The notes beneath the pieces were generated by a model that saw nothing but the letters and a program-made list of their open reading frames with translations, did no database searches and had not been told where the DNA came from. Shown in pieces: positions 1 through 64,000 of a stretch of DNA of 64,000 nucleotides. Position 1 is the first letter of the stretch. Every line of letters begins with the position of its first letter. A program made the position numbers and the translations under genes. The DNA comes from an uncultured delta proteobacterium (GTDB lineage Bacteria; Desulfobacterota; Binatia; Binatales; Binataceae), in NCBI GenBank assembly GCA_963711565.1, contig CAVQEQ010000001.1, positions 704,001 through 768,000 of the forward strand, in the 5' to 3' direction.

Positions 1-2208
1 CGTATTGATGGTGGTCTTCAGTTCGAGGATCTCGCCCTTGACGTCAACCGAGATCTTCTTCGACAAGTCGCCGTTGGCGACTGCAGTGACGACCTTGACG
101 ATACCGCGGACCTGGTCGGTGAGGTTGCCGGCCAGCACGTTGACGTTGTCGGTGAGGTCCTTCCAGATACCTTCGACGCCCTGCACTTCGGCCTGGCCGC
201 CGAGTTTTCCGTCGGTGCCGACTTCGCGGGCGACGCGGGTAACTTCCGAGGCGAACGATCGCAGCTGATCCACCATCGTGTTGATGGTGTTCTTGAGCTG
301 GAGGATTTCGCCTTTTACATCGACGGAGATTTTCTTCGACAGGTCGCCGCGCGCAACCGCGGTGGTGACTTCCGCGATGTTGCGGACCTGAGCGGTCAGA
401 TTGTTGGCGAGCAGATTGACGTTGTCGGTCAGATCCTTCCAGGTGCCGGCGACGTTCGGCACTTCGGCCTGTGCGCCAAGTTTTCCTTCGACGCCGACCG
501 TTTTGGCGACGCTGGTAACCTGCTCGGCGAAGATCGCCAGCGTTTTGGTCATGCTGTTGAGCGTGTCCGCCAACGCCGCGATCTCGCCCTTGGCCGCGAC
601 TTCCAGTTTCGGCGAGAGGTCGCCGTTGGCGACCGCCGTGATGACTCGGACGATGCCGCGGACCTGAGTGGTGAGGTTGGACGCCATGAAATTGACATTG
701 TCGGTCAGGTCCTTCCATACGCCTGAGACGCCGCGGACTTCCGCTTGGCCGCCGAGTTTTCCTTCGGTGCCGACTTCGCGCGCGACGCGTGTTACTTCCG
801 ACGCGAACGAGTTGAGCTGATCGACCATCGTGTTCATGGTGTCTTTCAGCTCGAGGATTTCGCCCTTCGCATCGACCGTGATCTTCTTCGAGAGGTCGCC
901 TTTCGCGACCGAGGTCGTAACCTCCGCGATGTTCCGTACCTGCGCGGTAAGATTGTTCGCGAGCAGGTTGACGTTGTCGGTCAGGTCTTTCCAGGTGCCG
1001 GCGACGCCCGGGACTTCCGCCTGCGCGCCAAGTTTTCCTTCGACGCCGACGGTACGCGCAACGTCCGTAACCTGTTCAGCGAACAAGCCCAAGGTCGCGG
1101 TCATGCCGTTGATGGTGTCGGCGAGGGCCGCGATCTCGCCGCGCGCATCGACGATCAACTTTTGCGACAGGTCGCCGTTGGCGACCGCGGTCACGACTTT
1201 GACGATGCCGCGCACCTGGGTGGTCAGGTTCGACGCCATGAAATTCACGTTGTCGGTCAGGTCCTTCCAGACGCCCGACACGCCCTGTACGTCGGCCTGG
1301 CCGCCGAGTTTGCCCTCGGTGCCGACCTCGCGCGCGACACGGGTAACTTCGGCGGCGAACGATCGAAGCTGGTCCACCATCGTGTTCATGGTGTTCTTCA
1401 GTTCGAGGATTTCGCCCTTAACGTCAACCGTGATTTTTTGCGACAAGTCGCCGTTGGCAACCGCGGTCGTGACGGTCGCGATGTTGCGCACCTGGTCGGT
1501 CAGGTTGCGCGCGAGCACGTTGACGTTGTCGGTGAGATCCTTCCAGGTGCCCGATACGCCTTTGACCTGCGCCTGGCCGCCGAGCTTGCCGTCGGTGCCG
1601 ACTTCCTTGGCGACGCGAGTGACCTCATCGGCGAATGAACTAAGTTGATCGACCATCGCGTTGACGGTGGTGCCGATCCGCAGGAACTCGCCCTTCACCG
1701 GCTGCCCGTCTATTTCGAGGGCCATTTTCTGGCGCAAGTCGCCTTGCGCGACGGCGCCGATGACGCGGGCGACCTCAGTCGTCGGTTGGACGAGGCCGCC
1801 GATCAGCGAGTTGATCGAGCCTTCAATCTCCTGCCATCCGCCGACCGCGTCTTTCACGGCCGCGCGCTCGGTCATTCGCCCCTCGCGGCGAACCGCCTTC
1901 TCGACGCGGATTATCTCGCTGGTGATCGCTTCATTGCGTTCGAGGACGGCGTTGAACTTTATCGCGAGCTGGTCGAGCAGCTTATCCCGGTGCGAGATTG
2001 GCAGCCTGACCGAAAAATCACCGCGCCCGGCCGCTGTCAGAGCCTTGAGCAAACCCTTGAAGCGCCGCTCATCCGCCCTTTCGTTGACCGGGAGTTCGTG
2101 ATGTCCATTTCGCCGGGACTTGCTGCCATTGGCGCGTTGCTCGGCAAGAGGCTGATCAGTTTCGGGATCTGCGGATTTCTGATTGCGGATCGATTCAATG
2201 GATTCCAC
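1..2208 (-). CDS. Poly-HAMP sensor protein, probably a hybrid histidine kinase (N-terminal part; runs off the left edge)
   Basis: Missing from the ORF track. Open frame from GTG 2208 (AGGAG upstream) to position 1: [10 protein letters not shown]...[16 protein letters not shown], then ~92-aa (~276 bp) repeats such as [29 protein letters not shown]. Confidence 0.9.
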
Positions 2209-2303
2209 TGGATGACGCTCCTGATCACCTCGTAAGATGGCCTGAACCCTCTCCAACCGTCGCCAGGAAAAATTTACACAAGTAGAAAGGTGGCACGTTG
2301 GAA

Positions 2304-2318
2304 GCAGAAAATGTGCCG
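2304..2318 (-). promoter_or_regulatory. sigma54 promoter for the poly-HAMP gene
   Basis: CGGCACATTTTCTGC, GG-N10-GC. Confidence 0.65.
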
Positions 2319-2520
2319 CTGGGGGAGCGCGACTGAACAAACCGCTTTGAAGCTGATAAATGCTCTAGAATTTACGCGCTCGACGGATCATTTTGATCGT
2401 CGGCAAGACTCGAAATTCCGAGGATCGTGAAAATTCTTCGGATAGATTTTTCACGGTTCATACCCCGCCTTAGTCTGCCGTCGGTAAAATCCGCAATATT
2501 CGTTCGGCCATCTCTAATGT

Positions 2521-2535
2521 CGGCCCACAGTTTGC
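2521..2535 (+). promoter_or_regulatory. sigma54 promoter for the M23 peptidase
   Basis: CGGCCCACAGTTTGC. Confidence 0.6.
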
Positions 2536-2545
2536 TATTTTCGGT

Positions 2546-3223
2546 GTGTTAGGTCGTATCTGGGTCTGCGCACTGTCTGTAGGTCTCTCGGCAGCAACCG
2601 GGACTTCGCCGCTGAATATCGGAGCACCGCTCGACACTTTGAAGCCGGCGGAACTGCACGATTCTTTCAACGAGGTTCACAACGGGCATCGTCACGAAGC
2701 GATCGACATAATGAGACCGCGCGGCACGCCAGTCCTCGCGGTCACTGATGGCGTCATTCGGAAGCTCTTCGTCAGCGTCCCGGGCGGCCTCACAATTTAC
2801 GAGTTCGATCGGACGGGAACCTACTGCTACTACTACGCGCATCTGGACCGCTATGCAGCGGGACTTCGCGAAGAGATGCCGGTCGCGCGTGGTGACGTGA
2901 TCGGATACGTGGGCACGACCGGGAACGCGGCGCCGGATGCACCTCAGCTCCACTTCGCGATCACCAGGCTTGGTCCCGACAAAAGTTGGTGGAGGGGCGA
3001 GCCGATCGATCCTTATCCAATTCTGATGCGCGTCGTGAACGGCAAGGACACCGACGCAGCTCTTCAAGACCGCGGATGTCCATACGGCTTCAAGACTTTT
3101 TCGAGAGCCGCCAGCGTTGCCCGATTTGCGGCGAGATGCCGCTCGAGCATCGTGCGCGTGGGGGGAGGAAGGTCCTTGCATAGAGCTTTGTCATACTCGT
3201 CGATAACGTCGAGGGCATCCTGA
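2546..3223 (+). CDS. M23 family metallopeptidase, secreted
   Basis: HEAID, YYYAHL and QLHF motifs; signal-peptide-like N-terminus; 3' end overlaps the opposite gene. Confidence 0.85.
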   Translation: MLGRIWVCALSVGLSAATGTSPLNIGAPLDTLKPAELHDSFNEVHNGHRHEAIDIMRPRGTPVLAVTDGVIRKLFVSVPGGLTIYEFDRTGTYCYYYAHLDRYAAGLREEMPVARGDVIGYVGTTGNAAPDAPQLHFAITRLGPDKSWWRGEPIDPYPILMRVVNGKDTDAALQDRGCPYGFKTFSRAASVARFAARCRSSIVRVGGGRSLHRALSYSSITSRAS

Positions 3224-3519
3224 CGACACCATTCGACGACGCCGGTGTCGCCCTTGCTCATGACCACGCTAAGGTCCATTGCGGCCCGATCGATGAATCC
3301 GCCGACGCTGCCCGATTCTCCCCCCGGCTGCTCGCTCTCGCCGCCCAACCGCTTGCGCTCGAGATTCAATTCATCCGCATCGCGCCGGCGCGCCGCTTCC
3401 TGTTGTTCGAAAAACTGCACGAGCTTTTCCTTGCCGACATCGGCCGCCGCCCGGCGATAACGTTCGGCGCTGTCCACGCAAATCTTGACGAGGTTATCGA
3501 GGAGTTTAAGATTTTTCAT
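3064..3519 (-). CDS. PA2169/DUF2383-like four-helix-bundle (ferritin-like) stress protein
   Basis: LDNLVKICVDSAERYRRAA...GESGSVGGFIDRA...DEYDKAL pattern. Confidence 0.75.
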   Translation of the reverse strand: MKNLKLLDNLVKICVDSAERYRRAAADVGKEKLVQFFEQQEAARRRDADELNLERKRLGGESEQPGGESGSVGGFIDRAAMDLSVVMSKGDTGVVEWCRQDALDVIDEYDKALCKDLPPPTRTMLERHLAANRATLAALEKVLKPYGHPRS

Positions 3520-3568
3520 GGCGCGAGCCTCCTTGTTGAGCATGTGACGCGTCGGCGATATTCAAGTC

Positions 3569-3583
3569 GCAAGAGGCGGGCCA
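3569..3583 (-). promoter_or_regulatory. sigma54 promoter for the PA2169-like gene
   Basis: TGGCCCGCCTCTTGC. Confidence 0.7.
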
Positions 3584-3607
3584 GAGGATTTTCAAGTGTT
3601 CGCGCAA

Positions 3608-3622
3608 TGGCCGCGGACTTGC
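3608..3622 (+). promoter_or_regulatory. sigma54 promoter for the metallothionein
   Basis: TGGCCGCGGACTTGC. Confidence 0.7.
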
Positions 3623-3670
3623 AGCTAACTCACCAAATCACGTCCCTTTGAATTGCATGAGGTGAGAGTC

Positions 3671-3832
3671 ATGAAATGCCTGCACGATGCTTGTTCCTGC
3701 CAAGTCAACGCGGGGCAGCAATACTGTTCGAATGAGTGCCAATCCAACGAACGCGACGAGGGCGGAACGGACTGCCACTGCGGCCACAAGGATTGTCGTG
3801 CCTCACAGTCTTCGCATCGCGACAGCACCTAG
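3671..3832 (+). CDS. Bacterial metallothionein-like protein (53 aa)
   Basis: Missing from the ORF track. MKCLHDACSCQVNAGQQYCSNECQSNERDEGGTDCHCGHKDCRASQSSHRDST; 8 Cys, 4 His, YCSxxC motif; GAGGTG RBS. Confidence 0.85.
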   Translation: MKCLHDACSCQVNAGQQYCSNECQSNERDEGGTDCHCGHKDCRASQSSHRDST

Positions 3833-3905
3833 TAGAGCTGTGTAATTCTTACTTAGATCCTCGGCAGCTACTGCTGGAAGTCCGGCAGTTCCGCCTGCCC
3901 GGTGT

Positions 3906-3920
3906 TGGCACGTGCAATGC
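3906..3920 (+). promoter_or_regulatory. sigma54 promoter
   Basis: TGGCACGTGCAATGC upstream of the lipoprotein at 3968. Confidence 0.75.
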
Positions 3921-3967
3921 TCAATCCTTGCCCTGCCTGCCAACACCGACGGAGGCTCGGACCTGAT

Positions 3968-4321
3968 ATGGAATACTTACAAATGATCCTGGTACTCGGC
4001 ACGCTATTTTTGTTTGCGATCGTCGGTTGTCAGACGCCGGTTCAGCCGATCGTGAGCCACAAACTGGTAGTGACGGGAAATCAGCACGCGGTTCCTTTGT
4101 ATCCCGATGAACAGACTTACTTGCATACTTCGCGTGAAAAACAGGAAGGCGGAGTCGTGGGCGTTGTCGGTGACGTGAAGCAAAACCTTACCGCGAAGCA
4201 AATCGACGACCAAACACCGGTTGAAGTCGTGACCAGCGATGACAACGGCGCGGTGATCACGGTGACCGACGGACCGATGAAAGGGGCGACGGGATTCGTC
4301 GCGAAACAGAACGTCAACTAA
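3968..4321 (+). CDS. Hypothetical lipoprotein
   Basis: Hydrophobic signal with lipobox IVGC; GGAGG upstream. Confidence 0.75.
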   Translation: MEYLQMILVLGTLFLFAIVGCQTPVQPIVSHKLVVTGNQHAVPLYPDEQTYLHTSREKQEGGVVGVVGDVKQNLTAKQIDDQTPVEVVTSDDNGAVITVTDGPMKGATGFVAKQNVN

Positions 4322-4406
4322 GGCAGCGAGCGCGACCCTGAAAGATTTACCCGGACTGCAAGCTGATTTTGTGCGCCTGGCTATGGGGAAATTCCTAGAT
4401 AGCATC

Positions 4407-4421
4407 TGGCCGGCTTCTTGC
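4407..4421 (+). promoter_or_regulatory. sigma54 promoter
   Basis: TGGCCGGCTTCTTGC upstream of 4460. Confidence 0.7.
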
Positions 4422-4459
4422 TGTTGTAAGGGCAAGTTCCCGATGGAGGGTTCAATCAC

Positions 4460-4699
4460 ATGCGTTTCATCAGTCGTATCGTAATATTCCCAGCAGCCGT
4501 AGTCGCGTGCGGGATCGCCACCGGATGTTTCTCTTACCACAAAACCGTGGATGAGACTCCGGCCCCCGTAGTTGAAACCGCTCCAGAGACCACGGTGGTC
4601 CCGGTACCCGCGACCTCGAGCTCGACTACAACCACAACGAGCGACAGCAACGGAGTAGTGGAGCGGCAAAAGACTTCGACTTACACCGCACCATACTAG
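4460..4699 (+). CDS. Small Thr-rich lipoprotein
   Basis: Lipobox ATGC; Thr/Pro/Val low-complexity body; GGAGG RBS. Confidence 0.75.
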   Translation: MRFISRIVIFPAAVVACGIATGCFSYHKTVDETPAPVVETAPETTVVPVPATSSSTTTTTSDSNGVVERQKTSTYTAPY

Positions 4700-4791
4700 A
4701 ATCAGCGACATGGATTTCAGCGAGGCGCGTGTGAGTTGTAAGGCTCACGCGCGCAATCGCTGCGATCCGGTGAATTAGAGAGCAATTCGTC

Positions 4792-5049
4792 ATGAAACAA
4801 CCTTTCATTGCAGCTATAGGTCTCAGCGCGATCCTTTGCGCATGCGTGACGCTTGAGTCCTGCGCCGATACAAGCAGTCAGACCACTTACACCACCACCG
4901 CTCCGGGCGAACCGCCGGCGGAAACCACCACCACAACGACGACCACCGAACAGCCTGACAGCGTCGTTGGATCCACAGCGAACGCGGCCGGAACGATAAT
5001 CGCGGCGCCATTCCGGATTGTCGGCGATGCTCTAGGCGTCATCTTCTAG
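4792..5049 (+). CDS. Small Thr-rich lipoprotein
   Basis: Lipobox-like LESC; poly-Thr tract; C-terminal IIAAPFRIVG helix. Confidence 0.7.
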   Translation: MKQPFIAAIGLSAILCACVTLESCADTSSQTTYTTTAPGEPPAETTTTTTTTEQPDSVVGSTANAAGTIIAAPFRIVGDALGVIF

Positions 5050-5361
5050 CCGCTCTGAACGCGGGGGCATCGAGGTACCAGGTTGGGCCTCTCGATGGCA
5101 CGCGATGTCATGACGAGGATAGGAGGGCGGATCCGCGCCGAAAATCGCGCCTCGCATGGAGCGGCCTTTATTTTGAATTTTCCCGTCGCTGGCTAGCCCT
5201 ATCATCGTCCGGTACGGTACTTCTTATATACTTCGCGATTTTTCCACGAACATTTATCGAAAACTCCTCGCGAAAGCCTGTGAATCCTAGGTCCTTTTCG
5301 ACAGGGATCTAGTACATCTCTTGCTTTATCCTGCGTCGGAACAAGTCGCCGAGGTGGGGCT

Positions 5362-6390
5362 ATGGCAGCGGCAGCACCAGTATCGAAATCGACTTCCGCC
5401 AACGAGGAGCGGTGTGAGGCCTATACGGCCGATCCGGGACAAGATGGGACAGGTGGTTTCGAACCTCCGATAGGTCTGAAGGCAGGCGAGTTGGTCGAGG
5501 TACGGAGCGCAGCCGACATTATGTCGACCCTCGACGCCGAGGGGAAGCTGGATGGCCTGCCGTTCATGCCCGAGATGCTGGCATTCTGCGGACGACGCTT
5601 TCGTGTGTCCAGCCGAGCCGATAACACTTGCGCGCTGGGCCAGCCTCGACGAATCGACGCGACGGTCCATCTTGAGCAGCTAAGATGCGACGGCTCGTCG
5701 CATCGCGGTTGTGAGGCGGGTTGTCTATTGCTTTGGAAAGAGGCCTGGCTTCGCCCTAAGACTAATGGAGTAGACGGCCTATCGCTAACGACGGCCAGCG
5801 TCGATTCAAGCAATGCCTATCGCCGTCTAAGCGATTACGCGCGCCAGCCGGATGACACCCTGAGGTGTCAGGCGACGGAGCTAAATTCCGCGACCTGTCC
5901 GGCATCAATTGGCAGTCCCCCGATTTACTTCGGCAAGATCGTGAGAGACTGCGTTTCGAGAAGGAGAGGTTTAGACGACCTGCGCAAGCTTGTCTTTTAC
6001 TTCTGGGGCAAGGCGATTTTATCCGTATTCATGCTATGGACGCGCGCTCCTTGGCATTCCGATCGATTCAGGAAGACGCCGGCGACGCCGCTTGGTTTGC
6101 AGCCGGGCGAAGTAGTTCGCGTTCGCGGGATGCTGGAAATTTTGCGGACGCTGGATCGCAAGGGCTGTAATCGCGGTATGGAGTTCAAGCCCGAGATGTT
6201 CCAGTTCTGCGGCCGCAAGTATCAGGTGATCTCGAATATGCAGAGGCGAATCGACGAGCGAACCGGCGAGCTAAAGGGTTTTAAGAGCCCATGCATCGTG
6301 CTGCAGTCTGTGCATTGCGACGGTCAGCGTTCGTTCTGCCGGCGTTCAAACTATCACTACTGGCGCGAAATCTGGCTGAGCCGGCAGTAG
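5362..6390 (+). CDS. Conserved hypothetical protein with two tandem Cys-rich domains
   Basis: Internal duplication L..GE.V.VR....I..TLD..G...G..F.PEM..FCGR...V ... CDG ... C ... W.E.WL. Confidence 0.8.
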   Translation: MAAAAPVSKSTSANEERCEAYTADPGQDGTGGFEPPIGLKAGELVEVRSAADIMSTLDAEGKLDGLPFMPEMLAFCGRRFRVSSRADNTCALGQPRRIDATVHLEQLRCDGSSHRGCEAGCLLLWKEAWLRPKTNGVDGLSLTTASVDSSNAYRRLSDYARQPDDTLRCQATELNSATCPASIGSPPIYFGKIVRDCVSRRRGLDDLRKLVFYFWGKAILSVFMLWTRAPWHSDRFRKTPATPLGLQPGEVVRVRGMLEILRTLDRKGCNRGMEFKPEMFQFCGRKYQVISNMQRRIDERTGELKGFKSPCIVLQSVHCDGQRSFCRRSNYHYWREIWLSRQ

Positions 6391-6412
6391 CCACCGACTG
6401 AAGGGAAGATCG

Positions 6413-7336
6413 ATGCAGGCATCTGACATAGCGCATTTCTTCAGCCGCGTAGGTTATAGGGTGATCGCGACTGAGAGCTGTTACTGGTACAATCCGCAAC
6501 CTTTCCAGTTTAAGAGCCTGCCGGTGCATCGATTCGTCGCTCCTTCCGCGGTCGAGCTCGCGCAAGTCATGATCCAGGGCCCTGCGTTTGCGCTGCGTTA
6601 TCCGACAACACCGGATAACACCGGTCCGCGAGGCGGAATGTACGTTTGTTCCAACCGCCACTACGCCATCGACGCGCTGTCGTCGCAGAACGCTCGCAGC
6701 AAGACTCGCAGAGGGTTGGCGCGCTGTCATATCGAACAAATTGAATTTCCGTACCTGGCACGGCATGGCTATTCCTTGACTGCGGAAACCACTTTGCGCC
6801 AGATGGGCAGAATGCCGAGCACCACCGAGGCGGAGTGGCAAAGGTTCTGCGACAACGCGACGCGCTCGAAGGATTTCGAGGCCTGGGGCGCTTTCGTCGA
6901 GGATCGATTGGCAACTTTCATTGTCGGGATGCTGGTCGAGGACTGTTATTACATACACTTACAGAAGAGTGCTTCCGATTTACTTAAGTACTATCCCAAC
7001 AATGCTTTGCTGTTCACCGTGATTAAGACCAAGATGGCGTGTCCTCAAGTCGCCTACATCTCGCACGGCCCGAAAGCACTCGCGGTAGGAAAAGGTCTGC
7101 ACTACTTCAAAACCAGCATGGGTTTTGAGCTGCAGCCTTTCACGGATCACGTGGTCTTCAATCCATTGGTGAAGCCTCTCCTGATGTGGAAGGGCGACAC
7201 GGTGGTCAAGAAGCTTATGGAGCGCTACCCGGATAACCTTTTCTGGCAGAGGGCGTCACGAGCACTGCGCGTCGCCAGAGGCGAAGAGCCGCGCGGCGAG
7301 GAGATTGCAGTCAAAATGAGCGAGTCGTCAGAGTGA
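6413..7336 (+). CDS. GNAT/FemAB-like acyltransferase-fold protein
   Basis: ARSKTRRGL, YYPNNALLF and GLHYFKTSMGF motifs. Confidence 0.65.
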   Translation: MQASDIAHFFSRVGYRVIATESCYWYNPQPFQFKSLPVHRFVAPSAVELAQVMIQGPAFALRYPTTPDNTGPRGGMYVCSNRHYAIDALSSQNARSKTRRGLARCHIEQIEFPYLARHGYSLTAETTLRQMGRMPSTTEAEWQRFCDNATRSKDFEAWGAFVEDRLATFIVGMLVEDCYYIHLQKSASDLLKYYPNNALLFTVIKTKMACPQVAYISHGPKALAVGKGLHYFKTSMGFELQPFTDHVVFNPLVKPLLMWKGDTVVKKLMERYPDNLFWQRASRALRVARGEEPRGEEIAVKMSESSE

Positions 7337-8653
7337 CGTATTGTAGTAGTGCACTGCCTGGGCCATCCCGCCGGCGAGTCTGCTGCGAAGGTAGTGCATG
7401 AAGTCTGAAGTGAATACGTACTTCGTGCGCAGGTAGACGCCGCCGTTGTTCATCGAGAAGACTATGCGGTGTAGCTTCCAATTGCGAAAATTTCTGTGAA
7501 GTTGGAATCGAGCGGAAACTCCCAAAGTCTGGATCCCGAAAGGGAACTGGAACCCAAACCATAGCGGTTGAGAATTGATTGACAGGTCCGGAGTCGTCGA
7601 GCGAGGCAGCTCCTCGATAGTGCCGTTTGCCAGCGAAAACACTATGGTCTTGTCCAGATCGGGAATGTTGATCGTAACTTGACGCAATAGCATCAACAAG
7701 GCTCGGGAATAGCGCTCGCGTATCTGCTCCGCCATAGCCACATACGCATCGGAGATCTCGTTGAGCGGCCTTGTCTCGATCGGATCGTAGGGTAGCGCGT
7801 CCCAAGCGGTCAGTGCTTCGTACCGCCGCAATGCCTGGGAAGAGTCATGTCGCGAGCCGACTTCGTAACTGTCACCGGGAAAGAGAACCGCCGCGTTCAG
7901 ATTTCGCTCGATGAGGTAGTTATAGGCGTCCTTCGCGGTATTGGCGAATCGATTGACGTACTTGTTGTCCTCACTCAAGAAGTAGATGAAGCTGGCGAAC
8001 GGGATCGTGACCTTTGCATCGAGAGCGCAATGCACCTCCGACATATTATGCAGAATCTGTTTCGCGCGCTCGGAGAGAAAGCGCTCAGGAGGATCGAAGC
8101 CGGCGTAACCAGCTAGTGAGAATTGGTTCAAAAGTACGTCGACGTGTCGCAAATCTTTGGCAATGAGCCCGCATTCGGCGGTACTTATGCGGACGTCGTT
8201 GGCATTCAGCACCACCTGTCCGTCGTTCAATACCGCCAGCGCCGAATCCATCAGGCCTGCATGGTAGCAATATACTGTTGTGCCCGCGGCGTCGGATGAA
8301 TCATCAGAGAGTCTAACGATTTTGCGATGGGGCAGAAGGCGAAAACGTTGATAGCCGAGCTTTTTGAAAGCCGAGACCATCTTTTCTGAGTCACGAGTTT
8401 GGAAAAGTATGACGACCCGTTCCTTGAAGGAATCTGGAAATGAACCCAGCGTCGGAAAATGGCAGTGATCCGGATGCTCGTGGGAAATCCAGAGGTAGCC
8501 GATACGATCGAGCAGCGCGGAGTCGAATACGGGCGCTGGGTGTAGAGTCCACGAATTGTTGAAAATTTTCCCTGAGAACCATGGATCCATCAGAATGGAA
8601 GTGTCGGAACACTCGACGACTATGCACGCGTGGCCCACGAAGCGAATGTTCAT
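7328..8653 (-). CDS. MBL-fold metallo-hydrolase (UlaG/CMAH-like)
   Basis: GHAC..., DPWFSG, ISHEHPDHCH, LNAND and IPFASF motifs. Confidence 0.85.
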   Translation of the reverse strand: MNIRFVGHACIVVECSDTSILMDPWFSGKIFNNSWTLHPAPVFDSALLDRIGYLWISHEHPDHCHFPTLGSFPDSFKERVVILFQTRDSEKMVSAFKKLGYQRFRLLPHRKIVRLSDDSSDAAGTTVYCYHAGLMDSALAVLNDGQVVLNANDVRISTAECGLIAKDLRHVDVLLNQFSLAGYAGFDPPERFLSERAKQILHNMSEVHCALDAKVTIPFASFIYFLSEDNKYVNRFANTAKDAYNYLIERNLNAAVLFPGDSYEVGSRHDSSQALRRYEALTAWDALPYDPIETRPLNEISDAYVAMAEQIRERYSRALLMLLRQVTINIPDLDKTIVFSLANGTIEELPRSTTPDLSINSQPLWFGFQFPFGIQTLGVSARFQLHRNFRNWKLHRIVFSMNNGGVYLRTKYVFTSDFMHYLRSRLAGGMAQAVHYYNTSL

Positions 8654-8837
8654 CTGGTAGAGCCCTTCATGACCATAAAGTGCGATTCGCCGAGTACTTT
8701 ACCTAGGTTAGAGGAGGCTCCGGGCGGGCGCGCGGCAACTGGCCTGTCGTCGTGGTGGGGAGAAAACCGGTCAGTGGCGCCCACCGGAGCCCCAAGTCCG
8801 AAATCTTTAGGTATTCGTCATTAAGGGTGTAATCCGT

Positions 8838-8852
8838 GCAGATCGCGTGCCG
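8838..8852 (-). promoter_or_regulatory. sigma54 promoter for the MBL gene
   Basis: CGGCACGCGATCTGC. Confidence 0.65.
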
Positions 8853-9002
8853 AGTTTTTGCGATGTTCTTCCGCACCAGTTCGTGAGTTCCGATCTATTG
8901 GTTCTGTAGTTCGGAAAAATTTTCCTTCCGCACTGGACTGAGAGTTCTTGCGGGATCACGCGTCCGCAGTACTCGCGTTGAACATAAATGCGTTCGCCCA
9001 TG

Positions 9003-9017
9003 TGGCATTCGGGTTGC
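9003..9017 (+). promoter_or_regulatory. sigma54 promoter for the wzy-like operon
   Basis: TGGCATTCGGGTTGC. Confidence 0.75.
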
Positions 9018-9033
9018 TTTCGAGTCCAGCAAC

Positions 9034-10551
9034 ATGTTGCAAAGATTACAATTCTCACCTCAAGCGCACGCTGCGGATCAGCGGCGGTCGAGATTCAGCC
9101 ACGATTCGGGAGCTCGAGGACCGCGCGGACTCCTACGATCCATGCCAAGGCTTGGCTTGATCGCGGCTGGCGTCGCCGGCCTGCTGATCCTTGGGCTACT
9201 GAGTCATCCTGCTGGAGGCACGGTGATTGTCCTGGCGATAGCAGCGGCGGGGATTCTGCCGTGGGCAATCTATCGCACGAGCAGTCACGTTTCCTGGGTG
9301 CCGCTTGTGCTCGTGCTGATCGAAGCGGTGGCTGCAAGTTCTTTCGCTGCCACCTCGGATTACCAATTGGGTGCCCTTGTCCGATATCCACTTGGGTTCC
9401 TATTCATTTCGCCGTTTCTTTCCTCCCTGTGGAAATCGGGGATTCTGGGCAAGGGAGGATTTCGCGACTACGCAATATATCTGATTTGGGCGCTGGTCAG
9501 CGTGTCCTATTCGATCCTGCCGGAGGTCTCAATCGCCAGGGTATTCGCCGCTGCAATCCCATTTTGCGCGTTCTGCGCAATAGCCGTAGAAGTAAGAAGC
9601 GGCGATGATGCGCGGCGCGTGATGGGAGTTCTTCTCACTGGTTGCGGAATTGTTGTCGCAGCCAACTACCTTGCCATGTTGATTCCAGGCAACACGGCCT
9701 GGCAGTTGGATACCGATGCCGGAATGCTGCGCTTCGTCGGATTTCTTACCGAGCCCAATGAGATCGGCAACTTGACGCTGGCCACGCTGGGCGCGGGTTT
9801 CGGCTATTGGCCGCTAGCGAGCGGACGGAAAAAGGTGCTAGTCGCCCTGGCGATGATTGGCGCGTTGGTGCAGGTCCTGATGGCAGACTCGCGCTCGCCG
9901 CTCGTCGGGATCGCAATCGGATGCGCTCTTTACATGCTGTTTAAGTATCGAGCCAAAGGCGCGATCGGCATTGCCGTCCTGTATGTAATCTTCTACATGT
10001 CGACCTTCGCGATTCCCTCGATCCACGCTTACATGGATCGGGGCGACGTCGCGAGCTTTACGGGACGCCAGGTCGCATGGGATTTTGCCGTTCATAGCAT
10101 CAGGCAGAGTCCGCTTTTGGGCTATGGCTACGAGGTCGAGGGTCAAATCCTTAAGAATCCGTATTTTCCGGGTTGGGATGAGGTCTGGAACCTGGGCTAC
10201 CAGACATCTCTGCACGACGGTTATGTGTCCCGCGCTATAGGTCTCGGCGTGCCGGCGTTGCTGTTTTGGTTGTTCCTTACGCTGCGACCGGCGATCAGTT
10301 GTCTTTTCTCCAAGCGCGACCCGTGGCGGTTAAGATCGATCGTGCCACTCGCACTGTTGCCCGTACTGATCTTGAATTTCACGGAATCGATTTCAGACTT
10401 CCGCTCCTTCGCCGGCCTTCTGATGGCATTGTCATGGACGATTCTCGAGCGCGAAAGACTCTTCGCCAAGGCAGAAGCCGCGCTACGAGTGAAATCAGTG
10501 GAGGCGGAAAAGACTCCCTTAGTGCGAGCCTTGCAGGCAGGTACCGTATGA
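9034..10551 (+). CDS. O-antigen ligase / Wzy-type polymerase family membrane protein
   Basis: Many TM helices; EPN, SRS, FTGR..W, PLLGYGY and LHDGY motifs; start codon uncertain. Confidence 0.85.
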   Translation: MLQRLQFSPQAHAADQRRSRFSHDSGARGPRGLLRSMPRLGLIAAGVAGLLILGLLSHPAGGTVIVLAIAAAGILPWAIYRTSSHVSWVPLVLVLIEAVAASSFAATSDYQLGALVRYPLGFLFISPFLSSLWKSGILGKGGFRDYAIYLIWALVSVSYSILPEVSIARVFAAAIPFCAFCAIAVEVRSGDDARRVMGVLLTGCGIVVAANYLAMLIPGNTAWQLDTDAGMLRFVGFLTEPNEIGNLTLATLGAGFGYWPLASGRKKVLVALAMIGALVQVLMADSRSPLVGIAIGCALYMLFKYRAKGAIGIAVLYVIFYMSTFAIPSIHAYMDRGDVASFTGRQVAWDFAVHSIRQSPLLGYGYEVEGQILKNPYFPGWDEVWNLGYQTSLHDGYVSRAIGLGVPALLFWLFLTLRPAISCLFSKRDPWRLRSIVPLALLPVLILNFTESISDFRSFAGLLMALSWTILERERLFAKAEAALRVKSVEAEKTPLVRALQAGTV

Positions 10552-11375
10552 CACGAACCACCGTTATCAAAGTCCTGGCTTGCGCCAGCGGCGCGGTGGT
10601 TGTGCTATTCATTCTGTCGCGGCCTTCTACTTCCTCTTTGACGCCTGCGACTTCGATTCCTTATTTTTCACTGCGGCCGAGTGGAACGCAGCTGCCATCG
10701 GGAAGCAGGTGCGCGACAGCCGTCGTGGGCGACAGGTTTGAGCCTCAGCCCGGGAACGCCGAACCGAATAGCATCACGCCAACCGCGTCGGACCTGGCCA
10801 CTTACCAATCCGAGGTTGCCCGCGGCGAAGGTGGCGCTCCCGGAAACTATCTTACCCGAGTGGATGGCCAGTTCACCGGTAGTACCGACGCGATTCTCAA
10901 GTGGGCGTCGTGCAAGTGGGGCTTCGACGAAAACGTGACGCGCGCCACCGCGGTCAACGAGACTCATTGGCGCCAGCTCGAGCTCGGGGACATTGGCAAT
11001 GGGACGAGCATCGGAATTCTACAAATCAAGTCTCGCGACTATCCTTCGAGCTGCGAAGCGGTCGCATCAAGCCAGCATACTGCCGATGTCACGAACCCGG
11101 ATTGTTACTCGTACCTGAGTACAGCCTTTGCCGCTGATTACAAGCTGGCTCAGCAGCGAGCATGCTTCGACGGTAAAATCGACTATCTGAGGGATGATAG
11201 TCCATCCGCCGGATATCCGTCCTATCCCGATGGGACGCCGGAGGAGATGATGTGGGGATGCGTAGGATGGTGGTTCTCTGGACATTGGTTCGATTCGGAT
11301 GCGTTATCCTACATATCGCAAGTTCAATTCTATCTGAATGACCAGGCATGGTTGCACCTGGCCACTGCAGAATAG
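10548..11375 (+). CDS. Membrane-anchored lysozyme/lytic-transglycosylase-like protein
   Basis: ATG overlaps the upstream stop; N-terminal TM; WASCKWGFDENVTRATAVNETHW...GILQI (SLT-like E-S/T and GxxQ motifs). Confidence 0.65.
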   Translation: MTRTTVIKVLACASGAVVVLFILSRPSTSSLTPATSIPYFSLRPSGTQLPSGSRCATAVVGDRFEPQPGNAEPNSITPTASDLATYQSEVARGEGGAPGNYLTRVDGQFTGSTDAILKWASCKWGFDENVTRATAVNETHWRQLELGDIGNGTSIGILQIKSRDYPSSCEAVASSQHTADVTNPDCYSYLSTAFAADYKLAQQRACFDGKIDYLRDDSPSAGYPSYPDGTPEEMMWGCVGWWFSGHWFDSDALSYISQVQFYLNDQAWLHLATAE

Positions 11376-11434
11376 GATCGAAGCTCATGAGTTCGAACTT
11401 GGTGTTGTCAAAGACCCATCGCTCTGGGCGCTAA

Positions 11435-11484
11435 TTGTAAAATATACAAAATTGTAATTCCTACCAGGTCTGGAAAATATACAA
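11435..11484. promoter_or_regulatory. Cluster of TGT-N7-ACA-like palindromic sites (candidate enhancers)
   Basis: TTGTAAAATATACAA (11435), TTGTAATTCCTACCA (11452), CTGGAAAATATACAA (11470). Confidence 0.5.
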
Positions 11485-11906
11485 AATAAGATTTGAGTCG
11501 CGCTTGAAAAAGTTGAACGAACATTATGCCTCTGCTAATGTTCGCGGCGCGGTGAGTCGTGGCGCCGCAGACATTAGTTTAGGTCCAAGCGCGCGGGTCT
11601 CTTCGTCATTCGGCACCCCACCATAATCGGCCCGGTTTGGGCATAGTTGGCAATTCAAAACGCGAGGGGAGTTTCAGACTCTGAGGCTGTGAGTCCAGGT
11701 CATCTGGGGAGAGACCTGTGCGGATAGGGTTTCGTTTTCAGGCCTGCTAAGGCATCACGCCACTGAAATAGCCCGCGCCTTAGCGCGGAAGCGTGTCGGC
11801 GTTAGGCCGGCGAACGGTGAGGAGTACTCCTCCACCTTCATCGCCGAAGCCGGCGCGGCACTGTCCGCGAGACATATTTGCGCACGCCTGGGGAGGGCGA
11901 TGTTTT

Positions 11907-13364
11907 ATGCGCGGATTGAAAGACGGGTATGGTCTTGCGGGTTTAATCGTAATTCTCGTTTGCGGCTTCCTGGTGCTCGATCTGGGTGGCCCTATGAAAG
12001 CGGCCGCCAGCCCGGTGAAGATCACTTCGCCCGCGGGTGGCAGCGTGGTGAGCGGCACGGTGCCGATCTCTCTCTCGATGAAGTCCAAGGTCTCATTCGC
12101 GAACGTATACGTAGACGGCATATATCTCGCTTCGACCCCAGCCGCAATTTCGTGGTTATCAACCAATGCCGCCAACGGCATTCATACAATTTTAGCCGAA
12201 GGCTACGACTCAACCAGTCAACTGGTTGGAACTTCCTCCAAAAAAGTCCGCGTAAAAAACGAACCGACTCCGACCGCGACACCCACGCCGAGCGCAGGAG
12301 TGACGATTTCGTCGCCGAAGAGCGGCGCGACGGTTTCCAGCACGGTGTCTATTGTGGTGCAAAACGTCGAACCGGTCAGTTGGGTTAATTTCTACGTCGA
12401 TGGGACCTGGGTCGCGTCTTCTCCTCCGTTCACCCTCTCCTGGAATTCGGCAAGCGTGGCGAACGGCGAGCACACCATCACGGTCAACGGATACAACGAC
12501 AGTAACGGATTAATCGCGACCGCCGCCATGAACTTGAACGTTAAAAATGGTTCGGCAACCCCCACTCCCGCCCCTTCTCCAACTCCGGCGCCGAGCGGCA
12601 GTCCGACCCCGAAGCCCACCGCCAGTCCGTCGGCGACCGCCACTCCTTACTACTCACTCTTGCCGAGTGGCTCAGCTCTGCCGTCCGATAGCACCTGCGC
12701 CTCCGGTGCTGCGAGCGACACCTTCGAGCCAGTGCCCGCAAACGCCACATACAACAACACCATGCCGACTGCATCTGACATGACCACTTACAAGTCCGAG
12801 GCCACTGACGGTGAAGGCGGGGCTCCAGGGAGTTACCTGGTGCGCGCGGATGGCCAGTTCACCGGCACTACCGATGCGATTCTCAAGTGGGCGTCATGTA
12901 AGTGGGGCTTTGACGAGAACGTGACGCGAGCTACCGCGGTCAACGAGACTCATTGGATTCAGAACCATATCGGAGACATCGGCAACGGCACGAGCCTGGG
13001 AATCCTCCAAATCAAGTCGTCCGATTATCCATCCACCTGCGAAGCGGTCGCGTCGAGCCAGGATACTTCGGACGTGACCGATCCTAATTGCTATTCGTAC
13101 CTCAGCACGGCCTTTGCAGCTGATTATAAGCTGGCCCAGCAAAGAGCATGTTTCGAAGGCCAGGTCAGCTACCTAACGTCGGAAACACCGACCGCAGGAT
13201 ACCCGACTTATCCGAACGGTACATCTGAGCAAATGATGTGGGGGTGCGTTGGATGGTGGTACTCGGGGAGTTGGTACGATTCAGGCGCTTTGAGCTACAT
13301 ATCGCAAGTTCAAGGATACCTGGCGGCCGAGACTTGGTTGCAACCCGGAGGAGTAGGAGAATAG
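11907..13364 (+). CDS. Secreted protein: two Ig-like (Big) domains, Pro/Thr linker, lysozyme-like domain
   Basis: V.I.SP..G..VS.TV.I repeats; (PT)n linker; C-terminal domain closely paralogous to 10548-11375. Confidence 0.8.
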   Translation: MRGLKDGYGLAGLIVILVCGFLVLDLGGPMKAAASPVKITSPAGGSVVSGTVPISLSMKSKVSFANVYVDGIYLASTPAAISWLSTNAANGIHTILAEGYDSTSQLVGTSSKKVRVKNEPTPTATPTPSAGVTISSPKSGATVSSTVSIVVQNVEPVSWVNFYVDGTWVASSPPFTLSWNSASVANGEHTITVNGYNDSNGLIATAAMNLNVKNGSATPTPAPSPTPAPSGSPTPKPTASPSATATPYYSLLPSGSALPSDSTCASGAASDTFEPVPANATYNNTMPTASDMTTYKSEATDGEGGAPGSYLVRADGQFTGTTDAILKWASCKWGFDENVTRATAVNETHWIQNHIGDIGNGTSLGILQIKSSDYPSTCEAVASSQDTSDVTDPNCYSYLSTAFAADYKLAQQRACFEGQVSYLTSETPTAGYPTYPNGTSEQMMWGCVGWWYSGSWYDSGALSYISQVQGYLAAETWLQPGGVGE

Positions 13365-13426
13365 CGCTTCCGTAAGATTGTAATGCTAACGACGGCTATC
13401 GGAGAAAGGTCGTCGAAGTGGAAATG

Positions 13427-13479
13427 GAACGGGCTTGTCGCTGAATTTGTAATAACTACAATTCAGCGCGGGCCCGTTC
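13427..13479. promoter_or_regulatory. Long inverted repeat with a TGT-N7-ACA core (terminator and/or enhancer)
   Basis: GAACGGGC..CGCTGAA-TTTGTAATAACTACAA-TTCAGCG..GCCCGTTC. Confidence 0.5.
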
Positions 13480-13653
13480 GTCTTTCAGAATGACACGATA
13501 CTCTCCATCGCGCTGATTCTGTAACCAAGTCTTATCCCCTGATCATCTTATCGCCGATTCAGCAGCCCGACTCGGCTTGTAATCATTTCACAGTACGCGC
13601 AGCCCATCAGACCCGACGCTCCCATTTCCGCACCCTTTCGGATCGATCGGCAA

Positions 13654-13668
13654 TGGCACGCGAGTTGC
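13654..13668 (+). promoter_or_regulatory. sigma54 promoter of the main EPS operon
   Basis: TGGCACGCGAGTTGC, perfect consensus. Confidence 0.85.
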
Positions 13669-13775
13669 CATTGGTAGTCCGAGCGCGCACGCAAATGCTG
13701 GCGCTGAATCAGTGGGCGGGTTTTGACCTATCGAGAGAGCCGATCTCGCTGGAATTCTTGAGGATGCGTGAGACC

Positions 13776-14564
13776 ATGGCACTCAATCGTGGAATTCGGG
13801 ACAGGATTTCAAACCACACGAAGCTGGCCGCCTGGGCGATGGTGATAGCTGTCGCAGTCGGCGGATGCTCCGCGGGAAATAGCAAGAGTCAGAGCGAGCG
13901 CGACCAATTCGCGTCGAAGCCGATGACGCCCGAGCAGTGTGCGGCCAACGCCGACATCGAAAAGAGCGCGGAGAGCGCGCCGCAGCAGGACTCCGACTAT
14001 CGCATTCAGCCGGGCGATCAACTCGCGCTCGACTTCTACATGAACTCCGAGTTCAACGACACCGCCACCGTAGATCCAAACGGCAAAATCGAACTGCGGA
14101 TGGTTGGTCCGGTGCAAGCCGCCGGCCTGACGCCGAGTCAATTGGCCAAGTCAATCGACAATGCTTACCGCAACGAGCTCCGAAATCCGGGCGCGGTGGT
14201 TCACCTCAACAACCTGCCGAGCAGACAGATCTATGTAGAAGGTGAAGTCCAGAAACCCGGCGGCTTTCCGCTGCAACCTGGAATGACCGCGGTGCAGGCG
14301 CTGGCGCTGGCTGGCGGAGTGACTGACAGCTCAGATCCGCAGAGCGCCGTCCTGATTCGCCGCGACGCCTGCGGACAGCCGCAAGGAACCAAGATCGATC
14401 TGGCAGCGGTTACCAGCAATCCGGGCTCCGCAGACAACGTCGCCTTGATGCCGCGTGACGTGGTGGTCGTGCCGAAGAGCGGGATTGCGAATGCGGATCT
14501 GTGGGTTAAGCAACACATAAGAGACATTCTGCCGGTGGAACCATACATATCTCCTACTTTTTAG
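13776..14564 (+). CDS. wza: Polysaccharide export lipoprotein (Wza/OPX family)
   Basis: Lipobox VGGC; YRIQPGD Poly_export domain; SLBB motif V.GEV.KPG. Confidence 0.9.
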   Translation: MALNRGIRDRISNHTKLAAWAMVIAVAVGGCSAGNSKSQSERDQFASKPMTPEQCAANADIEKSAESAPQQDSDYRIQPGDQLALDFYMNSEFNDTATVDPNGKIELRMVGPVQAAGLTPSQLAKSIDNAYRNELRNPGAVVHLNNLPSRQIYVEGEVQKPGGFPLQPGMTAVQALALAGGVTDSSDPQSAVLIRRDACGQPQGTKIDLAAVTSNPGSADNVALMPRDVVVVPKSGIANADLWVKQHIRDILPVEPYISPTF

Positions 14565-14596
14565 CTGATGAACCTTGGCTGGGAATCGATAAGAGT

Positions 14597-16114
14597 ATGT
14601 TGCCAATTAACTACAGAGACTATGTGGAGCTTATCTATCGACGCCGCCGGACCGCTCTTATTGCCGGCTTGACAGTCTTTGGCGTCGTTGCGGTCGGAAC
14701 ACTTCTATGGCCGCCCGTCTATTCGTCGAACTGCCAGGTATTGGTTCAGGATAATCGCGCGCAGTTGCTCGTGTCGCCGGACCTGCAGGTCAATGCGCCG
14801 CAAAATTCCGGCTCGGTCAGCAATCCAGTAAGCGAACAGGACCTCAACTCGGAACGCGAGTTGATTACCAGCCTGTACCTGGTCCGGCTGGCGCTGCAGG
14901 ACCTTCCCGTTCCTCCCGCATATGCGCATCGCTCGGGCATGGCAGTGGCTGCCGTTAAGAGCGCACTGCTGCTGCCGCTACACGGCTATCAGACACTGCA
15001 TGACATTCCGAATCTCACTCCACGGGACGCGTGGGCGATGGATATCGTGCGCAACCTCGATGCGTCTGTCATCAAGCGCTCCAACATCATCGATGTCGAA
15101 TTTCACTCGCACGACCGTCGTTGGACGAAAGACTTTCTGGACCGGTTGATGAGCCGGTACCTGGAGTTCCACGCCAGTTTGTCGCATGACCCTCAGGCTG
15201 AGAAATTCTACGAGCAGCAAACCCAACTGCTGAAGGATCGGCTCGATCAATCCGAGGCGAAGCTGCGCGATTATCAGCTCAAGACTGGCATCAGCAATCT
15301 CGACGAACAAAAGCGCGTACTCATCGGCCGCATTTCCGACCTGCAAAATACGGCTGCCAAAACCGACGCGGAGATTTCTGGAAACCAGCAGCAGGCATCA
15401 GCCTTCCAGTCGCAGTTGAGCAGCACGCCGGAGCGTATTCAGAAGGAGACCCATCAGGTTCAGGATCTGGCCTTGCAGCAATTGAAACCTCAGGTGATGC
15501 AGCTGCGCGCGGAAAAGGCCGAGCTACTCACGCGCTATCAGCCGGGTAGCGAGCGAATCAAGGAGATCGACGCCAAGCTGGCGGCCGAGGAGGCCATCCT
15601 CGACAAGGAAAATCACCTCGAGGTCAACGAGCAGCTCACTGACGTGAATCCGGTCTGGATCACGGAGCAGACCGATCTTAAGCAAGCGAGCGCCGCGGCG
15701 GCCTCGGGAAAAGCCTCTCGCGATGAGCTCAATGTAGAGATTGGCGCCGCAAATCAGCAACTCGCGGCCCTTGTAAATAATGGCGTCGAGTTCCAGCGTC
15801 TGCAGCGCCAGGCGACCTCGGATTCCGATGCCTACCAGGTTTACGTTCGCAAGACCGAAGAGGCGCGCGCGTCCGAAGCGCTGAACAGCAACAAGCTTCT
15901 CAACGTCAGCGTGGCGCAGCCGCCGATTGACCCTGTCGTGCCGTCGTTTCCCAGCGTCCCGTTCAACCTGCTCGTCGGTCTTGTGCTCGCAACTCTTTTC
16001 GGAGCCGGTGCGGCTTACTGGGCGGAAGAAGTCGATCCGAAAATTTATTCTTCCGGCGTCGTTAGCGAACTGACCGGACTGCCGATTGTCGCAGTCCTGA
16101 GCGACCGGGTGTAA
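14597..16114 (+). CDS. Polysaccharide co-polymerase (GumC/Wzc N-terminal domain, no kinase domain)
   Basis: Two TMs flanking a long coiled coil; RY.P.S motif; ends GLPIVAVL. Confidence 0.85.
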   Translation: MLPINYRDYVELIYRRRRTALIAGLTVFGVVAVGTLLWPPVYSSNCQVLVQDNRAQLLVSPDLQVNAPQNSGSVSNPVSEQDLNSERELITSLYLVRLALQDLPVPPAYAHRSGMAVAAVKSALLLPLHGYQTLHDIPNLTPRDAWAMDIVRNLDASVIKRSNIIDVEFHSHDRRWTKDFLDRLMSRYLEFHASLSHDPQAEKFYEQQTQLLKDRLDQSEAKLRDYQLKTGISNLDEQKRVLIGRISDLQNTAAKTDAEISGNQQQASAFQSQLSSTPERIQKETHQVQDLALQQLKPQVMQLRAEKAELLTRYQPGSERIKEIDAKLAAEEAILDKENHLEVNEQLTDVNPVWITEQTDLKQASAAAASGKASRDELNVEIGAANQQLAALVNNGVEFQRLQRQATSDSDAYQVYVRKTEEARASEALNSNKLLNVSVAQPPIDPVVPSFPSVPFNLLVGLVLATLFGAGAAYWAEEVDPKIYSSGVVSELTGLPIVAVLSDRV

Positions 16115-16119
16115 CGGCC

Positions 16120-17448
16120 ATGTATTACGAGCACTTCGGACTCGATGGACCGCCGTTTCGCTTCTCGTCGTCCGCGGCAGCTCTATATCTCAGCGTCACT
16201 CATCGCGAATGCCTTGCCGCGCTGGAATGGGGGCTGCTGCATGATCAATGCGGATTCATGCTGCTGACCGGCGAAACCGGCACCGGTAAGACCACGCTGC
16301 TGAATGCGGTTTTCGCGCGCCGACTCCCGAACCTTCACCTGGCCTGCGTAACCAATCCGAGGCTCAGCTTCGAGGAAATTCTTCGCGTTGTGCTGCCGCA
16401 GCTGGGAGTGACGACCAACGAACGGGGCAAGCTGGAATTGATCCAGGCGCTCGAACGCGCGGTGGCAAATCAGCCTGAAGGTCATCGCACTGCAATTGTA
16501 ATCGATGAGGCCCAGGTTCTCAGCGACGAGAGTCTCGAAGACTTTCGCCTGCTCGCGAACCGTATCGGTTCGCAGGATCGCGATCTCCAGATTGTTCTGA
16601 TGGGGCATCCTGAGATGATCGAGCGGCTGTCGGCGCATAACTTGAGGCAGCTGCGGGAACGAATCTCGACCAACGTGTCCCTGCTTCCGCTCAGCCGGAC
16701 TGAGAGCATCGCATATGTTTACTACCGACTAGAGTCGCAAAATGGAACGCCGCGGATCTTCGACGCTGATGCCCTGCGCCTCCTTGTCGATGCCGCCGCC
16801 GGAATTCCCAGGCGTCTCAACGTTCTATGCCACAACTCCCTGGTTCTCGCGTATTCGAAAAGCGCGGGCACAGTAACACGGAGCATCGCGCGAGAAGTCA
16901 TCGAGGACAACGCGAGCATCATCCGCCCATGCGTGCGTCAGAAGCGGCCCATCGTGCCCCGCCGTGCGGAGCCTGCCATTCGCCCGCCGACAACGCTGAT
17001 ACGTGCTGCTGGTTTGTGCGCCGCAGTTGCCGTCGTTGGGATGGGCGCCGTCCTTCTACCGGCGGCGCACGATTGGGCGGGCCGGTTCAATCACTCGATT
17101 CCGCCGGTTGCAGACGCCGCGTCGCCGGCTCCTCCGCAAGCTCCTTCCGAGCACGTTGCAGAAGATAAGCCCGTCGCGGCGTCGCCTGGCTACGCAACGT
17201 CCATCGCCAATACCTCTGCCGCGACGATGCAGAGTCAACCAGAGACTGCGCCTCATCAGACGCCGATTCACATTCAAGCAGGCGACACGTTTCACGATCT
17301 GGCCGCCAAGTACCTCGGCTCCAAAGATCGGACCCCCGATTTGATCAAGGCCAATCCGCAAATACCCGATCCGAATGTTCTCTATATCGGCGAGACCGTC
17401 TACTTGCCTTCAACCCGTAGCAACGACCAAGCGAGAGCAGTGCGGTGA
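16120..17448 (+). CDS. ExeA-like AAA ATPase with C-terminal LysM domain
   Basis: MYYEHFGL..PF, GETGTGKT, IVIDEAQ, GIPRRLNVLC; TM; LysM IQAGDT....A..Y.G...LIKANPQI.DPN.L.IG. Confidence 0.85.
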   Translation: MYYEHFGLDGPPFRFSSSAAALYLSVTHRECLAALEWGLLHDQCGFMLLTGETGTGKTTLLNAVFARRLPNLHLACVTNPRLSFEEILRVVLPQLGVTTNERGKLELIQALERAVANQPEGHRTAIVIDEAQVLSDESLEDFRLLANRIGSQDRDLQIVLMGHPEMIERLSAHNLRQLRERISTNVSLLPLSRTESIAYVYYRLESQNGTPRIFDADALRLLVDAAAGIPRRLNVLCHNSLVLAYSKSAGTVTRSIAREVIEDNASIIRPCVRQKRPIVPRRAEPAIRPPTTLIRAAGLCAAVAVVGMGAVLLPAAHDWAGRFNHSIPPVADAASPAPPQAPSEHVAEDKPVAASPGYATSIANTSAATMQSQPETAPHQTPIHIQAGDTFHDLAAKYLGSKDRTPDLIKANPQIPDPNVLYIGETVYLPSTRSNDQARAVR

Positions 17449-18248
17449 GCAAATACTACGACCTAATCAATCGAAACGCGGCCGTCATCCGGGAACCGCT
17501 ACCATCGCCCCGCGAGCGTGCGAAGCTCGTTGCGAAAACGCGAGAGCTGGTCGAGCAATCGCTGCGCGAAGTCACGCCGAGGCCCGCCGCACTTGCGGAC
17601 ACGTTCTTGCCCAAGCCGATCGAGCATGATTTGCCGACGATGCTGGCGCGGCAGGACGCTATTCGCCAGTTGAGCGAGCGGATGGCGCCGACTGCGGCGG
17701 TGGAAAAATCGTGCAGGGTCGCCATCTCAGGATGCCGTCCGCGCGACGGCGCATCCTCAATCGCTGCCGCGTTGGCGTTGGATCTCAGCCAGCGGCTTTC
17801 CATGCGCACAATCCTGGTGGACGCAAATCTCCAGAGTCCCAGCCTGCACGGCGTGATATCGCCGTCGGAGCGGGTGACACAGATCACGTTGGACGGTTCT
17901 CTGCAACTTCGCACCACCGGATGGTCGCGTTTGACGCTGGCGACTTGCTGTATGCAGGGCGACGACGATCAGCGCGACGCGGTGATCGCGGAACTAAGCA
18001 CCGTCCTCAGCACTTTTCCCGCCGCCGTGATCGATCTCGGAGTCGCGCGGCTCGATCCGCGAACGTTGCCGCTGATGCGTCCGACCGATCCGATCTTGCT
18101 GGTGATCCGCTACGGCCAGACCGAACGCAAGGAGCTCGAGACCACGGCAGCCGCACTGCGCGTAGCCGATCGAACAGTCGCGGGCGTGATTATGAATGCG
18201 CGACCGCCGCGGCTGCGAACATCTTCGGCAGAGTACCTGCAGCATTAA
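17445..18248 (+). CDS. CpsD/CapB-like P-loop protein with degenerate Walker A
   Basis: ISGCRPRDGASSIA, ILVDANL..PSLH, VIDLG, VAGVIMN. Confidence 0.7.
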   Translation: MSKYYDLINRNAAVIREPLPSPRERAKLVAKTRELVEQSLREVTPRPAALADTFLPKPIEHDLPTMLARQDAIRQLSERMAPTAAVEKSCRVAISGCRPRDGASSIAAALALDLSQRLSMRTILVDANLQSPSLHGVISPSERVTQITLDGSLQLRTTGWSRLTLATCCMQGDDDQRDAVIAELSTVLSTFPAAVIDLGVARLDPRTLPLMRPTDPILLVIRYGQTERKELETTAAALRVADRTVAGVIMNARPPRLRTSSAEYLQH

Positions 18249-18279
18249 TGACTTCATCCCAATCGACGAGGATAACCCG

Positions 18280-19464
18280 GTGTTGATTCAAAACGGCTAT
18301 CGTAACGGCGCATCGAAAAACGGGCATTCGACCGGCCCACTGAAAATCGAGAACCCGATTGGCTCGATCGGGATTGAACGTCCCAGCTTGCCCGTCAAAC
18401 TCCATCCAATCGCCGCGGTCAAAGAACAGCGCGCGCAACTGAACGGAATCGGTGTCGTGGGACTCGGCTATTGGGGGCCCAACTGGGTCCGCAATTTCCA
18501 TCAGAACCAGTGCACCCGGCGGCTCGTCGCATGCGATCTCGACGCGAAACGGCGGACGCATGTCAGCCAGTTGTATTCGGACCTCGAAACAACTGCGCGT
18601 TTCGAAGACTTGCTCAACGACTCCGACATCGAGGGCATCGTGATCGCGACCCCCGTCGGTACCCATTACGCGATGGCCCGACGAGCGCTCGAAGCCGGCA
18701 AGTCGGTGCTGGTGGAGAAGCCGCTCGCAACGTCAACCGAAGAGGCCGACGAACTGGTCAAGATTGCACGTGAGCGAAAGCTCGTCCTCATGGTCGGGCA
18801 CACTTTCGAGTACAGCGCTCCGGTTCTGAAGATGCACGACATAATCCAGTCGGGCGAGCTCGGCGACGTGTTCTACATCAGTTCCGTGCGCGCCAACCTC
18901 GGCCTCTTTCAGCGCGACGTCAACGTGACGTGGGATCTAGCGACTCACGACATTTCGATCATCCTGAACCTGATGGGCGGCCGCGTGCCCGAAGCAGTGA
19001 GCTGCCAGGGCGAATGTCACTACGGCCACGGCGTCGAGGATGTCGCGATGCTGACGTTGCGCTTCGAACGAAACATCATCGCGTTCATCCACGTCAGCTG
19101 GCTCGATCCCGACAAGATTCGCCGAACTACCGTGGTCGGGTCGCGCAAGATGCTGGTGTACGACGATACCGCGCCGCAGGAAAAAATCCGCATCTACGAC
19201 AAGGGAGTGACGGCGCAAAAGTACTACGACACTTTCGGTGAGTTCCAGTTCTCGTATCGCTACGGCGACATCCAGATTCCCCGAATCGAGGAAAAGGAGC
19301 CCCTGTTTTGCGAGTGCGAACACTTCGTCAGGTGCTTGAAGAGCGGCGAAACGCCGAACACCGACGGCATCAACGGCGCGCGCGTCGTGAGTGTGCTCGA
19401 GGCAGCGAACTATTCGCTGCGCAGGGGCGGCCTGATGGTCCCGCTCGGGAATGCGGTGCGATGA
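18280..19464 (+). CDS. Gfo/Idh/MocA oxidoreductase (WbpB/WlbA-like)
   Basis: GVVGLGYWG, VLVEKP, WDLATHD. Confidence 0.9.
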   Translation: MLIQNGYRNGASKNGHSTGPLKIENPIGSIGIERPSLPVKLHPIAAVKEQRAQLNGIGVVGLGYWGPNWVRNFHQNQCTRRLVACDLDAKRRTHVSQLYSDLETTARFEDLLNDSDIEGIVIATPVGTHYAMARRALEAGKSVLVEKPLATSTEEADELVKIARERKLVLMVGHTFEYSAPVLKMHDIIQSGELGDVFYISSVRANLGLFQRDVNVTWDLATHDISIILNLMGGRVPEAVSCQGECHYGHGVEDVAMLTLRFERNIIAFIHVSWLDPDKIRRTTVVGSRKMLVYDDTAPQEKIRIYDKGVTAQKYYDTFGEFQFSYRYGDIQIPRIEEKEPLFCECEHFVRCLKSGETPNTDGINGARVVSVLEAANYSLRRGGLMVPLGNAVR

Positions 19465-19988
19465 GTGCGGCAATCGAGCAGCGCCAGCTTCCGCAATTCA
19501 CCTGCGTCGCCGATGACGTGCGGATGGGCGAGCGCGTGCGCCTGGCCTCTTACGTAAATCTCTACGGCTGCGAAATTGGCGACGACACACGGCTCGGTGC
19601 GTTCGTCGAGGTTCAACGTGACGCGAAAATCGGGCGGCGCTGCAAAATCTCGAGCCACACGTTCGTGTGCTCCGGCGTGACGATCGAGGACGAAGTCTTC
19701 GTCGGTCACGGCGTCATCTTCATCAACGACCGCTATCCGCGCGCGACCGGCGCCGGCGGTGCGCCGCAAACCGAGAACGACTGGAAGCTGGAACATACCG
19801 TGGTGAGAGACGGTGCGTCGATCGGCAGCGGCGCGATCGTGATGTGCGGAGTCGAAATTGGAGCGGGCGCACTGGTCGGTGCGGGCGCGATGGTTGTTCG
19901 CGACGTACCCGCCGGCGCAATCGTCGCGGGCCATCCGGCGCGCGTGCGCGGACCCGTAGGTTCGTCGAAAGAGAGGTCGGCGCGATGA
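19461..19988 (+). CDS. Hexapeptide-repeat N-acetyltransferase (WbpD/WlbB-like)
   Basis: VNLYGCEIGD, FIND.YPR, GASIGSGA. Confidence 0.9.
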   Translation: MSAAIEQRQLPQFTCVADDVRMGERVRLASYVNLYGCEIGDDTRLGAFVEVQRDAKIGRRCKISSHTFVCSGVTIEDEVFVGHGVIFINDRYPRATGAGGAPQTENDWKLEHTVVRDGASIGSGAIVMCGVEIGAGALVGAGAMVVRDVPAGAIVAGHPARVRGPVGSSKERSAR

Positions 19989-21187
19989 AAATAAAATTTG
20001 TGGACCTGGCCGCGCAAAACCTGGAGATCGCCGAGCGCGTCGGGTTCGAACTCGACCTGATTCACTCCAACACCTCTTACGTCGGCGGTCACCAGGTCGA
20101 AAGCTTCGAGCGTGAATTCGCCGATTTCCTCGGCGTGAAGCGCGTCATCGGCGTCGCCAACGGAACCGACGCAATTCGCATCGCTCTGCTGGCGCTCGGC
20201 GTCGGCCCCGGCGACGAAGTCGTCACCGTGCCCATGACCTTCATCGCTACCGCGGCTTCGATCGTGCAAACCGGCGCGCGTCCGAGGTTCGTCGATATCG
20301 ATCCCGCTACCGGCAACATGAGCATCCCCGCGCTGCGCAGCTTTCTGGAATCCTTGTCGCGCAACGAGCGCCGCGCGGTTCGCGCCATCGTTCCGGTACA
20401 TCTATATGGGCTGCCGGCGCCGATGGTCGAGCTCAAGGAAATCGCGGCGGAGTTCAAGCTCAAACTGGTCGAAGATGCATGCCAGGCTCACGGCGCTCGC
20501 GTCCGCACTGCCGACGGGATGGCAATGGCGGGAACGCTCGGCGACGCCGGATGCTTCAGCTTCTACCCCGGCAAAAATCTCGGCGCGTGGGGCGACGGAG
20601 GCGCGGTCGCGACCAACGACGACGAAGTTGCGCGGCGGGTTTCGCTTCTGAGCAATCACGGCCGCTTGTCGCACTACGCGCACGAGCTTTGCGGATACAA
20701 CTCGCGACTCGATTCGATCCAGGCCGCGGTCCTGCGCGCGAAGCTGGAAAAGCTCGCCGAGTGGAACGAGCGCCGCCGCGTAATCGCTTCCGCGTATCGC
20801 GAGTTGCTCGCGCCGATGGACGTTCACCCGATTCTCCCGCCCGACGGCATCGAATCCTGCTTCCACCTCTTTGTCGTTCGAAGCCCACGGCGCGACGCCA
20901 TCCGCAATGCGCTGCTGCAAAATGATATCGAGTGCGGAATCCACTATCCCGTTCCGCTTCATCTTCAGCCCGCGCTGGCCTATCTCGGCTATCGGCCAGG
21001 TGATTTCCCCGCGAGCGAAGCTTTGGCGGATACCACTCTGTCGTTGCCGATGCATCCGCATCTGAACGGAATGGAAATTCTACGAACTGTCGAGACTGTG
21101 GCCTCAGCACTCTTGCCGGCGAACGAACGGGTCTCCGCGCAGCGCAGCAACGCTTCACAGCTCGATACTGCATCCCCCGACGCATGA
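19985..21187 (+). CDS. DegT/DnrJ/EryC1/StrS aminotransferase (WbpE-like)
   Basis: NGTDA, EDACQAHG, FSFYPGKNLGA.GDGG. Confidence 0.95.
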   Translation: MKIKFVDLAAQNLEIAERVGFELDLIHSNTSYVGGHQVESFEREFADFLGVKRVIGVANGTDAIRIALLALGVGPGDEVVTVPMTFIATAASIVQTGARPRFVDIDPATGNMSIPALRSFLESLSRNERRAVRAIVPVHLYGLPAPMVELKEIAAEFKLKLVEDACQAHGARVRTADGMAMAGTLGDAGCFSFYPGKNLGAWGDGGAVATNDDEVARRVSLLSNHGRLSHYAHELCGYNSRLDSIQAAVLRAKLEKLAEWNERRRVIASAYRELLAPMDVHPILPPDGIESCFHLFVVRSPRRDAIRNALLQNDIECGIHYPVPLHLQPALAYLGYRPGDFPASEALADTTLSLPMHPHLNGMEILRTVETVASALLPANERVSAQRSNASQLDTASPDA

Positions 21188-21197
21188 GTTGATTTCG

Positions 21198-22631
21198 ATG
21201 TTTGCCGACGAGTGCAGAAAACAGAAGTTGCTCTTCGCGATCGCCGATGTCTGTGCGCTGGTGCTCGCCGTTGCGGGCGCATTGACCCTGCACGACCCGG
21301 ACGGCGCCATCCTGGCGCATCTCGAAAGCATCGATCCGATGCGGCTGGCCGAAGGCGGCGTCCTGGCGGCGCTACTGTGGGTCGGCGTCTTCCGAACTTT
21401 CGATCTGTTCACCATGCGCAACGGCAGCCGCAAGGAAATGATCGCGATCGTCAAGGCGTGCTCGGCCGCGGCCGGCCTGATGCTGCTCGCCAGCTACGCG
21501 GCGCACGTTCAAATCTCGCGCGTTAGCGTCGCCAGCTTTTACGCCTTCAGCATCGTCGCCGAATTGGCGCTGCGCGGGGGCTTGCGCAATCTCATTCAGC
21601 AATTCTATTCGAGCCCGCGAATTTCGATCCCGCTCGTGATCATCGGCTTCAACCCCGTCGCTCGGCACCTTTGCGACAGCATTCAGGAAGAACTGACGCA
21701 GTATGAATTTCTCGGCTTCCTTGACGCTGATTCCGTCGGCCACGAGTACCGCGGCTATCCGGTGCTCGGACACCCCGATCTGTTGCCGGGCCTCATTCGC
21801 GTTCATCCGTGCCTCGAGGCTGCCATCGCCATCCCTGACGCCCCGCTCGCCGATCAGGCGCGCATGGTCGAGCTATGCGAAAAATCGCGGCTGCATTGGT
21901 GGGTCGTGCCGTGGGTCTATCGATCCGCGCCGACCGGTCTCCGCGTCGACACCGTCGGTCTGATTCCGCTGGTCGGGCGCCGCGGCTCGAACGTCGAGGG
22001 CCTGAACTACCTGGTGAAGCGCACCTTCAACGTCGTATGCGCCTCGCTCATTTTGGTTTTTGCCGCGCCTGTGATCGCATTCGCCGCTCTCGCGATTTTA
22101 ATTCTCGACGGCAGACCGATCTTCTTCCGGCAGGATCGAATCGGCGTACAAGGCCGGCGATTTGAAATGTTGAAACTGCGCACGATGAAAACCTGCGCCG
22201 CCGACCTCGTCCATCGCCAATACGTGCGGCGTTGGATCTCCAACGGTCACAGTGCCGGCGCCAACGGCAACGGCGCCAAGGTCTTCAAGCTCTGCAACGA
22301 TTCGCGCGTCACCGGCGTCGGCAGAATTCTGCGCCGCTTCAGCATCGATGAACTGCCCCAGATCCTCAACGTGGTGCGCGGCGACATGAGCCTCATCGGC
22401 CCGCGTCCCGCCCTGCCCTACGAGCTCGAGCACTATCAGGACTGGCATCGCCGCCGCCTTGAAGGGATGCCGGGAATCACCGGTTTGTGGCAGGTCAGCG
22501 GACGCAACCGGGTTTCATTCGACGAGATGGTCAAGCTCAACGTCCAGTACCTCGAAGATTGGTCGCTGAGCACCGACATCGGAATTCTTTTTCGCACCAT
22601 CCCGGTTCTGCTTCGCGGAGAAGGACGGTGA
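21198..22631 (+). CDS. Priming phosphoglycosyl transferase (WcaJ/GumD family)
   Basis: KLRTM, D.RVT.VG..LR..S.DELPQ..NV..GDMS.IGPRP, PGITG.WQV.GR. Confidence 0.95.
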   Translation: MFADECRKQKLLFAIADVCALVLAVAGALTLHDPDGAILAHLESIDPMRLAEGGVLAALLWVGVFRTFDLFTMRNGSRKEMIAIVKACSAAAGLMLLASYAAHVQISRVSVASFYAFSIVAELALRGGLRNLIQQFYSSPRISIPLVIIGFNPVARHLCDSIQEELTQYEFLGFLDADSVGHEYRGYPVLGHPDLLPGLIRVHPCLEAAIAIPDAPLADQARMVELCEKSRLHWWVVPWVYRSAPTGLRVDTVGLIPLVGRRGSNVEGLNYLVKRTFNVVCASLILVFAAPVIAFAALAILILDGRPIFFRQDRIGVQGRRFEMLKLRTMKTCAADLVHRQYVRRWISNGHSAGANGNGAKVFKLCNDSRVTGVGRILRRFSIDELPQILNVVRGDMSLIGPRPALPYELEHYQDWHRRRLEGMPGITGLWQVSGRNRVSFDEMVKLNVQYLEDWSLSTDIGILFRTIPVLLRGEGR

Positions 22632-24148
22632 ACGATCGCGTGCCTGTGACCGGCGATAGTCGCGAGCACGCCGAGCGCAACCGCTGGTTGTGGAATGCGT
22701 TCGCGCGCTCGGTTCGCGACAATATGGTCGCGGAGTTCGTCGTGCAGGCGCTGCGAGTCGGCGGGATGGTCGTGCTCGCGCGCGCGCTTTCGCCGCATGA
22801 TTTCGGCCTGTTCAAGGTTCTCGTCGTCGTCTCGACCTTCGCGATGCTGATCAACGAGGCCGGCATACCCGACGCGCTGATTCAGCGCCGCGATCTGAGC
22901 CCCGCGCATCATTCGACCGCGTTGTGGATGAGCCTCGCGCTCGCGCTGCTGACCTGCGGCCTGCTCTACGGCGGCGCGCCCGCGCTTGCGCATCTCATGA
23001 AGATGCCGGAACTGCGCCAGGGCATGCGCCTGCTCTGCATTCCTTTTCTTCTGGAGGGCGCTGCAGTCACGGCGAACGCGCGGCTGCGTCGCGACCTGCG
23101 CTTCACTGCGCTCGCGGCCGCCGACGTACTCGCCGAGTTCGCGTTTCTTGGCGTCGCGCTCGTGTTGCTCTGGGATCGGTTACCGGCATGGAGCCTGGCC
23201 GGCGGTCTCGCCGCGCGCTTTGCCGTTCACGCGATTACCGTCCTGTTTGCCGGCGGCAGAACACCGCTTGGACTTCCGACTGCCGCCGCTGCGCGCGACT
23301 TGGGCCGGTTTGCGACCAAGGTTCTCGGCGGACGAACCGTCGATGCGCTCTCGTCCAACGTGGATTTCCTGCTTATCGGCCGGCTGCTCGGGAGTTCAGC
23401 GCTGGGCTTTTATTCGATGGCGTGGGACCTGCTCCGATTCGTCCCGGACCGCGTCTTCCGAATCGCGGGCCGCGTCACGCTCCCGACTTTTTGCCATTTG
23501 CAGGATCAGACCGATCAGCTCGCGCGCGCGTACCTGAATTTCTGCAGCTATCTCTCGCGGATCATTTTGCCGATCGTTCTTTGTGCCGCGATCGCCGCTC
23601 CTGAACTGATCACGATCATCTACGGCCCCAAATGGCGCCCCGCCGCGGTGCCGATGCAATTGCTCGCGTGTGGACTGCTGCTGGTCGGGCTGCGTCTCGC
23701 TATCGGCTCCGTCTATTATGCAAAAAATCATCCCGAGTTCGACTTCTACGTTCATAGCACCCGCCTCGTGCTCGTCGTCGTAACCATTTTCGGCCTCGCG
23801 CACACAGGCTTGATCGGCGTGAGCATGGGCAGAAGCGCGGTCGAGGTCGTCATGAGCATCGCGGGTCAGTGGCTGGCATGCCTGGTGCTCGGCATCGGAC
23901 TTACCGATCTCGTCGTGGCAATTTTGCCCGGCGCCGGACTGGCGCTGATGTGCGCACTTGCCGTCACTGCCGGGAAGATCACCGCGAGCGCACTCGGTAC
24001 GTCGGGAGTCGCGACTTTGCTGCTCATCATGATGCCGCCCGCGATCGTCTATTGCTGGCGCGAATCGTCAACCGCGATGCGAATGTTCGCGGACACGTTC
24101 GGCCGCGGCGAAGGTGCGCCGATCACCGTCGCCCAGGAGCTTCAATGA
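22628..24148 (+). CDS. wzx: Oligosaccharide flippase (Wzx/PST family)
   Basis: LARALSP.DFG, ALIQR, LGFYS.A, YG.KW. Confidence 0.9.
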   Translation: MNDRVPVTGDSREHAERNRWLWNAFARSVRDNMVAEFVVQALRVGGMVVLARALSPHDFGLFKVLVVVSTFAMLINEAGIPDALIQRRDLSPAHHSTALWMSLALALLTCGLLYGGAPALAHLMKMPELRQGMRLLCIPFLLEGAAVTANARLRRDLRFTALAAADVLAEFAFLGVALVLLWDRLPAWSLAGGLAARFAVHAITVLFAGGRTPLGLPTAAAARDLGRFATKVLGGRTVDALSSNVDFLLIGRLLGSSALGFYSMAWDLLRFVPDRVFRIAGRVTLPTFCHLQDQTDQLARAYLNFCSYLSRIILPIVLCAAIAAPELITIIYGPKWRPAAVPMQLLACGLLLVGLRLAIGSVYYAKNHPEFDFYVHSTRLVLVVVTIFGLAHTGLIGVSMGRSAVEVVMSIAGQWLACLVLGIGLTDLVVAILPGAGLALMCALAVTAGKITASALGTSGVATLLLIMMPPAIVYCWRESSTAMRMFADTFGRGEGAPITVAQELQ

Positions 24149-25203
24149 ATCAGACTGCAACGGTTCGCGAGATATCCGTCGAGCCTGAGTTGCGGATTCT
24201 GCCGCTCGATCGGGTCCGCGCCGCGTGGGAAGATCTCGCCGCCTCGCATCCCGCGGCGACTCTCTATCATCGCCGGCCGTGGCTCGAAGTTTTGCGGCGC
24301 GCCTTCGGCGTCGATCCCTCCGTCGCGATCATCGGCGAATACAAATCGACGCTTGCCGCCTGCCTCCTCGCACCGGGCGGCAATCCGCTTCGCCGCAGTC
24401 TCATCTCGCTGCCATTCTCCGATTTTTGCCCGCCCCTTGCGGTCGACGACTCCGCGCTCGATTCGTTGATGTCCGGCTTGTCGGGCCTTGCCGCGCAATC
24501 CAGGCTCGAGATTCGCGGCGTCGCCGCATCCGATCCGTGGCACGTCCTGGATCACTTCCAGCGCTGGACGCTCGATTTGTCGCGCCCCTTCCAGGCTATA
24601 GAGCGCGCTGCCGATCGCGAGGTGAGACGCCACCTCCGACGCGCCTGCACGGCTGGGGTCACGGTCGAGTGCTCGCGCAGCGTCAACGCGATCGAAACTT
24701 TCTTTCGGCTCCAGCTCGAAAGCCGGCGCCGTCTCGGAGTCCCGTCACAACCGCTTAACTTTTTCAGACTCGTGCACCAAGTATTCGCGAAACTGGATTC
24801 CATCGAGGTGTGGTTTGCATCGCACCTGGGCAAACCCATCGCCGCCGTTGTCGTCTTGCGCGACGGCGACGACTTGCACGCGAAATGGTCCGCGCGCGTC
24901 GCCGGCAGCCCTGACGGCGCCAGCCATTCGATCTTCATGTCTATCGTCGAGCAGCACGCTCAGCGCGCCTGCTCACTCGACTTCGGCCGTACCGACAGCC
25001 GCAACCGCGGTCTCTCGCGATTCAAGCGCGAGCTTGGCGCTGCGCCTGCCGAGATGCCCTATAGCTATTTTCCGCAGATGCCGAGCGTTACCAGCGCCGA
25101 AAATCTGACCGGTGTGTGGCGGACCGCTTCCCGCGCGTGGCGACATCTGCCTCTGCCGATCGCTCGAGTCCTCAGCGACGTGACCTACAGGTACCTCGCA
25201 TGA
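24145..25203 (+). CDS. GNAT/FemAB-like N-acyltransferase
   Basis: SLPFSD.C, LDFGRT...N.GL.RFK..LGA. Confidence 0.8.
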   Translation: MNQTATVREISVEPELRILPLDRVRAAWEDLAASHPAATLYHRRPWLEVLRRAFGVDPSVAIIGEYKSTLAACLLAPGGNPLRRSLISLPFSDFCPPLAVDDSALDSLMSGLSGLAAQSRLEIRGVAASDPWHVLDHFQRWTLDLSRPFQAIERAADREVRRHLRRACTAGVTVECSRSVNAIETFFRLQLESRRRLGVPSQPLNFFRLVHQVFAKLDSIEVWFASHLGKPIAAVVVLRDGDDLHAKWSARVAGSPDGASHSIFMSIVEQHAQRACSLDFGRTDSRNRGLSRFKRELGAAPAEMPYSYFPQMPSVTSAENLTGVWRTASRAWRHLPLPIARVLSDVTYRYLA

Positions 25204-26054
25204 CCAAGTACATCGCAATCACGCCGGCGCGGGACGAGGAAAAATTCCTGCCGCTGCTGATCGGCTCGATGGCGGCGCAGAATTTGAAGCCCGACCGTTG
25301 GATAATAATCGACGACGGTTCCGTTGACGCTACCGCCGCGATTCTCGACGAAGCCGCCCGCACCTATTCGTGGATCGAACCTCATCATCTGCCGCGTAAC
25401 CGTCCGCGCGCTCCCGGCGGCGAGTGTGTAACCAGCCAGTTCCTGCCGCACGCAGCTTGCCAGGAGTACGACTACGTCGTGAGGCTCGACGCGGACGTCA
25501 GCTTCGAAGACGGTTTCATCGATCTTCTGCTCGAGGAATTCGCGCGCGACCCGAAGCTCGGGATCGCCAGCCCAACCCTGTACGAGCCCAAGGGCGCGGA
25601 TTGGGTTGAAATTCGACAGCCCGAGTACCACACGCGCGGCCCGGCAAAGATGTACTCACTGGCGTGCTTCAACGCGATCGGTGAACTCGATTCCGATGTT
25701 GGATGGGACACGCTGGACGAAGCGCGCGCGATGATGCTCGGCTTTCGCACGCGCGCTTTCCGCCGTATCACCGCCCGGCATCTTCGCCCGCAGGGCGAGG
25801 CGTCGGGATGGAAGGCGCGGATGATGGCGGGGCTGGCGGCGTACAGAGTCGGTTATTCCCCGCTGTTCATGATCGCCCGCGCGGCGCGTCATACGTTTTC
25901 GACACCGTTCCCGTTTTCGGGCGCGTTGATGCTCGCCGGCTTTCTCAACGGTTACATTCGCGGCGAACCGCGCTGCGCAGAGCCCGAATTAGTACGATTC
26001 ATCCGCCGGCATCAGCACCGCAGGCTGTTCTTGCAGGAGTCGCTATGGCGCTGA
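25200..26054 (+). CDS. Glycosyltransferase family 2
   Basis: ITPARDE, IIDDGS.D, LDAD, GWDTLDE. Confidence 0.9.
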   Translation: MTKYIAITPARDEEKFLPLLIGSMAAQNLKPDRWIIIDDGSVDATAAILDEAARTYSWIEPHHLPRNRPRAPGGECVTSQFLPHAACQEYDYVVRLDADVSFEDGFIDLLLEEFARDPKLGIASPTLYEPKGADWVEIRQPEYHTRGPAKMYSLACFNAIGELDSDVGWDTLDEARAMMLGFRTRAFRRITARHLRPQGEASGWKARMMAGLAAYRVGYSPLFMIARAARHTFSTPFPFSGALMLAGFLNGYIRGEPRCAEPELVRFIRRHQHRRLFLQESLWR

Positions 26055-27268
26055 GCGCTGTAATCGAAGCCGATCGCGTATCCTCCGCGCTATGCGACCA
26101 GCCCCCTTCGGGCGCCGGTCACAACGACGCGTTTTCTTTTTGGAAACTTCCTCATGATTGGAAGTCCGCGCTCGAATCGACGATTGCCGAGTCCAAAGCC
26201 GTCGCCGAGTACTATTTGTTTGAAGAATACCTGGCGCGCGAAGATCGCCGGCCGCCCTCCAGGATGCAGGCTTACTACCGGATCAAAAATCTGATTCCCG
26301 CTGTCCTGCGGCATCGCCTCAACTCCGCGGCAGTCAGGATGCGCGGGCGGCGCGACTTCCCGCACTGGCCGTTTGAAACCGCACTCACTGACTATTGGCG
26401 GGATTGGATGCAGCTCAGCCTGCGCAGCGTGAACGCGACCGACGGCTGGCACATCGGATTTTGGCCCAACGGATTGAAATGCTGCATCGTGCTTACTCAC
26501 GACGTCGAGGGTCCGCTCGGGATGAGCCGGATGGAGCGGATGGCGGATCTCGAAGAACGTTACAATTTCCGATCGGCCTGGAATCTGCCGTTGTCCCAGT
26601 ACGAGATCGATTGGAAGCTGATCGATCGGCTCCGTCTGCGCGGCTTCGAATTCGGCGCGCATGGACTTTGTCACGACGGCCGTCTGTTCCGCAGCGAGAG
26701 CGACTTCAGCGCGCTGGCGCCGATCCTTCAGGAGCTCGCGCACTCCCATGGTCTAAGCGGCTTCCGCGCGCCTTCGACGCTGCGGCGCGCCGAATGGATC
26801 GGCAAACTCTCCTTCGACTTCGATTGCAGCTTCTCGGATTCGGATCCCTACGAGCCGCAACCGGGCGGGACCTGCAGCGTGTTTCCTTTTTTCCTCGCAA
26901 ACCTGGTCGAGCTGCCTTACACGATGCCGCAGGATCACACGCTGATTCATCTGCTGCGCCGGAGTCCCACACAGATTTGGGCGCCCAAGGCACGATGGAT
27001 CGAATCGCTCGGCGGGATGATTCTTACGCTCGTTCATCCCGATTATTGCGGGTCGGGGCGCAATCTCAAGGAATACGAAACTCTCCTCAAACAACTGAGC
27101 GAGTTTGAGTCCGCGTGGCGCGCGCTGCCTTCTGAGGTTTCCTCGTGGTGGCGTCGCCGGGATCAAATGAAGCTGACCGTCAACGGCGACGGCACGCCGT
27201 CGATCGAAGGACCCGGATCCGAGCGCGCGGTTGCGCGGATGCTCTCGAGCGAGCCGTTGGCGCGTTGA
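26045..27268 (+). CDS. Polysaccharide deacetylase-like protein
   Basis: LTHDVE, FGAHG..HDG, GFRAP, L.HPDY. Confidence 0.8.
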   Translation: MALSAVIEADRVSSALCDQPPSGAGHNDAFSFWKLPHDWKSALESTIAESKAVAEYYLFEEYLAREDRRPPSRMQAYYRIKNLIPAVLRHRLNSAAVRMRGRRDFPHWPFETALTDYWRDWMQLSLRSVNATDGWHIGFWPNGLKCCIVLTHDVEGPLGMSRMERMADLEERYNFRSAWNLPLSQYEIDWKLIDRLRLRGFEFGAHGLCHDGRLFRSESDFSALAPILQELAHSHGLSGFRAPSTLRRAEWIGKLSFDFDCSFSDSDPYEPQPGGTCSVFPFFLANLVELPYTMPQDHTLIHLLRRSPTQIWAPKARWIESLGGMILTLVHPDYCGSGRNLKEYETLLKQLSEFESAWRALPSEVSSWWRRRDQMKLTVNGDGTPSIEGPGSERAVARMLSSEPLAR

Positions 27269-27278
27269 GGTGAATGCT

Positions 27279-28484
27279 GTGGCGCGTTTTTTGATGATTG
27301 CCTACACGACCTACATGCACGACGGCCGGGTCAAGCGGCATGCCGAGGCGTTGGCCGAGCGCGGCGATCATGTTGACGTGATTTGCCTCGCCACCGACGA
27401 GCAGCCAATCACGAACGGCGTCAACGTGATCGGCCTGCCGATGCCGCGCTATCGTGGCGAGAGTAAATCCGCGTATCTCAGGAGCTACACCCGGTTCTTT
27501 GCTATGGCGGCGCGGCGCGCAGCGCGGATGTCGATGAAGCTGCGCTACAACGTCGTGATCGTCTGCACGATGCCCGACGCGGTCATCGTCTGCGCGATTC
27601 TGCCCAAGCTCCTCGGCAGCAAAGTCGTGCTCGACGTGCACGACACAATGCCGGAACTGTACCGCGACAAGTTTGGCGGTGCGCGCGGCGCGGCCGGCGC
27701 GAAATTGCTGATGCTCGAGGAGCGAGTCAGCTCGTGGTGGGCGGATCGCGTCCTCGCCGTGCACGATCTCCATCGCGACCGCCTGCAACAGGCCGGCGTG
27801 CCCGCCGACAAGATCCATGTCGTGATGAATTCGCCGGACACGCGAATCTTCGACCGGCACAAAAACGGCGACTCGCCGCCCAATCAGTTCACCTTGATTT
27901 GTCACGGCACCGTGACTCAGCGGCTCGGCCTCGACCTCGCCATCTCCGCGGTCGCGGCGCTGCGTTCGGAAATCCCCGAGTTGCGGCTCGAGGTTATTGG
28001 CGAGGGCGATCGGCTTGCGGAATCGCGCGCGCTCGTCGATCGATTGGGACTCGGCAACCAGGTCTCTTTCATGGACCTTGTGCCGGTGGAAAAACTCCCG
28101 CCGCTGCTGGTCAAGGCGGACGTCGGACTGGTTCCATACCGGCCGAGCTCCGCGACGCATCTGATGTTGCCGGTGAAGCTGCTCGACTACGCGACGCTCA
28201 GCATCCCGGTGATCGCCGCGCGCCTGCGAACCGTCGAATACTACTTCGGCGACGGCGCGGTTGAATTGTTCGAACCCGGCGACGTCGCCGACCTGGCGCG
28301 TGCGATCAGGCTGCTCTACAACAATCCGGATTTGCGCGCGCGGCTGGTGGAGCGATCGCGCCACGCACTGGACGCGCTGAACTGGCAAACCCAGAGAAGC
28401 GAATACTACCGAGCAATCGACTCGTTGGTTGCGGAGAGATTGTCACAGGAGAATTTCGATGGACGTGAAAGAACGCCCGAATGA
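27279..28484 (+). CDS. Glycosyltransferase family 4
   Basis: D.RV...AE.L, LDVHD.MPE, P.KLLDY. Confidence 0.9.
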   Translation: MARFLMIAYTTYMHDGRVKRHAEALAERGDHVDVICLATDEQPITNGVNVIGLPMPRYRGESKSAYLRSYTRFFAMAARRAARMSMKLRYNVVIVCTMPDAVIVCAILPKLLGSKVVLDVHDTMPELYRDKFGGARGAAGAKLLMLEERVSSWWADRVLAVHDLHRDRLQQAGVPADKIHVVMNSPDTRIFDRHKNGDSPPNQFTLICHGTVTQRLGLDLAISAVAALRSEIPELRLEVIGEGDRLAESRALVDRLGLGNQVSFMDLVPVEKLPPLLVKADVGLVPYRPSSATHLMLPVKLLDYATLSIPVIAARLRTVEYYFGDGAVELFEPGDVADLARAIRLLYNNPDLRARLVERSRHALDALNWQTQRSEYYRAIDSLVAERLSQENFDGRERTPE

Positions 28485-29244
28485 CAAGCCGTCCCTACGG
28501 ACCCTCGTGGTCGGACTCGGCGAGGTCGGCGCGGCGCTGGCGGCAATCCTGGACCGCACGGAACCTGTGCTCCGCCACGACCTCGATCGCGTGAAGATTT
28601 CCGAACCAATCGGGACGATGCACCTGTGCGTCCCGTTTCAGTCGCGCCATCAGTTCGAAACCGTCGCGCTCGGATACATAGAACGCTTCCAGCCGTCGCT
28701 GACCATCATCAACAGCACGGTGTTGCCCGGAACCACCCGCTCCATCGCGCAGAAGAGCGGGAGCGCGGTCGCGTACAGCCCGGTTCGGGGCAAGCACGTC
28801 CGCATGCAGCGAGACCTGATGCGATATCGCAAGTATGTCGCCGCACCCGATCCTGAGGCCGCCGCCGGCGCCGAAGAACATTTTCGGGCGGCCGGCATGG
28901 AGACTCAGCGGATGACCGAAGTCGAGTCGCTCGAGCTCGCGAAACTCGCCGAGACCACTTACTTCGGCGTCTGCATTGCTTTCGCGCAGGAAATCAATCG
29001 GTATGCCGAGTGCGTCGGCGCGGACTATTCGGAGACGATCGGGTTTTTCGACGAAGTCGATTTCCTGCCGCGCCAGCGTTACTTCCCCGGCTTCATCGGC
29101 GGCCATTGCGTGATCCCCAACATCAAACTGCTCCTCGAGCTCGCGCCATCGGCGGCGCTGGAAGCAATCCTGGATTCCAATGAACGACGTGCACATGAAC
29201 TTGAATCGCGACCCGGCGCCACTTCCGCGACCCTCTCCGAGTGA
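28459..29244 (+). CDS. Short UDP-glucose/GDP-mannose dehydrogenase family protein
   Basis: VVGLGEVG, INSTVLPGTT, ELAKL.ET, IGGHC; no C-terminal UDP-binding domain. Confidence 0.8.
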   Translation: MDVKERPNDKPSLRTLVVGLGEVGAALAAILDRTEPVLRHDLDRVKISEPIGTMHLCVPFQSRHQFETVALGYIERFQPSLTIINSTVLPGTTRSIAQKSGSAVAYSPVRGKHVRMQRDLMRYRKYVAAPDPEAAAGAEEHFRAAGMETQRMTEVESLELAKLAETTYFGVCIAFAQEINRYAECVGADYSETIGFFDEVDFLPRQRYFPGFIGGHCVIPNIKLLLELAPSAALEAILDSNERRAHELESRPGATSATLSE

Positions 29245-30616
29245 CGCGAGCCCGACCAGGCCAAGATGCCGGCTGATCGGTAACAGCCCGGAGTTCCCGC
29301 TCGCCGCCGGACGAGTCGCGCGCCTGCGCGGTCTTGGCGTTGAGCTCTGCCTCCCGGATTGCGCCGCGCTCCCTTCCGGGTTTGCGGCGCGCAATCAGCT
29401 GATCGCGGTCAACTTCGACCTGTTGTCGCGTCTCGACCCCGCCACGAAAACCCGTCTGCGCCAAGCCGCCGAAAGCGGCGCGACGATCTATATGCGAGGT
29501 GGTCTGGAGCACGGCCGCGTGTATTCATTGCGGCCGTTCTCGGATCAGCGATTCGAATTCTCAATCAAGCCCGCCGACGGTTATCAATTCTCTACTCATC
29601 CGATTCTTCCCGCGGCAATCGCGGGTGAACGAGTCGCCGGCCGCCTGGACATGCCGCATGCAGCCGGTCTGGAAGATCCGGCCCGCCCGATATTATCGAG
29701 CGTAGATCGTTTCGGACCCGCCAGGCCGTCGATTTTTGCGATTGAAATTGGCGCCGGTATCGCGATTTTCGATCTTCACGCCGACCACGAGGTCGAAGAC
29801 CTGGAGTTGCTGGCAGATCTCGCGGCGCCATCGAGACGAGCTGCCACCGTTGGGGCGCTTGCGGCAGTTGATCGGGCAGCCGGCCGCAACGTGGCGATTC
29901 AGCCGGCGGTCAATCTGGTGATCGACGATCGTCCCGTCAACTACGACTACTTCAACGCCGGCAAGCTCGACGGGTTCCTGCGACATCTCGAGGCTCAATG
30001 TCCGGGCATCCACACCGACTTCGCCTGGACGCCGATCCACACGCGTCCGCATCGCCGTTATCTCGAAGTGCTGAGCCGATACAACACGGGCTTTGTGTGG
30101 CACGGATTCCTTCGCCACATCGACCATCGCACCATCACGGATTTCGAATCCCACCTGAGCGCTGGCCGTGCATGCGTTAACGAGATCTCGCGCGAGTATG
30201 GCGTTCGCATTCAACCGGTGATGATTTTTCCCTTCGAGAAGGACACGGCGCGCGCCGAGGAACTCCTGCGCCGTGCAGGGTTCGTCGCCAAGGTGCAGTC
30301 GGCCGGCGGCTTTCCCCCGCCGGCTTACTACCGTCTGCGTGACGTCGCGGAGGAGCCGCCGCTCGATGATTCGTTCAGCGTGGTTTTTCGCGAGTCAATC
30401 GACCTGCTGAGCCGCGATCGAATGCTCGCGATGGCGACATTGGGAATGCCCATCATCGCGCTGGCCCATCCGCGCGATCTCGCACTGCGCCGGTTTTGCG
30501 GGCGCGATCGCGCCGCGATGTCGTACTTCGATTCTGTTCTCCGATTCGCAGCTGACAAGTCGCTGAGACCGAAATCGCTTGAGTCGATCGCGGCGGAAGT
30601 TCCCACTGCCCGCTAA
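29180..30616 (+). CDS. Hypothetical protein (possible deacetylase-like barrel), last gene of the EPS operon
   Basis: Long ORF; LVIDD.P, VWHG..H.DH and ALAHP motifs. Confidence 0.6.
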   Translation: MNDVHMNLNRDPAPLPRPSPSDASPTRPRCRLIGNSPEFPLAAGRVARLRGLGVELCLPDCAALPSGFAARNQLIAVNFDLLSRLDPATKTRLRQAAESGATIYMRGGLEHGRVYSLRPFSDQRFEFSIKPADGYQFSTHPILPAAIAGERVAGRLDMPHAAGLEDPARPILSSVDRFGPARPSIFAIEIGAGIAIFDLHADHEVEDLELLADLAAPSRRAATVGALAAVDRAAGRNVAIQPAVNLVIDDRPVNYDYFNAGKLDGFLRHLEAQCPGIHTDFAWTPIHTRPHRRYLEVLSRYNTGFVWHGFLRHIDHRTITDFESHLSAGRACVNEISREYGVRIQPVMIFPFEKDTARAEELLRRAGFVAKVQSAGGFPPPAYYRLRDVAEEPPLDDSFSVVFRESIDLLSRDRMLAMATLGMPIIALAHPRDLALRRFCGRDRAAMSYFDSVLRFAADKSLRPKSLESIAAEVPTAR

Positions 30617-30626
30617 TCTCGGTTAA

Positions 30627-32057
30627 TCAGTTATCGTGATTGCGCGAGGGTTCGGTCGCCGAATCGCGATCCTTCCCCTGGTAGCGGACCAAGCGGTTGT
30701 AAAGAGTCTTCAGGCTGATCCCCAGCATCTGCGCGGCGCGCACTTTGTTGCCGTTGGTAAAATCCAACGTCTTGAAGATCAACTCGCGCTCGATCTCGTC
30801 CATCGTTTCGCCGATGCGCAATTCGAAATGCGGGCCCTTGCGGCCTGCGCGCCGGATGTCGTTGGGAAGATCCGGGGGCGCGAGCAGTGGCCGGCGCGCA
30901 ACGATCGTGGCGCGCTCGATTACGTTTCGCAGTTGCAGGACATTTCCGGGCCATCGATTCGCCCGCAGGATTTCCAGGCACTCGTTGTCGATTCCGGTGA
31001 CGGGTTTCCGGTGCGAGTCCGCCGACTGCTTGATAAACGCTTCGACCAGCGCGGGAATATCTTCGATTCGGTCGCGCAGCGGCGGCAGCTCGATAGTGAG
31101 CGAGTTGAGACGAGAATATAAATCCTCGCGCAACCGACCGTGATGCGTCGCCTCGGCCGGGCTCCGACTGGAGGCGGCGATCAAGCGAACGTCCAGCGGT
31201 ATTTCGGTTTCGCTGCTGCCACCCATCCGGCGGATCCTTTTGTCCTCGAGCGTTCGCAGCAGCCTGGCCTGAAGTTCGATCCCCAGCTCGGCAATTTCGT
31301 TGAGCAACAGCGTGCCGCCGGCGGTCATCGCGAGGAATCCCTCGCGGCGGCTATCGGCGCCGGCAAACGCGTTACGTTCATGGCCCCAAAGTTCGCTCTC
31401 CATGAGGTTGTTGGGCACTGCGGCGCATGTGACTTCGGCGTAGGGACCGCCGCGGCGCGTGGACAACTGATGAATCGTGCGCGCCGCGAGTTTCTTGCCG
31501 GTTCCGCTTTCGCCGAGAATCAACGCCGGGATGGAGCTGTCCGCCGCTTCCTCAATCAGCCTCATCACGCCGCGCATCGCAGGCGAGTTGCCGATGATCG
31601 GTCCAAGCGTACCGGTCTCGATCAACTTTCGGCGCAGGCGCTGGTTCTCTTCGGCGACGCTGAGTTGGGTCGCCAGGTTAGTGAGCACCACGCTTAGATG
31701 ACTCGAATTGATCGGTTTCAAAAGAAAATCGTAAGCTTCAGACTTAATTGAGCGGATCGCGGCGCCGAAGTCCGCCTCTTGGGCCATAACAATTGCCGGG
31801 ATATCAAATCCCTGCGCGTGCAGCTCGCGCAAATATTCGGCAGCGCTTTTCTCTTGTCCTCCAAAATCGATCAGCAGCACATCCGGCTCAAAGGTCTGGA
31901 CCTGCTTGAGCACCTCGATTCCTTCGACGGCCCGGACCTGGAAGCCCCACGAACTCATTCGTTCGCGCAAAGTCTCGCGGGTGGAGCGGTCGCTCTCTGC
32001 GATGAGAATCCGCAAATCGTGCTTGGTGTCTGCCGCGCTGCAAAACTTGGAGGACAT
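30627..32057 (-). CDS. NtrC-family response regulator (REC-AAA-HTH) with degenerate catalytic motifs
   Basis: GESGTGK, REDLYSRLN, WPGNV.QL.N, Fis-type HTH; GAFTGA reads NAFAGA and Walker B reads LLLNE. Confidence 0.9.
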   Translation of the reverse strand: MSSKFCSAADTKHDLRILIAESDRSTRETLRERMSSWGFQVRAVEGIEVLKQVQTFEPDVLLIDFGGQEKSAAEYLRELHAQGFDIPAIVMAQEADFGAAIRSIKSEAYDFLLKPINSSHLSVVLTNLATQLSVAEENQRLRRKLIETGTLGPIIGNSPAMRGVMRLIEEAADSSIPALILGESGTGKKLAARTIHQLSTRRGGPYAEVTCAAVPNNLMESELWGHERNAFAGADSRREGFLAMTAGGTLLLNEIAELGIELQARLLRTLEDKRIRRMGGSSETEIPLDVRLIAASSRSPAEATHHGRLREDLYSRLNSLTIELPPLRDRIEDIPALVEAFIKQSADSHRKPVTGIDNECLEILRANRWPGNVLQLRNVIERATIVARRPLLAPPDLPNDIRRAGRKGPHFELRIGETMDEIERELIFKTLDFTNGNKVRAAQMLGISLKTLYNRLVRYQGKDRDSATEPSRNHDN

Positions 32058-32149
32058 TGGCTGTAGGTTGCCGGTGTAGCGACTAGCGGGCAGCGGTGTA
32101 AATTCGACAAGCCCGCTTCCATCGCGCGTCTGATCCATGTCCCAAAAAA

Positions 32150-32164
32150 GCAACGAGTGTGCCA
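32150..32164 (-). promoter_or_regulatory. sigma54 promoter of the NtrC-like gene
   Basis: TGGCACACTCGTTGC. Confidence 0.8.
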
Positions 32165-32335
32165 CGACATCGCTAGCTGACCAGAGGAAAACCCAATATC
32201 ACTGCGGTCCTTTCCAGCCGGTTTTTGGCACCCAGAAGCGAGGCCGTCGGTAGAAAATACCCGGTTGCCGGGCTTAGCCAGACGCACAATCAACAAGCAG
32301 GCCTTTATTCATTTGTTTTTTCAGCGCTGACCTAA

Positions 32336-32350
32336 GGGCACAGCGATTGC
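32336..32350 (+). promoter_or_regulatory. sigma54 promoter
   Basis: GGGCACAGCGATTGC upstream of 32479. Confidence 0.7.
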
Positions 32351-32478
32351 TGTTAACCTCTCCGATACCTCGGAGGGTGCGCCACTGGCCGCGATTACCT
32401 AACCCTTCTTTTCCTCCTTCCTGCCCGTGGCCATGACGCAACCCTTCGATTTTCAAGAGCAAGCATAGGAGGTCATCT

Positions 32479-32880
32479 ATGAAAATTGTCACCATCATAG
32501 CTTTAGCTGCCTGCACCGGAGTCGCACTGGGCTTTATGTCGAGTTGCGCAGACGATCGTACGGTCGAGACGACAACCACCCGTGAAGTCGACACCACAGC
32601 GCCGCCCGCGATAGTAACTGCCGCGCCAGTCGTAACCGAGCCAGCAGTCGTAGTGCCTCCAAACGCGAGCACAACGTCTACTACGACTCAGTTCAATAAT
32701 GGCACGGTCGAGAAGAAGACGGTGACCGAATATAATCCTGCTTATCCTGAGGTAGTTCCGTCTGCGCCCGTGGTGGTAACTACGGCTCCGCCGGCTCAAT
32801 CCACTACAACTCAAACGACAACTACTAATGATGATGGAGACCTGGACCGCCGAACCACTACGACGGTCGTGACTCCGTAG
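32479..32880 (+). CDS. Thr/Val/Pro-rich lipoprotein
   Basis: AGGAGG RBS; lipobox-like MSSC; low-complexity body. Confidence 0.8.
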   Translation: MKIVTIIALAACTGVALGFMSSCADDRTVETTTTREVDTTAPPAIVTAAPVVTEPAVVVPPNASTTSTTTQFNNGTVEKKTVTEYNPAYPEVVPSAPVVVTTAPPAQSTTTQTTTTNDDGDLDRRTTTTVVTP

Positions 32881-32922
32881 TACATTCCTTTCGCGCCTCT
32901 CCTCACTCAGTCCGAACTAATA

Positions 32923-32965
32923 AGCAACAACCCACGAAGCATAAGATGCGTCGTGGGTTGTTGCT
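32923..32965. terminator. Hairpin between convergent genes (probable bidirectional terminator)
   Basis: AGCAACAACCCACGA...TCGTGGGTTGTTGCT, perfect 15-bp stem. Confidence 0.7.
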
Positions 32966-32985
32966 CGATTTCTCTGTTGTCAGAC

Positions 32986-33147
32986 TCAAAGGATTGCTCT
33001 TCCGGCAATCAGCGACACCACAAACAACACCAGGAATACGAAGAACAGAACCCGCGCAAACTCCGTGGCTGTTCCTGCGATGCCGCCGAATCCTAACGCC
33101 GCGGCAATCACAGCTATCACGAGAAAAACGAGTGCGTAGTATAGCAT
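32986..33147 (-). CDS. DUF1328 (UPF0391/YtjA) small membrane protein
   Basis: Missing from the ORF track. [53 protein letters not shown]; GGAGG RBS. Confidence 0.9.
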
Positions 33148-33184
33148 TACTCAATGTCCTCCAAGGTTGATGCTGAGTTATTCA

Positions 33185-33199
33185 GCAACGACTATGCCA
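33185..33199 (-). promoter_or_regulatory. sigma54 promoter for the DUF1328 gene
   Basis: TGGCATAGTCGTTGC. Confidence 0.8.
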
Positions 33200-33246
33200 C
33201 TGCTAACGCTCCTGAATATGACAGAGCAGGCTACTCCGCAGACGAA

Positions 33247-33609
33247 CTATGCAATATTTACCGTCGTAGCAGCTGTCAGCGATCGCCTTAACACTTCGGC
33301 TGCGACTATCGCACCTACACCTACGAGTCCCAGCACCTGCCAGTACGGCATCCATCGATGAAGCAACAGCACCAGGCTCGCTAGCAGTGCCACTATGCCG
33401 CCCGCGGCGAGCACGATTAACGTTGATGTGAGGTAGACCTGGCCGAGGAGGGTCGTCGCCGCACCGACGACATTCGACTCGAGCAGACGGGCCTCGGCGG
33501 CGACGATCCGGGCGAAGTCCGAGAGAATCCGAACTGCCAGCTCCGGCAATTCGTCCTGCGACTCCCGCTCGATTGTCAGGTCAGACTCGTTCGACTTGAT
33601 CGTGCTCAT
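33247..33609 (-). CDS. YqjE/holin-like membrane protein
   Basis: LPEL...I..D...I..AE.RL followed by two TMs; operon context. Confidence 0.6.
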   Translation of the reverse strand: MSTIKSNESDLTIERESQDELPELAVRILSDFARIVAAEARLLESNVVGAATTLLGQVYLTSTLIVLAAGGIVALLASLVLLLHRWMPYWQVLGLVGVGAIVAAEVLRRSLTAATTVNIA

Positions 33610-33916
33610 CGACTTTGGCTTCATTCGAAAGCACCAGGGCGGCGCCCAACAGCAACAGCGCTATCATTGCGGCCTCACCCGAGTCCGATCCCAACGCAAA
33701 TCCCAAAGCGCCGGCGACGCACGCCGTAGTGACAGGACGCTTGCGGATTCCGCGGTCCGGGCGGAGCCGAGCGACACCCTCTTCGACGCGGTCGCCAACC
33801 TGATGCATCGCGTCGCGGAGATCCTCCTGGACGCGATCGCCGACCTGATGCAACGCGTCGCGGAGATCCTTGGTGGCGTCTTCCAGTTCATCTTTTGTTT
33901 CGGGGGTGTCTGCCAT
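33581..33916 (-). CDS. Small tail-anchored stress protein with a 15-aa tandem repeat
   Basis: DLRDA(L/M)HQVGDRV(Q/E)E twice; IRKRP....VAGALGF tail. Confidence 0.65.
   Translation of the reverse strand: MADTPETKDELEDATKDLRDALHQVGDRVQEDLRDAMHQVGDRVEEGVARLRPDRGIRKRPVTTACVAGALGFALGSDSGEAAMIALLLLGAALVLSNEAKVDEHDQVERV
33785..33870. repeat. 45-bp in-frame direct repeat (2 copies)
   Basis: gacgcg.tcgcc.acctgatgca..gcgtcgcggagatcct occurs twice. Confidence 0.8.
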
Positions 33917-34121
33917 TTTTGCCTTTCTTCGAGGTCAGTACCGATGTCAGTCGGTCCCCCAACACGCCCTCGAGCACCATGAGAATGATTTGAAACGATG
34001 TGCGGTTGCTGAGTCCTCCGCCAATAGCGAAGCCGCCGAGCACGGCGAGCGCCAGCGACCGCTCGGGATACTTGGAAATCTTCTCACGCAAGTCGGCGAG
34101 GTCAGACTGTTGCTGCGGCAT
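33888..34121 (-). CDS. Small membrane protein (YqjD/ElaB-like tail)
   Basis: I.KYP.RSLALA.LGGF.IG. Confidence 0.6.
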   Translation of the reverse strand: MPQQQSDLADLREKISKYPERSLALAVLGGFAIGGGLSNRTSFQIILMVLEGVLGDRLTSVLTSKKGKNGRHPRNKR

Positions 34122-34126
34122 GATCG

Positions 34127-34336
34127 TTAGCGCCGGGTCACGTGATTGAGGATCCGCGCGGCGATGTAGCCAACCGTGAAGGCGCTGGCAATGGCAATCA
34201 GCGGCTCATCGCGAACGAAGTCCATCAGGGCCGAGTTAACCGACGAAATGTATTCCGTTCCCATCTCGGCAAAATCACTTATTTTTTCGCGCCCCTCGTC
34301 GATCAGACCGTCAACATCTATTTTCGCGGTGCTCAT
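34127..34336 (-). CDS. YqjD/ElaB (DUF883)-like tail-anchored protein
   Basis: DFVRDEPLIAIASAFTVGY. Confidence 0.7.
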   Translation of the reverse strand: MSTAKIDVDGLIDEGREKISDFAEMGTEYISSVNSALMDFVRDEPLIAIASAFTVGYIAARILNHVTRR

Positions 34337-34397
34337 TTTGAAGCCCTTCCCTGATCAGCGAGTTACACACTCGACTGAAGTGTCAATGAATATCCAA

Positions 34398-34412
34398 GCA
34401 AGTTGGCTGCCA
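34398..34412 (-). promoter_or_regulatory. sigma54 promoter for the yqjD-like operon
   Basis: TGGCAGCCAACTTGC. Confidence 0.75.
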
Positions 34413-34642
34413 CCAACTACCGATGATTTGAAATGGTGCAGGTCTTTTTCTCCGGTGATATCGGTCAAAGTTACAGATTCAAGTCGCGCCGCATCCAGTC
34501 CCTTCAGTTTCTGAAGTTGTGCCGAGCTGCGATACCGGCATTGGAAGAATATTTCCGAGTCGCAATTACAGAGTTCTCGGTTTCTACTGGCCATCGCGCC
34601 AAATAATCCGCATGTAACCGGCAAAAGTCTCTTAGCGCTCGA

Positions 34643-34657
34643 TGGCATAAGGATTGC
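34643..34657 (+). promoter_or_regulatory. sigma54 promoter for the SEC-C microprotein
   Basis: TGGCATAAGGATTGC. Confidence 0.8.
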
Positions 34658-34695
34658 TGGTTACCAGTCAATGCATCTGCGCTTGGAGGTTCACT

Positions 34696-34782
34696 ATGGC
34701 GAATAGACCAGACCCGAATTCTCCCTGCCCATGCGGTTCCGGCAAGCTTTTCCGGCACTGCTGCGGAAAAAGCAGCAAATAA
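34696..34782 (+). CDS. Stand-alone SEC-C zinc-binding microprotein (28 aa)
   Basis: Missing from the ORF track. MANRPDPNSPCPCGSGKLFRHCCGKSSK; GGAGG RBS. Confidence 0.8.
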   Translation: MANRPDPNSPCPCGSGKLFRHCCGKSSK

Positions 34783-34902
34783 AACCTTCCCCCCTCCGGC
34801 AGGGTCGGAAGCCGTGGCGTCCTCCCCCCGCTAGCGGCTTTCAGGTCCTGCCGGACCTTCTTTAAGTCTGTTGGATTGTTTGATTGGCCAGGAGCGGAGT
34901 CT

Positions 34903-35109
34903 ATGCCCACCAAGAAATCGAGCGGCAGGAAGTATTCGAAAAAAGCCGGCAAAATGGTTGAGCGCGAAATCCATGCAATGAAGCGCGGAAAGCTCAAATC
35001 CGGCCGCTCCGGCAAGAAGGTCAGGAGCCGCAAGCAGGCGATCGCGATTGGCCTCTCCGAAGCTCGGCGCGCTGGCGCAAAGGTTCCACGCGCGAAGTCG
35101 TCGTCCTAG
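34903..35109 (+). CDS. DUF6496-like small basic protein
   Basis: MKRGKLKSGRSGKKV.SRKQAIAIGLSEARRAG. Confidence 0.85.
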   Translation: MPTKKSSGRKYSKKAGKMVEREIHAMKRGKLKSGRSGKKVRSRKQAIAIGLSEARRAGAKVPRAKSSS

Positions 35110-35276
35110 CAGTTCGCTCCCCACTCGTTCCGCGACGAGTCGGCATATAGTCTCGCGGCTCGCCCGAACCGCGTGCACAGCGGTTTCGCGAACTCAGTAA
35201 GAACTCCCGCCTGAAAAGTGGATGTCCCCTTGCGACGATCAGTGATTCGGAGCGGTTTAATCACTGCTCTGCCGAT

Positions 35277-35291
35277 TGGCGCGCTTCCTGC
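35277..35291 (+). promoter_or_regulatory. sigma54 promoter
   Basis: TGGCGCGCTTCCTGC. Confidence 0.7.
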
Positions 35292-35357
35292 TCATTGAGT
35301 CGTTATCGCTTCATCCTACGACGCGATTTAACGGACACAGACAAGGAGTAGTCGAAG

Positions 35358-35438
35358 ATGCGTTATGCGATAGCCTGGCTTCTTGGAGTTCCTGCCTCGA
35401 TTATTGTGATTTGGTTTGTGCTTGGACATTTGCTTTAG
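35358..35438 (+). CDS. 26-aa single-TM micropeptide
   Basis: MRYAIAWLLGVPASIIVIWFVLGHLL; AAGGAG RBS. Confidence 0.7.
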   Translation: MRYAIAWLLGVPASIIVIWFVLGHLL

Positions 35439-35501
35439 ACAACCGAATCATCAACCAAGGCCCACTTCTTCTCCAATGCACTTAAATACGAGAGGACCGA
35501 C

Positions 35502-35654
35502 ATGAACCTCATACTCTTAATCGTACTAGTTGTTCTCTTACTCGGCGCACTACCCACATGGCCCTATAGCGCTGAATGGGGTTACTATCCCAGCGGCGCG
35601 CTGGGGACTGTTTTAATCATAGTCTTGGTCCTGGCACTGCTGGGACGAGTGTGA
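35502..35654 (+). CDS. DUF3309 family small membrane protein
   Basis: Missing from the ORF track. LLLGALPTWPYSAEWGYYPSG.LG. Confidence 0.9.
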   Translation: MNLILLIVLVVLLLGALPTWPYSAEWGYYPSGALGTVLIIVLVLALLGRV

Positions 35655-35696
35655 CCCCGGAAATTCGAGTCCCGTGGAGAGAGTCGGACGCCGATC

Positions 35697-35930
35697 CTAA
35701 TCTGTTCGGTGGCTCATCGCGATGCCCGCGCCGATTAGCAGGAGACCTAGCGCTATAGCTCCTCCACTAACGATCGGGGGAATAACGTGGGGCTCCTCGG
35801 TCTTTGCTTGCACCTTCAAGTCCCCGAGCCTGACAACGTCTTTGGTTGATTCGGTGTTGAAGTTTGGGGCCGCAAACATAATCAGTCCGATTAGCACGAC
35901 GGCTGCACCCAATATTATGATGCTTTTCAC
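35697..35930 (-). CDS. Small two-TM membrane protein (DUF3185-like)
   Basis: TM-KDVVRLGDL.V.A..E...IPP-TM; GGAGG RBS. Confidence 0.7.
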   Translation of the reverse strand: MKSIIILGAAVVLIGLIMFAAPNFNTESTKDVVRLGDLKVQAKTEEPHVIPPIVSGGAIALGLLLIGAGIAMSHRTD

Positions 35931-36153
35931 GGTAACGTCCTCCACTCTCTTGATTCTGCCTTTGGGCTAATCGAGCAAAGCCTGAGCCATCGGACACATC
36001 ATGGTCGTAATGCACAGTTCTGTGCCGTTTATGGCCTCCATTGCTATCTGTTCATCGCCCCGCCGATGAAGGACTTTCTCGGCCACCCGGCAATCTGAAA
36101 ATACTTCACACACGAGCCGCGAAAATCACCCGAGTTGCTCACTATTCGGCGGT

Positions 36154-36168
36154 GGGTATGGCGATTGC
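36154..36168 (+). promoter_or_regulatory. sigma54 promoter
   Basis: GGGTATGGCGATTGC upstream of the BON gene. Confidence 0.6.
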
Positions 36169-36197
36169 TCTGTTACCTCTGCAGGAGGGACGAGACC

Positions 36198-36491
36198 ATG
36201 AAATTCGCAACAAAAGCGGCTTTATCGACGGCGCTGATAGCCGGCCTCGCAATTGTCGGCCCGGCGCTCTCCTCGAATCGTACGACTTTCAATCAATCAC
36301 CGTCTGCTGCAACAGAAGGTCACATGGTAAGGGCAAGCATCATCAAGGTGCATACCGACCATGGCGTAATTATTCTGCCCGGCACTGCCGACTCGTGGGA
36401 CGCGGTTGAGAACGCGGTGTTCGTCGCCGACAGCATCGCTGATTTTCAGATGGTCAACAACGAAGTTCCCTGGCAGATAGACTATGAATGA
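36198..36491 (+). CDS. BON domain protein
   Basis: Signal peptide; I.V.T.HGV..L.G...S....A...A......V.N. Confidence 0.7.
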   Translation: MKFATKAALSTALIAGLAIVGPALSSNRTTFNQSPSAATEGHMVRASIIKVHTDHGVIILPGTADSWDAVENAVFVADSIADFQMVNNEVPWQIDYE

Positions 36492-36657
36492 CAGCGTAAG
36501 ATTTTTGCTGTTACCTTAGTCCTTCCATTCTTCCCGACAGCGTCGTTTGACCGTCTTCCCTGCGTGGAGAGGCGCCGCCCGAGCTGGGCTCGCGCGCCCA
36601 TTGCTACTCGCGGCGGCGCGGATTAGAAGCAGGTGTTCGGTCCGCGCGGTTACCGAC

Positions 36658-38484
36658 GTGCCAGCAAACCGACTCAGGAAAAGCCTGACCGCTACGATCC
36701 TGGTGCCCAGCATCCTGGTTGGGACGGCGACCGTCGCTCTGCTTTGGGAATTTCACAGTCAGATGTCCGAAACGGGCTGGGTAGAGCATACCGATCGCGT
36801 CGAGCTTCTGGCCGAAACCGCGAAGACTGAATTCCTCTCGGCGCAGGACGCGCTCAGAGGTTTCCTGATTTCTTCGAGTCCTGCCGACCGTGATTCTGTG
36901 CAGGAGCATTGGAACGCGAGCCGACGAATCATCAAGCAACTGGTTGCTCTGGTAGCCGACAATCCCGGCGAGGAAGAGCGCCTGACAAGTCTGAACGACC
37001 TGGAGAATCAATGGCTCGAGGCCGCCAGTGCCGCGGACTCGGCCTCTGCGGATGCCGACAAGCGCGAGCTTGCCCAACGAGCCGCGGCGATCGGTAGCAA
37101 GGCACTGGCTCAGTTCGATACGGTTTCCGGCGCTGAGGAGGAGTTGCGAATTGCCAGAGACTCGCGGCGAGATTTGCAATATCGCGTCGCGCTGTGGGGC
37201 ATCCCAATCGCAGCGTTGATCCTGATCATTGGACTGACGTCAACAGCGTGGAGAGAAATTCGAAGAGCGAGCCACATATTTGCGACGGCGCTGAACGATG
37301 CCGAGCAAGCAAATCAGACGAAAACGAATTTTCTGGCGGTAATCTCCCACGAACTGCGCAACCCCCTCAACTCGATCCTGCTCTGGTGCAACGCGCTGCT
37401 CTCCAGCGGAACACTCGAGGGCAGAATTGAACAGGGCATGAGCGCAATCTTCCGCGCCGCCAAGGCCCAGGCGCAGCTGATCGAGGATCTGTTGGACATC
37501 TCCAGGATCGAGAGTGGTCAGATGCGCTTTAACGTCCAGCCGATCAGTCCCGCCGAGGTCGTGCGGGCGGCCGTTGACAGCATGATTCCCGCGGCTGAAG
37601 CGAAATCGATCGCCGTCCAAACCGTGATCGATCCGCGCGCGAGCATGATCGTTGGCGATTCGCATCGGCTTCAGCAGGCGGTGTGGAATCTGCTCTCGAA
37701 CGCGATCAAGTTCACGCCCAAGGATGGCAAGGTGCAGGTGCGCCTCGAGCGGATCAACTCCCACCTCGAAATTGTGGTCGCCGACAACGGCCAGGGGATC
37801 GACCAGCGCGCGCTCGAAAACGTCTTCGACCGATTCTGGCAGGCCTCAAGAGAGAGCGGCGATCGCGGACTGGGTCTCGGGCTCTCGATCGTCAAGCACA
37901 TCGTGAATCTTCACGGCGGCACCGTCATTGCCCATAGCGACGGTCCGGGAAAGGGAAGTGTTTTTGTGATCCGGCTTCCGGTGCCGGTCACCACGGCCGG
38001 CCTGGAGAGTACCCCGCGGCGCCATCCTACTGTCTCGCCGGTCGCGCAAGGCGCCCGCCTTCAACGGCTCGATGGGATAGCGGTGCTCGCGGTCAACGAC
38101 GATGCGGCGACGCTTCAAGGACTGAGATCCTTGCTCACATCGCTCGGAGCAAGCTGCAAGGAGAGCTGTACAGTTGAGGACGCAATCGCCACCCTGGCTG
38201 AAAAACATCCCGACGTACTCATCTCCGACCTCGGAATGCCGGGCCGCGACGGCTATTCATTGATCAGAGAAATCAGGGAAAAAGAGAAAGCATCGGCGGC
38301 TTCGGCCCATCTTGCGGCTATCGCTCTGACAGCCTACGGCCGCGTCGAAGATAAGGTTGAAATTCTGGCGGCCGGCTTCGATGGCCACGTTGTGAAGCCG
38401 GTCAACCCGGCGGAGCTGGCAGCCGTCATCAAGCGGCTGGTGGAAGCTGGACGCTCGGGTAATTACAAACCAACACCATCATAA
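36658..38484 (+). CDS. CHASE3 hybrid sensor histidine kinase
   Basis: WVEHT...LRGFL (CHASE3), SHELRNPL, NLLSNAIKFT, G-boxes, C-terminal REC. Confidence 0.92.
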   Translation: MPANRLRKSLTATILVPSILVGTATVALLWEFHSQMSETGWVEHTDRVELLAETAKTEFLSAQDALRGFLISSSPADRDSVQEHWNASRRIIKQLVALVADNPGEEERLTSLNDLENQWLEAASAADSASADADKRELAQRAAAIGSKALAQFDTVSGAEEELRIARDSRRDLQYRVALWGIPIAALILIIGLTSTAWREIRRASHIFATALNDAEQANQTKTNFLAVISHELRNPLNSILLWCNALLSSGTLEGRIEQGMSAIFRAAKAQAQLIEDLLDISRIESGQMRFNVQPISPAEVVRAAVDSMIPAAEAKSIAVQTVIDPRASMIVGDSHRLQQAVWNLLSNAIKFTPKDGKVQVRLERINSHLEIVVADNGQGIDQRALENVFDRFWQASRESGDRGLGLGLSIVKHIVNLHGGTVIAHSDGPGKGSVFVIRLPVPVTTAGLESTPRRHPTVSPVAQGARLQRLDGIAVLAVNDDAATLQGLRSLLTSLGASCKESCTVEDAIATLAEKHPDVLISDLGMPGRDGYSLIREIREKEKASAASAHLAAIALTAYGRVEDKVEILAAGFDGHVVKPVNPAELAAVIKRLVEAGRSGNYKPTPS

Positions 38485-38487
38485 GGA

Positions 38488-38904
38488 TTACTGCAGCGGC
38501 TCAGGTTTGCCTTTCGCGATCAATCCGACATGACGCGCGAGCAATTGCCAGTTTCCCTCGCGCTTCGTCCAGACGTTCATGTAGCTAACGAACATTTTGT
38601 ACTCCGCGGTCTCTCCGACCAGCTGAGAAGCTTCGTTGCCGGTGGTGACTACGAGGTCGCCGAAGGTTGCGATTTTTACCGGGCGGCGTTCGTAGGTCCG
38701 CAGCCGGAGCCGTCCCGTTTTTACCATTTCCAGCAGGATCTGTTTTCCCACAATCAGGTTCGCGGTGCTGTTGACGATCAGGTCATCAGCCCACAGCGTC
38801 TGCAGAGTTGAAACATCAGCGGCACGCATCGCGCGCGCTTCCTGCTGTTCCAGCACTTCGATTTCTTTCTGCTGCTCGGCGTTGCGCTCGTCGGCGGTAT
38901 TCAT
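38488..38904 (-). CDS. NTF2-like/DUF4440 protein
   Basis: LE.....A...AD...L..LWADD ... VW.KR.G.WQL. Confidence 0.8.
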   Translation of the reverse strand: MNTADERNAEQQKEIEVLEQQEARAMRAADVSTLQTLWADDLIVNSTANLIVGKQILLEMVKTGRLRLRTYERRPVKIATFGDLVVTTGNEASQLVGETAEYKMFVSYMNVWTKREGNWQLLARHVGLIAKGKPEPLQ

Positions 38905-39287
38905 TGTGTCGGCTCCCGCCTGCAGTAGTGACTTACCGTTGTCAGCAGATGATCCACGTCCACCGGTTTGGCTATGATCTCGTCGGCGTCAACGTCGGTC
39001 CGATCGCTCAACGCGGTCACGACGATCACCGGTATCTCCGCCAGCCGTGGATCCTTGACCTGTTCGCTGCGAAATTGCCAGCCGTCCATCACCGGCATCC
39101 ACAGATCGAGAAGGATCAAATCCGGAACCGGCGCCTGACGCAAGTAATCCAGCGCTTCCTTGCCGTTGCCCGCCGGTACAGCTCGATAACCCTTCATCTG
39201 CAAGAGCGCGACCATTGCTTCGCGGGCATCCTCGTCGTCCTCGACGACCAGGATGCGCGCATCTTCTTTTCTCCCGTCGCTCCGCAC
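38901..39287 (-). CDS. Single-domain response regulator
   Basis: ILVVEDD, LLDLWMPVMDG, KP. Confidence 0.9.
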   Translation of the reverse strand: MRSDGRKEDARILVVEDDEDAREAMVALLQMKGYRAVPAGNGKEALDYLRQAPVPDLILLDLWMPVMDGWQFRSEQVKDPRLAEIPVIVVTALSDRTDVDADEIIAKPVDVDHLLTTVSHYCRREPTQ

Positions 39288-39516
39288 GTTTCCAATTATA
39301 TAGGAGGTGGATCTTGCCCGATATCTATTTCCGCCGGGAAGACACATACACGAGCGTCGCGCCGTTTGTTCCCTGAGTAACATTTCGTAGAAGGTCGATT
39401 TCGATCGAGCGGCCTGCTCGTGCACGACGGCTTTCTGGCTCAGGTAAACCTTTCCTGCTTACCGATGCGCAGTTCTGACGCGCCTAAAAACACCATTCAC
39501 TACGAGCTATGTCTTC

Positions 39517-39531
39517 TGGCCCAGATTTTGC
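39517..39531 (+). promoter_or_regulatory. sigma54 promoter for the MEDS kinase
   Basis: TGGCCCAGATTTTGC. Confidence 0.7.
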
Positions 39532-39630
39532 TGTTACTTTTCTGCGAAACCTCGATTTGCGGTCCCGAATGTATGAGACGTGCGCTTCACGGTAGCCCGG
39601 TGATCGCTCGCGGTTCGCGTATGGTTGCCG

Positions 39631-41835
39631 ATGAGTGCCCAACATTCTCAGCCCAATGGAATTAGCGCGTCATACGTAGCGCCGACTGCATGGAGCAACG
39701 TCAGCCCGCACTCGCATCTGGTTCAATTTTACGAGAATGACGGCTTCCTCATCGACTCGCTGGCCCGTTGGTTCGGCGACGGTCTGGACGCGGGCGACAC
39801 ATGCATCTTCGTCGGTACCGAGGCTCATCGAATCAGCCTCGAGAAATATCTCAAGGATCGCGGCATCGATCTCGACCTGATGCGCGCGCGGCGGCGCTGC
39901 GTTTGCCTCGATGCGGCCTCGACGCTGGCGACGTTCATGGTCGATGGATGGCCCGACGAGGCGAGGTTCGTTCGCACGCTCCAGGAGATTCTCGCCGGCG
40001 TGTCCAGGCAGGGTGACCGGCGGGTATTCGGCGAGATGGTCGCGCTGCTTTGGAAGGATGGAAATCGCCAGGCGGCAATTCGGCTCGAAGAGATATGGAA
40101 CGCGTTCATGAGGACGCACACGCTTTCTTTGTGCTGCGCGTATCCGATCAACAGCTTCGGCACCGACGCCGACGCATCGCTGTTCATGAAAGTCTGCGCG
40201 CAGCATACTCCAGTACTGCCGGCTGAGAGTTACAGCGCGTTAGCCACTCCGGCCGAACGGCTGCGCGCGGTGAGTCTGCTGCAACACAAGGCCAGGACGC
40301 TCGAAGCCGAGAAAGCCGGACGCAAGAAAGCGGAGAAGTCGCTCCAGCGCCGTCAAAAGGAGCTCTCGGATTTCTTCGAGAACGCGGTCGAAGGTCTGCA
40401 ACAGCTCGGCCCTCGGGCGAACATATTGTGGGCCAACCCGGCGCAGCTCAAACTGCTCGGATATTTCGCTGATGAATACATCGGCCATTGGCTCGGCGAA
40501 TTTTACGTCGACCGAAACCGCTTCGACGAATTCTGGGCCCGGCTCATGCGTCGCGAGCTCATCTACGACTTCGGGGCCGCGCTGCGATGCAAGAACGGAT
40601 CGATCAAGCACGTTCTCATCCACTCGAGTGGGCTGTGGGAAGACGGGAAGTTCCTCTATACGCGATGCTTCATTCGCGACGTGACCGAACGCGTCGAGCT
40701 GGAAGACCAGCTTAAGGTCAGGCTCACTGAGCTCGCGCAAGCCGATCAACGCAAGAACGAATTCCTCGCGATGCTCGGTCACGAGCTGCGCAATCCCCTG
40801 TCCGCAGTGCTGGACGCGATCGTCACCGCGCAACTCGACCAGACGCGCCGCGACCGCGCCCTCGCCATAGCGCGCCGCCAGACCGATCAACTGGCCGGAC
40901 TGGTGGACGACCTGCTCGACGTCGGACGGATCACGCAAGACAGGATCGCGCTGAAAAAAGAGCCGCTCCTGGTCGGAAGTATCCTCCGGCAGGTGGTCGA
41001 AGAAGCACACAGCCTGGTCGAGCCCGGCCAGCATCAGTTGTCGGTGATCGTGTCGCCGCAAGCGGAGAACGTCTCAATCGAAGCGGACCCGGCGCGGCTG
41101 CGCCAGGTGATCGCCAACCTCATCCACAACGCGGCCAAGTTCACCCCTCCGGGCGGTCGTATCGAAGTGATGGCTGACCGTAACGACGACGAGGCGGTCT
41201 TCCGCGTGCGCGATTCCGGCGTCGGAATCTCGCCGGACCTGCTGCCGCATATTTTCGGCCTGTTTACCCAGGCCGAGCGTTCGCTCGATCGTTCGCGCGG
41301 CGGGCTGGGGATCGGACTGACTCTTGTCAAGCGGCTCGTCGAGATGCACGGTGGTCGCGTTGAGGCAAAAAGCGAGGGCCTCGGAATGGGCAGCGAGTTC
41401 GAAATTCACTTTCCTATCGTGGCGAATGCTCCTCCGCAAGTGCTTGCGACCGTGCGCCGGCCCCAAGTGGCCACGCGTCTGCGCGTGCTAGTGATCGAAG
41501 ACAACCACGACGCGGCTGAAGCGCTGGCGATGCTGCTCGAGTTGTATGGACACGATGCAACCGTGTTTTCAGATGGGCCAAAGGCGATCGAGGCTGTCCG
41601 CACAGCCGCCTTCGACCTGGCCTTCGTGGACATCGGCTTGCCGGGCATGGATGGTTATGAAGTTGCGCGGCGCATCCGCAAGCTCGCGAACGCGAAACCT
41701 ATGCTGCTGGTAGCGCTTACGGGCTATGGGCAGGATTCTGACAAGCAGCGCGCTCTCGCCGCCGGTTTCGACGAGCATCTGACCAAGCCGGTAAAGATCG
41801 AACGGCTGCAGGCCCTTTTGAAGCGCGCTCGATAA
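39631..41835 (+). CDS. MEDS-PAS hybrid histidine kinase
   Basis: H.VQFY...RVFGEMV.LLW...LE..WN...LCCAY (MEDS), PAS, GHELRNPL, REC. Confidence 0.92.
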   Translation: MSAQHSQPNGISASYVAPTAWSNVSPHSHLVQFYENDGFLIDSLARWFGDGLDAGDTCIFVGTEAHRISLEKYLKDRGIDLDLMRARRRCVCLDAASTLATFMVDGWPDEARFVRTLQEILAGVSRQGDRRVFGEMVALLWKDGNRQAAIRLEEIWNAFMRTHTLSLCCAYPINSFGTDADASLFMKVCAQHTPVLPAESYSALATPAERLRAVSLLQHKARTLEAEKAGRKKAEKSLQRRQKELSDFFENAVEGLQQLGPRANILWANPAQLKLLGYFADEYIGHWLGEFYVDRNRFDEFWARLMRRELIYDFGAALRCKNGSIKHVLIHSSGLWEDGKFLYTRCFIRDVTERVELEDQLKVRLTELAQADQRKNEFLAMLGHELRNPLSAVLDAIVTAQLDQTRRDRALAIARRQTDQLAGLVDDLLDVGRITQDRIALKKEPLLVGSILRQVVEEAHSLVEPGQHQLSVIVSPQAENVSIEADPARLRQVIANLIHNAAKFTPPGGRIEVMADRNDDEAVFRVRDSGVGISPDLLPHIFGLFTQAERSLDRSRGGLGIGLTLVKRLVEMHGGRVEAKSEGLGMGSEFEIHFPIVANAPPQVLATVRRPQVATRLRVLVIEDNHDAAEALAMLLELYGHDATVFSDGPKAIEAVRTAAFDLAFVDIGLPGMDGYEVARRIRKLANAKPMLLVALTGYGQDSDKQRALAAGFDEHLTKPVKIERLQALLKRAR

Positions 41836-42047
41836 CTGTCCACGCGAGTCTCGCTGCCAAAGCATCGACATTGCTGGTGCCGCCCCCGAAGCTCGCGGAT
41901 TGAAGTGGATCCGCACGCACCCTGACTGCTTGCAGGAACCTGTCGGCGTCTCCGGGCACTCTTTTGAAATTACTACACGTTCGGAATCGTGAAGAAATTC
42001 CTCGCACAATTGGCGAAAACACCTTGCAGATCAGGGGTTTATGTTCG

Positions 42048-42062
42048 TGGCTCCATACTTGC
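42048..42062 (+). promoter_or_regulatory. sigma54 promoter for csbD-BON
   Basis: TGGCTCCATACTTGC. Confidence 0.75.
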
Positions 42063-42119
42063 TGATTAGTTGAGAGTCACCGCGCTAGCTCGGTGAAAAC
42101 CCAATCAGGAGTTCTTCAA

Positions 42120-42317
42120 ATGAATAGCGACCAGATGAAAGGCAAGTTCAAACAGCTCTCAGGCGAGATCAAGCGAAAGTGGGGACAGATCACCGACGAC
42201 GATCTGAAGCAGGCACAGGGCAGCATGGAAAAGCTGGTCGGGAAAATCCAGGAGCGCTCGGGCGATCAGCGCCAGGCGATCGAGGATTGGCTCAGATCGC
42301 AGGGGCTGAACGAGTAA
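42120..42317 (+). CDS. csbD: CsbD/YjbJ family general stress protein
   Basis: MNSDQMKGKFKQLSGEIKRKWGQITDDDL. Confidence 0.92.
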   Translation: MNSDQMKGKFKQLSGEIKRKWGQITDDDLKQAQGSMEKLVGKIQERSGDQRQAIEDWLRSQGLNE

Positions 42318-42377
42318 CGATCCGAAAACGCGGGACGCTTTGCGCATTTTTGGGTTAGAAAAACCAGAGGCGATTTT

Positions 42378-42794
42378 ATGAAGAACAACTACGCATTCAA
42401 ATTAGCAGTACCGGCAATTCTATTCGGACTGGTCCTGTCTGTTCCGTGCTTCGCTCAGGACCAGCCCGCGAGCCAGGATATGAATCAGGCGGGTCAAAAG
42501 ATGGAGCAGGCAGGTTCCAACACCGCGGACGCCGCCAAGGACGCCTATCACGGAACCGCGCGTGCGGTTAAGGACACGACCATCACCGCCCGGGTCAAGA
42601 CGGCTTTGGCAGGCGATAAAAATGTTAAGGCCTCCGCAATACATGTGGACACGGTTGCCGGCGTCGTCACTCTGAACGGCCAGGTTCCGTCGCCAGAAAT
42701 CGCGCAGCATGTCGCGCAACTGGCGGAACAAACCAAAGGCGTCAAAGGCGTGAACAACCAGTTGCTGGTGGCTAGCTCCGAGAGCACCCAATAG
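42378..42794 (+). CDS. BON domain protein (OsmY-like)
   Basis: D..IT..VK..L.....V.A..IHV.T..GVV.L.G...KGV..V.N.L. Confidence 0.9.
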   Translation: MKNNYAFKLAVPAILFGLVLSVPCFAQDQPASQDMNQAGQKMEQAGSNTADAAKDAYHGTARAVKDTTITARVKTALAGDKNVKASAIHVDTVAGVVTLNGQVPSPEIAQHVAQLAEQTKGVKGVNNQLLVASSESTQ

Positions 42795-42937
42795 GTGAGA
42801 TCCCGGTAATGCGGGTTGTCGCAGATTCGCGTGCTAGTCGCGCGAATCTGTGGACAGCTCCGTTTCGTGGGCACAAGTGTTGATTACAAAGCGCGATTGG
42901 TCCCATGTTTGAAAGCGCGGCGGTATGGAGTTCCGAC

Positions 42938-43537
42938 ATGACAAGGACGCGGACGCGGAACCCCCATCCAATAGTCCAGGTAGTTCAAGATTCCGCCAGC
43001 GAGCTAAACGACCTTCTCAATGCGGTTGGGTTGCGCATCGCACTCTTGCGGCATCAGCTCGAGGCGTCGGCGGTCGAGGCCGAGATGGCCCGTCTGGCTC
43101 TGCTGATCGAGAAAGCGTCCGAGCGCGTTCTACGGCTGGAACAATACACGCGAGCCGAAGAAGTAGTCGCGTCGATGCGGCCCGGCCGCACCCGCAAGCG
43201 CGCCGAAACCTCGCGAACGAAGAGTTCCGCCTTTCTCTCGGAACAAAAGCCGCGGACCGCCCTTCTGATTACCGATGCGTCAATCGAAAATAGCGCGATT
43301 AAAGATTGCCTCGAGCGGAGCGGATGTAATGTGGTCGTGGCCGGATCCACCGACGACGGATTGAAGATGCTCCACTCACGCGACGATTTCGATCACATCG
43401 TCTGTGACTCATCGTTTCTTGCTGAATCGGATTGGAAGTTCACGGCCGAGTTGTCGCGCGCCGCCCCCAATTCGCGGGTATACGTAGTACATCAGCCCCA
43501 CGCATCCGATCGCGCCGAACGATCCTCGACGCATTAG
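42938..43537 (+). CDS. Degenerate HisKA-like helix fused to an atypical receiver domain
   Basis: SASELNDLLNA; C-terminal ALLITD...HIVCD receiver-like fold. Confidence 0.6.
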   Translation: MTRTRTRNPHPIVQVVQDSASELNDLLNAVGLRIALLRHQLEASAVEAEMARLALLIEKASERVLRLEQYTRAEEVVASMRPGRTRKRAETSRTKSSAFLSEQKPRTALLITDASIENSAIKDCLERSGCNVVVAGSTDDGLKMLHSRDDFDHIVCDSSFLAESDWKFTAELSRAAPNSRVYVVHQPHASDRAERSSTH

Positions 43538-43618
43538 AAGCGAGGAGCAAGTGATCGATGCGCACCGGCTCGCACTAGCTCCAGCGCAGTTCATCTTTTG
43601 AGAGGGAACGGTTGAGCG

Positions 43619-44390
43619 CTAAGCGCCCATCAGGTTCATGCGCATACCGCAGACGTGGATCGTACCGTCTGCTGCGCGTTTGCCAAGCCGGGCGGCGGTA
43701 TCCAGGGCCCGCGCGCGATTAACGGCGATCAAGTCGAGGCCGCCGAGGCCTTCGCCGCGCCCATCGAGGTCCTTGACGAATCGAATCGTTGCGTTTTCGA
43801 GGCTTAGGCTCGGGTTGCCAGCTTTGTCTGACTTGACTGGAATTTCAATGATCCTGCTCCAGCGCTCGGCCAGGTCCTTCGGATCCGGCGATTGGATTTC
43901 AGCCGCAGCAATTCCGCGAACAACGTCGGTCCGAATCGCCTTGTGGAAGTCCTTGCCCGCCGGCTCCCACGGACCGTTGACGTCTTCGCCGCCTTTCTGG
44001 AAATCGATTTCAAGGAAACTGCCGCCGGTATCGCGCGGATGCAGCTGCATCACGCTGTACTCATGTCCGTCGCTCTCCATCACTTTGCGGATGCGGAGTT
44101 GGTTGAACGCGCTGCTTGCGAGGCCGATGGTCGTCGCATTGGCAGATGACCATGTAGCCGCCGTCGCCGCCGCGGCGCTCGAGATAACGCCCGCCTGCGG
44201 TATCCTGCCGAATCGGAGCGACGACTTCGATGAACTGATTGCCTACGGGGAAGATTGCATTCTCGAGCCCGAAGGCTTTTACGCCCGGGTCGCGATATCC
44301 GATCTCAAGGCCGAATACATCGTGCATGTCCTGGGCTACTGGGGCGAGCTGGTGCGCGACGAGCGCGATTTGTCGAAGTTTGATCCACAT
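43619..44390 (-). pseudogene. VOC/glyoxalase-like protein split by a frameshift
   Basis: LRQIALVA...F.EVV.P....TA.GRYL..RGGDGGYMVI joins ...QLHPRDTGG; removing one base near 44100 restores ...RVNQLRIRKVMESD. Confidence 0.7.
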
Positions 44391-44405
44391 GAGAGAACTC
44401 TCCTG

Positions 44406-45188
44406 TCAGCGGCCTTTGAATTGGGGCTTGCGCTTTTGGGCTTTGGCCGCAAATGCCTCGCGAGTGTCTTCGGTTTCGAACATCCTGAAATGGCGTTCGC
44501 TCTCGAGTGCAACATACCCCGCAAAGTCCATACGTTCCGAATCGACGAAATTCGCCTTCAGTGTGCGCAGTGCGATCGGTGCGGAATCTATAAGCCGGTT
44601 CACGATCGCATCGACTTCTTTCCGAAATCGATCATCCGGAAAAACGCGCGTGACTAATCCAATCCTGAGCGCCTCGGCGGCGTCGAACTTGCCGGGCATG
44701 AAATACAGTTCGCGGGCGCGCGCTGAACCGACGATTCGCGAGAGGCTCCATGGTCCGCCCATATCGCCCGCAACGCCAACGTCCAGAAACGCGACGTTGA
44801 AGCGCGCCGACTCCGCGGCAAATCTGAAGTCGCACGCCAGCGCCCATCCGAGACCCGCCCCCGCGCAAGCGCCGTTGATAGCCGCGATCGTTACAGCCGG
44901 CATGTTGTGCAGCAGAATCGGTACGCGAAAGTCGTCCGCCGTGAGAGGATCGTCCGGCGCCGCCGACGCGACTTCGCCGATATCGGCGCCGGGGCAGAAG
45001 CCCTTGCCCGCGCCGGTCAGGACCAGCACTCTCAACTCGCGATCCTCGGCGGCGGCCGCGAGGGCCTCGCGCGTCTCGACCAACATCCGATTGGTCATTC
45101 CGTTCAGCCGGTCGGGACGATTCATCGTAAGCCGCGCGACCGGGCCCGACTTCTCATAGACGATCGTTTCGTGGCGTGTGCTGCTCAC
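44406..45188 (-). CDS. Enoyl-CoA hydratase/isomerase family protein
   Basis: NRPDRLN, FCPGAD, AAINGACAGAG. Confidence 0.92.
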   Translation of the reverse strand: MSSTRHETIVYEKSGPVARLTMNRPDRLNGMTNRMLVETREALAAAAEDRELRVLVLTGAGKGFCPGADIGEVASAAPDDPLTADDFRVPILLHNMPAVTIAAINGACAGAGLGWALACDFRFAAESARFNVAFLDVGVAGDMGGPWSLSRIVGSARARELYFMPGKFDAAEALRIGLVTRVFPDDRFRKEVDAIVNRLIDSAPIALRTLKANFVDSERMDFAGYVALESERHFRMFETEDTREAFAAKAQKRKPQFKGR

Positions 45189-46003
45189 GGTCTTTCTCCT
45201 CTAATTCGCTTGAATCGCGGTGCGCGGCGCTCGACGAAAGACTTGACGCCCTCGGCAGCATCGGGATGCATGAGCGCGACTTTCATAAGGTCATCGGCGT
45301 CGCGAAACGCTCCTTCCATTGCGAGCGACCAGTGCCGATAGACCTCGGATTTGATCACGGCGAGCGAGTTCGGCGAGACGTTCGCTGCGAGTTCGCGCAG
45401 ATAAGCCCTGGTCTCGTCGAGCAGGTTTTCGCGCGGCATAAGGCGATCGACAAATCCGATTCGATAAGCTTCGGTTGCATCGAAGCGCCGCGAGCTCCAC
45501 AGCAAATCCAGTGCGCGACTCGTGCCCACGATCCGCGGCAACAGCCACGCCGTGCCATGCTCGGCTATGAGCCCGCGCTTCGAGAATACGGTCGTGAAGC
45601 TCGCGTCGGATGCTGCGAACCGCAGATCGCACATCATCGCGAGCACGAAACCTCCTCCTGCGGTGACGCCGTTGACTGCCGCAATCACCGGCTTCGGCAC
45701 GCGCAGCAAATAGCTGAACAGCGCCGGCAGTTCATCCGGAGCAGTGTCGCGAGCGCTCGACGGCACGCCGCCCTTGGTCGAGCGCGCGAGGTCTCCCGCA
45801 TCAAGGCCGGCGGAAAAGGCGCGACCGGTACCCGTAATAATGATCGCGACCACGCCTTCGTCCGCGGCGGCACGCTCGACCGCGTCGCGAATCTGATCGA
45901 TCATCGCGAACGTGAATGCGTTGAGCTTCTCGGGCCGATTCAGCCGCACCGTGGCGATTGAACCGTCAAGCTCATATTCGATGTTCGATGCCTGGGAATT
46001 CAT
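45185..46003 (-). CDS. Enoyl-CoA hydratase/isomerase family protein
   Basis: NRPEKLNA, FSAGLD, AAVNG..AGGG. Confidence 0.92.
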   Translation of the reverse strand: MNSQASNIEYELDGSIATVRLNRPEKLNAFTFAMIDQIRDAVERAAADEGVVAIIITGTGRAFSAGLDAGDLARSTKGGVPSSARDTAPDELPALFSYLLRVPKPVIAAVNGVTAGGGFVLAMMCDLRFAASDASFTTVFSKRGLIAEHGTAWLLPRIVGTSRALDLLWSSRRFDATEAYRIGFVDRLMPRENLLDETRAYLRELAANVSPNSLAVIKSEVYRHWSLAMEGAFRDADDLMKVALMHPDAAEGVKSFVERRAPRFKRIRGERP

Positions 46004-46172
46004 GCCGACACCGTGCTTTTTGGACGTTGTACCTGGCTTTGACGCATAGCGAGAGTCTATCCCCGAACGCAACCGCTCGGCGCGACTGTTCTGTTTTTCG
46101 GTAGAGACATCGCCGTGTTAGTAAGTACACGATAGCGACCCGCTAATCCCCAATTCAGCGAGGACAGTCACA

Positions 46173-47045
46173 ATGAAGATAGGAGTTTCGCTCCCTTTGA
46201 CGGCAGTCTCGGGCGATCCAGGCGCAATCGCGCACGCGGCGGAGAACCTTGGCTTCGAATCCATCTGGAGCGTCGAGCACTCCTGCGTCCCTTCGGGCTA
46301 CACAACTCATTATCCCCGATCGGCCGACGGTAAGGTTCCAGCAATGTACGCGCAGCTGGCCGAGACGTGGGTGGTGCTCGCAATCGCGGCTGCGGCGACT
46401 AAACAAATCAAGCTCGGCACCGGCATTCTACTTCTGGCTCAGCACAACGTGATCGAGACGGCGCGCGCGACGGCAACCCTCGATCTATATTCGGGCGGGC
46501 GGCTGATCCTGGGCGTCGGCGCCGGATGGTTCCGCGAGGAAGCCGAGGTTATGGGCGTACGGTTCGAACAGCGCTGGAAGCATTTGCGGGAGTCGGTCGA
46601 GGCGCTGCGCGTCCTGTGGACGCAGGAGGAAGCGAGCTACGCAGGCGAAATAATCAAGTTTCCCGCGCTGCGGGTAGGTCCCAAGCCGGTACAGAAGCCG
46701 TGCCCACCGATCATGCTCGGCGCGCACGATCCGAAATATGCGCTCAGGCGGGTTGCGCGCTACGCCGACGGCTGGATGCCGGGCGGGCTCTCACCGGACA
46801 AAGCAATGGAATTCATTCCGCAGATCAAGCGGATGGCGCGCGAGTACGGTCGCGATCCCGAGCAACTGCAGTTCTCGGTCGCGCTCGGGACGCGTGGGGA
46901 TGAGCCGACTGCTGACACTCTCAAACGTTACCAATCGGCTGGAGTGAGCCGCATAATCGTGATGGCCACTGCGGCGGCGTCCGGCGACGGAGTTAAGGCT
47001 GTCCGTGACATCGCACCGTTGGTCGAGCGCGCGGCAAAGGTTTAG
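46173..47045 (+). CDS. LLM-class (probably F420-dependent) oxidoreductase
   Basis: AE.LGF.S.W..EH, LGTG, GR..LGVGAGW..EE, PKPVQ. Confidence 0.9.
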   Translation: MKIGVSLPLTAVSGDPGAIAHAAENLGFESIWSVEHSCVPSGYTTHYPRSADGKVPAMYAQLAETWVVLAIAAAATKQIKLGTGILLLAQHNVIETARATATLDLYSGGRLILGVGAGWFREEAEVMGVRFEQRWKHLRESVEALRVLWTQEEASYAGEIIKFPALRVGPKPVQKPCPPIMLGAHDPKYALRRVARYADGWMPGGLSPDKAMEFIPQIKRMAREYGRDPEQLQFSVALGTRGDEPTADTLKRYQSAGVSRIIVMATAAASGDGVKAVRDIAPLVERAAKV

Positions 47046-47083
47046 AGTTCTGCGCCGCCGCCATTCGCCTCAAGGTTGTATCC

Positions 47084-48706
47084 ATGACATCACAAGTCCC
47101 GGTTCTAATAGTGGGCGGGGGTCCGGTAGGGTTGAGTGCGTCGATCTTGCTCTCGCGATTCGGTGTACGATCGATACTGGTTGAACGGCATCCATCGACA
47201 ACTGACCATCCCAAAGCGCGTGGCGTTTACCGACGGACGATGGAGCTCTTCCGCCGATGGGGAGTCGAGGACGCGATTCGCAAGTCTCAACTACCGGACT
47301 CAGATATCGGTTTTATCTGGGCTGAGTCACTCGCTGGGGAAGAACTGGGGCGGGTTCCTCGTCCTCCCAGAACTTTGAACACTCCCGCTCAGACCAGTCT
47401 CGTCTCACAGGACGCGGTCGAAGAAGCATTGTGCGCCAACGCAAAAAGCTGGAACTCTGCCGACCTGCGTTTTTCGACTCAAGTCAACTCGCTGGCGCAG
47501 GACGGGAGCGGAGTTACTGCGGAGATCCGTGGATCCAACGGTGAAGGGGAGACCATCCGCGCCGACTACGTAATCAGTGCGGACGGCGCCTCCAGTCGCG
47601 TCAGGCAGGCCCTGGGAATTGCGATGATTGGGCCCGAGGCGATTTCGCATCAGTTCAATATCTATTTCCGCAGCGACTTGAGCCGATGGTTCAGCCATCG
47701 AGTCTGCGCCGGGTTCTTGTTTGCGGGCGGTGGTTCCCTGCTCAGCGTGAACGGGACCGATCGATGGATCTCTCTGGGCTCATATAATCCCGAGATCGGA
47801 GAAGGGCCGAAGGACTTCACTCCGGAGTTCTGCATCGCGACCGTTCGCCGAATGCTCGGATTGCTGGATCTGCCAGTCGAGATTATCAATACGGCCTTTT
47901 GGACTCTGACCGCGCAGGTTGCGGAACGCTTTCAAAGCGGCAGGACTTTTTTGGCCGGTGATGCGGCGCATCGTTTTCCTCCTACCGGCGGTTTCGGAAT
48001 GAACACGGGCGTGCAAGACGTGCACAACCTCGTCTGGAAACTGGCTGCCGGCATTAAAGGTTGGGCATCTCCGACCCTGCTGGAAAGTTACGCACTCGAG
48101 CGGCGACCGGTGGCGCAATCGAATACGGATTTCAGCGTGATGAATTCCGTACGGTTTGGAGCTCTATATGCCGCCGGTGCTGCTCGAGATTGGCCCAAAA
48201 TGCGAGAGCTGATCGCTGACCAGCGCAAGCATCTCGACAACGAGGGGCAGGACCTCGGGTTCTACTACGATTCAGGCGCGATTGTTTCAGACGGAACGCC
48301 TTCGCCCGTCCGCGATCCGGCGACCTATCGGCCCGATGCGCGACCCGGAAGCCGCGCGCCGCACCTGTGGCTCATCCGCAATGGCCGCAGGATTTCATCG
48401 CTCGATCTCTTTGATACCGGATTCGTATTGCTTGCAGGACAGAAGGGCCAGCCCTGGTGCGCGGCGGCCAGTGAACTTGCATCAAATCTCAACGTGCCGA
48501 TTGAAGCGTTTACCGTAGGGGCAAGCGCCAACGCCGGCTTGACCGACTCTGACGGCGCCTTCCTCGAACTTTACGGACTCAACGAAGCAGGTGCGGTGTT
48601 AGTGCGGCCAGACGGCCACGTCGCCTGGCGCTCCCGAGGGTACGCGGGCGACAGTCGCAGCGAATTGGCAGCTGCCATGCAAAAGATTCTGTGCCGCGAA
48701 GGATGA
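47084..48706 (+). CDS. FAD-dependent monooxygenase (PheA/TfdB family)
   Basis: GGGPVG, ADGA.S.VR, GDAAH..PP.GG.GMN.G..D, LVRPDG. Confidence 0.92.
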   Translation: MTSQVPVLIVGGGPVGLSASILLSRFGVRSILVERHPSTTDHPKARGVYRRTMELFRRWGVEDAIRKSQLPDSDIGFIWAESLAGEELGRVPRPPRTLNTPAQTSLVSQDAVEEALCANAKSWNSADLRFSTQVNSLAQDGSGVTAEIRGSNGEGETIRADYVISADGASSRVRQALGIAMIGPEAISHQFNIYFRSDLSRWFSHRVCAGFLFAGGGSLLSVNGTDRWISLGSYNPEIGEGPKDFTPEFCIATVRRMLGLLDLPVEIINTAFWTLTAQVAERFQSGRTFLAGDAAHRFPPTGGFGMNTGVQDVHNLVWKLAAGIKGWASPTLLESYALERRPVAQSNTDFSVMNSVRFGALYAAGAARDWPKMRELIADQRKHLDNEGQDLGFYYDSGAIVSDGTPSPVRDPATYRPDARPGSRAPHLWLIRNGRRISSLDLFDTGFVLLAGQKGQPWCAAASELASNLNVPIEAFTVGASANAGLTDSDGAFLELYGLNEAGAVLVRPDGHVAWRSRGYAGDSRSELAAAMQKILCREG

Positions 48707-48762
48707 AGCGGGAGTCAATGACGGACCGTCACAGGTTCCGCGCCAACCGCGAAAATTTCTGA

Positions 48763-49944
48763 CTAATGCTTCTGCTTCGCAGCGACCTCCGCGAAATGCT
48801 TTTGTACGGTTTCGGCGGCTGCCGACATGGCTTTGCCCATCAGTTCCTTGCCATTGTCGCGGACCCAATTCAGTGATGCGTCGCGCGCAATGTTGGAGCC
48901 GTTGAAGTGCGGCAGGACGTGACGGGCGAACAACTCGTACGAGCGCTTGGTCGCATCGAAATTCGCCCAGTTGTGCGCAAGCATCAGGATACAGCCGAAG
49001 CCGCCCGACTGTTTCTCCAGCCGCTCGAGCATCGCGATCGCGTCGTCGGGAGTGCCGACAACTGCGCGGCCCGATTCCACCATCGCTTCGGCGGGATCCT
49101 TGGCGCCCAGGTCGTCGCCACTGGCGGTTGGATTGATCGCTGTAAAATATGCGAGCCAGTTGTTCAATCCGTACTTAACGTCGCGCATCGCCTGCTCGCG
49201 GCTCTCGGCGATATGCATCGGCGCGACCAGCCGCAGCACCGAGCGATCCATCTCGCGCCCGTTTTCACGCGCGACATCGCACGCGATCTGCCAGTTGGTG
49301 CCTAGCACGTCGTAGCCGGCCTGCTGCGAGGCGGCCACGCATAGCATCCCTGCCGCATAGCGTCCCGCCAGCTTGCCGCCCGACGGCGTGAAGGTGCTCG
49401 CGACAGCGAATTCCGGACGGGGGCGCGTATAAGGAAGCAGCTGACAGCGCGCTTCCTTCAACGTGTACCATTCGGTTTTCTCGGTCACGGTCTCGCCCGC
49501 GACCAGCCTCAGGATGACGTCGAGCGACTCGGCCATCCGGTCGCGCTGTTTCGAGACCGGCACGCCCAGCATCTCCGCGTCTGACGGCAGCAACCCCGGA
49601 CCGATTCCGAACATCGCTCGTCCCCGCGTCATGTGATCGAGTTGCACGATGCGGTTCGCGACCATCAGAGGATGATGATACGGCAGCGAGATAACGCCGG
49701 TGCCGAGGCGAATCCGCTGGGTGCGTTCCGCGATAGCCGCGATCATCAGCTCAGGCGACGCGATGATCTCGTATCCTGCCGAGTGATGCTCGCCGATCCA
49801 CGCCTCATCGAAGCCGATGCGATCGAGATGCTCGATCAAGTCGATATCGCGGCGGATCGCAAGCGTCGGATCTTCATCGACTGGGTGAAAGGGAGCGAGA
49901 AAGATTCCCGCGCGCAGGCGGTTTGGTCGAATAGCTGGAGTCAT
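48763..49944 (-). CDS. LLM-class flavin monooxygenase (limonene 1,2-monooxygenase-like)
   Basis: GIFLAPFH, GEHHSAG.E.IASPE, G.GPG.LPSDA. Confidence 0.85.
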   Translation of the reverse strand: MTPAIRPNRLRAGIFLAPFHPVDEDPTLAIRRDIDLIEHLDRIGFDEAWIGEHHSAGYEIIASPELMIAAIAERTQRIRLGTGVISLPYHHPLMVANRIVQLDHMTRGRAMFGIGPGLLPSDAEMLGVPVSKQRDRMAESLDVILRLVAGETVTEKTEWYTLKEARCQLLPYTRPRPEFAVASTFTPSGGKLAGRYAAGMLCVAASQQAGYDVLGTNWQIACDVARENGREMDRSVLRLVAPMHIAESREQAMRDVKYGLNNWLAYFTAINPTASGDDLGAKDPAEAMVESGRAVVGTPDDAIAMLERLEKQSGGFGCILMLAHNWANFDATKRSYELFARHVLPHFNGSNIARDASLNWVRDNGKELMGKAMSAAAETVQKHFAEVAAKQKH

Positions 49945-49971
49945 TTGAACCTCAATTGAAAACTTTATCTT

Positions 49972-51384
49972 CTAGTTGGCGATCGCGGCGGGCGGATACG
50001 GCGGCAGGTCCTGTGCTTCGATCGGAGGCTTCGGAGGCCGCTGCATGATTTCATTTACGGCGGCAAGGAACTCGGAATCGCTCATCAGCGATTCCGGAGG
50101 ACGGTTGAGATTGATGACGTTGAACAGCGCCTCTGCGATTACGGGGACGCCGGCACCCTCGCGCAGCACGCGCTCCCAGGCCTCGCCGGCCATCGCGCCG
50201 TCGGAGGCATCCGCTTGTCCAAGCGCCTGGCGATCGCGCGCGACCGAGAGACCCCACGGCTGCCGCACGAACTCAGCCTGACGCTTGAAGAATTCCACCG
50301 GGAATTTCGCGTCGGTCGGATCCATCTCGGCGACCAGCGTCCCGAGCACCTGCGAACATACCGACGCACTCGTCATGCCCTGAGCATACACCGGGTTGAA
50401 CGCGCAGACTGCGTCGGCCATCGCGACGAATCCCGCGGGCCCGCGCCACTTCTCGAAGTGCTTCCACATATTCTGCATTCCCTTGCGATGGAAAATCGGG
50501 GAGATCGGCTTCGAGATCGCCAGGGCCTCCGCCACTATCGGCGAGCGTAGTCTCCCGCATAGCGCGGCGAACGATTCATGATCGGCGGGCAGCGTACGGC
50601 CGCCCCACGACGCCAGCGTCAAGAGAAAGCGGTCTCCTTCGATCGGCAGGATCAATGCGACGTAGTAATCCTCTTCACGCGCCGGCTTGGCCGACGGACT
50701 AAGAAAGATCCCTTTCCACCACCAGCTGGCAGGACGCTGATCCGCGGGCGGCGCCTGGTACCAGCAAGTGCTGTAACCGGCCTGCGCGTCCACGACTTCG
50801 AGCTCGACTTCCGGATAGCCGAGACTCGTCAGCCATTCCGACGCGCGCGAACTACGGCCGCTGCAGTCGACAACCAAGTCGGCATCGAGGCGCGCGACGG
50901 AACCATCGCTGACCTTCCGGGTTTCGACGCCGGTCACGCGCGTAGTATCACCGGGCCTCAAGAACAGCGCCGTGACCTCGGTCGCCTCGATGAATTTGAC
51001 GCGGGGATTGTTCTTGACGCGGTCGCGAATGACCGACTCGATCAGCAGGCGGCTGGCGAACAACATCTGATGTCCGGTGCGGCGCCGCGTGGCCCATCCT
51101 TCCGGATTCAGGGTCGCTAGTTCGAGGCCCGCATCCATATCGAGACCGCCGCGTTGCCGAATCGAATCGTCGAGGCCGGGAAATAGCGCGCTGAGCTCGC
51201 GGCGTCCCCGATCGAGCAGGCCATGCGGATGGCGGCTCTGCGGCACGCCCTTGCGATGGGCAGCGCCTTCGGGCAATTCGTCTCGCTCGATCAGGGTAAC
51301 GCGCTCGAAGTGGTCGGCCAGCACGCGCGCCGCGCACATCCCACCGATGCCTCCGCCGATCACTACAACATGATTCGCCTTCAT
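49972..51384 (-). CDS. FAD-dependent oxidoreductase/epoxidase-like protein
   Basis: GGGIGG, RKGVPQ..H.H, D.SGR.S, DA.C.FNPVY.QGM. Confidence 0.85.
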   Translation of the reverse strand: MKANHVVVIGGGIGGMCAARVLADHFERVTLIERDELPEGAAHRKGVPQSRHPHGLLDRGRRELSALFPGLDDSIRQRGGLDMDAGLELATLNPEGWATRRRTGHQMLFASRLLIESVIRDRVKNNPRVKFIEATEVTALFLRPGDTTRVTGVETRKVSDGSVARLDADLVVDCSGRSSRASEWLTSLGYPEVELEVVDAQAGYSTCWYQAPPADQRPASWWWKGIFLSPSAKPAREEDYYVALILPIEGDRFLLTLASWGGRTLPADHESFAALCGRLRSPIVAEALAISKPISPIFHRKGMQNMWKHFEKWRGPAGFVAMADAVCAFNPVYAQGMTSASVCSQVLGTLVAEMDPTDAKFPVEFFKRQAEFVRQPWGLSVARDRQALGQADASDGAMAGEAWERVLREGAGVPVIAEALFNVINLNRPPESLMSDSEFLAAVNEIMQRPPKPPIEAQDLPPYPPAAIAN

Positions 51385-51434
51385 CTATGTAAATTCACTT
51401 CCCGAGGTCCAAATCCGGTCAGGCCAAATGAGTT

Positions 51435-51484
51435 GGTAAACGACCGTTTACCTGTCAATATAGGGTAGTAAATGACCGTTTACT
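51435..51484. promoter_or_regulatory. Two palindromic TetR operator candidates
   Basis: GGTAAACGACCGTTTACC (51435-51452) and AGTAAATGACCGTTTACT (51467-51484) between divergent genes. Confidence 0.8.
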
Positions 51485-51506
51485 TGTCAACCGCAACGGG
51501 GTCATC

Positions 51507-52175
51507 ATGGGGATCAGATTGAGCATGATTCGAAAATTAAGAAAGGCGCACGCCAGAAAACGAACGAGCGTCGCCCAGCGAGGACGCGGCGACGATGGCC
51601 ACGACGCGATCGAATCGACTCGCGAGCGAATTTTGTCTTCCGCCGCGCGGCTCTTCGCCGAGAATGGCTTCGAGGGCTCGTCGATGCCGGCGATCGCCAA
51701 GGCCAGCGGCATCACCGCGGGCGCGATCTACAAGCATTTCAAGAGCAAGGGCGAACTGCTGCTCGAAGTCGTAAAACGATCGTTCGAGTCCACCCCGCTC
51801 TTCATGCAAAACTCCGCGGGCGCTACAACTACGGCACTCCCACGTCTTGCGTCGGCGTACACCGAACCCGAATTGAAATTGGTTCGCCAGCTTTCCATCG
51901 AGGTGCATTCGGCCGCGAGCAGAGATTCCGATGTCAGGCGCTTGTTGGCGCTCTCAGATGAAGCTGCGATGCAGTATATCTCCGACGCGATCGCGCTGGC
52001 ACAACGCGAAGGTAAACTCGATCCAAAACTCAAGCCGGAGTTCGCGGCGCGTCTGTTTTGCGTATTCGTGATGGGCTTGCTGCATATGGACACCTTGCTG
52101 CCAGGTCTAATCGGGGACAAATCATGGCGCGACTTCGTACGCGAGCGCGTCGCGAAGCTGATTGGAGTTGGCTGA
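51507..52175 (+). CDS. TetR/AcrR family regulator
   Basis: TRERIL..A..LF.E.GF...S...IA...G...GAIY.HF.SK..L. Confidence 0.93.
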   Translation: MGIRLSMIRKLRKAHARKRTSVAQRGRGDDGHDAIESTRERILSSAARLFAENGFEGSSMPAIAKASGITAGAIYKHFKSKGELLLEVVKRSFESTPLFMQNSAGATTTALPRLASAYTEPELKLVRQLSIEVHSAASRDSDVRRLLALSDEAAMQYISDAIALAQREGKLDPKLKPEFAARLFCVFVMGLLHMDTLLPGLIGDKSWRDFVRERVAKLIGVG

Positions 52176-52354
52176 GCAGCAATCACTCCACTCCGGCTGC
52201 GGACACCTTCTATTTGGGGATTATGTCTAACTTGACACCCACATCCCCTTGCCTACAAAATGGGCAGCGCGATGTCCAGTCCTGAGCGGCAGATGCCGCA
52301 GTTTGATCTCCGCTTCAAGGCGTGGGCAAATCCATGCCTAAAGTGGGGAGTAAC

Positions 52355-53092
52355 ATGCCGACAAAGAAAAGACGCGAAATCGCAGGCGGGATTGTATTTG
52401 CGGCGGGTGCCATTGGTCCTGCCATTTCATTCATTCGATGGGTGCTGGATGTGATCAGCGAAGGTCAGACCGCAAGCGATCTATGGCAAGCGGCGAAACC
52501 GTGGGCCAGTTGGATTTACCACGGCACCCCCATCTGGTTGAACGGTGTCTTGATGCTGATCGGAATTGGTTTGCTATTTAGTTCGCGCAAGTCTCGCGTT
52601 GTTGAACCAGAAGGCGCGACCGAACAGCAACCCCCCGACTCTCCGCCCAAATTTCGCGACGTGAATGACTTCTATCGGACGTATGACAACGTATTATTGC
52701 GCGAATGCGAAGATAACGTTCGCAAGATGGCGGCCGAGTATCCACCAAACAAGCAGCGTGAAGATTTTTTGCTTCGCAATATAGCGACTCTCACCGTGCT
52801 CGGAATTTTTGAAATGACGTGGTGGAACATTTTCAAATCTCAGCTTGATGCACTCGATCTGCTCAATAAGAAAAATCTAACACTCGACGAATTGCGTGCA
52901 TTCTATGATGAAGGGAAGACGAATTATCCTCATTTATATGAAGGTCGTTCGTTTGAGGCATGGCTCGCATTCATGCGCAACTATGTATTGATTGTCGAGG
53001 AGGGCGAGATAGTAAAAATCACAGTGCGAGGGAAGGAATTTTTAAAATACATGGTTCATTGCAGTTATGATCCGAAATTGAGAGTCGGTTGA
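52355..53092 (+). CDS. IS passenger: membrane-anchored hypothetical protein with a wHTH-like C-terminus
   Basis: Two N-terminal hydrophobic segments; IFKSQL..L..LN...F..WL.F....LI......ITVRGKEFL; lower GC than the flanks. Confidence 0.7.
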   Translation: MPTKKRREIAGGIVFAAGAIGPAISFIRWVLDVISEGQTASDLWQAAKPWASWIYHGTPIWLNGVLMLIGIGLLFSSRKSRVVEPEGATEQQPPDSPPKFRDVNDFYRTYDNVLLRECEDNVRKMAAEYPPNKQREDFLLRNIATLTVLGIFEMTWWNIFKSQLDALDLLNKKNLTLDELRAFYDEGKTNYPHLYEGRSFEAWLAFMRNYVLIVEEGEIVKITVRGKEFLKYMVHCSYDPKLRVG

Positions 53093-53094
53093 TC

Positions 53095-53259
53095 TCACTT
53101 TATGGACGATGGATTTTGTTTAGGTGATTCTCGTTTTCGATTGTGTTTTTTGCGGCGCGCCGGAGTGATGCCGACCTTGTCAGGATCGACGCGAACGAGG
53201 TGCTTGAGTGCTTCATGGAACGTCAACGGATGGAGTGAAACGGGCTTTGCTTTTGGCAT
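53095..53259 (-). CDS. IS passenger: 54-aa basic protein
   Basis: MPKAKPVSLHPLTFHEALKHLVRVDPDK...; ATG directly follows the upstream TAG. Confidence 0.55.
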   Translation of the reverse strand: MPKAKPVSLHPLTFHEALKHLVRVDPDKVGITPARRKKHNRKRESPKQNPSSIK

Positions 53260-53851
53260 CTAACCTACCTTAGGCGGTTCAGGAGTCGCGGCAGTAGGTG
53301 GCGTTCCAAAACTCCTAATCTGGTCGCGTAAAGCTTCTTCCGCGATCGCGATCCGCTCCATATGTTCAGCCGGATCGGTGAACTCGACGGTATCCTCTCT
53401 CAACGTCGCTAGTTGAATCGGGGGACCGACACCGCCAGGTATCGTTTCAATCACATGCTGCACTGTCCACGTCGCTGCGAATCGCGCTTCAGCTACGGTC
53501 GGTATGGCATCTTTCGACGCCCGCACCGAGCATCGGAGCGGCCGTCGCTGCCCATTGTTGGATAGCGCCTATGCGGTTGCCCACTTCTGTTGTAATCCGA
53601 GTCATTATCTCGACTGGCGTTGTGGTACCGCCTAGGTGCTTACCTTTCCAAAGATTCTCAATCGAATTGTGGGCAAGTTGTGCTATCCCGACTGCGCCAG
53701 ACGCGGCGTAGAGTACCTTGTCATCAATGGCCCAGATTTTGGTAACTAATTGCTGACCGATAGTCTGAATCGCGCCCGCAGAGAACGTAGCGGCACTATC
53801 GGCGGCAATCACTACTCCATCGGAACAGAGGATTCCGACAACAACAGTCAC
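53260..53851 (-). pseudogene. IS passenger: proteasome beta-type (Ntn) protease, disrupted
   Basis: N-terminal (M)TVVVGILCSDGVVIAADS..T...K; C-terminal GGVGPPI in another frame; central part apparently missing. Confidence 0.7.
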
Positions 53852-53854
53852 GGC

Positions 53855-54298
53855 TTATTGCCGAAATATGCTGTTGCGGCGCATTTCAGGATAGGTCTTA
53901 TAGATAGATTTGATAAGAGTCTCAAATGAATTATGCCGTGCCCAGCTCACTACTGCGTCCAGATATTTGACTGCTACCTCGTCTAGTCCGGATCGTAATT
54001 CCGCGGCTCGTGCTATGCCCGCTATTGTAGCGATATAGACGCGATGGGAAGCTACCTGCATAGAAATTTCTACGAGTCGTTCCAACTCTAAGATATTTGC
54101 ATCGGAATAGATCGCCGCGCTGAAGGGGCCGTAATCGTATGGTTTAAACTCATAGAACTGCTTACACTTTCGTTGAGCCGCAGTGAGATTTTGACTTATC
54201 AGGAATAGGCTCTTTTGAAGTTGAACAGGGCTGAGCGGTTCGCCCTTCGCCGCGGCGATGGTGAGAAGCGTCCAATCTTTAGGCGACAAAATCATCAT
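53855..54298 (-). CDS. IS passenger: Panacea/SocA (DUF4065)-like protein
   Basis: LQKSLFL, YEFKPYDYGPFS..IY, L...IY..YP motifs. Confidence 0.65.
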   Translation of the reverse strand: MMILSPKDWTLLTIAAAKGEPLSPVQLQKSLFLISQNLTAAQRKCKQFYEFKPYDYGPFSAAIYSDANILELERLVEISMQVASHRVYIATIAGIARAAELRSGLDEVAVKYLDAVVSWARHNSFETLIKSIYKTYPEMRRNSIFRQ

Positions 54299-54443
54299 AA
54301 AGAGTGTATAGACTCCAACAGAGTGCGTCAAATCTGCTTTGGTTTACGCAATAGACGGGGAAATGGCAAGCGGAATTGACCGCCCCTGTCTATGACCAGA
54401 TGGCTGGCTTTGTCCGGCTGAGGTTTCCGCCAGCGAGCTGACC

Positions 54444-55373
54444 TCAGCATCCTGCTATCACGTCGAAGAAAATATTCTTGTTGTCGCGATTGTTGAAGCG
54501 ATACTGAAACTTCGCAAGGTACAGCGGCAGATATTTCTTGCTCACGTTATGGTAGGTGCCGAGCACGCCACGCTTGAGCAGCGACCAGAACGATTCGACG
54601 CTATTCGTATGGACCTCGCCGCGCACGTACTCGCCGGTACTGTGCGAGATCACTTCGTGCGGCATCGCCCATTTCAGATAGCGATAGCCGGAGTGTTCAT
54701 CGGTCGCGACCAGCTTCACTTTATCGCTGACGGTATCGCGCACGAATCGAGTCAGCGTCTCGGTATCGGTGTTCTCGATCATCTTGCAGACCACGTTTCC
54801 CTTGCGGCTGATCGCGCCAATGACGGGAATCTTGCCAGCGGTGCCGCGTCCGCCCTGCTTCTTGTTGAAGTGGCGATTCTTTTCTTTGCCGCCGATATAG
54901 GTTTCGTCAACCTCGACCGTGCCGAGCAACTTCGCCAGCCCGTCATCCTTCATCGCGGCGCGAATACGCATCACCATGTACCACGCCGTGCGGTAATCGC
55001 CGCTTCCGATCTGGCGATGGATTTGAAGCGCGCTGATTCCCTTCTTGCTCTGAGTCATCAGGTAGATCACCTGAAACCAAGTCGAGAGCGGGTAGTTGGT
55101 ATTCTCGAAAATGGTTTTCGTGATGACGCTGAATCGGTAGCCATTGCGCTTGCCGCAATCTGCGTTCTTGCAGATCCAATGGAAGGGGCGTGCCTTCAAT
55201 TCGTATATGCGCTCGCTCTTGCCGCATCGCGGGCATTTCACGTCATCCGGCCAGCGCATATCGCGCAACAGCATTTTGCACGCCGTCTCGTCGCTGAACT
55301 GTTTCATCAACTGAGCGAGCGTGATGTTGGGCTGAGTGCAGAGCGGCTTGCCAGCTTCAACGGATTTCTTCAT
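54444..55373 (-). CDS. IS1595-family DDE transposase
   Basis: CPRC...C zinc ribbon, KGISA.Q, VEVDETYIGG, TDE..GY, HTN.VE.FW..LKR. Confidence 0.95.
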   Translation of the reverse strand: MKKSVEAGKPLCTQPNITLAQLMKQFSDETACKMLLRDMRWPDDVKCPRCGKSERIYELKARPFHWICKNADCGKRNGYRFSVITKTIFENTNYPLSTWFQVIYLMTQSKKGISALQIHRQIGSGDYRTAWYMVMRIRAAMKDDGLAKLLGTVEVDETYIGGKEKNRHFNKKQGGRGTAGKIPVIGAISRKGNVVCKMIENTDTETLTRFVRDTVSDKVKLVATDEHSGYRYLKWAMPHEVISHSTGEYVRGEVHTNSVESFWSLLKRGVLGTYHNVSKKYLPLYLAKFQYRFNNRDNKNIFFDVIAGC

Positions 55374-55427
55374 ACAGAGAAATATAAGGCTTTTTGCGTC
55401 GGGTGTCAAGCCCAACATAATCCCCTT

Positions 55428-55720
55428 CTATTTGGCTTTCTTGCCCTTGCCGGTGAGCTTCACCGATTGCGGATCGCGTTCCGCATTGTCGATGATCATC
55501 AGGGTGGCGTCCTGGGTCGCCGCTTTCGTCAGAGACCAAAGAAACCTGGGCCTTGCACGATTATCTGGCCGCTTACGATCAGGTCACCGACGCCGGTCAG
55601 ATTTCCCTGCACGAACAGATTGCCGTTCACACCAAGGACTGCGTTGCTAAGGGCCAGATTACCCTTAACCGTCACGCCAGCGTTGGTGTAAACAAACCCG
55701 GCAATTGTTACGGGAGGCTG
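55428..55720 (-). pseudogene. Remnants of a surface-protein gene (beta-helix-like stretch and Ig/ASH-domain tail)
   Basis: Startless frames GVTVKGNLALSNAVLGVNGNLFVQGNL... and ATLMIIDNAERDPQSVKLTGKGKKAK*. Confidence 0.4.
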
Positions 55721-55895
55721 CTAACGCTGCCAAAGGAGCGAATGCGATCGCTCAATAGACCCTTCTTTTCAGGCCTCAATCTTCGGTATGTCTTTGATGG
55801 ATTCGTTCTCGAAAGCGCGGTACAACGTCGAGCGGCGGTCAGAGAGCCCAACCGTTGAAAGAGCAAGATAAACGGTCAAGAGGTTGCGACGGAAA

Positions 55896-56813
55896 ATGAG
55901 CTACGAGAGGAATTTTCAAATTGGATTGAAGCCCCTGACCTCGCTGCCCGGAGACATCATCCGCCTCTGGCCCGATGGACCGACGACGACGTTGGATGGT
56001 GTGGGTCCTGAGGGAGAATTCCGCGGACGAGTGGGCGCCGTGGGTGACGCGGCGATGCTTCGCAATGTGTCCGATCCGACGCTCACCGTTTATAGGCCCA
56101 CGAACGGCAAGCCGAACGGCACCGGCGTGATCGTGTGCCCGGGTGGCGGCTGGCGAATCTTGGCATGGGAGCATGAGGGGCTCGATGTCGCGCACTGGCT
56201 CGTTGCGCATGGCTATACAGCGTTTCTGTTGAAATATCGCGTGCGTGCCACGCCCGCGGCGCAAGCGGACTACGACGCCGAGATGGCGCAGATGGCTGCG
56301 CGGATCGACGTGACCCGCAAGGGAAAGACTGCCTTCCGCGCCATGAGCGACATCGTGCCCGCCAAATCGTTCAGCGATGCGCGTGCAGCCGCAGCCGACG
56401 ACGGGCGCCGCGCGGTCGCAATCGTGCGCGAGCGAGCCAAGGAATGGGACGTCGATCCGGCCAAGATCGGCATGATTGGATTCTCGGCCGGCGCGTTTCT
56501 CGTCGTCGATATAGCGGTTGATCCGCGCGCTGCACCGCTCGCCTTTGTCGCGGCGATCTACGGCGGCGAAACGTTGGGAAGGCCCATACCTAAGGATGCG
56601 CCGCCGCTGTTCACCTGCATCGCCCAGGACGATGTCCTGCTGTATCGCGTTGTCGAAGGTCTCTACTCCGACTGGACCGACGCCGGACGCTCAGCTGAAC
56701 TGCACATCTACCGGCGCGGCAACCACGGGTTCGGCATGGCGAAGCAGGGAATGCCGTCAGACCGCTGGATCGATCAATTCCGCGAGTGGCTCGCCGATCT
56801 GGAATTCGCGTAG
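55896..56813 (+). CDS. Alpha/beta hydrolase (esterase-like)
   Basis: CPGGG, EG, LKYR, GFSAG, HGFG. Confidence 0.9.
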   Translation: MSYERNFQIGLKPLTSLPGDIIRLWPDGPTTTLDGVGPEGEFRGRVGAVGDAAMLRNVSDPTLTVYRPTNGKPNGTGVIVCPGGGWRILAWEHEGLDVAHWLVAHGYTAFLLKYRVRATPAAQADYDAEMAQMAARIDVTRKGKTAFRAMSDIVPAKSFSDARAAAADDGRRAVAIVRERAKEWDVDPAKIGMIGFSAGAFLVVDIAVDPRAAPLAFVAAIYGGETLGRPIPKDAPPLFTCIAQDDVLLYRVVEGLYSDWTDAGRSAELHIYRRGNHGFGMAKQGMPSDRWIDQFREWLADLEFA

Positions 56814-56889
56814 CAGCATCGGCCGCTCCGGGCGCACGTCGTTCGATTCAAAGAAGGAGGTACCTGGAATCCCAAAGGTGCGTGTCAGA

Positions 56890-57471
56890 TCAATGGCGAC
56901 GGCTCGCTAACGGCCTTGGTCCGAGAAAGCTCCCCGGCGGCGAGATTTCTTTTAATTTAATGACCGCATCGGCGAGATCTTTGAGGTCCTGCTTTGCACC
57001 GTCGGTAAGCTGGCCGTTCACGAAGTCGGCCGATACGAGGTACACACTTGTCGGCACTACCAGCGCCCCAAACCATGCGAGCACGTCGCGCAGATGCCAA
57101 TCGACGCCAAGAAAGTGATGCTGAGTCGCGCCCATCGCGACAATTCCAACCGGCTTTGCGGCCAGCGATTCGATAGGCAGATGATCGAGCAGGTTTTTCA
57201 GCGCGCCGGTGAAGGAGCCGCGATAGACCGGGCTCGCGATGATCACGCCGTCCGCCGCGCGCACGCTCTCGATAATCGCGGCGGTATCATCCTTGTATTG
57301 TTCAGGCGGCCTGCCGTCGGCGAACGCGACCTGCTTGTCCGCGAGGTTGATCAGTTCGACCCCAAGGTCCTTGCGCGACGCGCTCGCAGAATCGAGCAGC
57401 CATCGCGTCGCATTGAGCAGTCTTCCCGGCGGCGTGACGCTGCCCACAATCGCTAGCAATCTTGTCGGCAT
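56890..57471 (-). CDS. NADPH-dependent FMN reductase (SsuE-like)
   Basis: GS, ASPVYRGSFTGALKNLLD. Confidence 0.88.
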   Translation of the reverse strand: MPTRLLAIVGSVTPPGRLLNATRWLLDSASASRKDLGVELINLADKQVAFADGRPPEQYKDDTAAIIESVRAADGVIIASPVYRGSFTGALKNLLDHLPIESLAAKPVGIVAMGATQHHFLGVDWHLRDVLAWFGALVVPTSVYLVSADFVNGQLTDGAKQDLKDLADAVIKLKEISPPGSFLGPRPLASRRH

Positions 57472-57479
57472 GAAGTTCT

Positions 57480-58589
57480 TTATCCGGCTATGCGCCCGGC
57501 GACCGCAACACTCTTGCGTCTTTCCCGGTCGGCGATCTCGCGCCGCACCAACGGAATCAGTTCGCAGCCGTAGTCGATAGCGTCGTCGAGCGGATCGAAA
57601 CCGCGAATCAGAAAAGTCGTGACGCCAAGGTCGTAGTACGCAAGCATCGACTCTGCCACCTGCTCCGGCGTGCCGACTAACGCCGTCGTATTGCCCCGCG
57701 CGCCGGTCGCCGCGGCCACCGCCGTCCAGAGCCGCTTGTCGAGGACTTCGCCCTCGGCAGCCGCGGCCAGCAACCGCTGCGAGCCGACGGCGCCCGGAGT
57801 TTTCGCCGGCGCGCCCAGCATCGCACGGCCGCGAATCTCGCGAATGGTTTCTATAACTCGTCGCGCGCGCCCCCACGCCGCGTCCTCGGTCGCTGCAAGG
57901 ATCGGCCGCGTGGACAAGCTAAATCTTACGCTTCGTCCGTGCCGCGCCGCCGACGCTCGGACCTGCGCTATTGTCTTAGCAGCTTCCGCTAACGGCTCAC
58001 CCCACAGCGCGTAAACGTCGGCATGTTTTCCCGCGATCGCGATTGCGGCATCGGACGAGCCACCGAAATAGATCGGAATGTGCGGCTTCTGGATCGGCTT
58101 GATATCCACAGACGAGTGCACGAACCTGTAGTACTTGCCTTCGTGATCGACGGGCTTGTCCGCCGTCCAGATGCGGCGAAGGATTTCGACATACTCGTCG
58201 GTGCGCTCGTAGCGCTCGTCATGCGAAATGAAATCGCCGTCCTTGCGCTGCTCGCCGTCGTCGCCGCCGGAGATGATATGAACTGCCAGCCGCCCGCCGC
58301 TGAAATGATCGAGCGTCGCCAGCTTGCGCGCGGCTACAGTCGGCGCGACGAACCCCGGCCGATGCGCCAGCATCAGGCCGAGCCTCTCCGTCACGAACGC
58401 GGCGTACTGTGCGACGATGAAGCCGTCGGCGCCGTTCGAGAAATAGCCGATCAGGATTCGGTCGAAGCCCGCCTGCTCGTGAGCCTGCGCGAAGCGACGC
58501 ACGTAATCGATATCAATCGCCGGTCCGCGTGGCGGGTGAATCTCCGAGGCGGGCTGCGTGCCGATCATGCCGATGAACTCGACGCTCAT
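57480..58589 (-). CDS. LLM-class alkanesulfonate monooxygenase-like protein
   Basis: E.AGFDR.LI, AHRPGF..PT.AAR, YFGGSS, LVGTPEQVA. Confidence 0.88.
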   Translation of the reverse strand: MSVEFIGMIGTQPASEIHPPRGPAIDIDYVRRFAQAHEQAGFDRILIGYFSNGADGFIVAQYAAFVTERLGLMLAHRPGFVAPTVAARKLATLDHFSGGRLAVHIISGGDDGEQRKDGDFISHDERYERTDEYVEILRRIWTADKPVDHEGKYYRFVHSSVDIKPIQKPHIPIYFGGSSDAAIAIAGKHADVYALWGEPLAEAAKTIAQVRASAARHGRSVRFSLSTRPILAATEDAAWGRARRVIETIREIRGRAMLGAPAKTPGAVGSQRLLAAAAEGEVLDKRLWTAVAAATGARGNTTALVGTPEQVAESMLAYYDLGVTTFLIRGFDPLDDAIDYGCELIPLVRREIADRERRKSVAVAGRIAG

Positions 58590-58618
58590 GAACGCTCTCC
58601 TCTTGCCGATGCCGGTTC

Positions 58619-59707
58619 TCAGCCTGCGGCGATCGCTTCCGGCTGCGTGGCTTCCCGCCGGATTGGGAGCTTCGGAAACAACAGCTCGGCGACATAGTAG
58701 GCTTCTTCCAGTCCGGGATAACCCGAAAGAACGAACGTGTCGATACCGATGTCGAGGTATTCCTCGAAGCGCCGCGTCAGAGTTTTAGGATCTCCGACCA
58801 GCGCCGTCCCCGCGCCGCCGCGAACGAGACCGATGCCGGCCCACAGGTTCGGGCTGATCACGAGATCTTCGCGGCTGCCGCGATGTAGTTGCACCATCCT
58901 GCGCTGCCCGACTGAGTCCATCCGCGCGAAAGTCTGCTGCGCCACGGCGATCGCATCGTCGCTGACGTACTTGATCAATTCATCCGCCGCCGCCCAGGCC
59001 GCGGATTCGGTTTCGCGCACGATTATATGCAGCCGCATTCCGAACCTGAGCGTGCGGCCCAGCTCGGCCGCGCGTTTGCGCACTCGCGCGATTTTCTCTG
59101 CCGACTGCGCGGGAGGCTCGCCCCAAGTCAGGTAAAGATCAACGTGTTTGGCCGCCACCTCTATCGCCGCATCGGACGATCCGCCGAAGTAGAGAGGAAC
59201 GTTCGGCTTGCGTTCGCGATCGATGAGCAAGCGGCCGCCGATGATCTTCAGATGACGCCCCTCGAAATCGACTTCCCTGCCCTCCACGAGCGGCTTCCAG
59301 ACTGTCAGGAATTCATCGGTTATCTCATAGCGCGCGTCGTGATCTAGATGCAGTCCCTCGCCGGCCAATTCCGTCGGATCGCCACCGGTGACAACGTTGA
59401 TGAGACATCGTCCGCCCGACATCTTGTCCAGCGACACCGCCATCCGCGCCGACACGGTGGGTGAGACGAGGCCTGGCCGCACGGCCACCAGGAACTTCAT
59501 GCGACGTGTTACCGCCGCGAGCGAACTGGCGACCACCCATGCGTCCTCGCATGAGCGGCCGGTCGGCAGCAGCGCGCCCGCAAAGCCGAGTCCGTCAACC
59601 GCCTCGGCGACCTGGCGCATGTAAAACGGGGTCGGGCGGCGGCTTCCCTTGTCGGTCGCCAGGTAGCGTCCATCGCCGTGAGTGGGGATATACCAGAAAA
59701 TTTCCAT
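58619..59707 (-). CDS. ssuD: FMNH2-dependent alkanesulfonate monooxygenase
   Basis: [49 protein letters not shown]. Confidence 0.9.
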
Positions 59708-59818
59708 CACTCGGTTGCTCTCCGATCGTTGTCGAATCAAAGGGAACGCGGACGGACGGCGCAGACTTCGCAGCCGTCCGCCCGCGCGTCGGGGGGACTC
59801 CGTTATTCAACTCGGTCG

Positions 59819-60742
59819 TCAGGACGCCGCCGCCGCTACCGGCTCACGTTGCGCCGACTCCTTCTTGAGAATCCGGCTGCGACGACCGTTGACGCTGACG
59901 GGCACGTCGCCCGCTACGGTCACGCGCCGATGCAATCGCGGCTGCTTGCCATAGTCGTCGATCGCAACGTGCTGAGTCGCGCGGTTATCCCAGATTGCAA
60001 CGTCGCCCACCGACCATCGCCATCGCACCGTGTTCTCGAGGCGGGTCACGTATCCCTGCAACAACACGAAGAGCTGTTTCGAATCGGCCTGCGGCAGGTC
60101 GACAAAGTGCCGCAAGAAAGCTCCCAGCACCAGAGTGCGCTCTCCGGTTCCAGGATGAATTCGGACGACAGGATGCTCAGTCTCATAGACGGTGGAAGTG
60201 AAAACATCGAAGTATCGTTTCAGCTTGTCGGACGTCGCCTTCGTGGGCACCGAGTAGTCGTACGCGTTGGAGTGCACCGCCCAGAGATTGTTGGCAATCT
60301 CCTGCAGCTTGGGCGGCAACGATTGATAAGCCGCCGCCGTGTTGGCCCATGCAGTGTCGCCGCCGCGAGTCGGAACGATCAGCGCGCGCAGTATCGAGGC
60401 TTGCGGATAGGCGTCGACGAACGTCACGTCGGTATGCCACGCGGTCGCGCGATTGCCATGCGTGCCGTCGATGTCCAGCACGGCTTCGGTGCCCTTAACA
60501 GACGGAACGGTCGGATGCGGCACGATGTCGCCGAGCAGGCGGCCGAAAGCCTCGTGGCTAGCTTCGTCGAGATGCTCCTGCCCGCGGAAGAAGATCACTT
60601 TGTATTTGAACAGAGCTTGGCGAATCGACTCGACCGTCGCGGGTTCCAACTCACCTGAGAGCCGCACACCTCTAATCTCGGCGCCGATACGTCCCGCGAC
60701 TGGCAATATTTCCAAGCCACTTTCTCTTCTATTTCCGCTCAT
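59819..60742 (-). CDS. TauD/TfdA family Fe(II)/2-oxoglutarate dioxygenase (taurine dioxygenase or alkylsulfatase AtsK-like)
   Basis: WHTDVTF, GGDT.W, HPVVR.HP, WDNR.TQH. Confidence 0.92.
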   Translation of the reverse strand: MSGNRRESGLEILPVAGRIGAEIRGVRLSGELEPATVESIRQALFKYKVIFFRGQEHLDEASHEAFGRLLGDIVPHPTVPSVKGTEAVLDIDGTHGNRATAWHTDVTFVDAYPQASILRALIVPTRGGDTAWANTAAAYQSLPPKLQEIANNLWAVHSNAYDYSVPTKATSDKLKRYFDVFTSTVYETEHPVVRIHPGTGERTLVLGAFLRHFVDLPQADSKQLFVLLQGYVTRLENTVRWRWSVGDVAIWDNRATQHVAIDDYGKQPRLHRRVTVAGDVPVSVNGRRSRILKKESAQREPVAAAAS

Positions 60743-60879
60743 TGCTTGTTCCTCATCTGATAAAAGTAAATCTATCGGATTACTCAACTAACGGTCTGAA
60801 CCTAGTTGAATCGCGACATCAATGCAAGAATCGTCAACCGGACTCGACGAAGTCCCAGACGCGAAGCGACCTACGACTC

Positions 60880-62175
60880 TCAAAATCCTCCGGCGTCGGC
60901 AGCATTACGCATCGCCTGCGTCGTGAAAAAATTCTTGTCAACCGAACCCATGTTGATGTACCAGGTCTCGCGCTCTGGAGTTTCCTGACCCGGCAGGTAA
61001 CAGACGCTCGATGCGCCGCTCTGAACGTCAGTTGACGCGGCCGCGACTATGAACTGCCGCTTGAACGGATAGATCGCTACGCGCGCATCGGGCACCGGGC
61101 GATCCCGGAACGTCGACCAGAAGAGATAGTTCTGGAAAAGTTCGCCGCGACGATCGTAGGTATCGACGTACGGAGTGAACCATGCCTCGGTATCGACGTA
61201 CAGAACATTTTTCGACTGTAACGCATCGACGATTCCCGCGCGCGGCGTCGCCTCGACGATGTACACATGACGCAGCTCCCAATCCTCGGGGCAGGAACTG
61301 GCGCCGCCGTCGGTCTGGCAGGTGATTGCGGGAACGTGCTCGGAGTGAACGCTCGCCAGCAGCTGCCTCTCGCCGAGGAACTTGTAGTCATAAGTTTCCG
61401 GTTTGGCGTTGAAGCCCGCGTAGTGATCGGGATTCCAGGCGCCGTATCCGGTCGCGGTGGTATTCAGCGATTCGTTGAGCCTGCGGACTCGGCGATTCTT
61501 AGGATTGTAGGACCATTGGTCGTCGCCGCGCAGTTCGTCGGCGTAGCGATACCGGATGATTCCGGTTCCCCGCAGCTCGGCCGGAGAAAGCTCCGGATAG
61601 ATTGCCGAGAGCCAGACCCGGCCTGAAGTTTTGAAATCCGGATCGACCGGCAACGGTTCGACTTCGGTGCGTCCGACAAGGCTGTAACCAGCGTAGTGAC
61701 CGAACGAGGTGTAGGCGTAGGGATCCGGCGCCTCGTTCGGGGTCGTGTTCTCGATATGGCATTCGTAGTAACGCAGGTCGTAGTCATCCGAGAGGAGTGG
61801 ATGGAAGGTGAGGTTCCATTCAATTTTCGTCGCGACATCGGGATCGTTCGGATCGAGGAACGGAAAAGGCAGACCAGCGACGTAGCCGAGTAAAGAACGA
61901 TGGTCACGGGAGAGGACTACCTGCTGCGAGTATTTCTCGGTCGCTTCCTTGTACGGTGGCGGCCAGTCCAGTTGCGAGGTCGGGACGATCTTCAGCCCCA
62001 TCCCGTGCGTGACCTTGTAGTAAACTCCCGGCGAGACGAGGTCTCTCACTTTGGATGCGTTGCTCATCGTGATTACTTCGCCTGGTTTGACCTGAGCGCA
62101 GGCTGGGACGGCGAATGGAACCGCTTGTGAGGCAACAAATGCTATGAAAAACAACCAGAAAACTGACAGCTTCAT
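60880..62175 (-). CDS. DUF1329 family periplasmic/outer-membrane-associated protein
   Basis: Signal peptide; G.PFP..DP.DP..A.K..WN, W.Y.P..RRVRR, YDR.GE. Confidence 0.85.
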   Translation of the reverse strand: MKLSVFWLFFIAFVASQAVPFAVPACAQVKPGEVITMSNASKVRDLVSPGVYYKVTHGMGLKIVPTSQLDWPPPYKEATEKYSQQVVLSRDHRSLLGYVAGLPFPFLDPNDPDVATKIEWNLTFHPLLSDDYDLRYYECHIENTTPNEAPDPYAYTSFGHYAGYSLVGRTEVEPLPVDPDFKTSGRVWLSAIYPELSPAELRGTGIIRYRYADELRGDDQWSYNPKNRRVRRLNESLNTTATGYGAWNPDHYAGFNAKPETYDYKFLGERQLLASVHSEHVPAITCQTDGGASSCPEDWELRHVYIVEATPRAGIVDALQSKNVLYVDTEAWFTPYVDTYDRRGELFQNYLFWSTFRDRPVPDARVAIYPFKRQFIVAAASTDVQSGASSVCYLPGQETPERETWYINMGSVDKNFFTTQAMRNAADAGGF

Positions 62176-62274
62176 ATCTCTACCTCTACTCCCCATTTAG
62201 TCGATAAATATACTCGACTGATGGCAGAGAATATTGAAGCCGTCGAATTGACGCAAGCCCCCTTTGCTCTTTTC

Positions 62275-64000
62275 CTATTTCTGCAGAGCGCGGCGGACGG
62301 CGCGCTCCAACTGATCGATCTCGTCGTGGGTGTTGTAGAGTGCGAGTGAAGGCCGGACCGTTGCGTCGAGTCCGAAGCGATCCATCGTCGGCTGCGCGCA
62401 GTGATGACCCGCGCGCACGGCGATGCCGTCCTGGTCGAGGATCTTGCCCATCTCCTCGGCGGGAATTTTGTCGGTGACGAACGAGACCACGCCCGCCTTC
62501 TCAGGAGCCGTGCCGATCAGACGGACGCCCGGGATTCTGCCGAGCGCTTCGGTTGCGTATGCCAGCAGCGCGCGCTCATGCGTGGCGACATTCTGCATCC
62601 CGATGCGATCGAGATAGTCCACCGCGGCGCCGAGACCGACCGCCGGACCGAGGGCCGCGGTGCCGGCTTCGAAGCGCGAGGGCGGATCGGCAAACGTACT
62701 GTGCTCGAACGTCACGCGCTGAATCATGTTGCCGCCGCCCTGCCATGGCGGCGTCTCATCGAGCAGCGCCTTCTTGCCGTAGAGAACGCCGATGGCGCTG
62801 GGACCGAACAGCTTGTGGCCGGAAAATGCGTAGAAGTCCGCGTCGAGGCTCTGCACGTTGACGGGGAAGTGCGAGACGGCTTGCGCGCCGTCGATGAGCA
62901 CTTTCGCGCCGCGCCGATGCGCGATGTCGATCATCTCGCGGACCGGGAGAATCGTACCGAGCGCGTTGGATACGTGCGTCAGCGAGACGAACTTTGTTCT
63001 GGTCGTGAGAGTTCGCTCGAAGTCGCTCAGCAGGACTTCGCCGCGATCGGTCACCGGAACCACTCGGATGACCGCGCCGACCTGCTCCGCCAGGAATTGC
63101 CACGGCACAATGTTGGAATGGTGCTCGAGCGTCGAGAGGACGATCTCATCGCCCTCGCCGAGGAACTTGCGCCCGTAGCTGGCGGCGACCAGGTTGACGG
63201 CTTCGGTGGTACCGCGGACGAAGACGATTTCCTCCGCTGAGCCGGCGCCGATGAAGCGCTGCACCTTCTCGCGCGCGCTCTCATACGCGTCGGTTGAACG
63301 CGCCGCGAGCTCGTGCGCAGCGCGATGCACGTTCGAGTACTCGTGCGAATAGTAGTGCACCAAGCGATCGATCACCGCTTGCGGTTTCTGCGTCGTGGCG
63401 GCGTTGTCGAGCCATACGAGGCGCTTGCCGTGAACGCGTTCTTCGAGGATGGGGAAGTCGCGCCGGATGTCGTTGACGTCGAACAGACGCCGCTGGAAAG
63501 GCGCCGCCGGCGCGGCCGCTTCGGGGCGCGTCGCGAGTATTGGCGTCAGGAAATAGTAGGACGGCGCTCCGTCTTGCGGTGGTTTTCCCGACAGGGGCGC
63601 ATCGTCGAACAGGCGCGGCAACGAGCCGTCGTGAATCTCGACGTTGGCCGGAAGCGGGGGCGACCAGTCGATCGGACCGGCAGCCGCTTCAGTAATCCCG
63701 GTGGCAGGGGCCGCGGCAGCGACACTCGACGGCGCGGGAATTTGCGACTGGTGAATGCCGGCATCGAAGTATGGCGATGCCGGAATCGCCGCAGACGATG
63801 GCGCGACACTGGTAGCCGCTCCAGGGGCTGCAGTCTGAGCGGCTGCGGCGGCGATACTCGCCGGAGCAGGAATTTGCGACTGATGAATCGCCTCGTCGAG
63901 ATACGGCGCGGCCGGAATCGGCGCGCCCGGAAACGGTGTCGCGGCGCTGCTGACACCGGCAGTTGGACCCGGCAATCCCAACGTCGAGGCGAGCGGACTC
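62275..64000 (-). CDS. SufS-type cysteine desulfurase with long disordered N-terminus (family 2A encapsulin cargo type); 5' end off the window
   Basis: LDNAATTQKP, FSGHK, RAGHHCA; more than 160 aa of Ala/Pro-rich extension with YYF; frame open to the window edge. Confidence 0.88.
   Translation of the reverse strand, partial: SPLASTLGLPGPTAGVSSAATPFPGAPIPAAPYLDEAIHQSQIPAPASIAAAAAQTAAPGAATSVAPSSAAIPASPYFDAGIHQSQIPAPSSVAAAAPATGITEAAAGPIDWSPPLPANVEIHDGSLPRLFDDAPLSGKPPQDGAPSYYFLTPILATRPEAAAPAAPFQRRLFDVNDIRRDFPILEERVHGKRLVWLDNAATTQKPQAVIDRLVHYYSHEYSNVHRAAHELAARSTDAYESAREKVQRFIGAGSAEEIVFVRGTTEAVNLVAASYGRKFLGEGDEIVLSTLEHHSNIVPWQFLAEQVGAVIRVVPVTDRGEVLLSDFERTLTTRTKFVSLTHVSNALGTILPVREMIDIAHRRGAKVLIDGAQAVSHFPVNVQSLDADFYAFSGHKLFGPSAIGVLYGKKALLDETPPWQGGGNMIQRVTFEHSTFADPPSRFEAGTAALGPAVGLGAAVDYLDRIGMQNVATHERALLAYATEALGRIPGVRLIGTAPEKAGVVSFVTDKIPAEEMGKILDQDGIAVRAGHHCAQPTMDRFGLDATVRPSLALYNTHDEIDQLERAVRRALQK

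Follow-up and report, generated by a model that had tools for sequence, protein, structure and literature searches.

A candidate sigma-54 general-stress regulon in a Binatota-like bacterium, with a shared upstream palindrome and a degenerate activator paralog

Introduction

To our knowledge, the general stress regulator has been characterised in only a few bacterial lineages. RpoS and SigB control osmY, ytjA, yjbJ, yhbO and yflT. Genes of this kind, an exopolysaccharide (EPS) locus and several sensor kinases lie in the window (the whole 64,000-nucleotide stretch of DNA analysed here, from an uncultured, Binatota-like bacterium), and the question that this locus raises is which switch serves them. 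A preliminary description had proposed that all are wired to sigma-54. The reading favoured here, at a probability of roughly 0.75 and on sequence evidence, is that the window would be the core of a sigma-54 general-stress regulon, in which conserved -24/-12 motifs are accompanied by a palindrome bound by one NtrC-family activator and a degenerate paralog acts as a brake. No description of such a system was met in the open literature, to which the search was largely confined.

Promoter motifs of the window

All 18 positions listed in the preliminary description hold a GG-N10-GC element on the strand given there, and each element, with its strict spacing, points towards a gene start 10-205 nt downstream (starts are our own calls from ORFs and ribosome-binding sites). 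Compared with TGGCAC-N5-TTGC, two are exact (13654 and 32150), nine have one mismatch, six have two and one (36154) has three. A 19th site, at 35975-35989(-), had been missed. The features are collected in Table 1.

Motif density lies far above background. The 12,585 non-coding bases of positions 1-43,600 contain 12 sites that differ from this consensus by one mismatch or none, a number never reached in 300 dinucleotide shuffles (mean 0.59, maximum 3), and wrong spacers of 3, 4, 6 and 7 give no site each in the same bases. With up to two mismatches, 22 sites are observed against a shuffle mean of 4.8 and maximum of 12. The density is thus 0.95 per kb; elsewhere in the genome, 981 kb hold 83 sites, or 0.085 per kb, and wrong spacers there yield 31-41. 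The earlier observation that motifs cease beyond 43.6 kb holds, with 0 sites at 43.6-64 kb in a small sample of 4,413 non-coding bases; leftward, the cluster extends for about 45 kb beyond the window. The weakest-supported site is 2521, which stands 10 nt from a start codon and has no counterpart in two relatives that possess the gene. Sites 36154, 8838 and 3569 are also weak, with leave-one-out scores of 6.1-7.4 bits under a matrix trained on the window's own sites.

Conservation in relatives, a check suggested in the preliminary description, spans genus, family and class. Seventeen of the 18 sites recur ahead of the orthologue in one or more of six genomes of the genus, despite shuffled gene order, and across 18 regions of 20 kb the matrix detects 86 sites, compared with 23 and 18 when the spacer is shifted. 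In six relatives, the genes directly behind the counterpart of 32150 are BON and/or YflT-domain genes, which are absent at this place here. A sigma-54 motif accompanies ytjA in 23 of 29 cases across the class and in 20 of 30 in a planctomycete order, whereas alphaproteobacterial ytjA loci carry the EcfG motif GGAAC-N16-CGTT in 53 of 57 cases and a sigma-54 motif in none of the 57.

Table 1. Promoter motifs, palindromes and genes of the window
Feature	Position	Strand
5' part of 1701-aa multi-HAMP/GAF hybrid histidine kinase, leaving the window at its left end	1..2208	-
-24/-12 motif of the 1701-aa hybrid kinase; two mismatches; counterpart in G004	2304..2318	-
Extra palindrome copy, downstream of motif 2304	2265..2279	
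Two tandem palindromes (12.9 and 9.1 bits) common to divergent motifs 2304 and 2521	2427..2454	
-24/-12 motif ahead of M23 peptidase ORF (2546-3223)	2521..2535	+
DUF2383/PA2169-family ferritin-like protein; motif 3569-3583(-)	3064..3519	-
Motif 3608-3622; 53-aa Cys-rich protein 3671-3832 (weak metallothionein match, E 0.13)	3608..3832	+
Palindrome 3840-3854; motif 3906-3920; lipoprotein-like 117-aa ORF 3968-4321	3840..4321	+
Palindrome 4338-4352; motif 4407-4421; two small Thr-rich lipoprotein-like ORFs (4460-4699, 4792-5049)	4338..5049	+
Metallo-beta-lactamase-fold ORF 7328-8653; motif 8838-8852	7328..8852	-
Palindrome (14.9 bits) common to divergent motifs 8838 and 9003	8912..8926	
Motif 9003-9017; Wzy_C/O-antigen-ligase-family gene	9003..10551	+
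Palindrome 13577-13591 (8.8 bits); exact motif 13654-13668; polysaccharide operon (Wza-type export, chain-length protein, ExeA-like ATPase, priming transferase, flippase, glycosyltransferases)	13577..30616	+
P0001, atypical NtrC-family protein, proposed brake	30627..32057	-
Exact motif preceding P0001	32150..32164	-
Palindrome (11.8 bits) common to divergent motifs 32150 and 32336	32248..32262	
Motif 32336-32350; 133-aa Thr-rich lipoprotein-like protein, typical of Binatota clusters	32336..32880	+
ytjA (DUF1328) 32986-33147; motif 33185-33199; palindrome 33249-33263	32986..33263	-
Motif 34398-34412; four small genes: ElaB-like 34127-34336, 33888-34121, 33581-33916, holin-X-like 33247-33609	33247..34412	-
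Motif 34643-34657; 28-aa SEC-C peptide 34696-34782; DUF6496 34903-35109	34643..35109	+
Palindrome 35195-35209; motif 35277-35291; conserved 26-aa peptide 35358-35438; DUF3309 35502-35654	35195..35654	+
19th motif 35975-35989, preceding 77-aa membrane protein 35697-35930	35697..35989	-
Palindrome 36095-36109; motif 36154-36168; short BON protein 36198-36491; CHASE3 hybrid kinase, without a separate motif, ending at 38484	36095..38484	+
Palindrome 39442-39456; motif 39517-39531; MEDS-PAS hybrid kinase	39442..41835	+
Palindromes 41964-41978 and 41989-42003; motif 42048-42062; csbD 42120-42317; BON/OsmY-like 42378-42794; receiver-like ORF 42905-43537	41964..43537	+

The upstream palindrome and the gene set

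A second element, absent from the preliminary description, is the palindrome GWAA-W3-TTWC, located about 45-110 nt upstream of the -24/-12 motifs. With a model learnt only from relatives (46 orthologous promoters), it reaches 9 bits or more at 14 of the 19 window promoters (10 distinct elements), as a conserved upstream activating sequence would, against background rates of 2.3% in 1,546 regions and 5.1% in 389 AT-rich regions; the five promoters below 9 bits are 3569, 3608, 13654, 34398 and 34643. Scores in the window and the genus are partly circular, since the sigma-54 matrix comes from window sites and the palindrome from orthologous promoters, and the relatives are not independent samples. 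Outside the window, eight of 71 sigma-54 candidates reach at least 12.9 bits for the palindrome, the next best scoring 9.4. Downstream of six of these eight lie pfpI, ku-ligD, glgE, glgX-treY-treZ, a BON gene and a sugar-transferase/debranching operon.

The proposed wiring of stress genes, EPS locus and kinases to sigma-54 is borne out in that the motifs are enriched and conserved and rpoN is present, and falls short in that not every stress gene is covered and nothing found here points to the desiccation response that was also named. The targets form a set of non-specific protection genes, yet an incomplete one: both motifs are missing from three genes of the ferritin/Dps family, one catalase-like gene, six further BON genes, a second csbD operon and a small group of BON genes at C1:583-587 kb, and glsB has the sigma-54 motif and no palindrome. 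The stress-gene labels given earlier stand for CsbD, BON/OsmY and DUF1328, which exceed their Pfam cut-offs, and are weak for ElaB/YqjD (34127-34336; DUF883_C at E 0.018, under the cut-off).

Sigma factors of the genome

The genome encodes both rpoN and an intact enhancer-binding protein, and no match to RpoS, SigB or an EcfG-type sigma was found in it. None of 121 class genomes exceeds the TIGR02394 cut-off for RpoS, which the E. coli control passes; SigB/F/G-type sigma factors number 0/61 at E 1e-50, where the B. subtilis control passes; and NepR gave no match, the Caulobacter control being detected. No ECF sigma of the genome exceeds the named cut-off of the candidate models, which we take to be EcfG-linked; the search for an EcfG system covered the sigma factor, NepR and the promoter motif. 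The genome holds thirteen ECF sigma factors and is 94.9% complete, so that a parallel ECF branch may exist.

These ECF factors bear on the view that the sigma-54 sites are relics, are silent or repressive, or arise by chance in AT-rich intergenic DNA, with true transcription by sigma-70 or an ECF sigma. Such a view might also appeal to the genome-wide matrix matches at 12 bits, about half of which are equalled by wrong-spacer controls (127 against 45-75), and to motif positions being known from sequence rather than from transcript ends. It is nevertheless very improbable given the enrichment, strict spacing, uniform orientation and conservation across genus, family and class, the palindrome that co-occurs at a fixed distance, and the linkage of an intact activator; the four EcfG-type promoter matches in the window all sit away from these -24/-12 promoters.

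The candidate activator

The enhancer-binding protein of the window, P0001, is probably not the activator, which would lie outside it. The likely driver of the regulon, judged from its sequence and surroundings, is encoded at C1:127587-128954, about 600 kb away, and is a 455-aa receiver-AAA+-HTH protein with GSFTGA and LLLDE motifs; a membrane HAMP-PAS kinase is encoded directly behind it. Tandem palindromes (15.8 bits) stand upstream of its gene, and a palindrome of at least 11 bits occurs upstream of 10 of 12 other clade members against none of 13 other activator genes of the genome; the palindromes of some orthologues are not independent, because the upstream DNA is shared with a divergent stress gene. 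Its own -24 element is degenerate in the genus (8.8 bits).

The activator orthologue sits among stress genes in four genomes (G006, G009, G012 and G020), and members of its family lie within 10 kb of csbD in six of 31 genomes against 0.35 expected, this linkage not being seen in the other 25, many of which are fragmented. Among the 17 activators of the genome, only the candidate and P0001 share the KTLYN helix. In G006, motifs, palindromes and activator are present and the degenerate paralog has no match.

The degenerate paralog P0001

In P0001, NAFAGA replaces GAFTGA, Walker B reads LLLNE, the sensor-I Asn is lost and the receiver is degenerate, while the Fis-type helix is conserved. The GAFTGA Thr is replaced in 18 of 20 copies having an AAA+ domain, the two basal copies (G015 and G016) retaining GAFT/GSFT. 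All 18 degenerate copies have lost the sensor-I Asn; Walker B is altered in three and intact (LLLDE/LLIDE) in 15, so that these proteins are not necessarily dead as ATPases. In 16 comparisons with this genome, dN/dS is 0.03-0.18 for the HTH, 0.18-0.29 for the AAA+ domain and 0.25-0.41 for the receiver. Since the GAFTGA threonine is lost and the DNA-binding helix retained, P0001 is probably a brake on the regulon and a candidate feedback repressor.

Alternatively, the sigma-54 sites could be real and P0001 a sigma-70-type activator, a mixed-ring co-activator or a regulator of other targets. Enhancer-binding proteins that lack GAFTGA often activate sigma-70 promoters (VpsR, TyrR, HupR and PhhR; PMC6158489), the AAA+ domain is under purifying selection (dN/dS about 0.2) with Walker B mostly intact, and the helix differs from that of the activator at one position (SLKT against SAKT). 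This role is unlikely when set against the 206-aa receiver-HTH form in G012, whose natural lack of the AAA+ domain argues against a ring partner, the position of the P0001 gene in a regulon operon, and the persistence of the regulon without the paralog in G006; were it correct, the main sigma-54 claim would stand intact.

Mode of action

In established sigma-54 biology, the holoenzyme stays closed at -24/-12 sites until an upstream-bound, ATP-hydrolysing activator opens it, and the promoters described here would behave likewise. Switching through an ATP-driven two-component activator is likely, because no stress sigma was detected and sigma-54 motifs with the palindrome front survival genes. 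The candidate activator would be phosphorylated by the adjoining HAMP-PAS kinase and would regulate its own gene through the tandem palindromes. The output would comprise envelope and membrane stress proteins (CsbD, BON/OsmY, YtjA, ElaB-like, DUF3309 and DUF2383), trehalose/glycogen enzymes (GlgX, TreY, TreZ and GlgE), PfpI, Ku-LigD, Wzy-type polysaccharide and three hybrid kinases. The weakest step is that P0001, expressed from a regulon promoter, may bind the palindrome without engaging sigma-54 and exert negative feedback.

The same promoters and activator could instead respond to a single particular cue or developmental transition (a change in envelope or osmotic state, attachment to a surface or dormancy entry), as in other single two-component sigma-54 regulons, with no multi-stress response. 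There is one cognate kinase, a membrane sensor, targets are skewed to envelope proteins, polysaccharide and storage carbohydrate, and the regulon leaves out Dps/ferritin and catalase-like genes as well as several BON and csbD genes; PrsK/PrsR, with the same promoter layout, serves surface proteins and polysaccharide (PMC1569441). We consider this quite unlikely, as the gene set overlaps the EcfG regulon, ytjA swaps between EcfG and sigma-54 motifs by lineage, a dedicated stress sigma was not found in the genome, and three further hybrid kinases in the island could add signals.

Relation to known systems

The proposed general-stress regulon resembles those of EcfG (Alphaproteobacteria), RpoS (Gammaproteobacteria) and SigB (Bacillota) in its target set, csbD and ku-ligD being named as EcfG targets in PMC7083833. 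It differs in that the searches here gave no match to a dedicated stress sigma, an anti-sigma factor or NepR; with -24/-12 promoters and an upstream palindrome, control would therefore rest on phosphorylation of the activator and on ATP hydrolysis rather than on the release or stability of a sigma factor.

With PrsK/PrsR of the PEP-CTERM system it shares one NtrC-family pair, a motif about 63 nt ahead of -24/-12, many dispersed promoters and a link to exopolysaccharide (PMC1569441), whereas its own targets encode stress proteins, enzymes of trehalose metabolism and DNA-repair functions. The export genes of the window match XrtA-system models below cut-off, and no exosortase was found. The candidate activator was rejected as PrsR (395.5 against a cut-off of 502.6) and passes no named NCBIfam cut-off among the matches listed; its nearest solved relatives are 4l4u, 1ny5, LuxO (5ep0) and ZraR (1ojl).

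NtrBC, ZraSR and AtoSC likewise combine a receiver-AAA+-Fis HTH activator beside a membrane kinase with a palindromic enhancer and autoregulation, features here read from sequence, but the present system would serve about 27 promoters of general-stress type rather than a single pathway. P0001 joins the atypical enhancer-binding proteins (VpsR, NtrX, TyrR, HupR, PhhR and HsfA) in lacking the threonine of GAFTGA, and the D-to-N change in its Walker B recalls VpsR (PMC6158489). It differs from them in having arisen, at genus level, by duplication within the activator family of the regulon itself, in lying within a sigma-54 operon, and in having a relative in one genome that lost AAA+ entirely.

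More tentatively, and at somewhat less than even odds, sigma-54 with a two-component activator may be a fourth widespread general-stress route beside RpoS, SigB and EcfG. It would be class-wide in Binatota and would have arisen separately in planctomycetes and certain further uncultured lineages, where the activators and enhancers differ; in this genus a decayed activator duplicate would act as a DNA-binding brake, giving the shut-off that anti-sigma factors give elsewhere. For a candidate phylum in which the three textbook stress sigmas were not detected, this offers a testable circuit of promoters, enhancer, activator-kinase pair and candidate feedback repressor, compact enough to be reconstructed in a laboratory host. 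From the pair of motifs, about a dozen small proteins that lack annotation are predicted to act in stress, and the switch that a lineage uses at ytjA or csbD could be read from sequence alone.

Pseudomonads retain RpoS. In Metapseudomonas boanensis (L004), an NtrC-family gene and a kinase gene, presumably AlgB-KinB, lie divergent from ytjA. This activator is not an orthologue of the candidate (36% identity), its best match here being another paralog (47%). An exact -24/-12 motif faces ytjA at that locus.

The -24/-12 motifs and the genes behind them

The window is best explained as holding the core of a general stress regulon run by sigma-54, a reading to which we give a probability of about 0.75; its content resembles that of a general stress regulon, and its predicted mechanism that of an NtrC-type sigma-54 regulon. 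All 18 positions at which the preliminary description had placed sigma-54 promoters carry GG-N10-GC on the proposed strand (18/18), and each motif faces a gene start that lies 10-205 nt downstream. With respect to TGGCAC-N5-TTGC, two are exact, nine have one mismatch, six have two and one has three; a 19th motif, absent from that list, is included in the table. The non-coding DNA of window 1-43,600 (12,585 bases outside the genes of our own gene caller, with genes of less than 100 aa left unmasked) holds 12 sites with at most one mismatch, versus a mean of 0.59 and a maximum of 3 in 300 dinucleotide shuffles, and no site with a spacer of 3, 4, 6 or 7. The remaining genome has 83 sites in 981 kb, where 31-41 are expected from wrong spacers, and, as had been noted, there are none in the 4.4 kb of non-coding DNA between 43.6 and 64 kb. 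The feature is real, statistically strong and conserved.

The genes that follow the motifs include csbD, BON/OsmY-like genes, ytjA (DUF1328), DUF3309, DUF6496 and DUF2383/PA2169 genes, an ElaB-like operon, genes for hybrid kinases and for small proteins of lipoprotein-like or Cys-rich type, and a Wzy-type polysaccharide locus. The earlier assignment of stress, EPS and kinase genes holds for csbD, BON/OsmY, ytjA, the polysaccharide genes and the kinases, whereas Pfam support for the ElaB-like operon is weak. The cluster extends left of the window through pfpI, glgE, glgX-treY-treZ and a sugar-transferase operon, with a motif at each; ku-ligD, on contig C3, has a motif 377 nt upstream. A DUF892 match is weak and lies on a ferritin gene, and otsA was not found.

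Several smaller features of the window were also seen. Peptides of 26 aa (hydrophobic; 62-96% identity in four relatives) and 28 aa (SEC-C; 59-71% identity in five) are each encoded by the first gene behind a conserved motif, and were likely missed by gene callers. An M23 ORF overlaps a convergent DUF2383 gene by 160 nt; because the M23 match in a relative (G004) stops near residue 169, the tail of the window ORF may be read-through. A low-GC stretch (52%) with an IS1595-family transposase lies among monooxygenase and TauD genes.

Two metatranscriptome contig sets contain matches, mostly at 99% identity or above, to pieces of the window within 31.8-36.7 and 39.7-43.6 kb, which shows presence in RNA libraries only. 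Neither set gives real cover of 37.1-39.1 or 43.8-50.4 kb, a lack that is uninformative because the runs themselves were found with 32.0-36.6 kb and the contigs come without ends, strand or level.

Coordinates of features in the window, the studied genome (contigs C1, C2 and C4) and further loci (L-handles)
Feature	Location	Strand
Palindrome at kinase promoter	window 2265-2279	
M23 ORF and convergent DUF2383 gene	window 2546-3519	
P0001, activator-like gene	window 30627-32057	minus
28-aa SEC-C peptide	window 34696-34782	
26-aa hydrophobic peptide	window 35358-35438	
19th -24/-12 motif	window 35975-35989	minus
Low-GC stretch	window 52000-55400	
IS1595-family transposase	window 54444-55373	
Candidate activator	C1:127587-128954	
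Second small-gene cluster	C1:583802-587595	
Receiver-less activator	C2:41110-41610	
Receiver-less activator	C4:56358-56858	
ytjA, NtrC-family gene and kinase (pseudomonad)	L004:1327-3162	
118-aa protein gene	L107:5914-6270	
512-aa protein gene	L186:5544-7082	
Receiver-HTH fusion gene	L297:1477-2097	minus

Conservation among relatives

A matrix built from the window's own sites was run over 18 regions of 20 kb from six genomes of the same genus, giving 86 sites versus 23 and 18 with shifted spacers. Seventeen of the 18 motifs have a counterpart before the orthologue in at least one of these genomes, with gene order shuffled; the exception among the six is the 2521 motif. Counterparts of the ytjA, ElaB-like, csbD and 32150 promoters occur in 6/6. 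In all counts of this section, kin are non-independent and the matrix derives from homologous sites. Among the best 30 csbD loci of the family, 19 reach at least 11 bits (controls 0); a further four, all of one genus, carry TGGAAC-N5-TTGC and score 8-9 bits. For ytjA, the motif passes in 23 of the 29 best-scoring loci across the class (controls 0, 0 and 2) and in 20 of the 30 best-scoring from a planctomycete order, that of G043 (controls 0, 0 and 1), the loci being chosen from the 63 of 201 class genomes and 44 of 61 genomes of that order with the family. Another order, that of G044 (L052, Oligoflexales), was set aside: six of 15 loci pass, a weak signal because 3/15 reverse-strand controls pass too (L311, below the cut-off, excluded).

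Among the matches listed, 80 ytjA loci came from named records (80 of 196 confirmed), 57 of them alphaproteobacterial by record title. GGAAC-N15-18-(C/G)GTT, the EcfG promoter type (PMC7083833), precedes 53 of these 57, and the sigma-54 motif none.

An upstream palindrome as candidate enhancer

Counting gapped words in the 18 upstream regions by themselves failed to give a usable motif, since divergent promoters enter the count two times. Aligned orthologous promoters display conserved islands upstream, and expectation maximization (EM) on 46 relatives' promoters returned the palindrome G(T/A)AA-W3-TT(A/T)C, of 11.5 bits. At 9 bits or more and 20-150 nt upstream, it accompanies 14/19 window motifs as 10 distinct elements, four common to divergent pairs, at 44-108 nt from the motif; five promoters have weak palindromes. 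Its background rate is 2.3% of 1,546 regions and 5.1% of AT-rich ones. Less circular than the window scores are those of 71 sigma-54 candidates outside it, of which eight score 12.9-15.4 and the next best 9.4. The eight precede pfpI, ku-ligD, glgE, glgX-treY-treZ, a BON gene, the sugar-transferase operon and two unknown genes; of these promoters, only that of the BON gene is related to a group used in training. The palindrome thus singles out stress genes within the wider sigma-54 set. glsB has the -24/-12 motif only, and neither motif precedes a second csbD operon, six further BON genes, a catalase-like gene or three genes of the ferritin/Dps family.

Two genes outside the island carry both motifs at top scores and are predicted to be new regulon members; one encodes an unknown protein of 118 aa, the other a cytochrome c/di-haem-like protein of 512 aa. 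Directly downstream of the start predicted for the kinase promoter is a palindrome of 14.2 bits; a protein bound there would block transcription, not activate it. A second cluster of small genes, for BON and ElaB-like proteins and two glycine-rich membrane peptides, has no sigma-54 motif and contains palindromes of 9.6 and 11.3 bits. The palindrome was also sought in planctomycetes and rejected there (1/20 sites).

Sigma factors and the candidate activator

The window spans C1:704001-768000 of a genome of 4.84 Mb (94.9% complete), which is referred to Binatota here because one protein of the window belongs to Atlas clusters in which, on few records, Candidatus Binatota is the most frequent phylum. 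The genome has one copy of rpoN, as sigma-54 control requires, and 17 full enhancer-binding-protein domains. Of its 15 sigma-70-family genes, one encodes RpoD and one an RpoH-like factor; the other 13 are of ECF size, and two of these have no NCBIfam match at 1e-18. None of 121 genomes of the class exceeds the RpoS cut-off, none of 61 has a SigB/F/G match at 1e-50, and NepR was not found in the genome; named controls were as expected in each case. Many families of the class have two or more long RpoD-like matches (open frames of ~560-1000 aa), mostly outside the host's family.

The candidate activator, 455 aa long, is of receiver-AAA+-HTH type and has GSFTGA and LLLDE. On its 3′ side come the gene for a HAMP-PAS kinase whose N-terminus holds a membrane segment and, after it, BON genes with both motifs. 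Two tandem palindromes (15.8 bits) lie ~140-160 nt upstream of the activator gene. Within its clade (SH-aLRT support 99 in a quick tree), palindromes of at least 11 bits precede 10 of 12 further members, some in upstream DNA shared with a divergent stress gene, versus 0/13 other activator genes of the genome and 5/21 more distant family members. Over 34 family members (L140 left out), 16 reach this score, with 11/13 in or adjoining the clade. Three clade members also have the full -24/-12 motif, ~30 nt before the gene. The orthologue lies amid elaB-like, csbD and ytjA genes in four relatives (G006, G009, G012 and G020), and among the matches listed the family lies within 10 kb of csbD in 6/31 genomes (0.35 expected). 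The same wider family includes two activators that lack a receiver, one of them next to an integrase-like gene; they might act constitutively and be borne on mobile DNA.

A degenerate paralog as putative brake

P0001, the NtrC-family paralog in the window, shares 48% identity with the activator's orthologues. In it, GAFTGA has become NAFAGA, Walker B reads LLLNE, the sensor-I Asn is missing and the receiver is degenerate. The central GAFTGA threonine is described as having an important part in contact with sigma-54 (PMC7057263). Matches to P0001 were detected at 21 loci, in 20 of 47 genomes of the genus: the threonine is lost in 18, of which only three have an altered Walker B, and kept in two basal copies, and the further copy, in G012, is a 206-aa receiver-HTH fusion that lacks the entire AAA+ domain, with the reading frame kept. 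On its altered motifs, the 18 losses and the AAA+-less form, P0001 was rejected as the activator; recent decay was rejected on its presence in 20/47 genomes and its dN/dS, with the strongest constraint on the HTH (0.03-0.18, 16 comparisons). The HTH sequence KTLYN is common to P0001 and the activator only, among 17 paralogs.

In relatives, the 32150 promoter drives an operon BON-YflT-P0001, with P0001 last; the studied genome has lost the BON and YflT genes at this place. A reading of 32150 as a dedicated autoregulatory promoter of P0001 is softened because the relatives' promoter first drives the BON and YflT-domain genes. Most simply, P0001 would be a regulon-induced competitor for the enhancer, and on balance we favour its action as a brake. 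The main rival makes it a sigma-70 activator, of which VpsR is an example (PMC6158489). One relative, G006, keeps motifs, palindromes and activator without P0001.

Relation to known systems

The proposed regulon falls outside each of the RpoS, SigB, EcfG and PrsR systems. Identity with the PEP-CTERM system PrsK/PrsR was rejected: the activator passes no cut-off of the named models shown, including PrsR (395.5 vs 502.6), and no exosortase was found. A full-text literature search found no description of such a regulon in Binatota. A 2025 survey (PMC12316311) reports sigma-54 enrichment of MscS and UspA in Planctomycetia; its main text makes no mention of Binatota, CsbD, 'general stress' or five COG numbers looked for, and its supplement could list stress COGs. 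For Rhodopirellula, rpoN control of a thioredoxin has been suggested and a general stress cluster noted (PMC2754498). The PrsK/PrsR regulon gives an architectural precedent (PMC1569441). AlgB is described as an NtrC-type regulator with GAFTGA, and PA4738 and PA5482 as osmotic-stress genes, with no link drawn between them in what these sources present (PMC6932827, PMC10734507).

In a pseudomonad, an NtrC-family gene and a kinase gene lie divergent to ytjA, which is preceded at 155 nt by an exact -24/-12 motif. We take this pair to be AlgB-KinB, and PA5482 is presumably ytjA, adjoining algB; the locus may be a precedent on a small scale, among bacteria that retain RpoS. In the planctomycete order of G043 (L010, Botrimarina), an enhancer-binding protein gene lies within 1.5 kb of ytjA at four of 30 loci (L249, L253, L260 and L271), and the upstream element of the ytjA loci differs from the Binatota palindrome.

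Follow-up and report, generated by a model that had tools for sequence, protein, structure and literature searches.

The protein described here comes closest to the group 1 NtrC-family bacterial enhancer-binding proteins (bEBPs) such as NtrC1, ZraR and AtoC, to which it is alike in domain order, fold, P-loop, R-hand and type of helix-turn-helix (HTH). In contrast to these proteins, it has lost the loop Thr, the sensor I Asn, the sensor II Arg, the Walker A Glu and the receiver Ser/Thr. Natural loss of the sigma54-contact motif is also known for the atypical bEBPs (VpsR, NtrX, TyrR, HupR, PhhR, HsfA, DhaR, and Caulobacter NtrC), some of which have non-consensus Walker motifs, as is the case here. 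One of them, NtrX, is a repressor (PMC6158489). The atypical bEBPs act at sigma70 promoters, several with deletions in the loop, whereas the protein at this locus carries point changes only, lies within a sigma54 regulon and is accompanied in its genome by a live paralog with a near-identical HTH.

Pairs of paralogous bEBPs have been described as well (HrpR/HrpS, FleQ/FleT, RedR1/RedR2, and VnfA1/VnfA3), the second often being produced from a promoter fired by the first. Most descriptions of such hetero-oligomeric pairs are of co-activation, and HrpRS needs the Thr in both loops; at the present locus, in contrast, the partner is predicted to be non-productive. Protein-based negative control of a bEBP, as likewise proposed here, is described for the anti-activators PspA, HrpV, FleN, and NifL, but these are not bEBP homologs, whereas the candidate here is itself a bEBP, disabled but still equipped to bind DNA. 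To our knowledge, none of the four binds the enhancer.

The RpoS, SigB, and EcfG stress regulons contain genes similar to those of the island next to this locus (CsbD, BON, YflT-like, DUF1328, Ku, and PfpI, from Pfam and NCBIfam matches), a content that we take to represent general-stress genes. Unlike those regulons, the island has sigma54-type promoters with a shared upstream palindrome, and the second group-1-like sigma factor of the genome scores as RpoH-like, not RpoS. The clade is not described in the open-licence PMC and bioRxiv main texts searched, and neither is a sigma54-dependent general stress regulon composed of such genes or feedback inhibition by a dead bEBP.

The pseudo-activator and its lost residues

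The window (the complete stretch of 64,000 nucleotides analyzed, from an uncultured member of the Binataceae whose genome also encodes rpoN) contains an intact open reading frame at 30627-32165 on the minus strand with the architecture REC-AAA+-HTH, in agreement with the initial annotation. The GTG at 32165 falls within a sigma54 -24/-12 site, the predicted +1 is located at ~32138 and homologs are ~474-477 aa long, and therefore the ATG at 32057 is the likely start, from which residues are numbered. Among the matches listed, the protein scores under every NCBIfam equivalog cut-off, and the named homologs are from Candidatus Binatus and Binataceae, with database names of the type NtrC-family or sigma54-dependent regulator. 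The best PDB matches are 4l4u, 1ojl, and 1ny5. In an AlphaFold model (pLDDT 77.5) the AAA+ core superimposes on NtrC1 chains at 1.6-1.9 Å rmsd, and the fold is predicted to be intact. The features of the gene are as follows.

30627..32057, minus strand: pseudo-activator gene, likely 476 aa from ATG 32057; the longest ORF runs from GTG 32165
31668..32012, minus strand: degenerate receiver, residues 16-130; Asp64 and Lys114 present, Ser/Thr92 replaced by Ala, acidic pair and Pro68 eroded
31491..31496, minus strand: Walker A, Lys188 kept and the next Glu replaced by Lys189 (K 79/81 and R 2/81, true by construction of the group; Glu in 64/64 live relatives)
31356..31388, minus strand: Trp224 of ESELW to loop 1 NAFAGA (229-234); sigma54-contacting Thr gone, Phe kept, no deletion
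31296..31301, minus strand: Walker B Asn253-Glu254; the Asp to Asn change is private to this species group
31167..31169, minus strand: sensor I Asn lost (Ser297)
31110..31130, minus strand: R-hand RxDxxxR (R310, D312, R316) kept; Tyr315 replaced by Ser
30936..30938, minus strand: sensor II Arg lost (Leu374)
30681..30752, minus strand: Fis-type HTH, the most constrained part

Residue conservation was assessed in an alignment of 120 listed of 1258 matches, together with loci found in genomes. Once duplicates were removed, 81 of its sequences were degenerate, 43 were close relatives with canonical motifs (lineage B) and 21 belonged to a canonical paralog (paralog A). Degenerate sequences were selected by Lys/Arg189 and Trp224; the 64 live relatives are lineage B and paralog A together, among the matches listed and the added loci. 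The four departures from the bEBP consensus reported in the initial annotation are all present, i.e., GKE to GKK (K189), VNC to VTC (T210), GAFTGA to NAFAGA (229-234) and Walker B DE to NE (N253). Further changes had been overlooked: S297 in sensor I, L374 in sensor II, YYRL to YSRL (S315) and ESELF to ESELW (W224).

The conservation of a pseudo-activator is most evident from the loop Thr (A 58, P 22, E 1), the sensor I Asn and the sensor II Arg (L 69, M 7, Q 5), each of which is found in 0/81 degenerate members among the matches listed and in 64/64 live relatives; the same holds for the equivalent of Tyr315. In the same set of matches the loop Phe is retained in 78/81 and the switch Asn in 8/81, and G229N is near-private (3/81). 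The RxDxxxR residues are present in 79, 80, and 75 of 81. The Walker B change is present in this protein but is not a family trait: the first position is D in 55, E in 21, A in 3 and N in 2 of the 81 sequences among the matches listed. At 2/81, the Asn was discarded as the lesion of the family. Asp or Glu is found in 76/81 and the catalytic Glu in 79/81 of these matches.

Of the cis ATPase residues, only Lys188 and Glu254 are left in this protein. Across the clade, 2/7 cis active-site residues are kept vs 5/5 trans residues (Fisher p 0.028), using the lists of the PspF and HrpRS papers with sensor I added and residues mapped by hand (NtrC1 via the alignment, PspF via a constant offset). The cis loss is above background (p 0.026), but the trans retention does not significantly exceed the 71% survival of live-conserved sites in general (p 0.18). 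The lost Tyr315 is probably also a trans-acting residue, by analogy with FlrC Y290, which it matches by residue spacing and whose trans role is taken from a PDB title. The pseudo-activator is thus devoid of residues required for the sigma54 contact, and loss of ATP hydrolysis is predicted.

Other residues have become fixed anew in the clade: K189, W224, L242/T269, and a basic linker at 402-409. The positions of a pair coupled in NtrC1 (PMC9020082), Phe242 and Val269, have changed jointly to Leu and Thr, which fits a loop region that is remodelled, not decayed. Intermediate forms between the degenerate and live groups were not seen among the matches listed. In a set of 149 diverse bEBP representatives, 122 had no comparable loss and 1 had all four, which argues against ordinary drift; the other bEBP-like ORFs of the window's genome keep the loop Phe-Thr and the Walker B DE in 16/16 cases.

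Origin of the clade and selection on its domains

The degenerate sequences form a monophyletic group on a long stem (0.28), with a FastTree support of 1.0 for 79 near-full-length sequences and an SH-aLRT support of 100 for 18 representatives, and this monophyly is independent of the definition of the group by Lys/Arg189 and Trp224. The clade falls within lineage B: B as a whole has a support of 0.875 and 74, and the node that joins the clade to its closest live relatives one of 1.0 and 100. Degenerate copies were confined to the genus of the window, Ca. Binatus, where 14/43 genomes searched carry one and a fifteenth has fragments. In one sister genome (G015) the corresponding position is taken by an entirely canonical copy (L109), which is preceded by the same divergent sigma54 sites and converges on the same EPS genes; in another (G016) the canonical copy (L110) is found behind a sigma54 site in a different setting. 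Both genomes carry live B without the degenerate form. A degenerate copy beside a live B was not found: carriers gave A-type, and no live-B, matches. In other genera lineage B often precedes a histidine kinase gene, whereas no kinase gene follows the pseudo-activator, and lineage B flanks an EPS cluster in two genomes (G073 and G153). The nesting in B, the canonical copy at the same position and the linkage of B to kinase and EPS genes together indicate that the ancestor was an EPS-linked activator that parted first with its kinase and later with its activity, A being retained.

Selection was estimated by the Nei-Gojobori method; 40 distinct genes gave 737 usable of 780 pairs, with a median dS of 0.87. 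For the pseudo-activator dN/dS is 0.20 overall, 0.375 for the receiver, 0.177 for the AAA+ core, 0.144 for the lid and 0.048 for the HTH region, compared to 0.113, 0.048, 0.105, and 0.088, respectively, for the corresponding regions of paralog A. The AAA+ value is 3.7 times that of A. These values indicate purifying selection on the pseudo-activator, with a receiver and an ATPase core that are relaxed relative to A and a DNA-binding end that is tighter. The corresponding estimate for lineage B was given no weight, as it extends over several genera and contains one A gene sorted wrongly. The initial annotation had proposed canonical motifs in close orthologs, as a sign of recent decay, as a possible refutation of its reading; the orthologs down to ~61-63% identity share the key losses, and recent decay was rejected on the dN/dS across the 40 genes.

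The receiver Asp, described earlier as retained, is present in this protein, but the receiver as a whole is not intact. Among the matches listed, clade receivers (n=79) have the Ser/Thr92 in 2/79, Asp64 in 53/79 and the Lys in 78/79, consistent with a degenerate domain. The HTH, in contrast, is retained as described, and together with the preceding basic linker it is conserved more strongly than in the live relatives. Its recognition helix is identical to that of lineage B and has 5/7 positions in common with A; the differences are Leu/Ala 449 and an Arg/Lys swap at 455.

sigma54 promoters, the upstream palindrome and paralog A

The genes and sites around the pseudo-activator are the following.

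8912..9018, plus strand: sigma54 site in front of the EPS operon, with the palindrome at -90; conserved in relatives
9034..30616, plus strand: EPS biosynthesis/export cluster, convergent on the pseudo-activator
32149..32165, minus strand: sigma54 -24/-12 site of the pseudo-activator, sequence match
32248..32262, no strand: palindrome upstream of both divergent sigma54 promoters, at -97 from one and -87 from the other; candidate enhancer
32335..32351, plus strand: divergent sigma54 site, from sequence match and aligned intergenic regions
32479..32880, plus strand: conserved ORF for a Thr/Pro-rich secreted or lipoprotein-like protein, no Pfam match
32986..33263, minus strand: DUF1328 gene with sigma54 site at 33184-33200 and upstream palindrome at 33249-33263
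33247..34336, minus strand: several genes for small membrane proteins in a row, YqjE-like; the Pfam holin-X match is below cut-off
34642..35654, plus strand: sigma54 site, DUF6496 (34903-35109) and DUF3309 (35502-35654), from site scan and family matches
36095..36491, plus strand: palindrome and, at 36153, a sigma54-like site, with a small BON-like gene (BON below Pfam cut-off)
41964..42794, plus strand: palindrome, weaker sigma54-like site, CsbD (42120-42317) and BON (42378-42794)

A small membrane protein encoded in 33247..34336 is presumably YqjD-like, with no family match. The EPS cluster has family matches to Wzy_C, Poly_export, Bac_transf, a glycosyltransferase and a UDP-sugar dehydrogenase, and several of the island genes (DUF1328, DUF6496, DUF3309, CsbD, and BON) have their own sigma54 sites. 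Two soil/rhizosphere metatranscriptome contig sets cover short pieces of the pseudo-activator, stress genes and EPS cluster; they may include DNA, are uninformative on level, strand and start, and were kept out of the evidence.

That the pseudo-activator is itself under a sigma54 promoter was part of the initial annotation and is borne out in relatives, as a sigma54 site occurs at most 1.3 kb upstream in 38/38 scorable loci (50 loci examined, 12 too short; some genomes counted twice). The commonest arrangement in relatives is a sigma54 site followed by BON, a YflT-like gene and the pseudo-activator as last gene; in the window and a few others BON and the YflT-like gene are missing and the promoter lies directly upstream of the pseudo-activator.

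The candidate enhancer, with the core GTA/GAA-N5-TAC/TTC at 32250-32260, is located roughly midway between divergent sigma54 sites ~170-250 bp apart and is conserved in 22 aligned intergenic regions (score 13.0, block-shuffle p 0.003). GTA-N5-TAC is also the top spaced palindrome upstream of island promoters, with 49/100 vs 4 in shuffles, a count inflated by orthologous copies. In the window's genome (G000), the palindrome matrix scores at least 12 at 7/36 sigma54-like sites vs 0.27% of 3000 random positions, the background at AT-rich positions being 2.1% of 144. The palindrome-bearing sites include those of the pseudo-activator, its divergent neighbor, DUF1328, the EPS operon and a sugar nucleotidyltransferase, and another is found ~390 bp before Ku. 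At the EPS (Wzy) promoter, which is outside the matrix training set, the sigma54 site and palindrome are present in the window and 8 carrier genomes, and the palindrome beats block shuffles in 9/9 loci; a strict match at the EPS operon start was not found in G015 or G073.

The initial annotation had pointed to TGT-N7-ACA sites instead. These were dropped, as the window contains 7 vs 5.7 expected and the leader copy at 32097-32109 is not conserved (0/39 at a score of at least 9); the conserved element is the GTA/GAA-N5-TAC/TTC palindrome. Weak TGT-N7-ACA look-alikes occur near +40 in a few relatives. A conserved operator just downstream of the pseudo-activator promoter was found in 0/39 relatives.

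The initial annotation also expected the true activator to lie elsewhere and to be recognizable as a paralog with a similar HTH and an intact GAFTGA. Such a candidate is paralog A (G000:C1:127587-128951), which has all motifs, a histidine kinase gene behind it and BON genes nearby. The variant GSFTGA is functional in FleR (PMC10696123). Paralog A is present in 14/14 carrier genomes vs 29/43 genomes of the genus (two of the 29 partial), which is not an independent test, as the genomes are related, and it is encoded within the island at several loci (L033, L068-L071, L079, L084, L111, and L117). Palindrome occurrence follows A: it is found at 2 of 30 sigma54-like sites examined in an A-only genome (G007) and beside A in G017, G003, and G006, the latter two belonging to the matrix training set. 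At a score of at least 10 it is absent from 30 sigma54-like sites examined (37 in the genome) in the B-only G073 and from 19 in G041, which has neither A nor B. The absence from the sites examined in G073, together with the HTH differences, suggests that a B-type HTH may prefer other sites. The kinase-linked canonical paralog A is the likely activator of the island promoters.

Proposed function and alternative explanations

We lean, by a modest degree, to an explanation in which the pseudo-activator is an induced, delayed, signal-blind brake that occupies the sites of A and possibly spoils its rings. Kinase-activated A would fire the sigma54 promoters of the island, the EPS operon and the pseudo-activator, which would accumulate as one of the products of the regulon, encoded in most relatives by the last gene of the BON-YflT-pseudo-activator operon. 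Deaf to phosphorylation, it would bind the same palindromes as A, and since P-loop and R-hand are kept it may join the rings of A as a subunit unable to grip sigma54. Transcription of the regulon, including the pseudo-activator gene itself, would then fall. In mutant studies, loop 1 Thr to Ala stops sigma54 engagement and alternating wild-type/T86A rings of PspF are spoiled (PMC4132715), the same change in either HrpR or HrpS abolishes activation, and sensor II changes in HrpR/HrpS abolish or cut it (PMC3105312). Some of the other losses would not be fatal alone, as PspF E43 variants in Walker A (PMC3419264) and the switch Asn variant N64S (PMC4132715) support transcription. Against a brake are the two differing positions in the recognition helix, the absence of the palindrome from the sites examined in G073, the lack of a conserved operator close behind the promoter (0/39) and the activity at sigma70 promoters of the GAFTGA-deficient proteins characterized in the papers cited (PMC6158489, PMC12421884, PMC3162934); against the ring-poisoning face are the trans retention, not above background, and the loss of Tyr315. 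As 13 of 29 A-bearing genomes gave no match to the degenerate gene or live B, and G006 has the island without the pseudo-activator (L117), the brake would be dispensable. A more far-reaching version, for which we would claim only a tentative place, is a natural dominant-negative pseudo-ATPase, in which a sister activator turned signal-blind dummy, its own active site taken apart but the face towards its neighbors retained, would be induced by A, sit on the same enhancers, enter the ring and shut the stress and capsule programme.

The pseudo-activator could instead regulate independently of sigma54, as VpsR, NtrX and TyrR do: once induced by the sigma54 programme, it would activate or repress separate sigma70-family promoters, with the dead AAA+ domain as ligand-sensing or dimerizing module. 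This would be in line with the behavior of the atypical bEBPs cited above, with the kept P-loop and the newly fixed residues and linker, and with the two HTH differences from A. We nonetheless consider it unlikely. The adjacent EPS operon, which the initial annotation had suggested as target of a sigma70-type regulator and which is the obvious candidate, has the conserved sigma54 site and shared upstream palindrome, which argues against such a role there; the number of sigma70-like sites in 29000-36500 is that expected by chance (5 vs 3.0 +/- 1.8), and a terminator scan likewise did not rise above chance. Moreover, loop 1 is of full length with the Phe kept, unlike the deletions in TyrR, DhaR, and VpsR, and the HTH is undiverged from the sigma54-activating ancestor. 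A crude scan for a FleQ-type LFR motif found none in the pseudo-activator. Somewhat less probable still is a helper subunit of the RedR1, FleT, or VnfA3 kind, inactive alone and induced by A, that boosts or redirects A in mixed rings through DNA binding and trans arginines. The R-hand is kept, and precedents exist in the literature: RedR1, which has no activity by itself, comes from an operon activated by RedR2 (PMC10084136), VnfA3 is wired alike (PMC9542535) and cis-dead PspF subunits complement trans-dead ones for ATPase (PMC3419264). The activation lost with Thr to Ala in HrpR, HrpS or alternating PspF subunits counts against it, and A-only genomes keep palindrome-bearing sigma54 promoters without a pseudo-activator.

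The single palindrome midway between close divergent promoters, and the strong conservation of HTH and basic linker, would also suit an architectural, Fis-like DNA bender that biases direction without shutting down the regulon, but the whole AAA+ fold is under selection (dN/dS 0.14-0.18) and would be superfluous for bending, which makes this improbable. We give little credence to a still-working sigma54 activator with compensated motifs; the tolerated PspF variants, the predicted intact fold and the frequent Walker B acidic pair could be read in this way, but Thr, sensor I Asn and sensor II Arg are jointly lost in 81/81 among the matches listed, the AAA+ domain is relaxed compared to A and the receiver would be unable to relay normally. 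Least credible is a decaying pseudogene. Four copies of the gene are split (L064, L082/L132, L083, and L084) and the G006 island lacks it, but in L082/L132 and L083 the neighboring genes are broken as well, suggesting assembly indels, and the same losses are fixed on one stem branch, with constraint evident at the median dS given above.

Similar dummies seem to have evolved on separate occasions within the HTH subfamily of the pseudo-activator (P0224 and P0164).

If the pseudo-activator is a brake, it would be the natural counterpart of the laboratory mutants in which one Thr-less subunit spoils the ring, and a case of a pseudo-enzyme among bacterial AAA+ proteins; the known GAFTGA-deficient bEBPs, in contrast, left sigma54 for sigma70, and most paralog pairs described so far co-activate. 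Sister genomes, with a live ortholog at this locus, provide a before/after pair for a switch from activator to inhibitor. The loss is masked by every database name met for these proteins. If the dominant-negative explanation is true, and P0224 and P0164 are alike, sigma54 responses would be timed in a way that recurs and has so far gone undescribed. In the uncultured soil bacteria that carry it, an ATPase that once activated genes is likely to serve as a built-in brake on the stress programme.

Promoter palindromes at paralog A and across the window

In G015 and G016, which retain a live lineage B and lack the degenerate form, a sigma54 site with a strong copy of the candidate enhancer palindrome (score 14) precedes the gene of paralog A itself, the canonical, kinase-linked bEBP (loci L111 and L112). 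This arrangement suggests that paralog A is positively autoregulated where B is still live. Within the window, copies of the same palindrome lie near an M23-like peptidase ORF and a DUF2383 gene, with sigma54-like sites 65-93 bp downstream of two of the palindromes in the region 2265-4352:

2265, 3840 and 4338, three strong copies
2427, a weaker copy

The EPS cluster, convergent on the pseudo-activator gene, contains a different palindrome in two of its spacers, as well as two ORFs of note:

11436-11448 and 13448-13460, perfect TGT-N7-ACA palindromes
16120-17448, ExeA-like AAA ATPase carrying a LysM-like tail, within the operon
29180-30616, final ORF of the cluster, 478 aa, conserved, without a Pfam match

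The TGT-N7-ACA palindromes precede a 523-aa ORF and an export gene, and neither is followed by a convincing sigma54 site. The ATPase is kept in relatives; the 478-aa ORF adjoins the regulator in most of them and likewise in another genus.

Candidate inputs and extent of the stress island

The stress island includes signaling genes that are also present at the loci of relatives, and whose products may feed into paralog A:

36547-43537, two hybrid histidine kinases (CHASE3; MEDS-PAS) and small receiver proteins

The island extends into the locus immediately left of the window (L236), with a PfpI/YhbO-family gene, a large hybrid kinase and an ORF labeled GlgE-like from a reading of its sequence, with no family match at the threshold used.

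Receiver-less and degenerate bEBPs

Elsewhere in the same genome (G000), two receiver-less bEBPs with intact motifs, 49-53% identical to the pseudo-activator, are surrounded by integrase-like or foreign-looking genes:

C4, 55878-56858
C2, 40630-41610

Two distant bEBPs, P0224 and P0164 (39% and 35% identity), have an HTH recognition helix similar to that of the pseudo-activator. The loop Thr, sensor I Asn, sensor II Arg and receiver Asp have all been lost, separately, in both, and in P0224 the Walker A Glu is additionally replaced by Arg. P0224 and P0164 may be convergent pseudo-activators.

Follow-up and report, generated by a model that had tools for sequence, protein, structure and literature searches.

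A gene for a small winged-helix protein and, directly downstream of it, a gene for a proteasome-type threonine protease form a conserved, mobile and self-contained pair. One copy lies on an IS1595-family element in the 64,000-nt stretch of DNA analysed here (the window). Both parts are of known kinds, and their combination appears to be undescribed. No description of the pair was found in a literature search that covered few subscription journals. The terms 'proteasome', 'Ntn' and 'HslV' do not occur in those supplements of Kurata 2022 (PMC8832971) and Ernits 2023 (PMC10440598) that can be searched, an absence that is no proof, the NCBI name being 'hypothetical'. The reading that we favour, tentatively and short of calling it probable, draws on genes and models and takes the pair for a guard-type module, either toxin-antitoxin or anti-phage. 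The two proteins would be made together by co-translation, with the winged-helix partner holding the protease in check by binding to it. A trigger, either some product of a phage or the element's loss, would free the protease, which would then act as the effector. If this holds, a threonine protease joins the effectors that Panacea-type domains control.

IS1595 elements with passenger genes have a Zn-ribbon DDE transposase, terminal inverted repeats (TIRs) of about 25 nt, an 8-bp target-site duplication (TSD) and their cargo inside. The element in the window (Table 1) is alike in all four respects: its transposase scores 217 bits with NF033547 (cut-off 75), transposase, TIRs and TSD surround the cargo, and an empty site is seen. 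It differs in that the cargo was inserted between the transposase and a small backbone ORF, and in that the pair has been captured by several unrelated IS1595 elements. The genome has only one copy of the element. A contig of depth 13.5 from the soil run X1 links position 52205 to 55424, which is the empty site, and the contigs inside the element have depths of 3–7. Since empty and filled sites coexist in this run, the insertion is probably polymorphic and hence recent; the runs X1–X3 belong to one study, possibly the source of the window. The same genome carries three other IS1595 transposases, 40–54% identical, without the pair (G000 C1:169330, C3:1017877, C4:1325342).

Table 1 Features of the IS1595-family element and its cargo (positions in the window)
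Feature	Position	Strand	Basis and remarks
IS1595-family element with passenger genes	52216..55425	-	3,210 nt; TIRs, TSD; GC 0.517 vs 0.592 in the window
Target-site duplication TTCTATTT, 8 bp, left copy	52208..52215	.	Sequence
Target-site duplication TTCTATTT, 8 bp, right copy	55426..55433	.	Sequence
Terminal inverted repeat, 25 nt, left	52216..52240	.	84% complementary to 55401-55425
Terminal inverted repeat, 25 nt, right	55401..55425	.	Pairs with 52216-52240
IS1595 transposase, Zn ribbon and DDE	54444..55373	-	PF12762 (E 1e-40); PF12760; NF033547
Inserted cassette: promoter, partner gene, protease gene	53260..54364	-	1,105 nt; replaces about 21 nt that separate the transposase from the small ORF
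Promoter-like site TTGACG-17-TACACT	54303..54331	-	Stops 4 nt short of ATG; would give a leaderless mRNA
SocA/Panacea/DarG-C-like winged-helix partner, 147 aa, intact	53855..54298	-	Motif, fold and profile matches
Proteasome-beta-like Ntn gene, 5' piece	53516..53851	-	Met-Thr1, Asp17, Lys33 and Gly47 equivalents; frame continues, no longer in register, until a stop at 53489
Proteasome-beta-like Ntn gene, 3' piece, other frame	53260..53514	-	89% identical to P0054 residues 174-256
Basic ORF of 54 aa, IS backbone	53095..53259	-	Directly after the protease TAG at 53260
Second passenger, ORF of 256 aa	52322..53092	+	Two predicted N-terminal membrane segments (hydropathy)

Within this element the cassette is a discrete insert that carries its own promoter-like site, because about 21 nt take its place in the copies of congeners, where transposase and small ORF are spaced by about 104 nt, and in a contig of run X2, which joins 53259 to 54365 with 21 letters between them. 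The promoter-like site weighs little alone, as four such sites were found against 2.7 ± 1.8 in shuffled sequences. The earlier note had described a tight co-oriented run downstream of the transposase, composed of a DUF4065-like gene, an Ntn protease gene three bases further on and a basic 54-aa ORF, and this arrangement was confirmed, on the minus strand. The 54-aa ORF is no part of the module. It belongs to the IS backbone: of 36 congener genomes, 24 have it and 0 have the protease, and it follows an IS1595 transposase at 101–135 nt, without a partner gene, in 12 of 19 fetched non-self loci, while it is absent from all pair loci examined (0/80). In the congeners a second ORF opens within the backbone ORF, some 40 nt in, and uses a different frame, which is closed in the window. 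It has a conserved signal-peptide-like start and a variable body of about 260–340 aa (L189, L192, L194, L195, L197, L199, L200, L201; from about position 1540 onward), and the IS may supply a leader to variable cargo. The 256-aa ORF of the window was likewise rejected as part of the module: it occurs in 0/80 pair loci and is unrelated to the pair. It matches no entry of Pfam, NCBIfam, PADLOC or PHROG. Its C-terminal part resembles a winged helix by eye, and its product is a candidate membrane effector.

Mobilisation by IS1595, as the earlier note had it, was borne out in that carriage is seen in the window and recurs elsewhere; as a general rule it fails, with IS1595 adjoining the pair in only 9/80 loci and most copies not beside one. 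TIRs of other IS1595 elements enclose the pair in seven of nine loci examined (L025, L032, L048, L052, L053, L060, L061). The ten flanking transposases are 29–40% identical to that of the window and lie in both orientations, so the pair was captured on more than one occasion. In L085, L124, L156 and L160, the DNA upstream of the partner resembles what we take, by its motif, to be the end of an IS1-family transposase, a possible second carrier.

The partner protein in the window bears the motif QLQKSLF...F..YDYGPF. Glycine and proline of YGPF are invariant in 108/108 partners, so that the signature known as GPV in Panacea proteins (PMC8832971, as far as accessible) is present with a variant third residue; 12/143 columns of the family are invariant. 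In 79/80 loci the partner is a stand-alone protein of 140–156 aa. Its model (pLDDT 95.0) consists of a winged helix and a C-terminal helical cap. The best whole-length fold match is the C-terminal domain of DarG (PDB: 7yk3; Z 10.7, rmsd 4.2, 138/147 residues aligned), followed by matches at 8.9 and below. The Foldseek search that had been proposed as a check also returned this domain, at E 9e-4; in sequence the two proteins share 12% identity (HMM E 0.96). The commonest weak Pfam match is PF13274 (SocA_Panacea), in 18/76 members with a best E of 2.9e-4. The window partner itself has no Pfam match and scores 17.4 bits with NF047745 against a cut-off of 190. Formal membership in PF13274 or NF047745 is thus ruled out by scores below the curated thresholds. 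The label DUF4065/Panacea-like consequently holds in the broad sense of YGPF, weak PF13274 matches and DarG fold, and not in the sense of the DUF4065/SocA thresholds. No Panacea or SocA chain is present in the PDB fold lists, which excludes nothing.

With the PanAT systems and SocAB of Caulobacter the pair shares the two-gene, mobile, toxin-antitoxin-like layout of a Panacea-type locus, the QK..F and YGP motifs and a small stand-alone domain. In contrast to these, the partner has GPF instead of GPV and lies below the Pfam and NCBIfam thresholds, its neighbour is a proteasome-like protease, and it keeps one faithful neighbour instead of many. DarG of DarTG2 is alike in its C-terminal toxin-binding fold and its acidic helix; the partner, however, has no macrodomain, no DarT nearby and no recurring third gene. 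Identity with the DarG antitoxin was rejected, as neither the N-terminal macrodomain nor an adjacent DarT is found. The C-terminal domain of DarG blocks DarT's active site by ssDNA mimicry (10.1101/2023.12.14.571748), and stand-alone Panacea domains neutralise toxins directly and have been proposed as sensors (PMC10440598), according to the accessible parts of both sources. The modelled partner would work in the manner of a Panacea/DarG-type binding domain, with binding predicted. Its having the fold of the toxin-binding domain that blocks DarT is one reason for the guard reading, with the reservation that a shared fold shows no function.

The fold and the upstream region would also suit a genetic switch similar to ImmA/ImmR, in which a winged-helix repressor is cleaved by the protease on a signal. 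PadR/MarR-like winged helices match the partner with Z 8–8.9, PF03551 is found weakly in 14/76 members, and the promoter in the window contains short ACTC/GAGT inverted repeats. However, a motif search of 109 upstream regions returned ribosome-binding words alone and no shared operator, no regulated gene recurs, and the helix with which PadR-type proteins engage DNA is acidic in the partner, its average charge at three columns being -0.59, -0.96 and -0.67. A switch is distinctly improbable.

Domains similar to the partner occur at the N-terminus of a DUF488 protein (P0073), and some type I specificity subunits carry one C-terminally (positions 433–548 of PADLOC Specificity_I), which suggests a reusable domain of defence systems. 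An assignment to PADLOC PDC-M19 was discarded, since the match to PDC-M19A spans only positions 7–125 of a 294-position model. The best viral fold matches of the partner are uncharacterised proteins of three Sulfolobus viruses (BFVD A8TKI0, A0A2H4RBN9 and A0A3Q8Q497; E 3e-6 to 4e-4), and its look-alike cluster in the Atlas is archaeal, which is a lead only.

The protease gene of the window starts with GTG-Thr at 53851 on the minus strand, three bases (GCC) past the TAA of the partner. That it encodes a proteasome-type Ntn protease, as the earlier note supposed, is correct for the family, given the PF00227 match (E 2.8e-7), the N-terminus TVVVG...AADS and the retained Thr1 codon; the window copy is a pseudogene in two frames. 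The nearest full-length relative, P0054 (257 aa, 81% identical), aligns in two frames with its residues 1–112 and 174–256. A frameshifting deletion has made the window gene 182 nt shorter than that of P0054, with residues ~113–173 gone. The missing part covers, in the model, the loop equivalent to Gly-Ser-Gly and helix H3, and the window copy would be unable to form a folded enzyme. As the gene is broken, the local copy is likely inactive. TIGR03634 gives its 5' piece 35 bits against 224. The deletion is known from this assembly, its junction being bridged by none of the listed contigs of four runs; one X2 contig shows 31 unaligned letters at the junction, possibly an undeleted allele or an adapter.

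Among intact relatives, Thr1, Asp17, Lys33 and Gly47 are invariant in all 118 non-redundant proteases, in agreement with the Ntn fold of PF00227; inclusion required an N-terminal alignment, a mild bias. The equivalent of Ser129 is serine in 108/118, and the closest clade of the window has Val, Leu or Ile at this position. The proteins start with Met-Thr and have no propeptide. In Ntn enzymes, removal of the methionine would expose Thr1. The monomer model of the intact protease L003 (pLDDT 93.6) matches proteasome beta (Z 22.2), Anbu (21.3), HslV (18.7), BPH (17.4) and connectase (11–11.8), and has a long H2 with an extra helix and a C-terminal H5. Fold and catalytic centre are hence common to this family and to 20S proteasome beta, HslV, Anbu and BPH. 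In contrast to the 20S proteasome, HslUV and Anbu, clustering and Pfam scans of 80 loci detected neither an alpha subunit nor the HslU ATPase nor genes of the Anbu operon as conserved neighbours. True HslV and Anbu genes in the random draws described below reached E 1e-6 to 1e-11 on the family profile and stood without a partner.

Fuchs, Alva and Lupas 2021 list 22 proteasome homologues and state that they found neither genomic contexts nor patterns of co-occurrence for them (PMC8665760). The present family resembles them in Thr1/Asp17/Lys33/Gly47, the lack of a propeptide and of an AAA+ partner, the long H2 with a helical insertion and the C-terminal H5. Compared by text only, the core family comes closest to the PHI cluster, and distant members look similar to the WPH cluster (PMC8665760). 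Accessions were returned for eight of ten family proteins looked up, and none is a listed representative of that study. The pair offers a genomic clue to function for proteasome homologues, of which that study had none. In a 46-row tree calculated with a quick method, one 98% branch parts the core family from five distant paired proteases, an orphan clade and HslV; the tree leaves the deep branches unordered and carries no weight on ancestry.

Connectase shows that proteasome-like proteins can be ligases (PMC8665760, accessible text), and the Ntn protein could by the same token form a small conjugation system with the partner, either attaching it as a connectase-like ligase or trimming it as a specific peptidase. 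A conserved NSVF-xx tail at the end of the partner and one read-through fusion (P0069) are consistent with such a role. Yet the model retains H1 and H2, which are missing in connectase, and its Z of 11–11.8 with connectase compares with 21–22 for proteasome beta; moreover, similar tails occur on related domains fused to other proteins. We regard this explanation as very unlikely.

Conservation of the pairing in homologues, for which a neighbourhood check had been suggested, is far beyond chance. Neither of the two conditions that would have refuted the earlier note came about: the families co-occur with hardly an exception, and the upstream protein is Panacea-like in the broad sense. A profile search of genome contigs with the 147-aa family gave 330 relatives, of which the best 80 were fetched; they come from Pseudomonadota, Acidobacteriota, Chloroflexota, Planctomycetota, Gemmatimonadota, CPR and other phyla. 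The protease gene lies downstream of the partner in 79/80 of these loci, the exception being L057, where it is missing at the locus and genome-wide. One of the 80, L022, is from a genome flagged as unpublished, and none of the conclusions rests on it. Seeded with the protease, a second search gave 294 metagenome relatives, of which 80 were fetched (L108 was uninformative). Partner DNA is found directly upstream in 77/79 informative metagenome loci and on 4/4 viral contigs, together 81/83. L088, in which the partner is present and the protease frameshifted, was counted as paired, and the metagenome loci L126 and L147 have the protease without the partner. Because these seeds came from paired loci, random draws of 4 × 400 genomes from four phyla were made. 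They gave 18 non-centre hits at E ≤ 1e-12, and the partner lies directly upstream in 15 of them (13/16 without two seed duplicates). Eight paired hits were distant (profile E 1e-13 to 1e-19); four of these, when checked, were 26–28% identical to the best seed. Identities of the distant hits to each other and to the core were 20–32%. The three unpaired hits form one genus, the orphan clade. In its three genomes (L173–L175), a WPH-like homologue with its catalytic residues kept is fixed between dprA and topA, without a partner.

Partner and protease genes are separated by a median of 3 nt (range -4 to 32), with a gap of ≤10 nt in 97/107 non-redundant co-oriented pairs, and a start codon precedes Thr1 in 107/107. 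Apart from IS1595 transposases in 9 loci and tyrosine integrases in 6, clustering of the ORFs within 6 kb of 80 loci gave no third gene family. The pairwise identities of one gene are correlated with those of the other (Mantel r 0.48, 0/999 permutations as high), which is no evidence of binding because linked genes share their history. Covariation between the proteins was uninformative, with a top z of 4.8 in 108 pairs against 4.2–5.5 in five shuffled pairings. In P0069, one protein of 383 aa, read-through has fused the partner to the protease; the fusion decays past the S129 region and is probably accidental. The spread of the pair is patchy: besides the 0/36 congeners with the protease, 1,600 drawn genomes gave seven close-family hits.

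The neighbourhood was surveyed with 255 ORFs from 67 de-duplicated loci, 13 near-duplicates having been dropped. A restriction, defence or toxin-antitoxin gene lies within two genes of the pair in 13/67 loci (L008, L009, L013, L014, L015, L026, L037, L038, L042, L043, L058, L072, L080), which is a raw count. Mobile-element genes are near it in 18/67 loci, within two genes in 16 and further off in 2. Prophage-type settings are represented by L046, flanked by terminase and portal genes, and by L050 and L007, which follow a portal and a capsid gene, respectively. Altogether 29/67 loci have a defence or mobile neighbour, and 38/67 have housekeeping or unnamed neighbours. BrxL, AbiU2, a methylase and YhcG were seen among 79 neighbours of 25 viral, metagenome and genome loci. 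The protease had no match in 50,697 annotated phage or 72,556 plasmid records, and none in PADLOC (0/14 proteins).

Decay of the two genes bears on their roles. An intact partner stands beside a faulty protease in 8/78 informative loci and in the window; the protease is disrupted in L011, L014, L032, L052, L054 and L066, inverted in L076 and absent in L057, and L006 and L050, near contig ends, were excluded from this count. In L076 (6438-7220) the protease gene is intact and inverted relative to the partner, directly past the partner's stop codon. Survival of the partner beside a faulty protease implies that the partner is not the toxin. Conversely, an intact protease with all catalytic residues stands without an intact partner in 6/83 informative loci, the partner being lost in L126 and L147 and disrupted in L097, L116, L139 and L157 (L157 may be an assembly error). 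This survival weakens the notion of a constitutively lethal protease; silencing of the protease upon loss of the upstream gene or promoter is compatible with it. A protease antitoxin, RmrA, does exist (PMC10440598, accessible part), and an inverse, RosmerTA-like arrangement would give the role of antitoxin to the protease and that of toxin to the winged-helix protein. Persistence of the partner and its promoter, intact, next to a broken, inverted or absent protease in those 8/78 loci and the window makes this hardly credible.

The guard reading is supported by a pairing that is near-constant, mobile, patchy and placed in prophages and beside restriction systems, by the invariant catalytic residues of the protease, by the acidic helix of the partner and by the survival of an intact partner next to a faulty protease. 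Counting against it are the about equally frequent decay of either gene (8/78 vs 6/83), which is not a strong toxin-first decay, the partnerless dprA/topA clade of three genomes, the 38/67 loci without a defence or mobile neighbour, the lack of matches in PADLOC and in phage or plasmid records, and the Val, Leu or Ile at Ser129 in the closest clade of the window. Similar decay of both genes is what one would predict if neither is of use, or does harm, without the other, as in an adaptor with a dedicated protease, where a SocA-like receptor would bring phage, plasmid or toxin proteins to an ATP-independent proteasome-like particle and neither gene would be toxic. SocA is a proteolytic adaptor for ClpXP (PMC8832971), no AAA+ gene recurs near the pair in the 80 loci, and the many invariant residues of the partner also fit. 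On the other hand, most PanA proteins tested brought about neutralisation by direct binding without ClpXP or Lon (PMC8832971, in the accessible part of that study), and no candidate substrate gene recurs nearby. We consider the adaptor unlikely; if true, the pair would exemplify a proteasome-like enzyme that brings along a receptor for its substrates. Possible, though rather doubtful, is an ATP-independent 'pocket proteasome' of two genes, in which a proteasome-beta-like particle is coupled to a dedicated receptor of the Panacea/DarG type; the receptor would recognise invader proteins, which would be destroyed or used as the on-switch. It would give a first function to the orphan homologues closest to 20S beta, in a partnership of such age that it spans lineages only 22–28% identical. 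Intact 1.3-kb copies of the pair are present in cultured Mesorhizobium, Methylobacterium, Kaistia and Fontivita.
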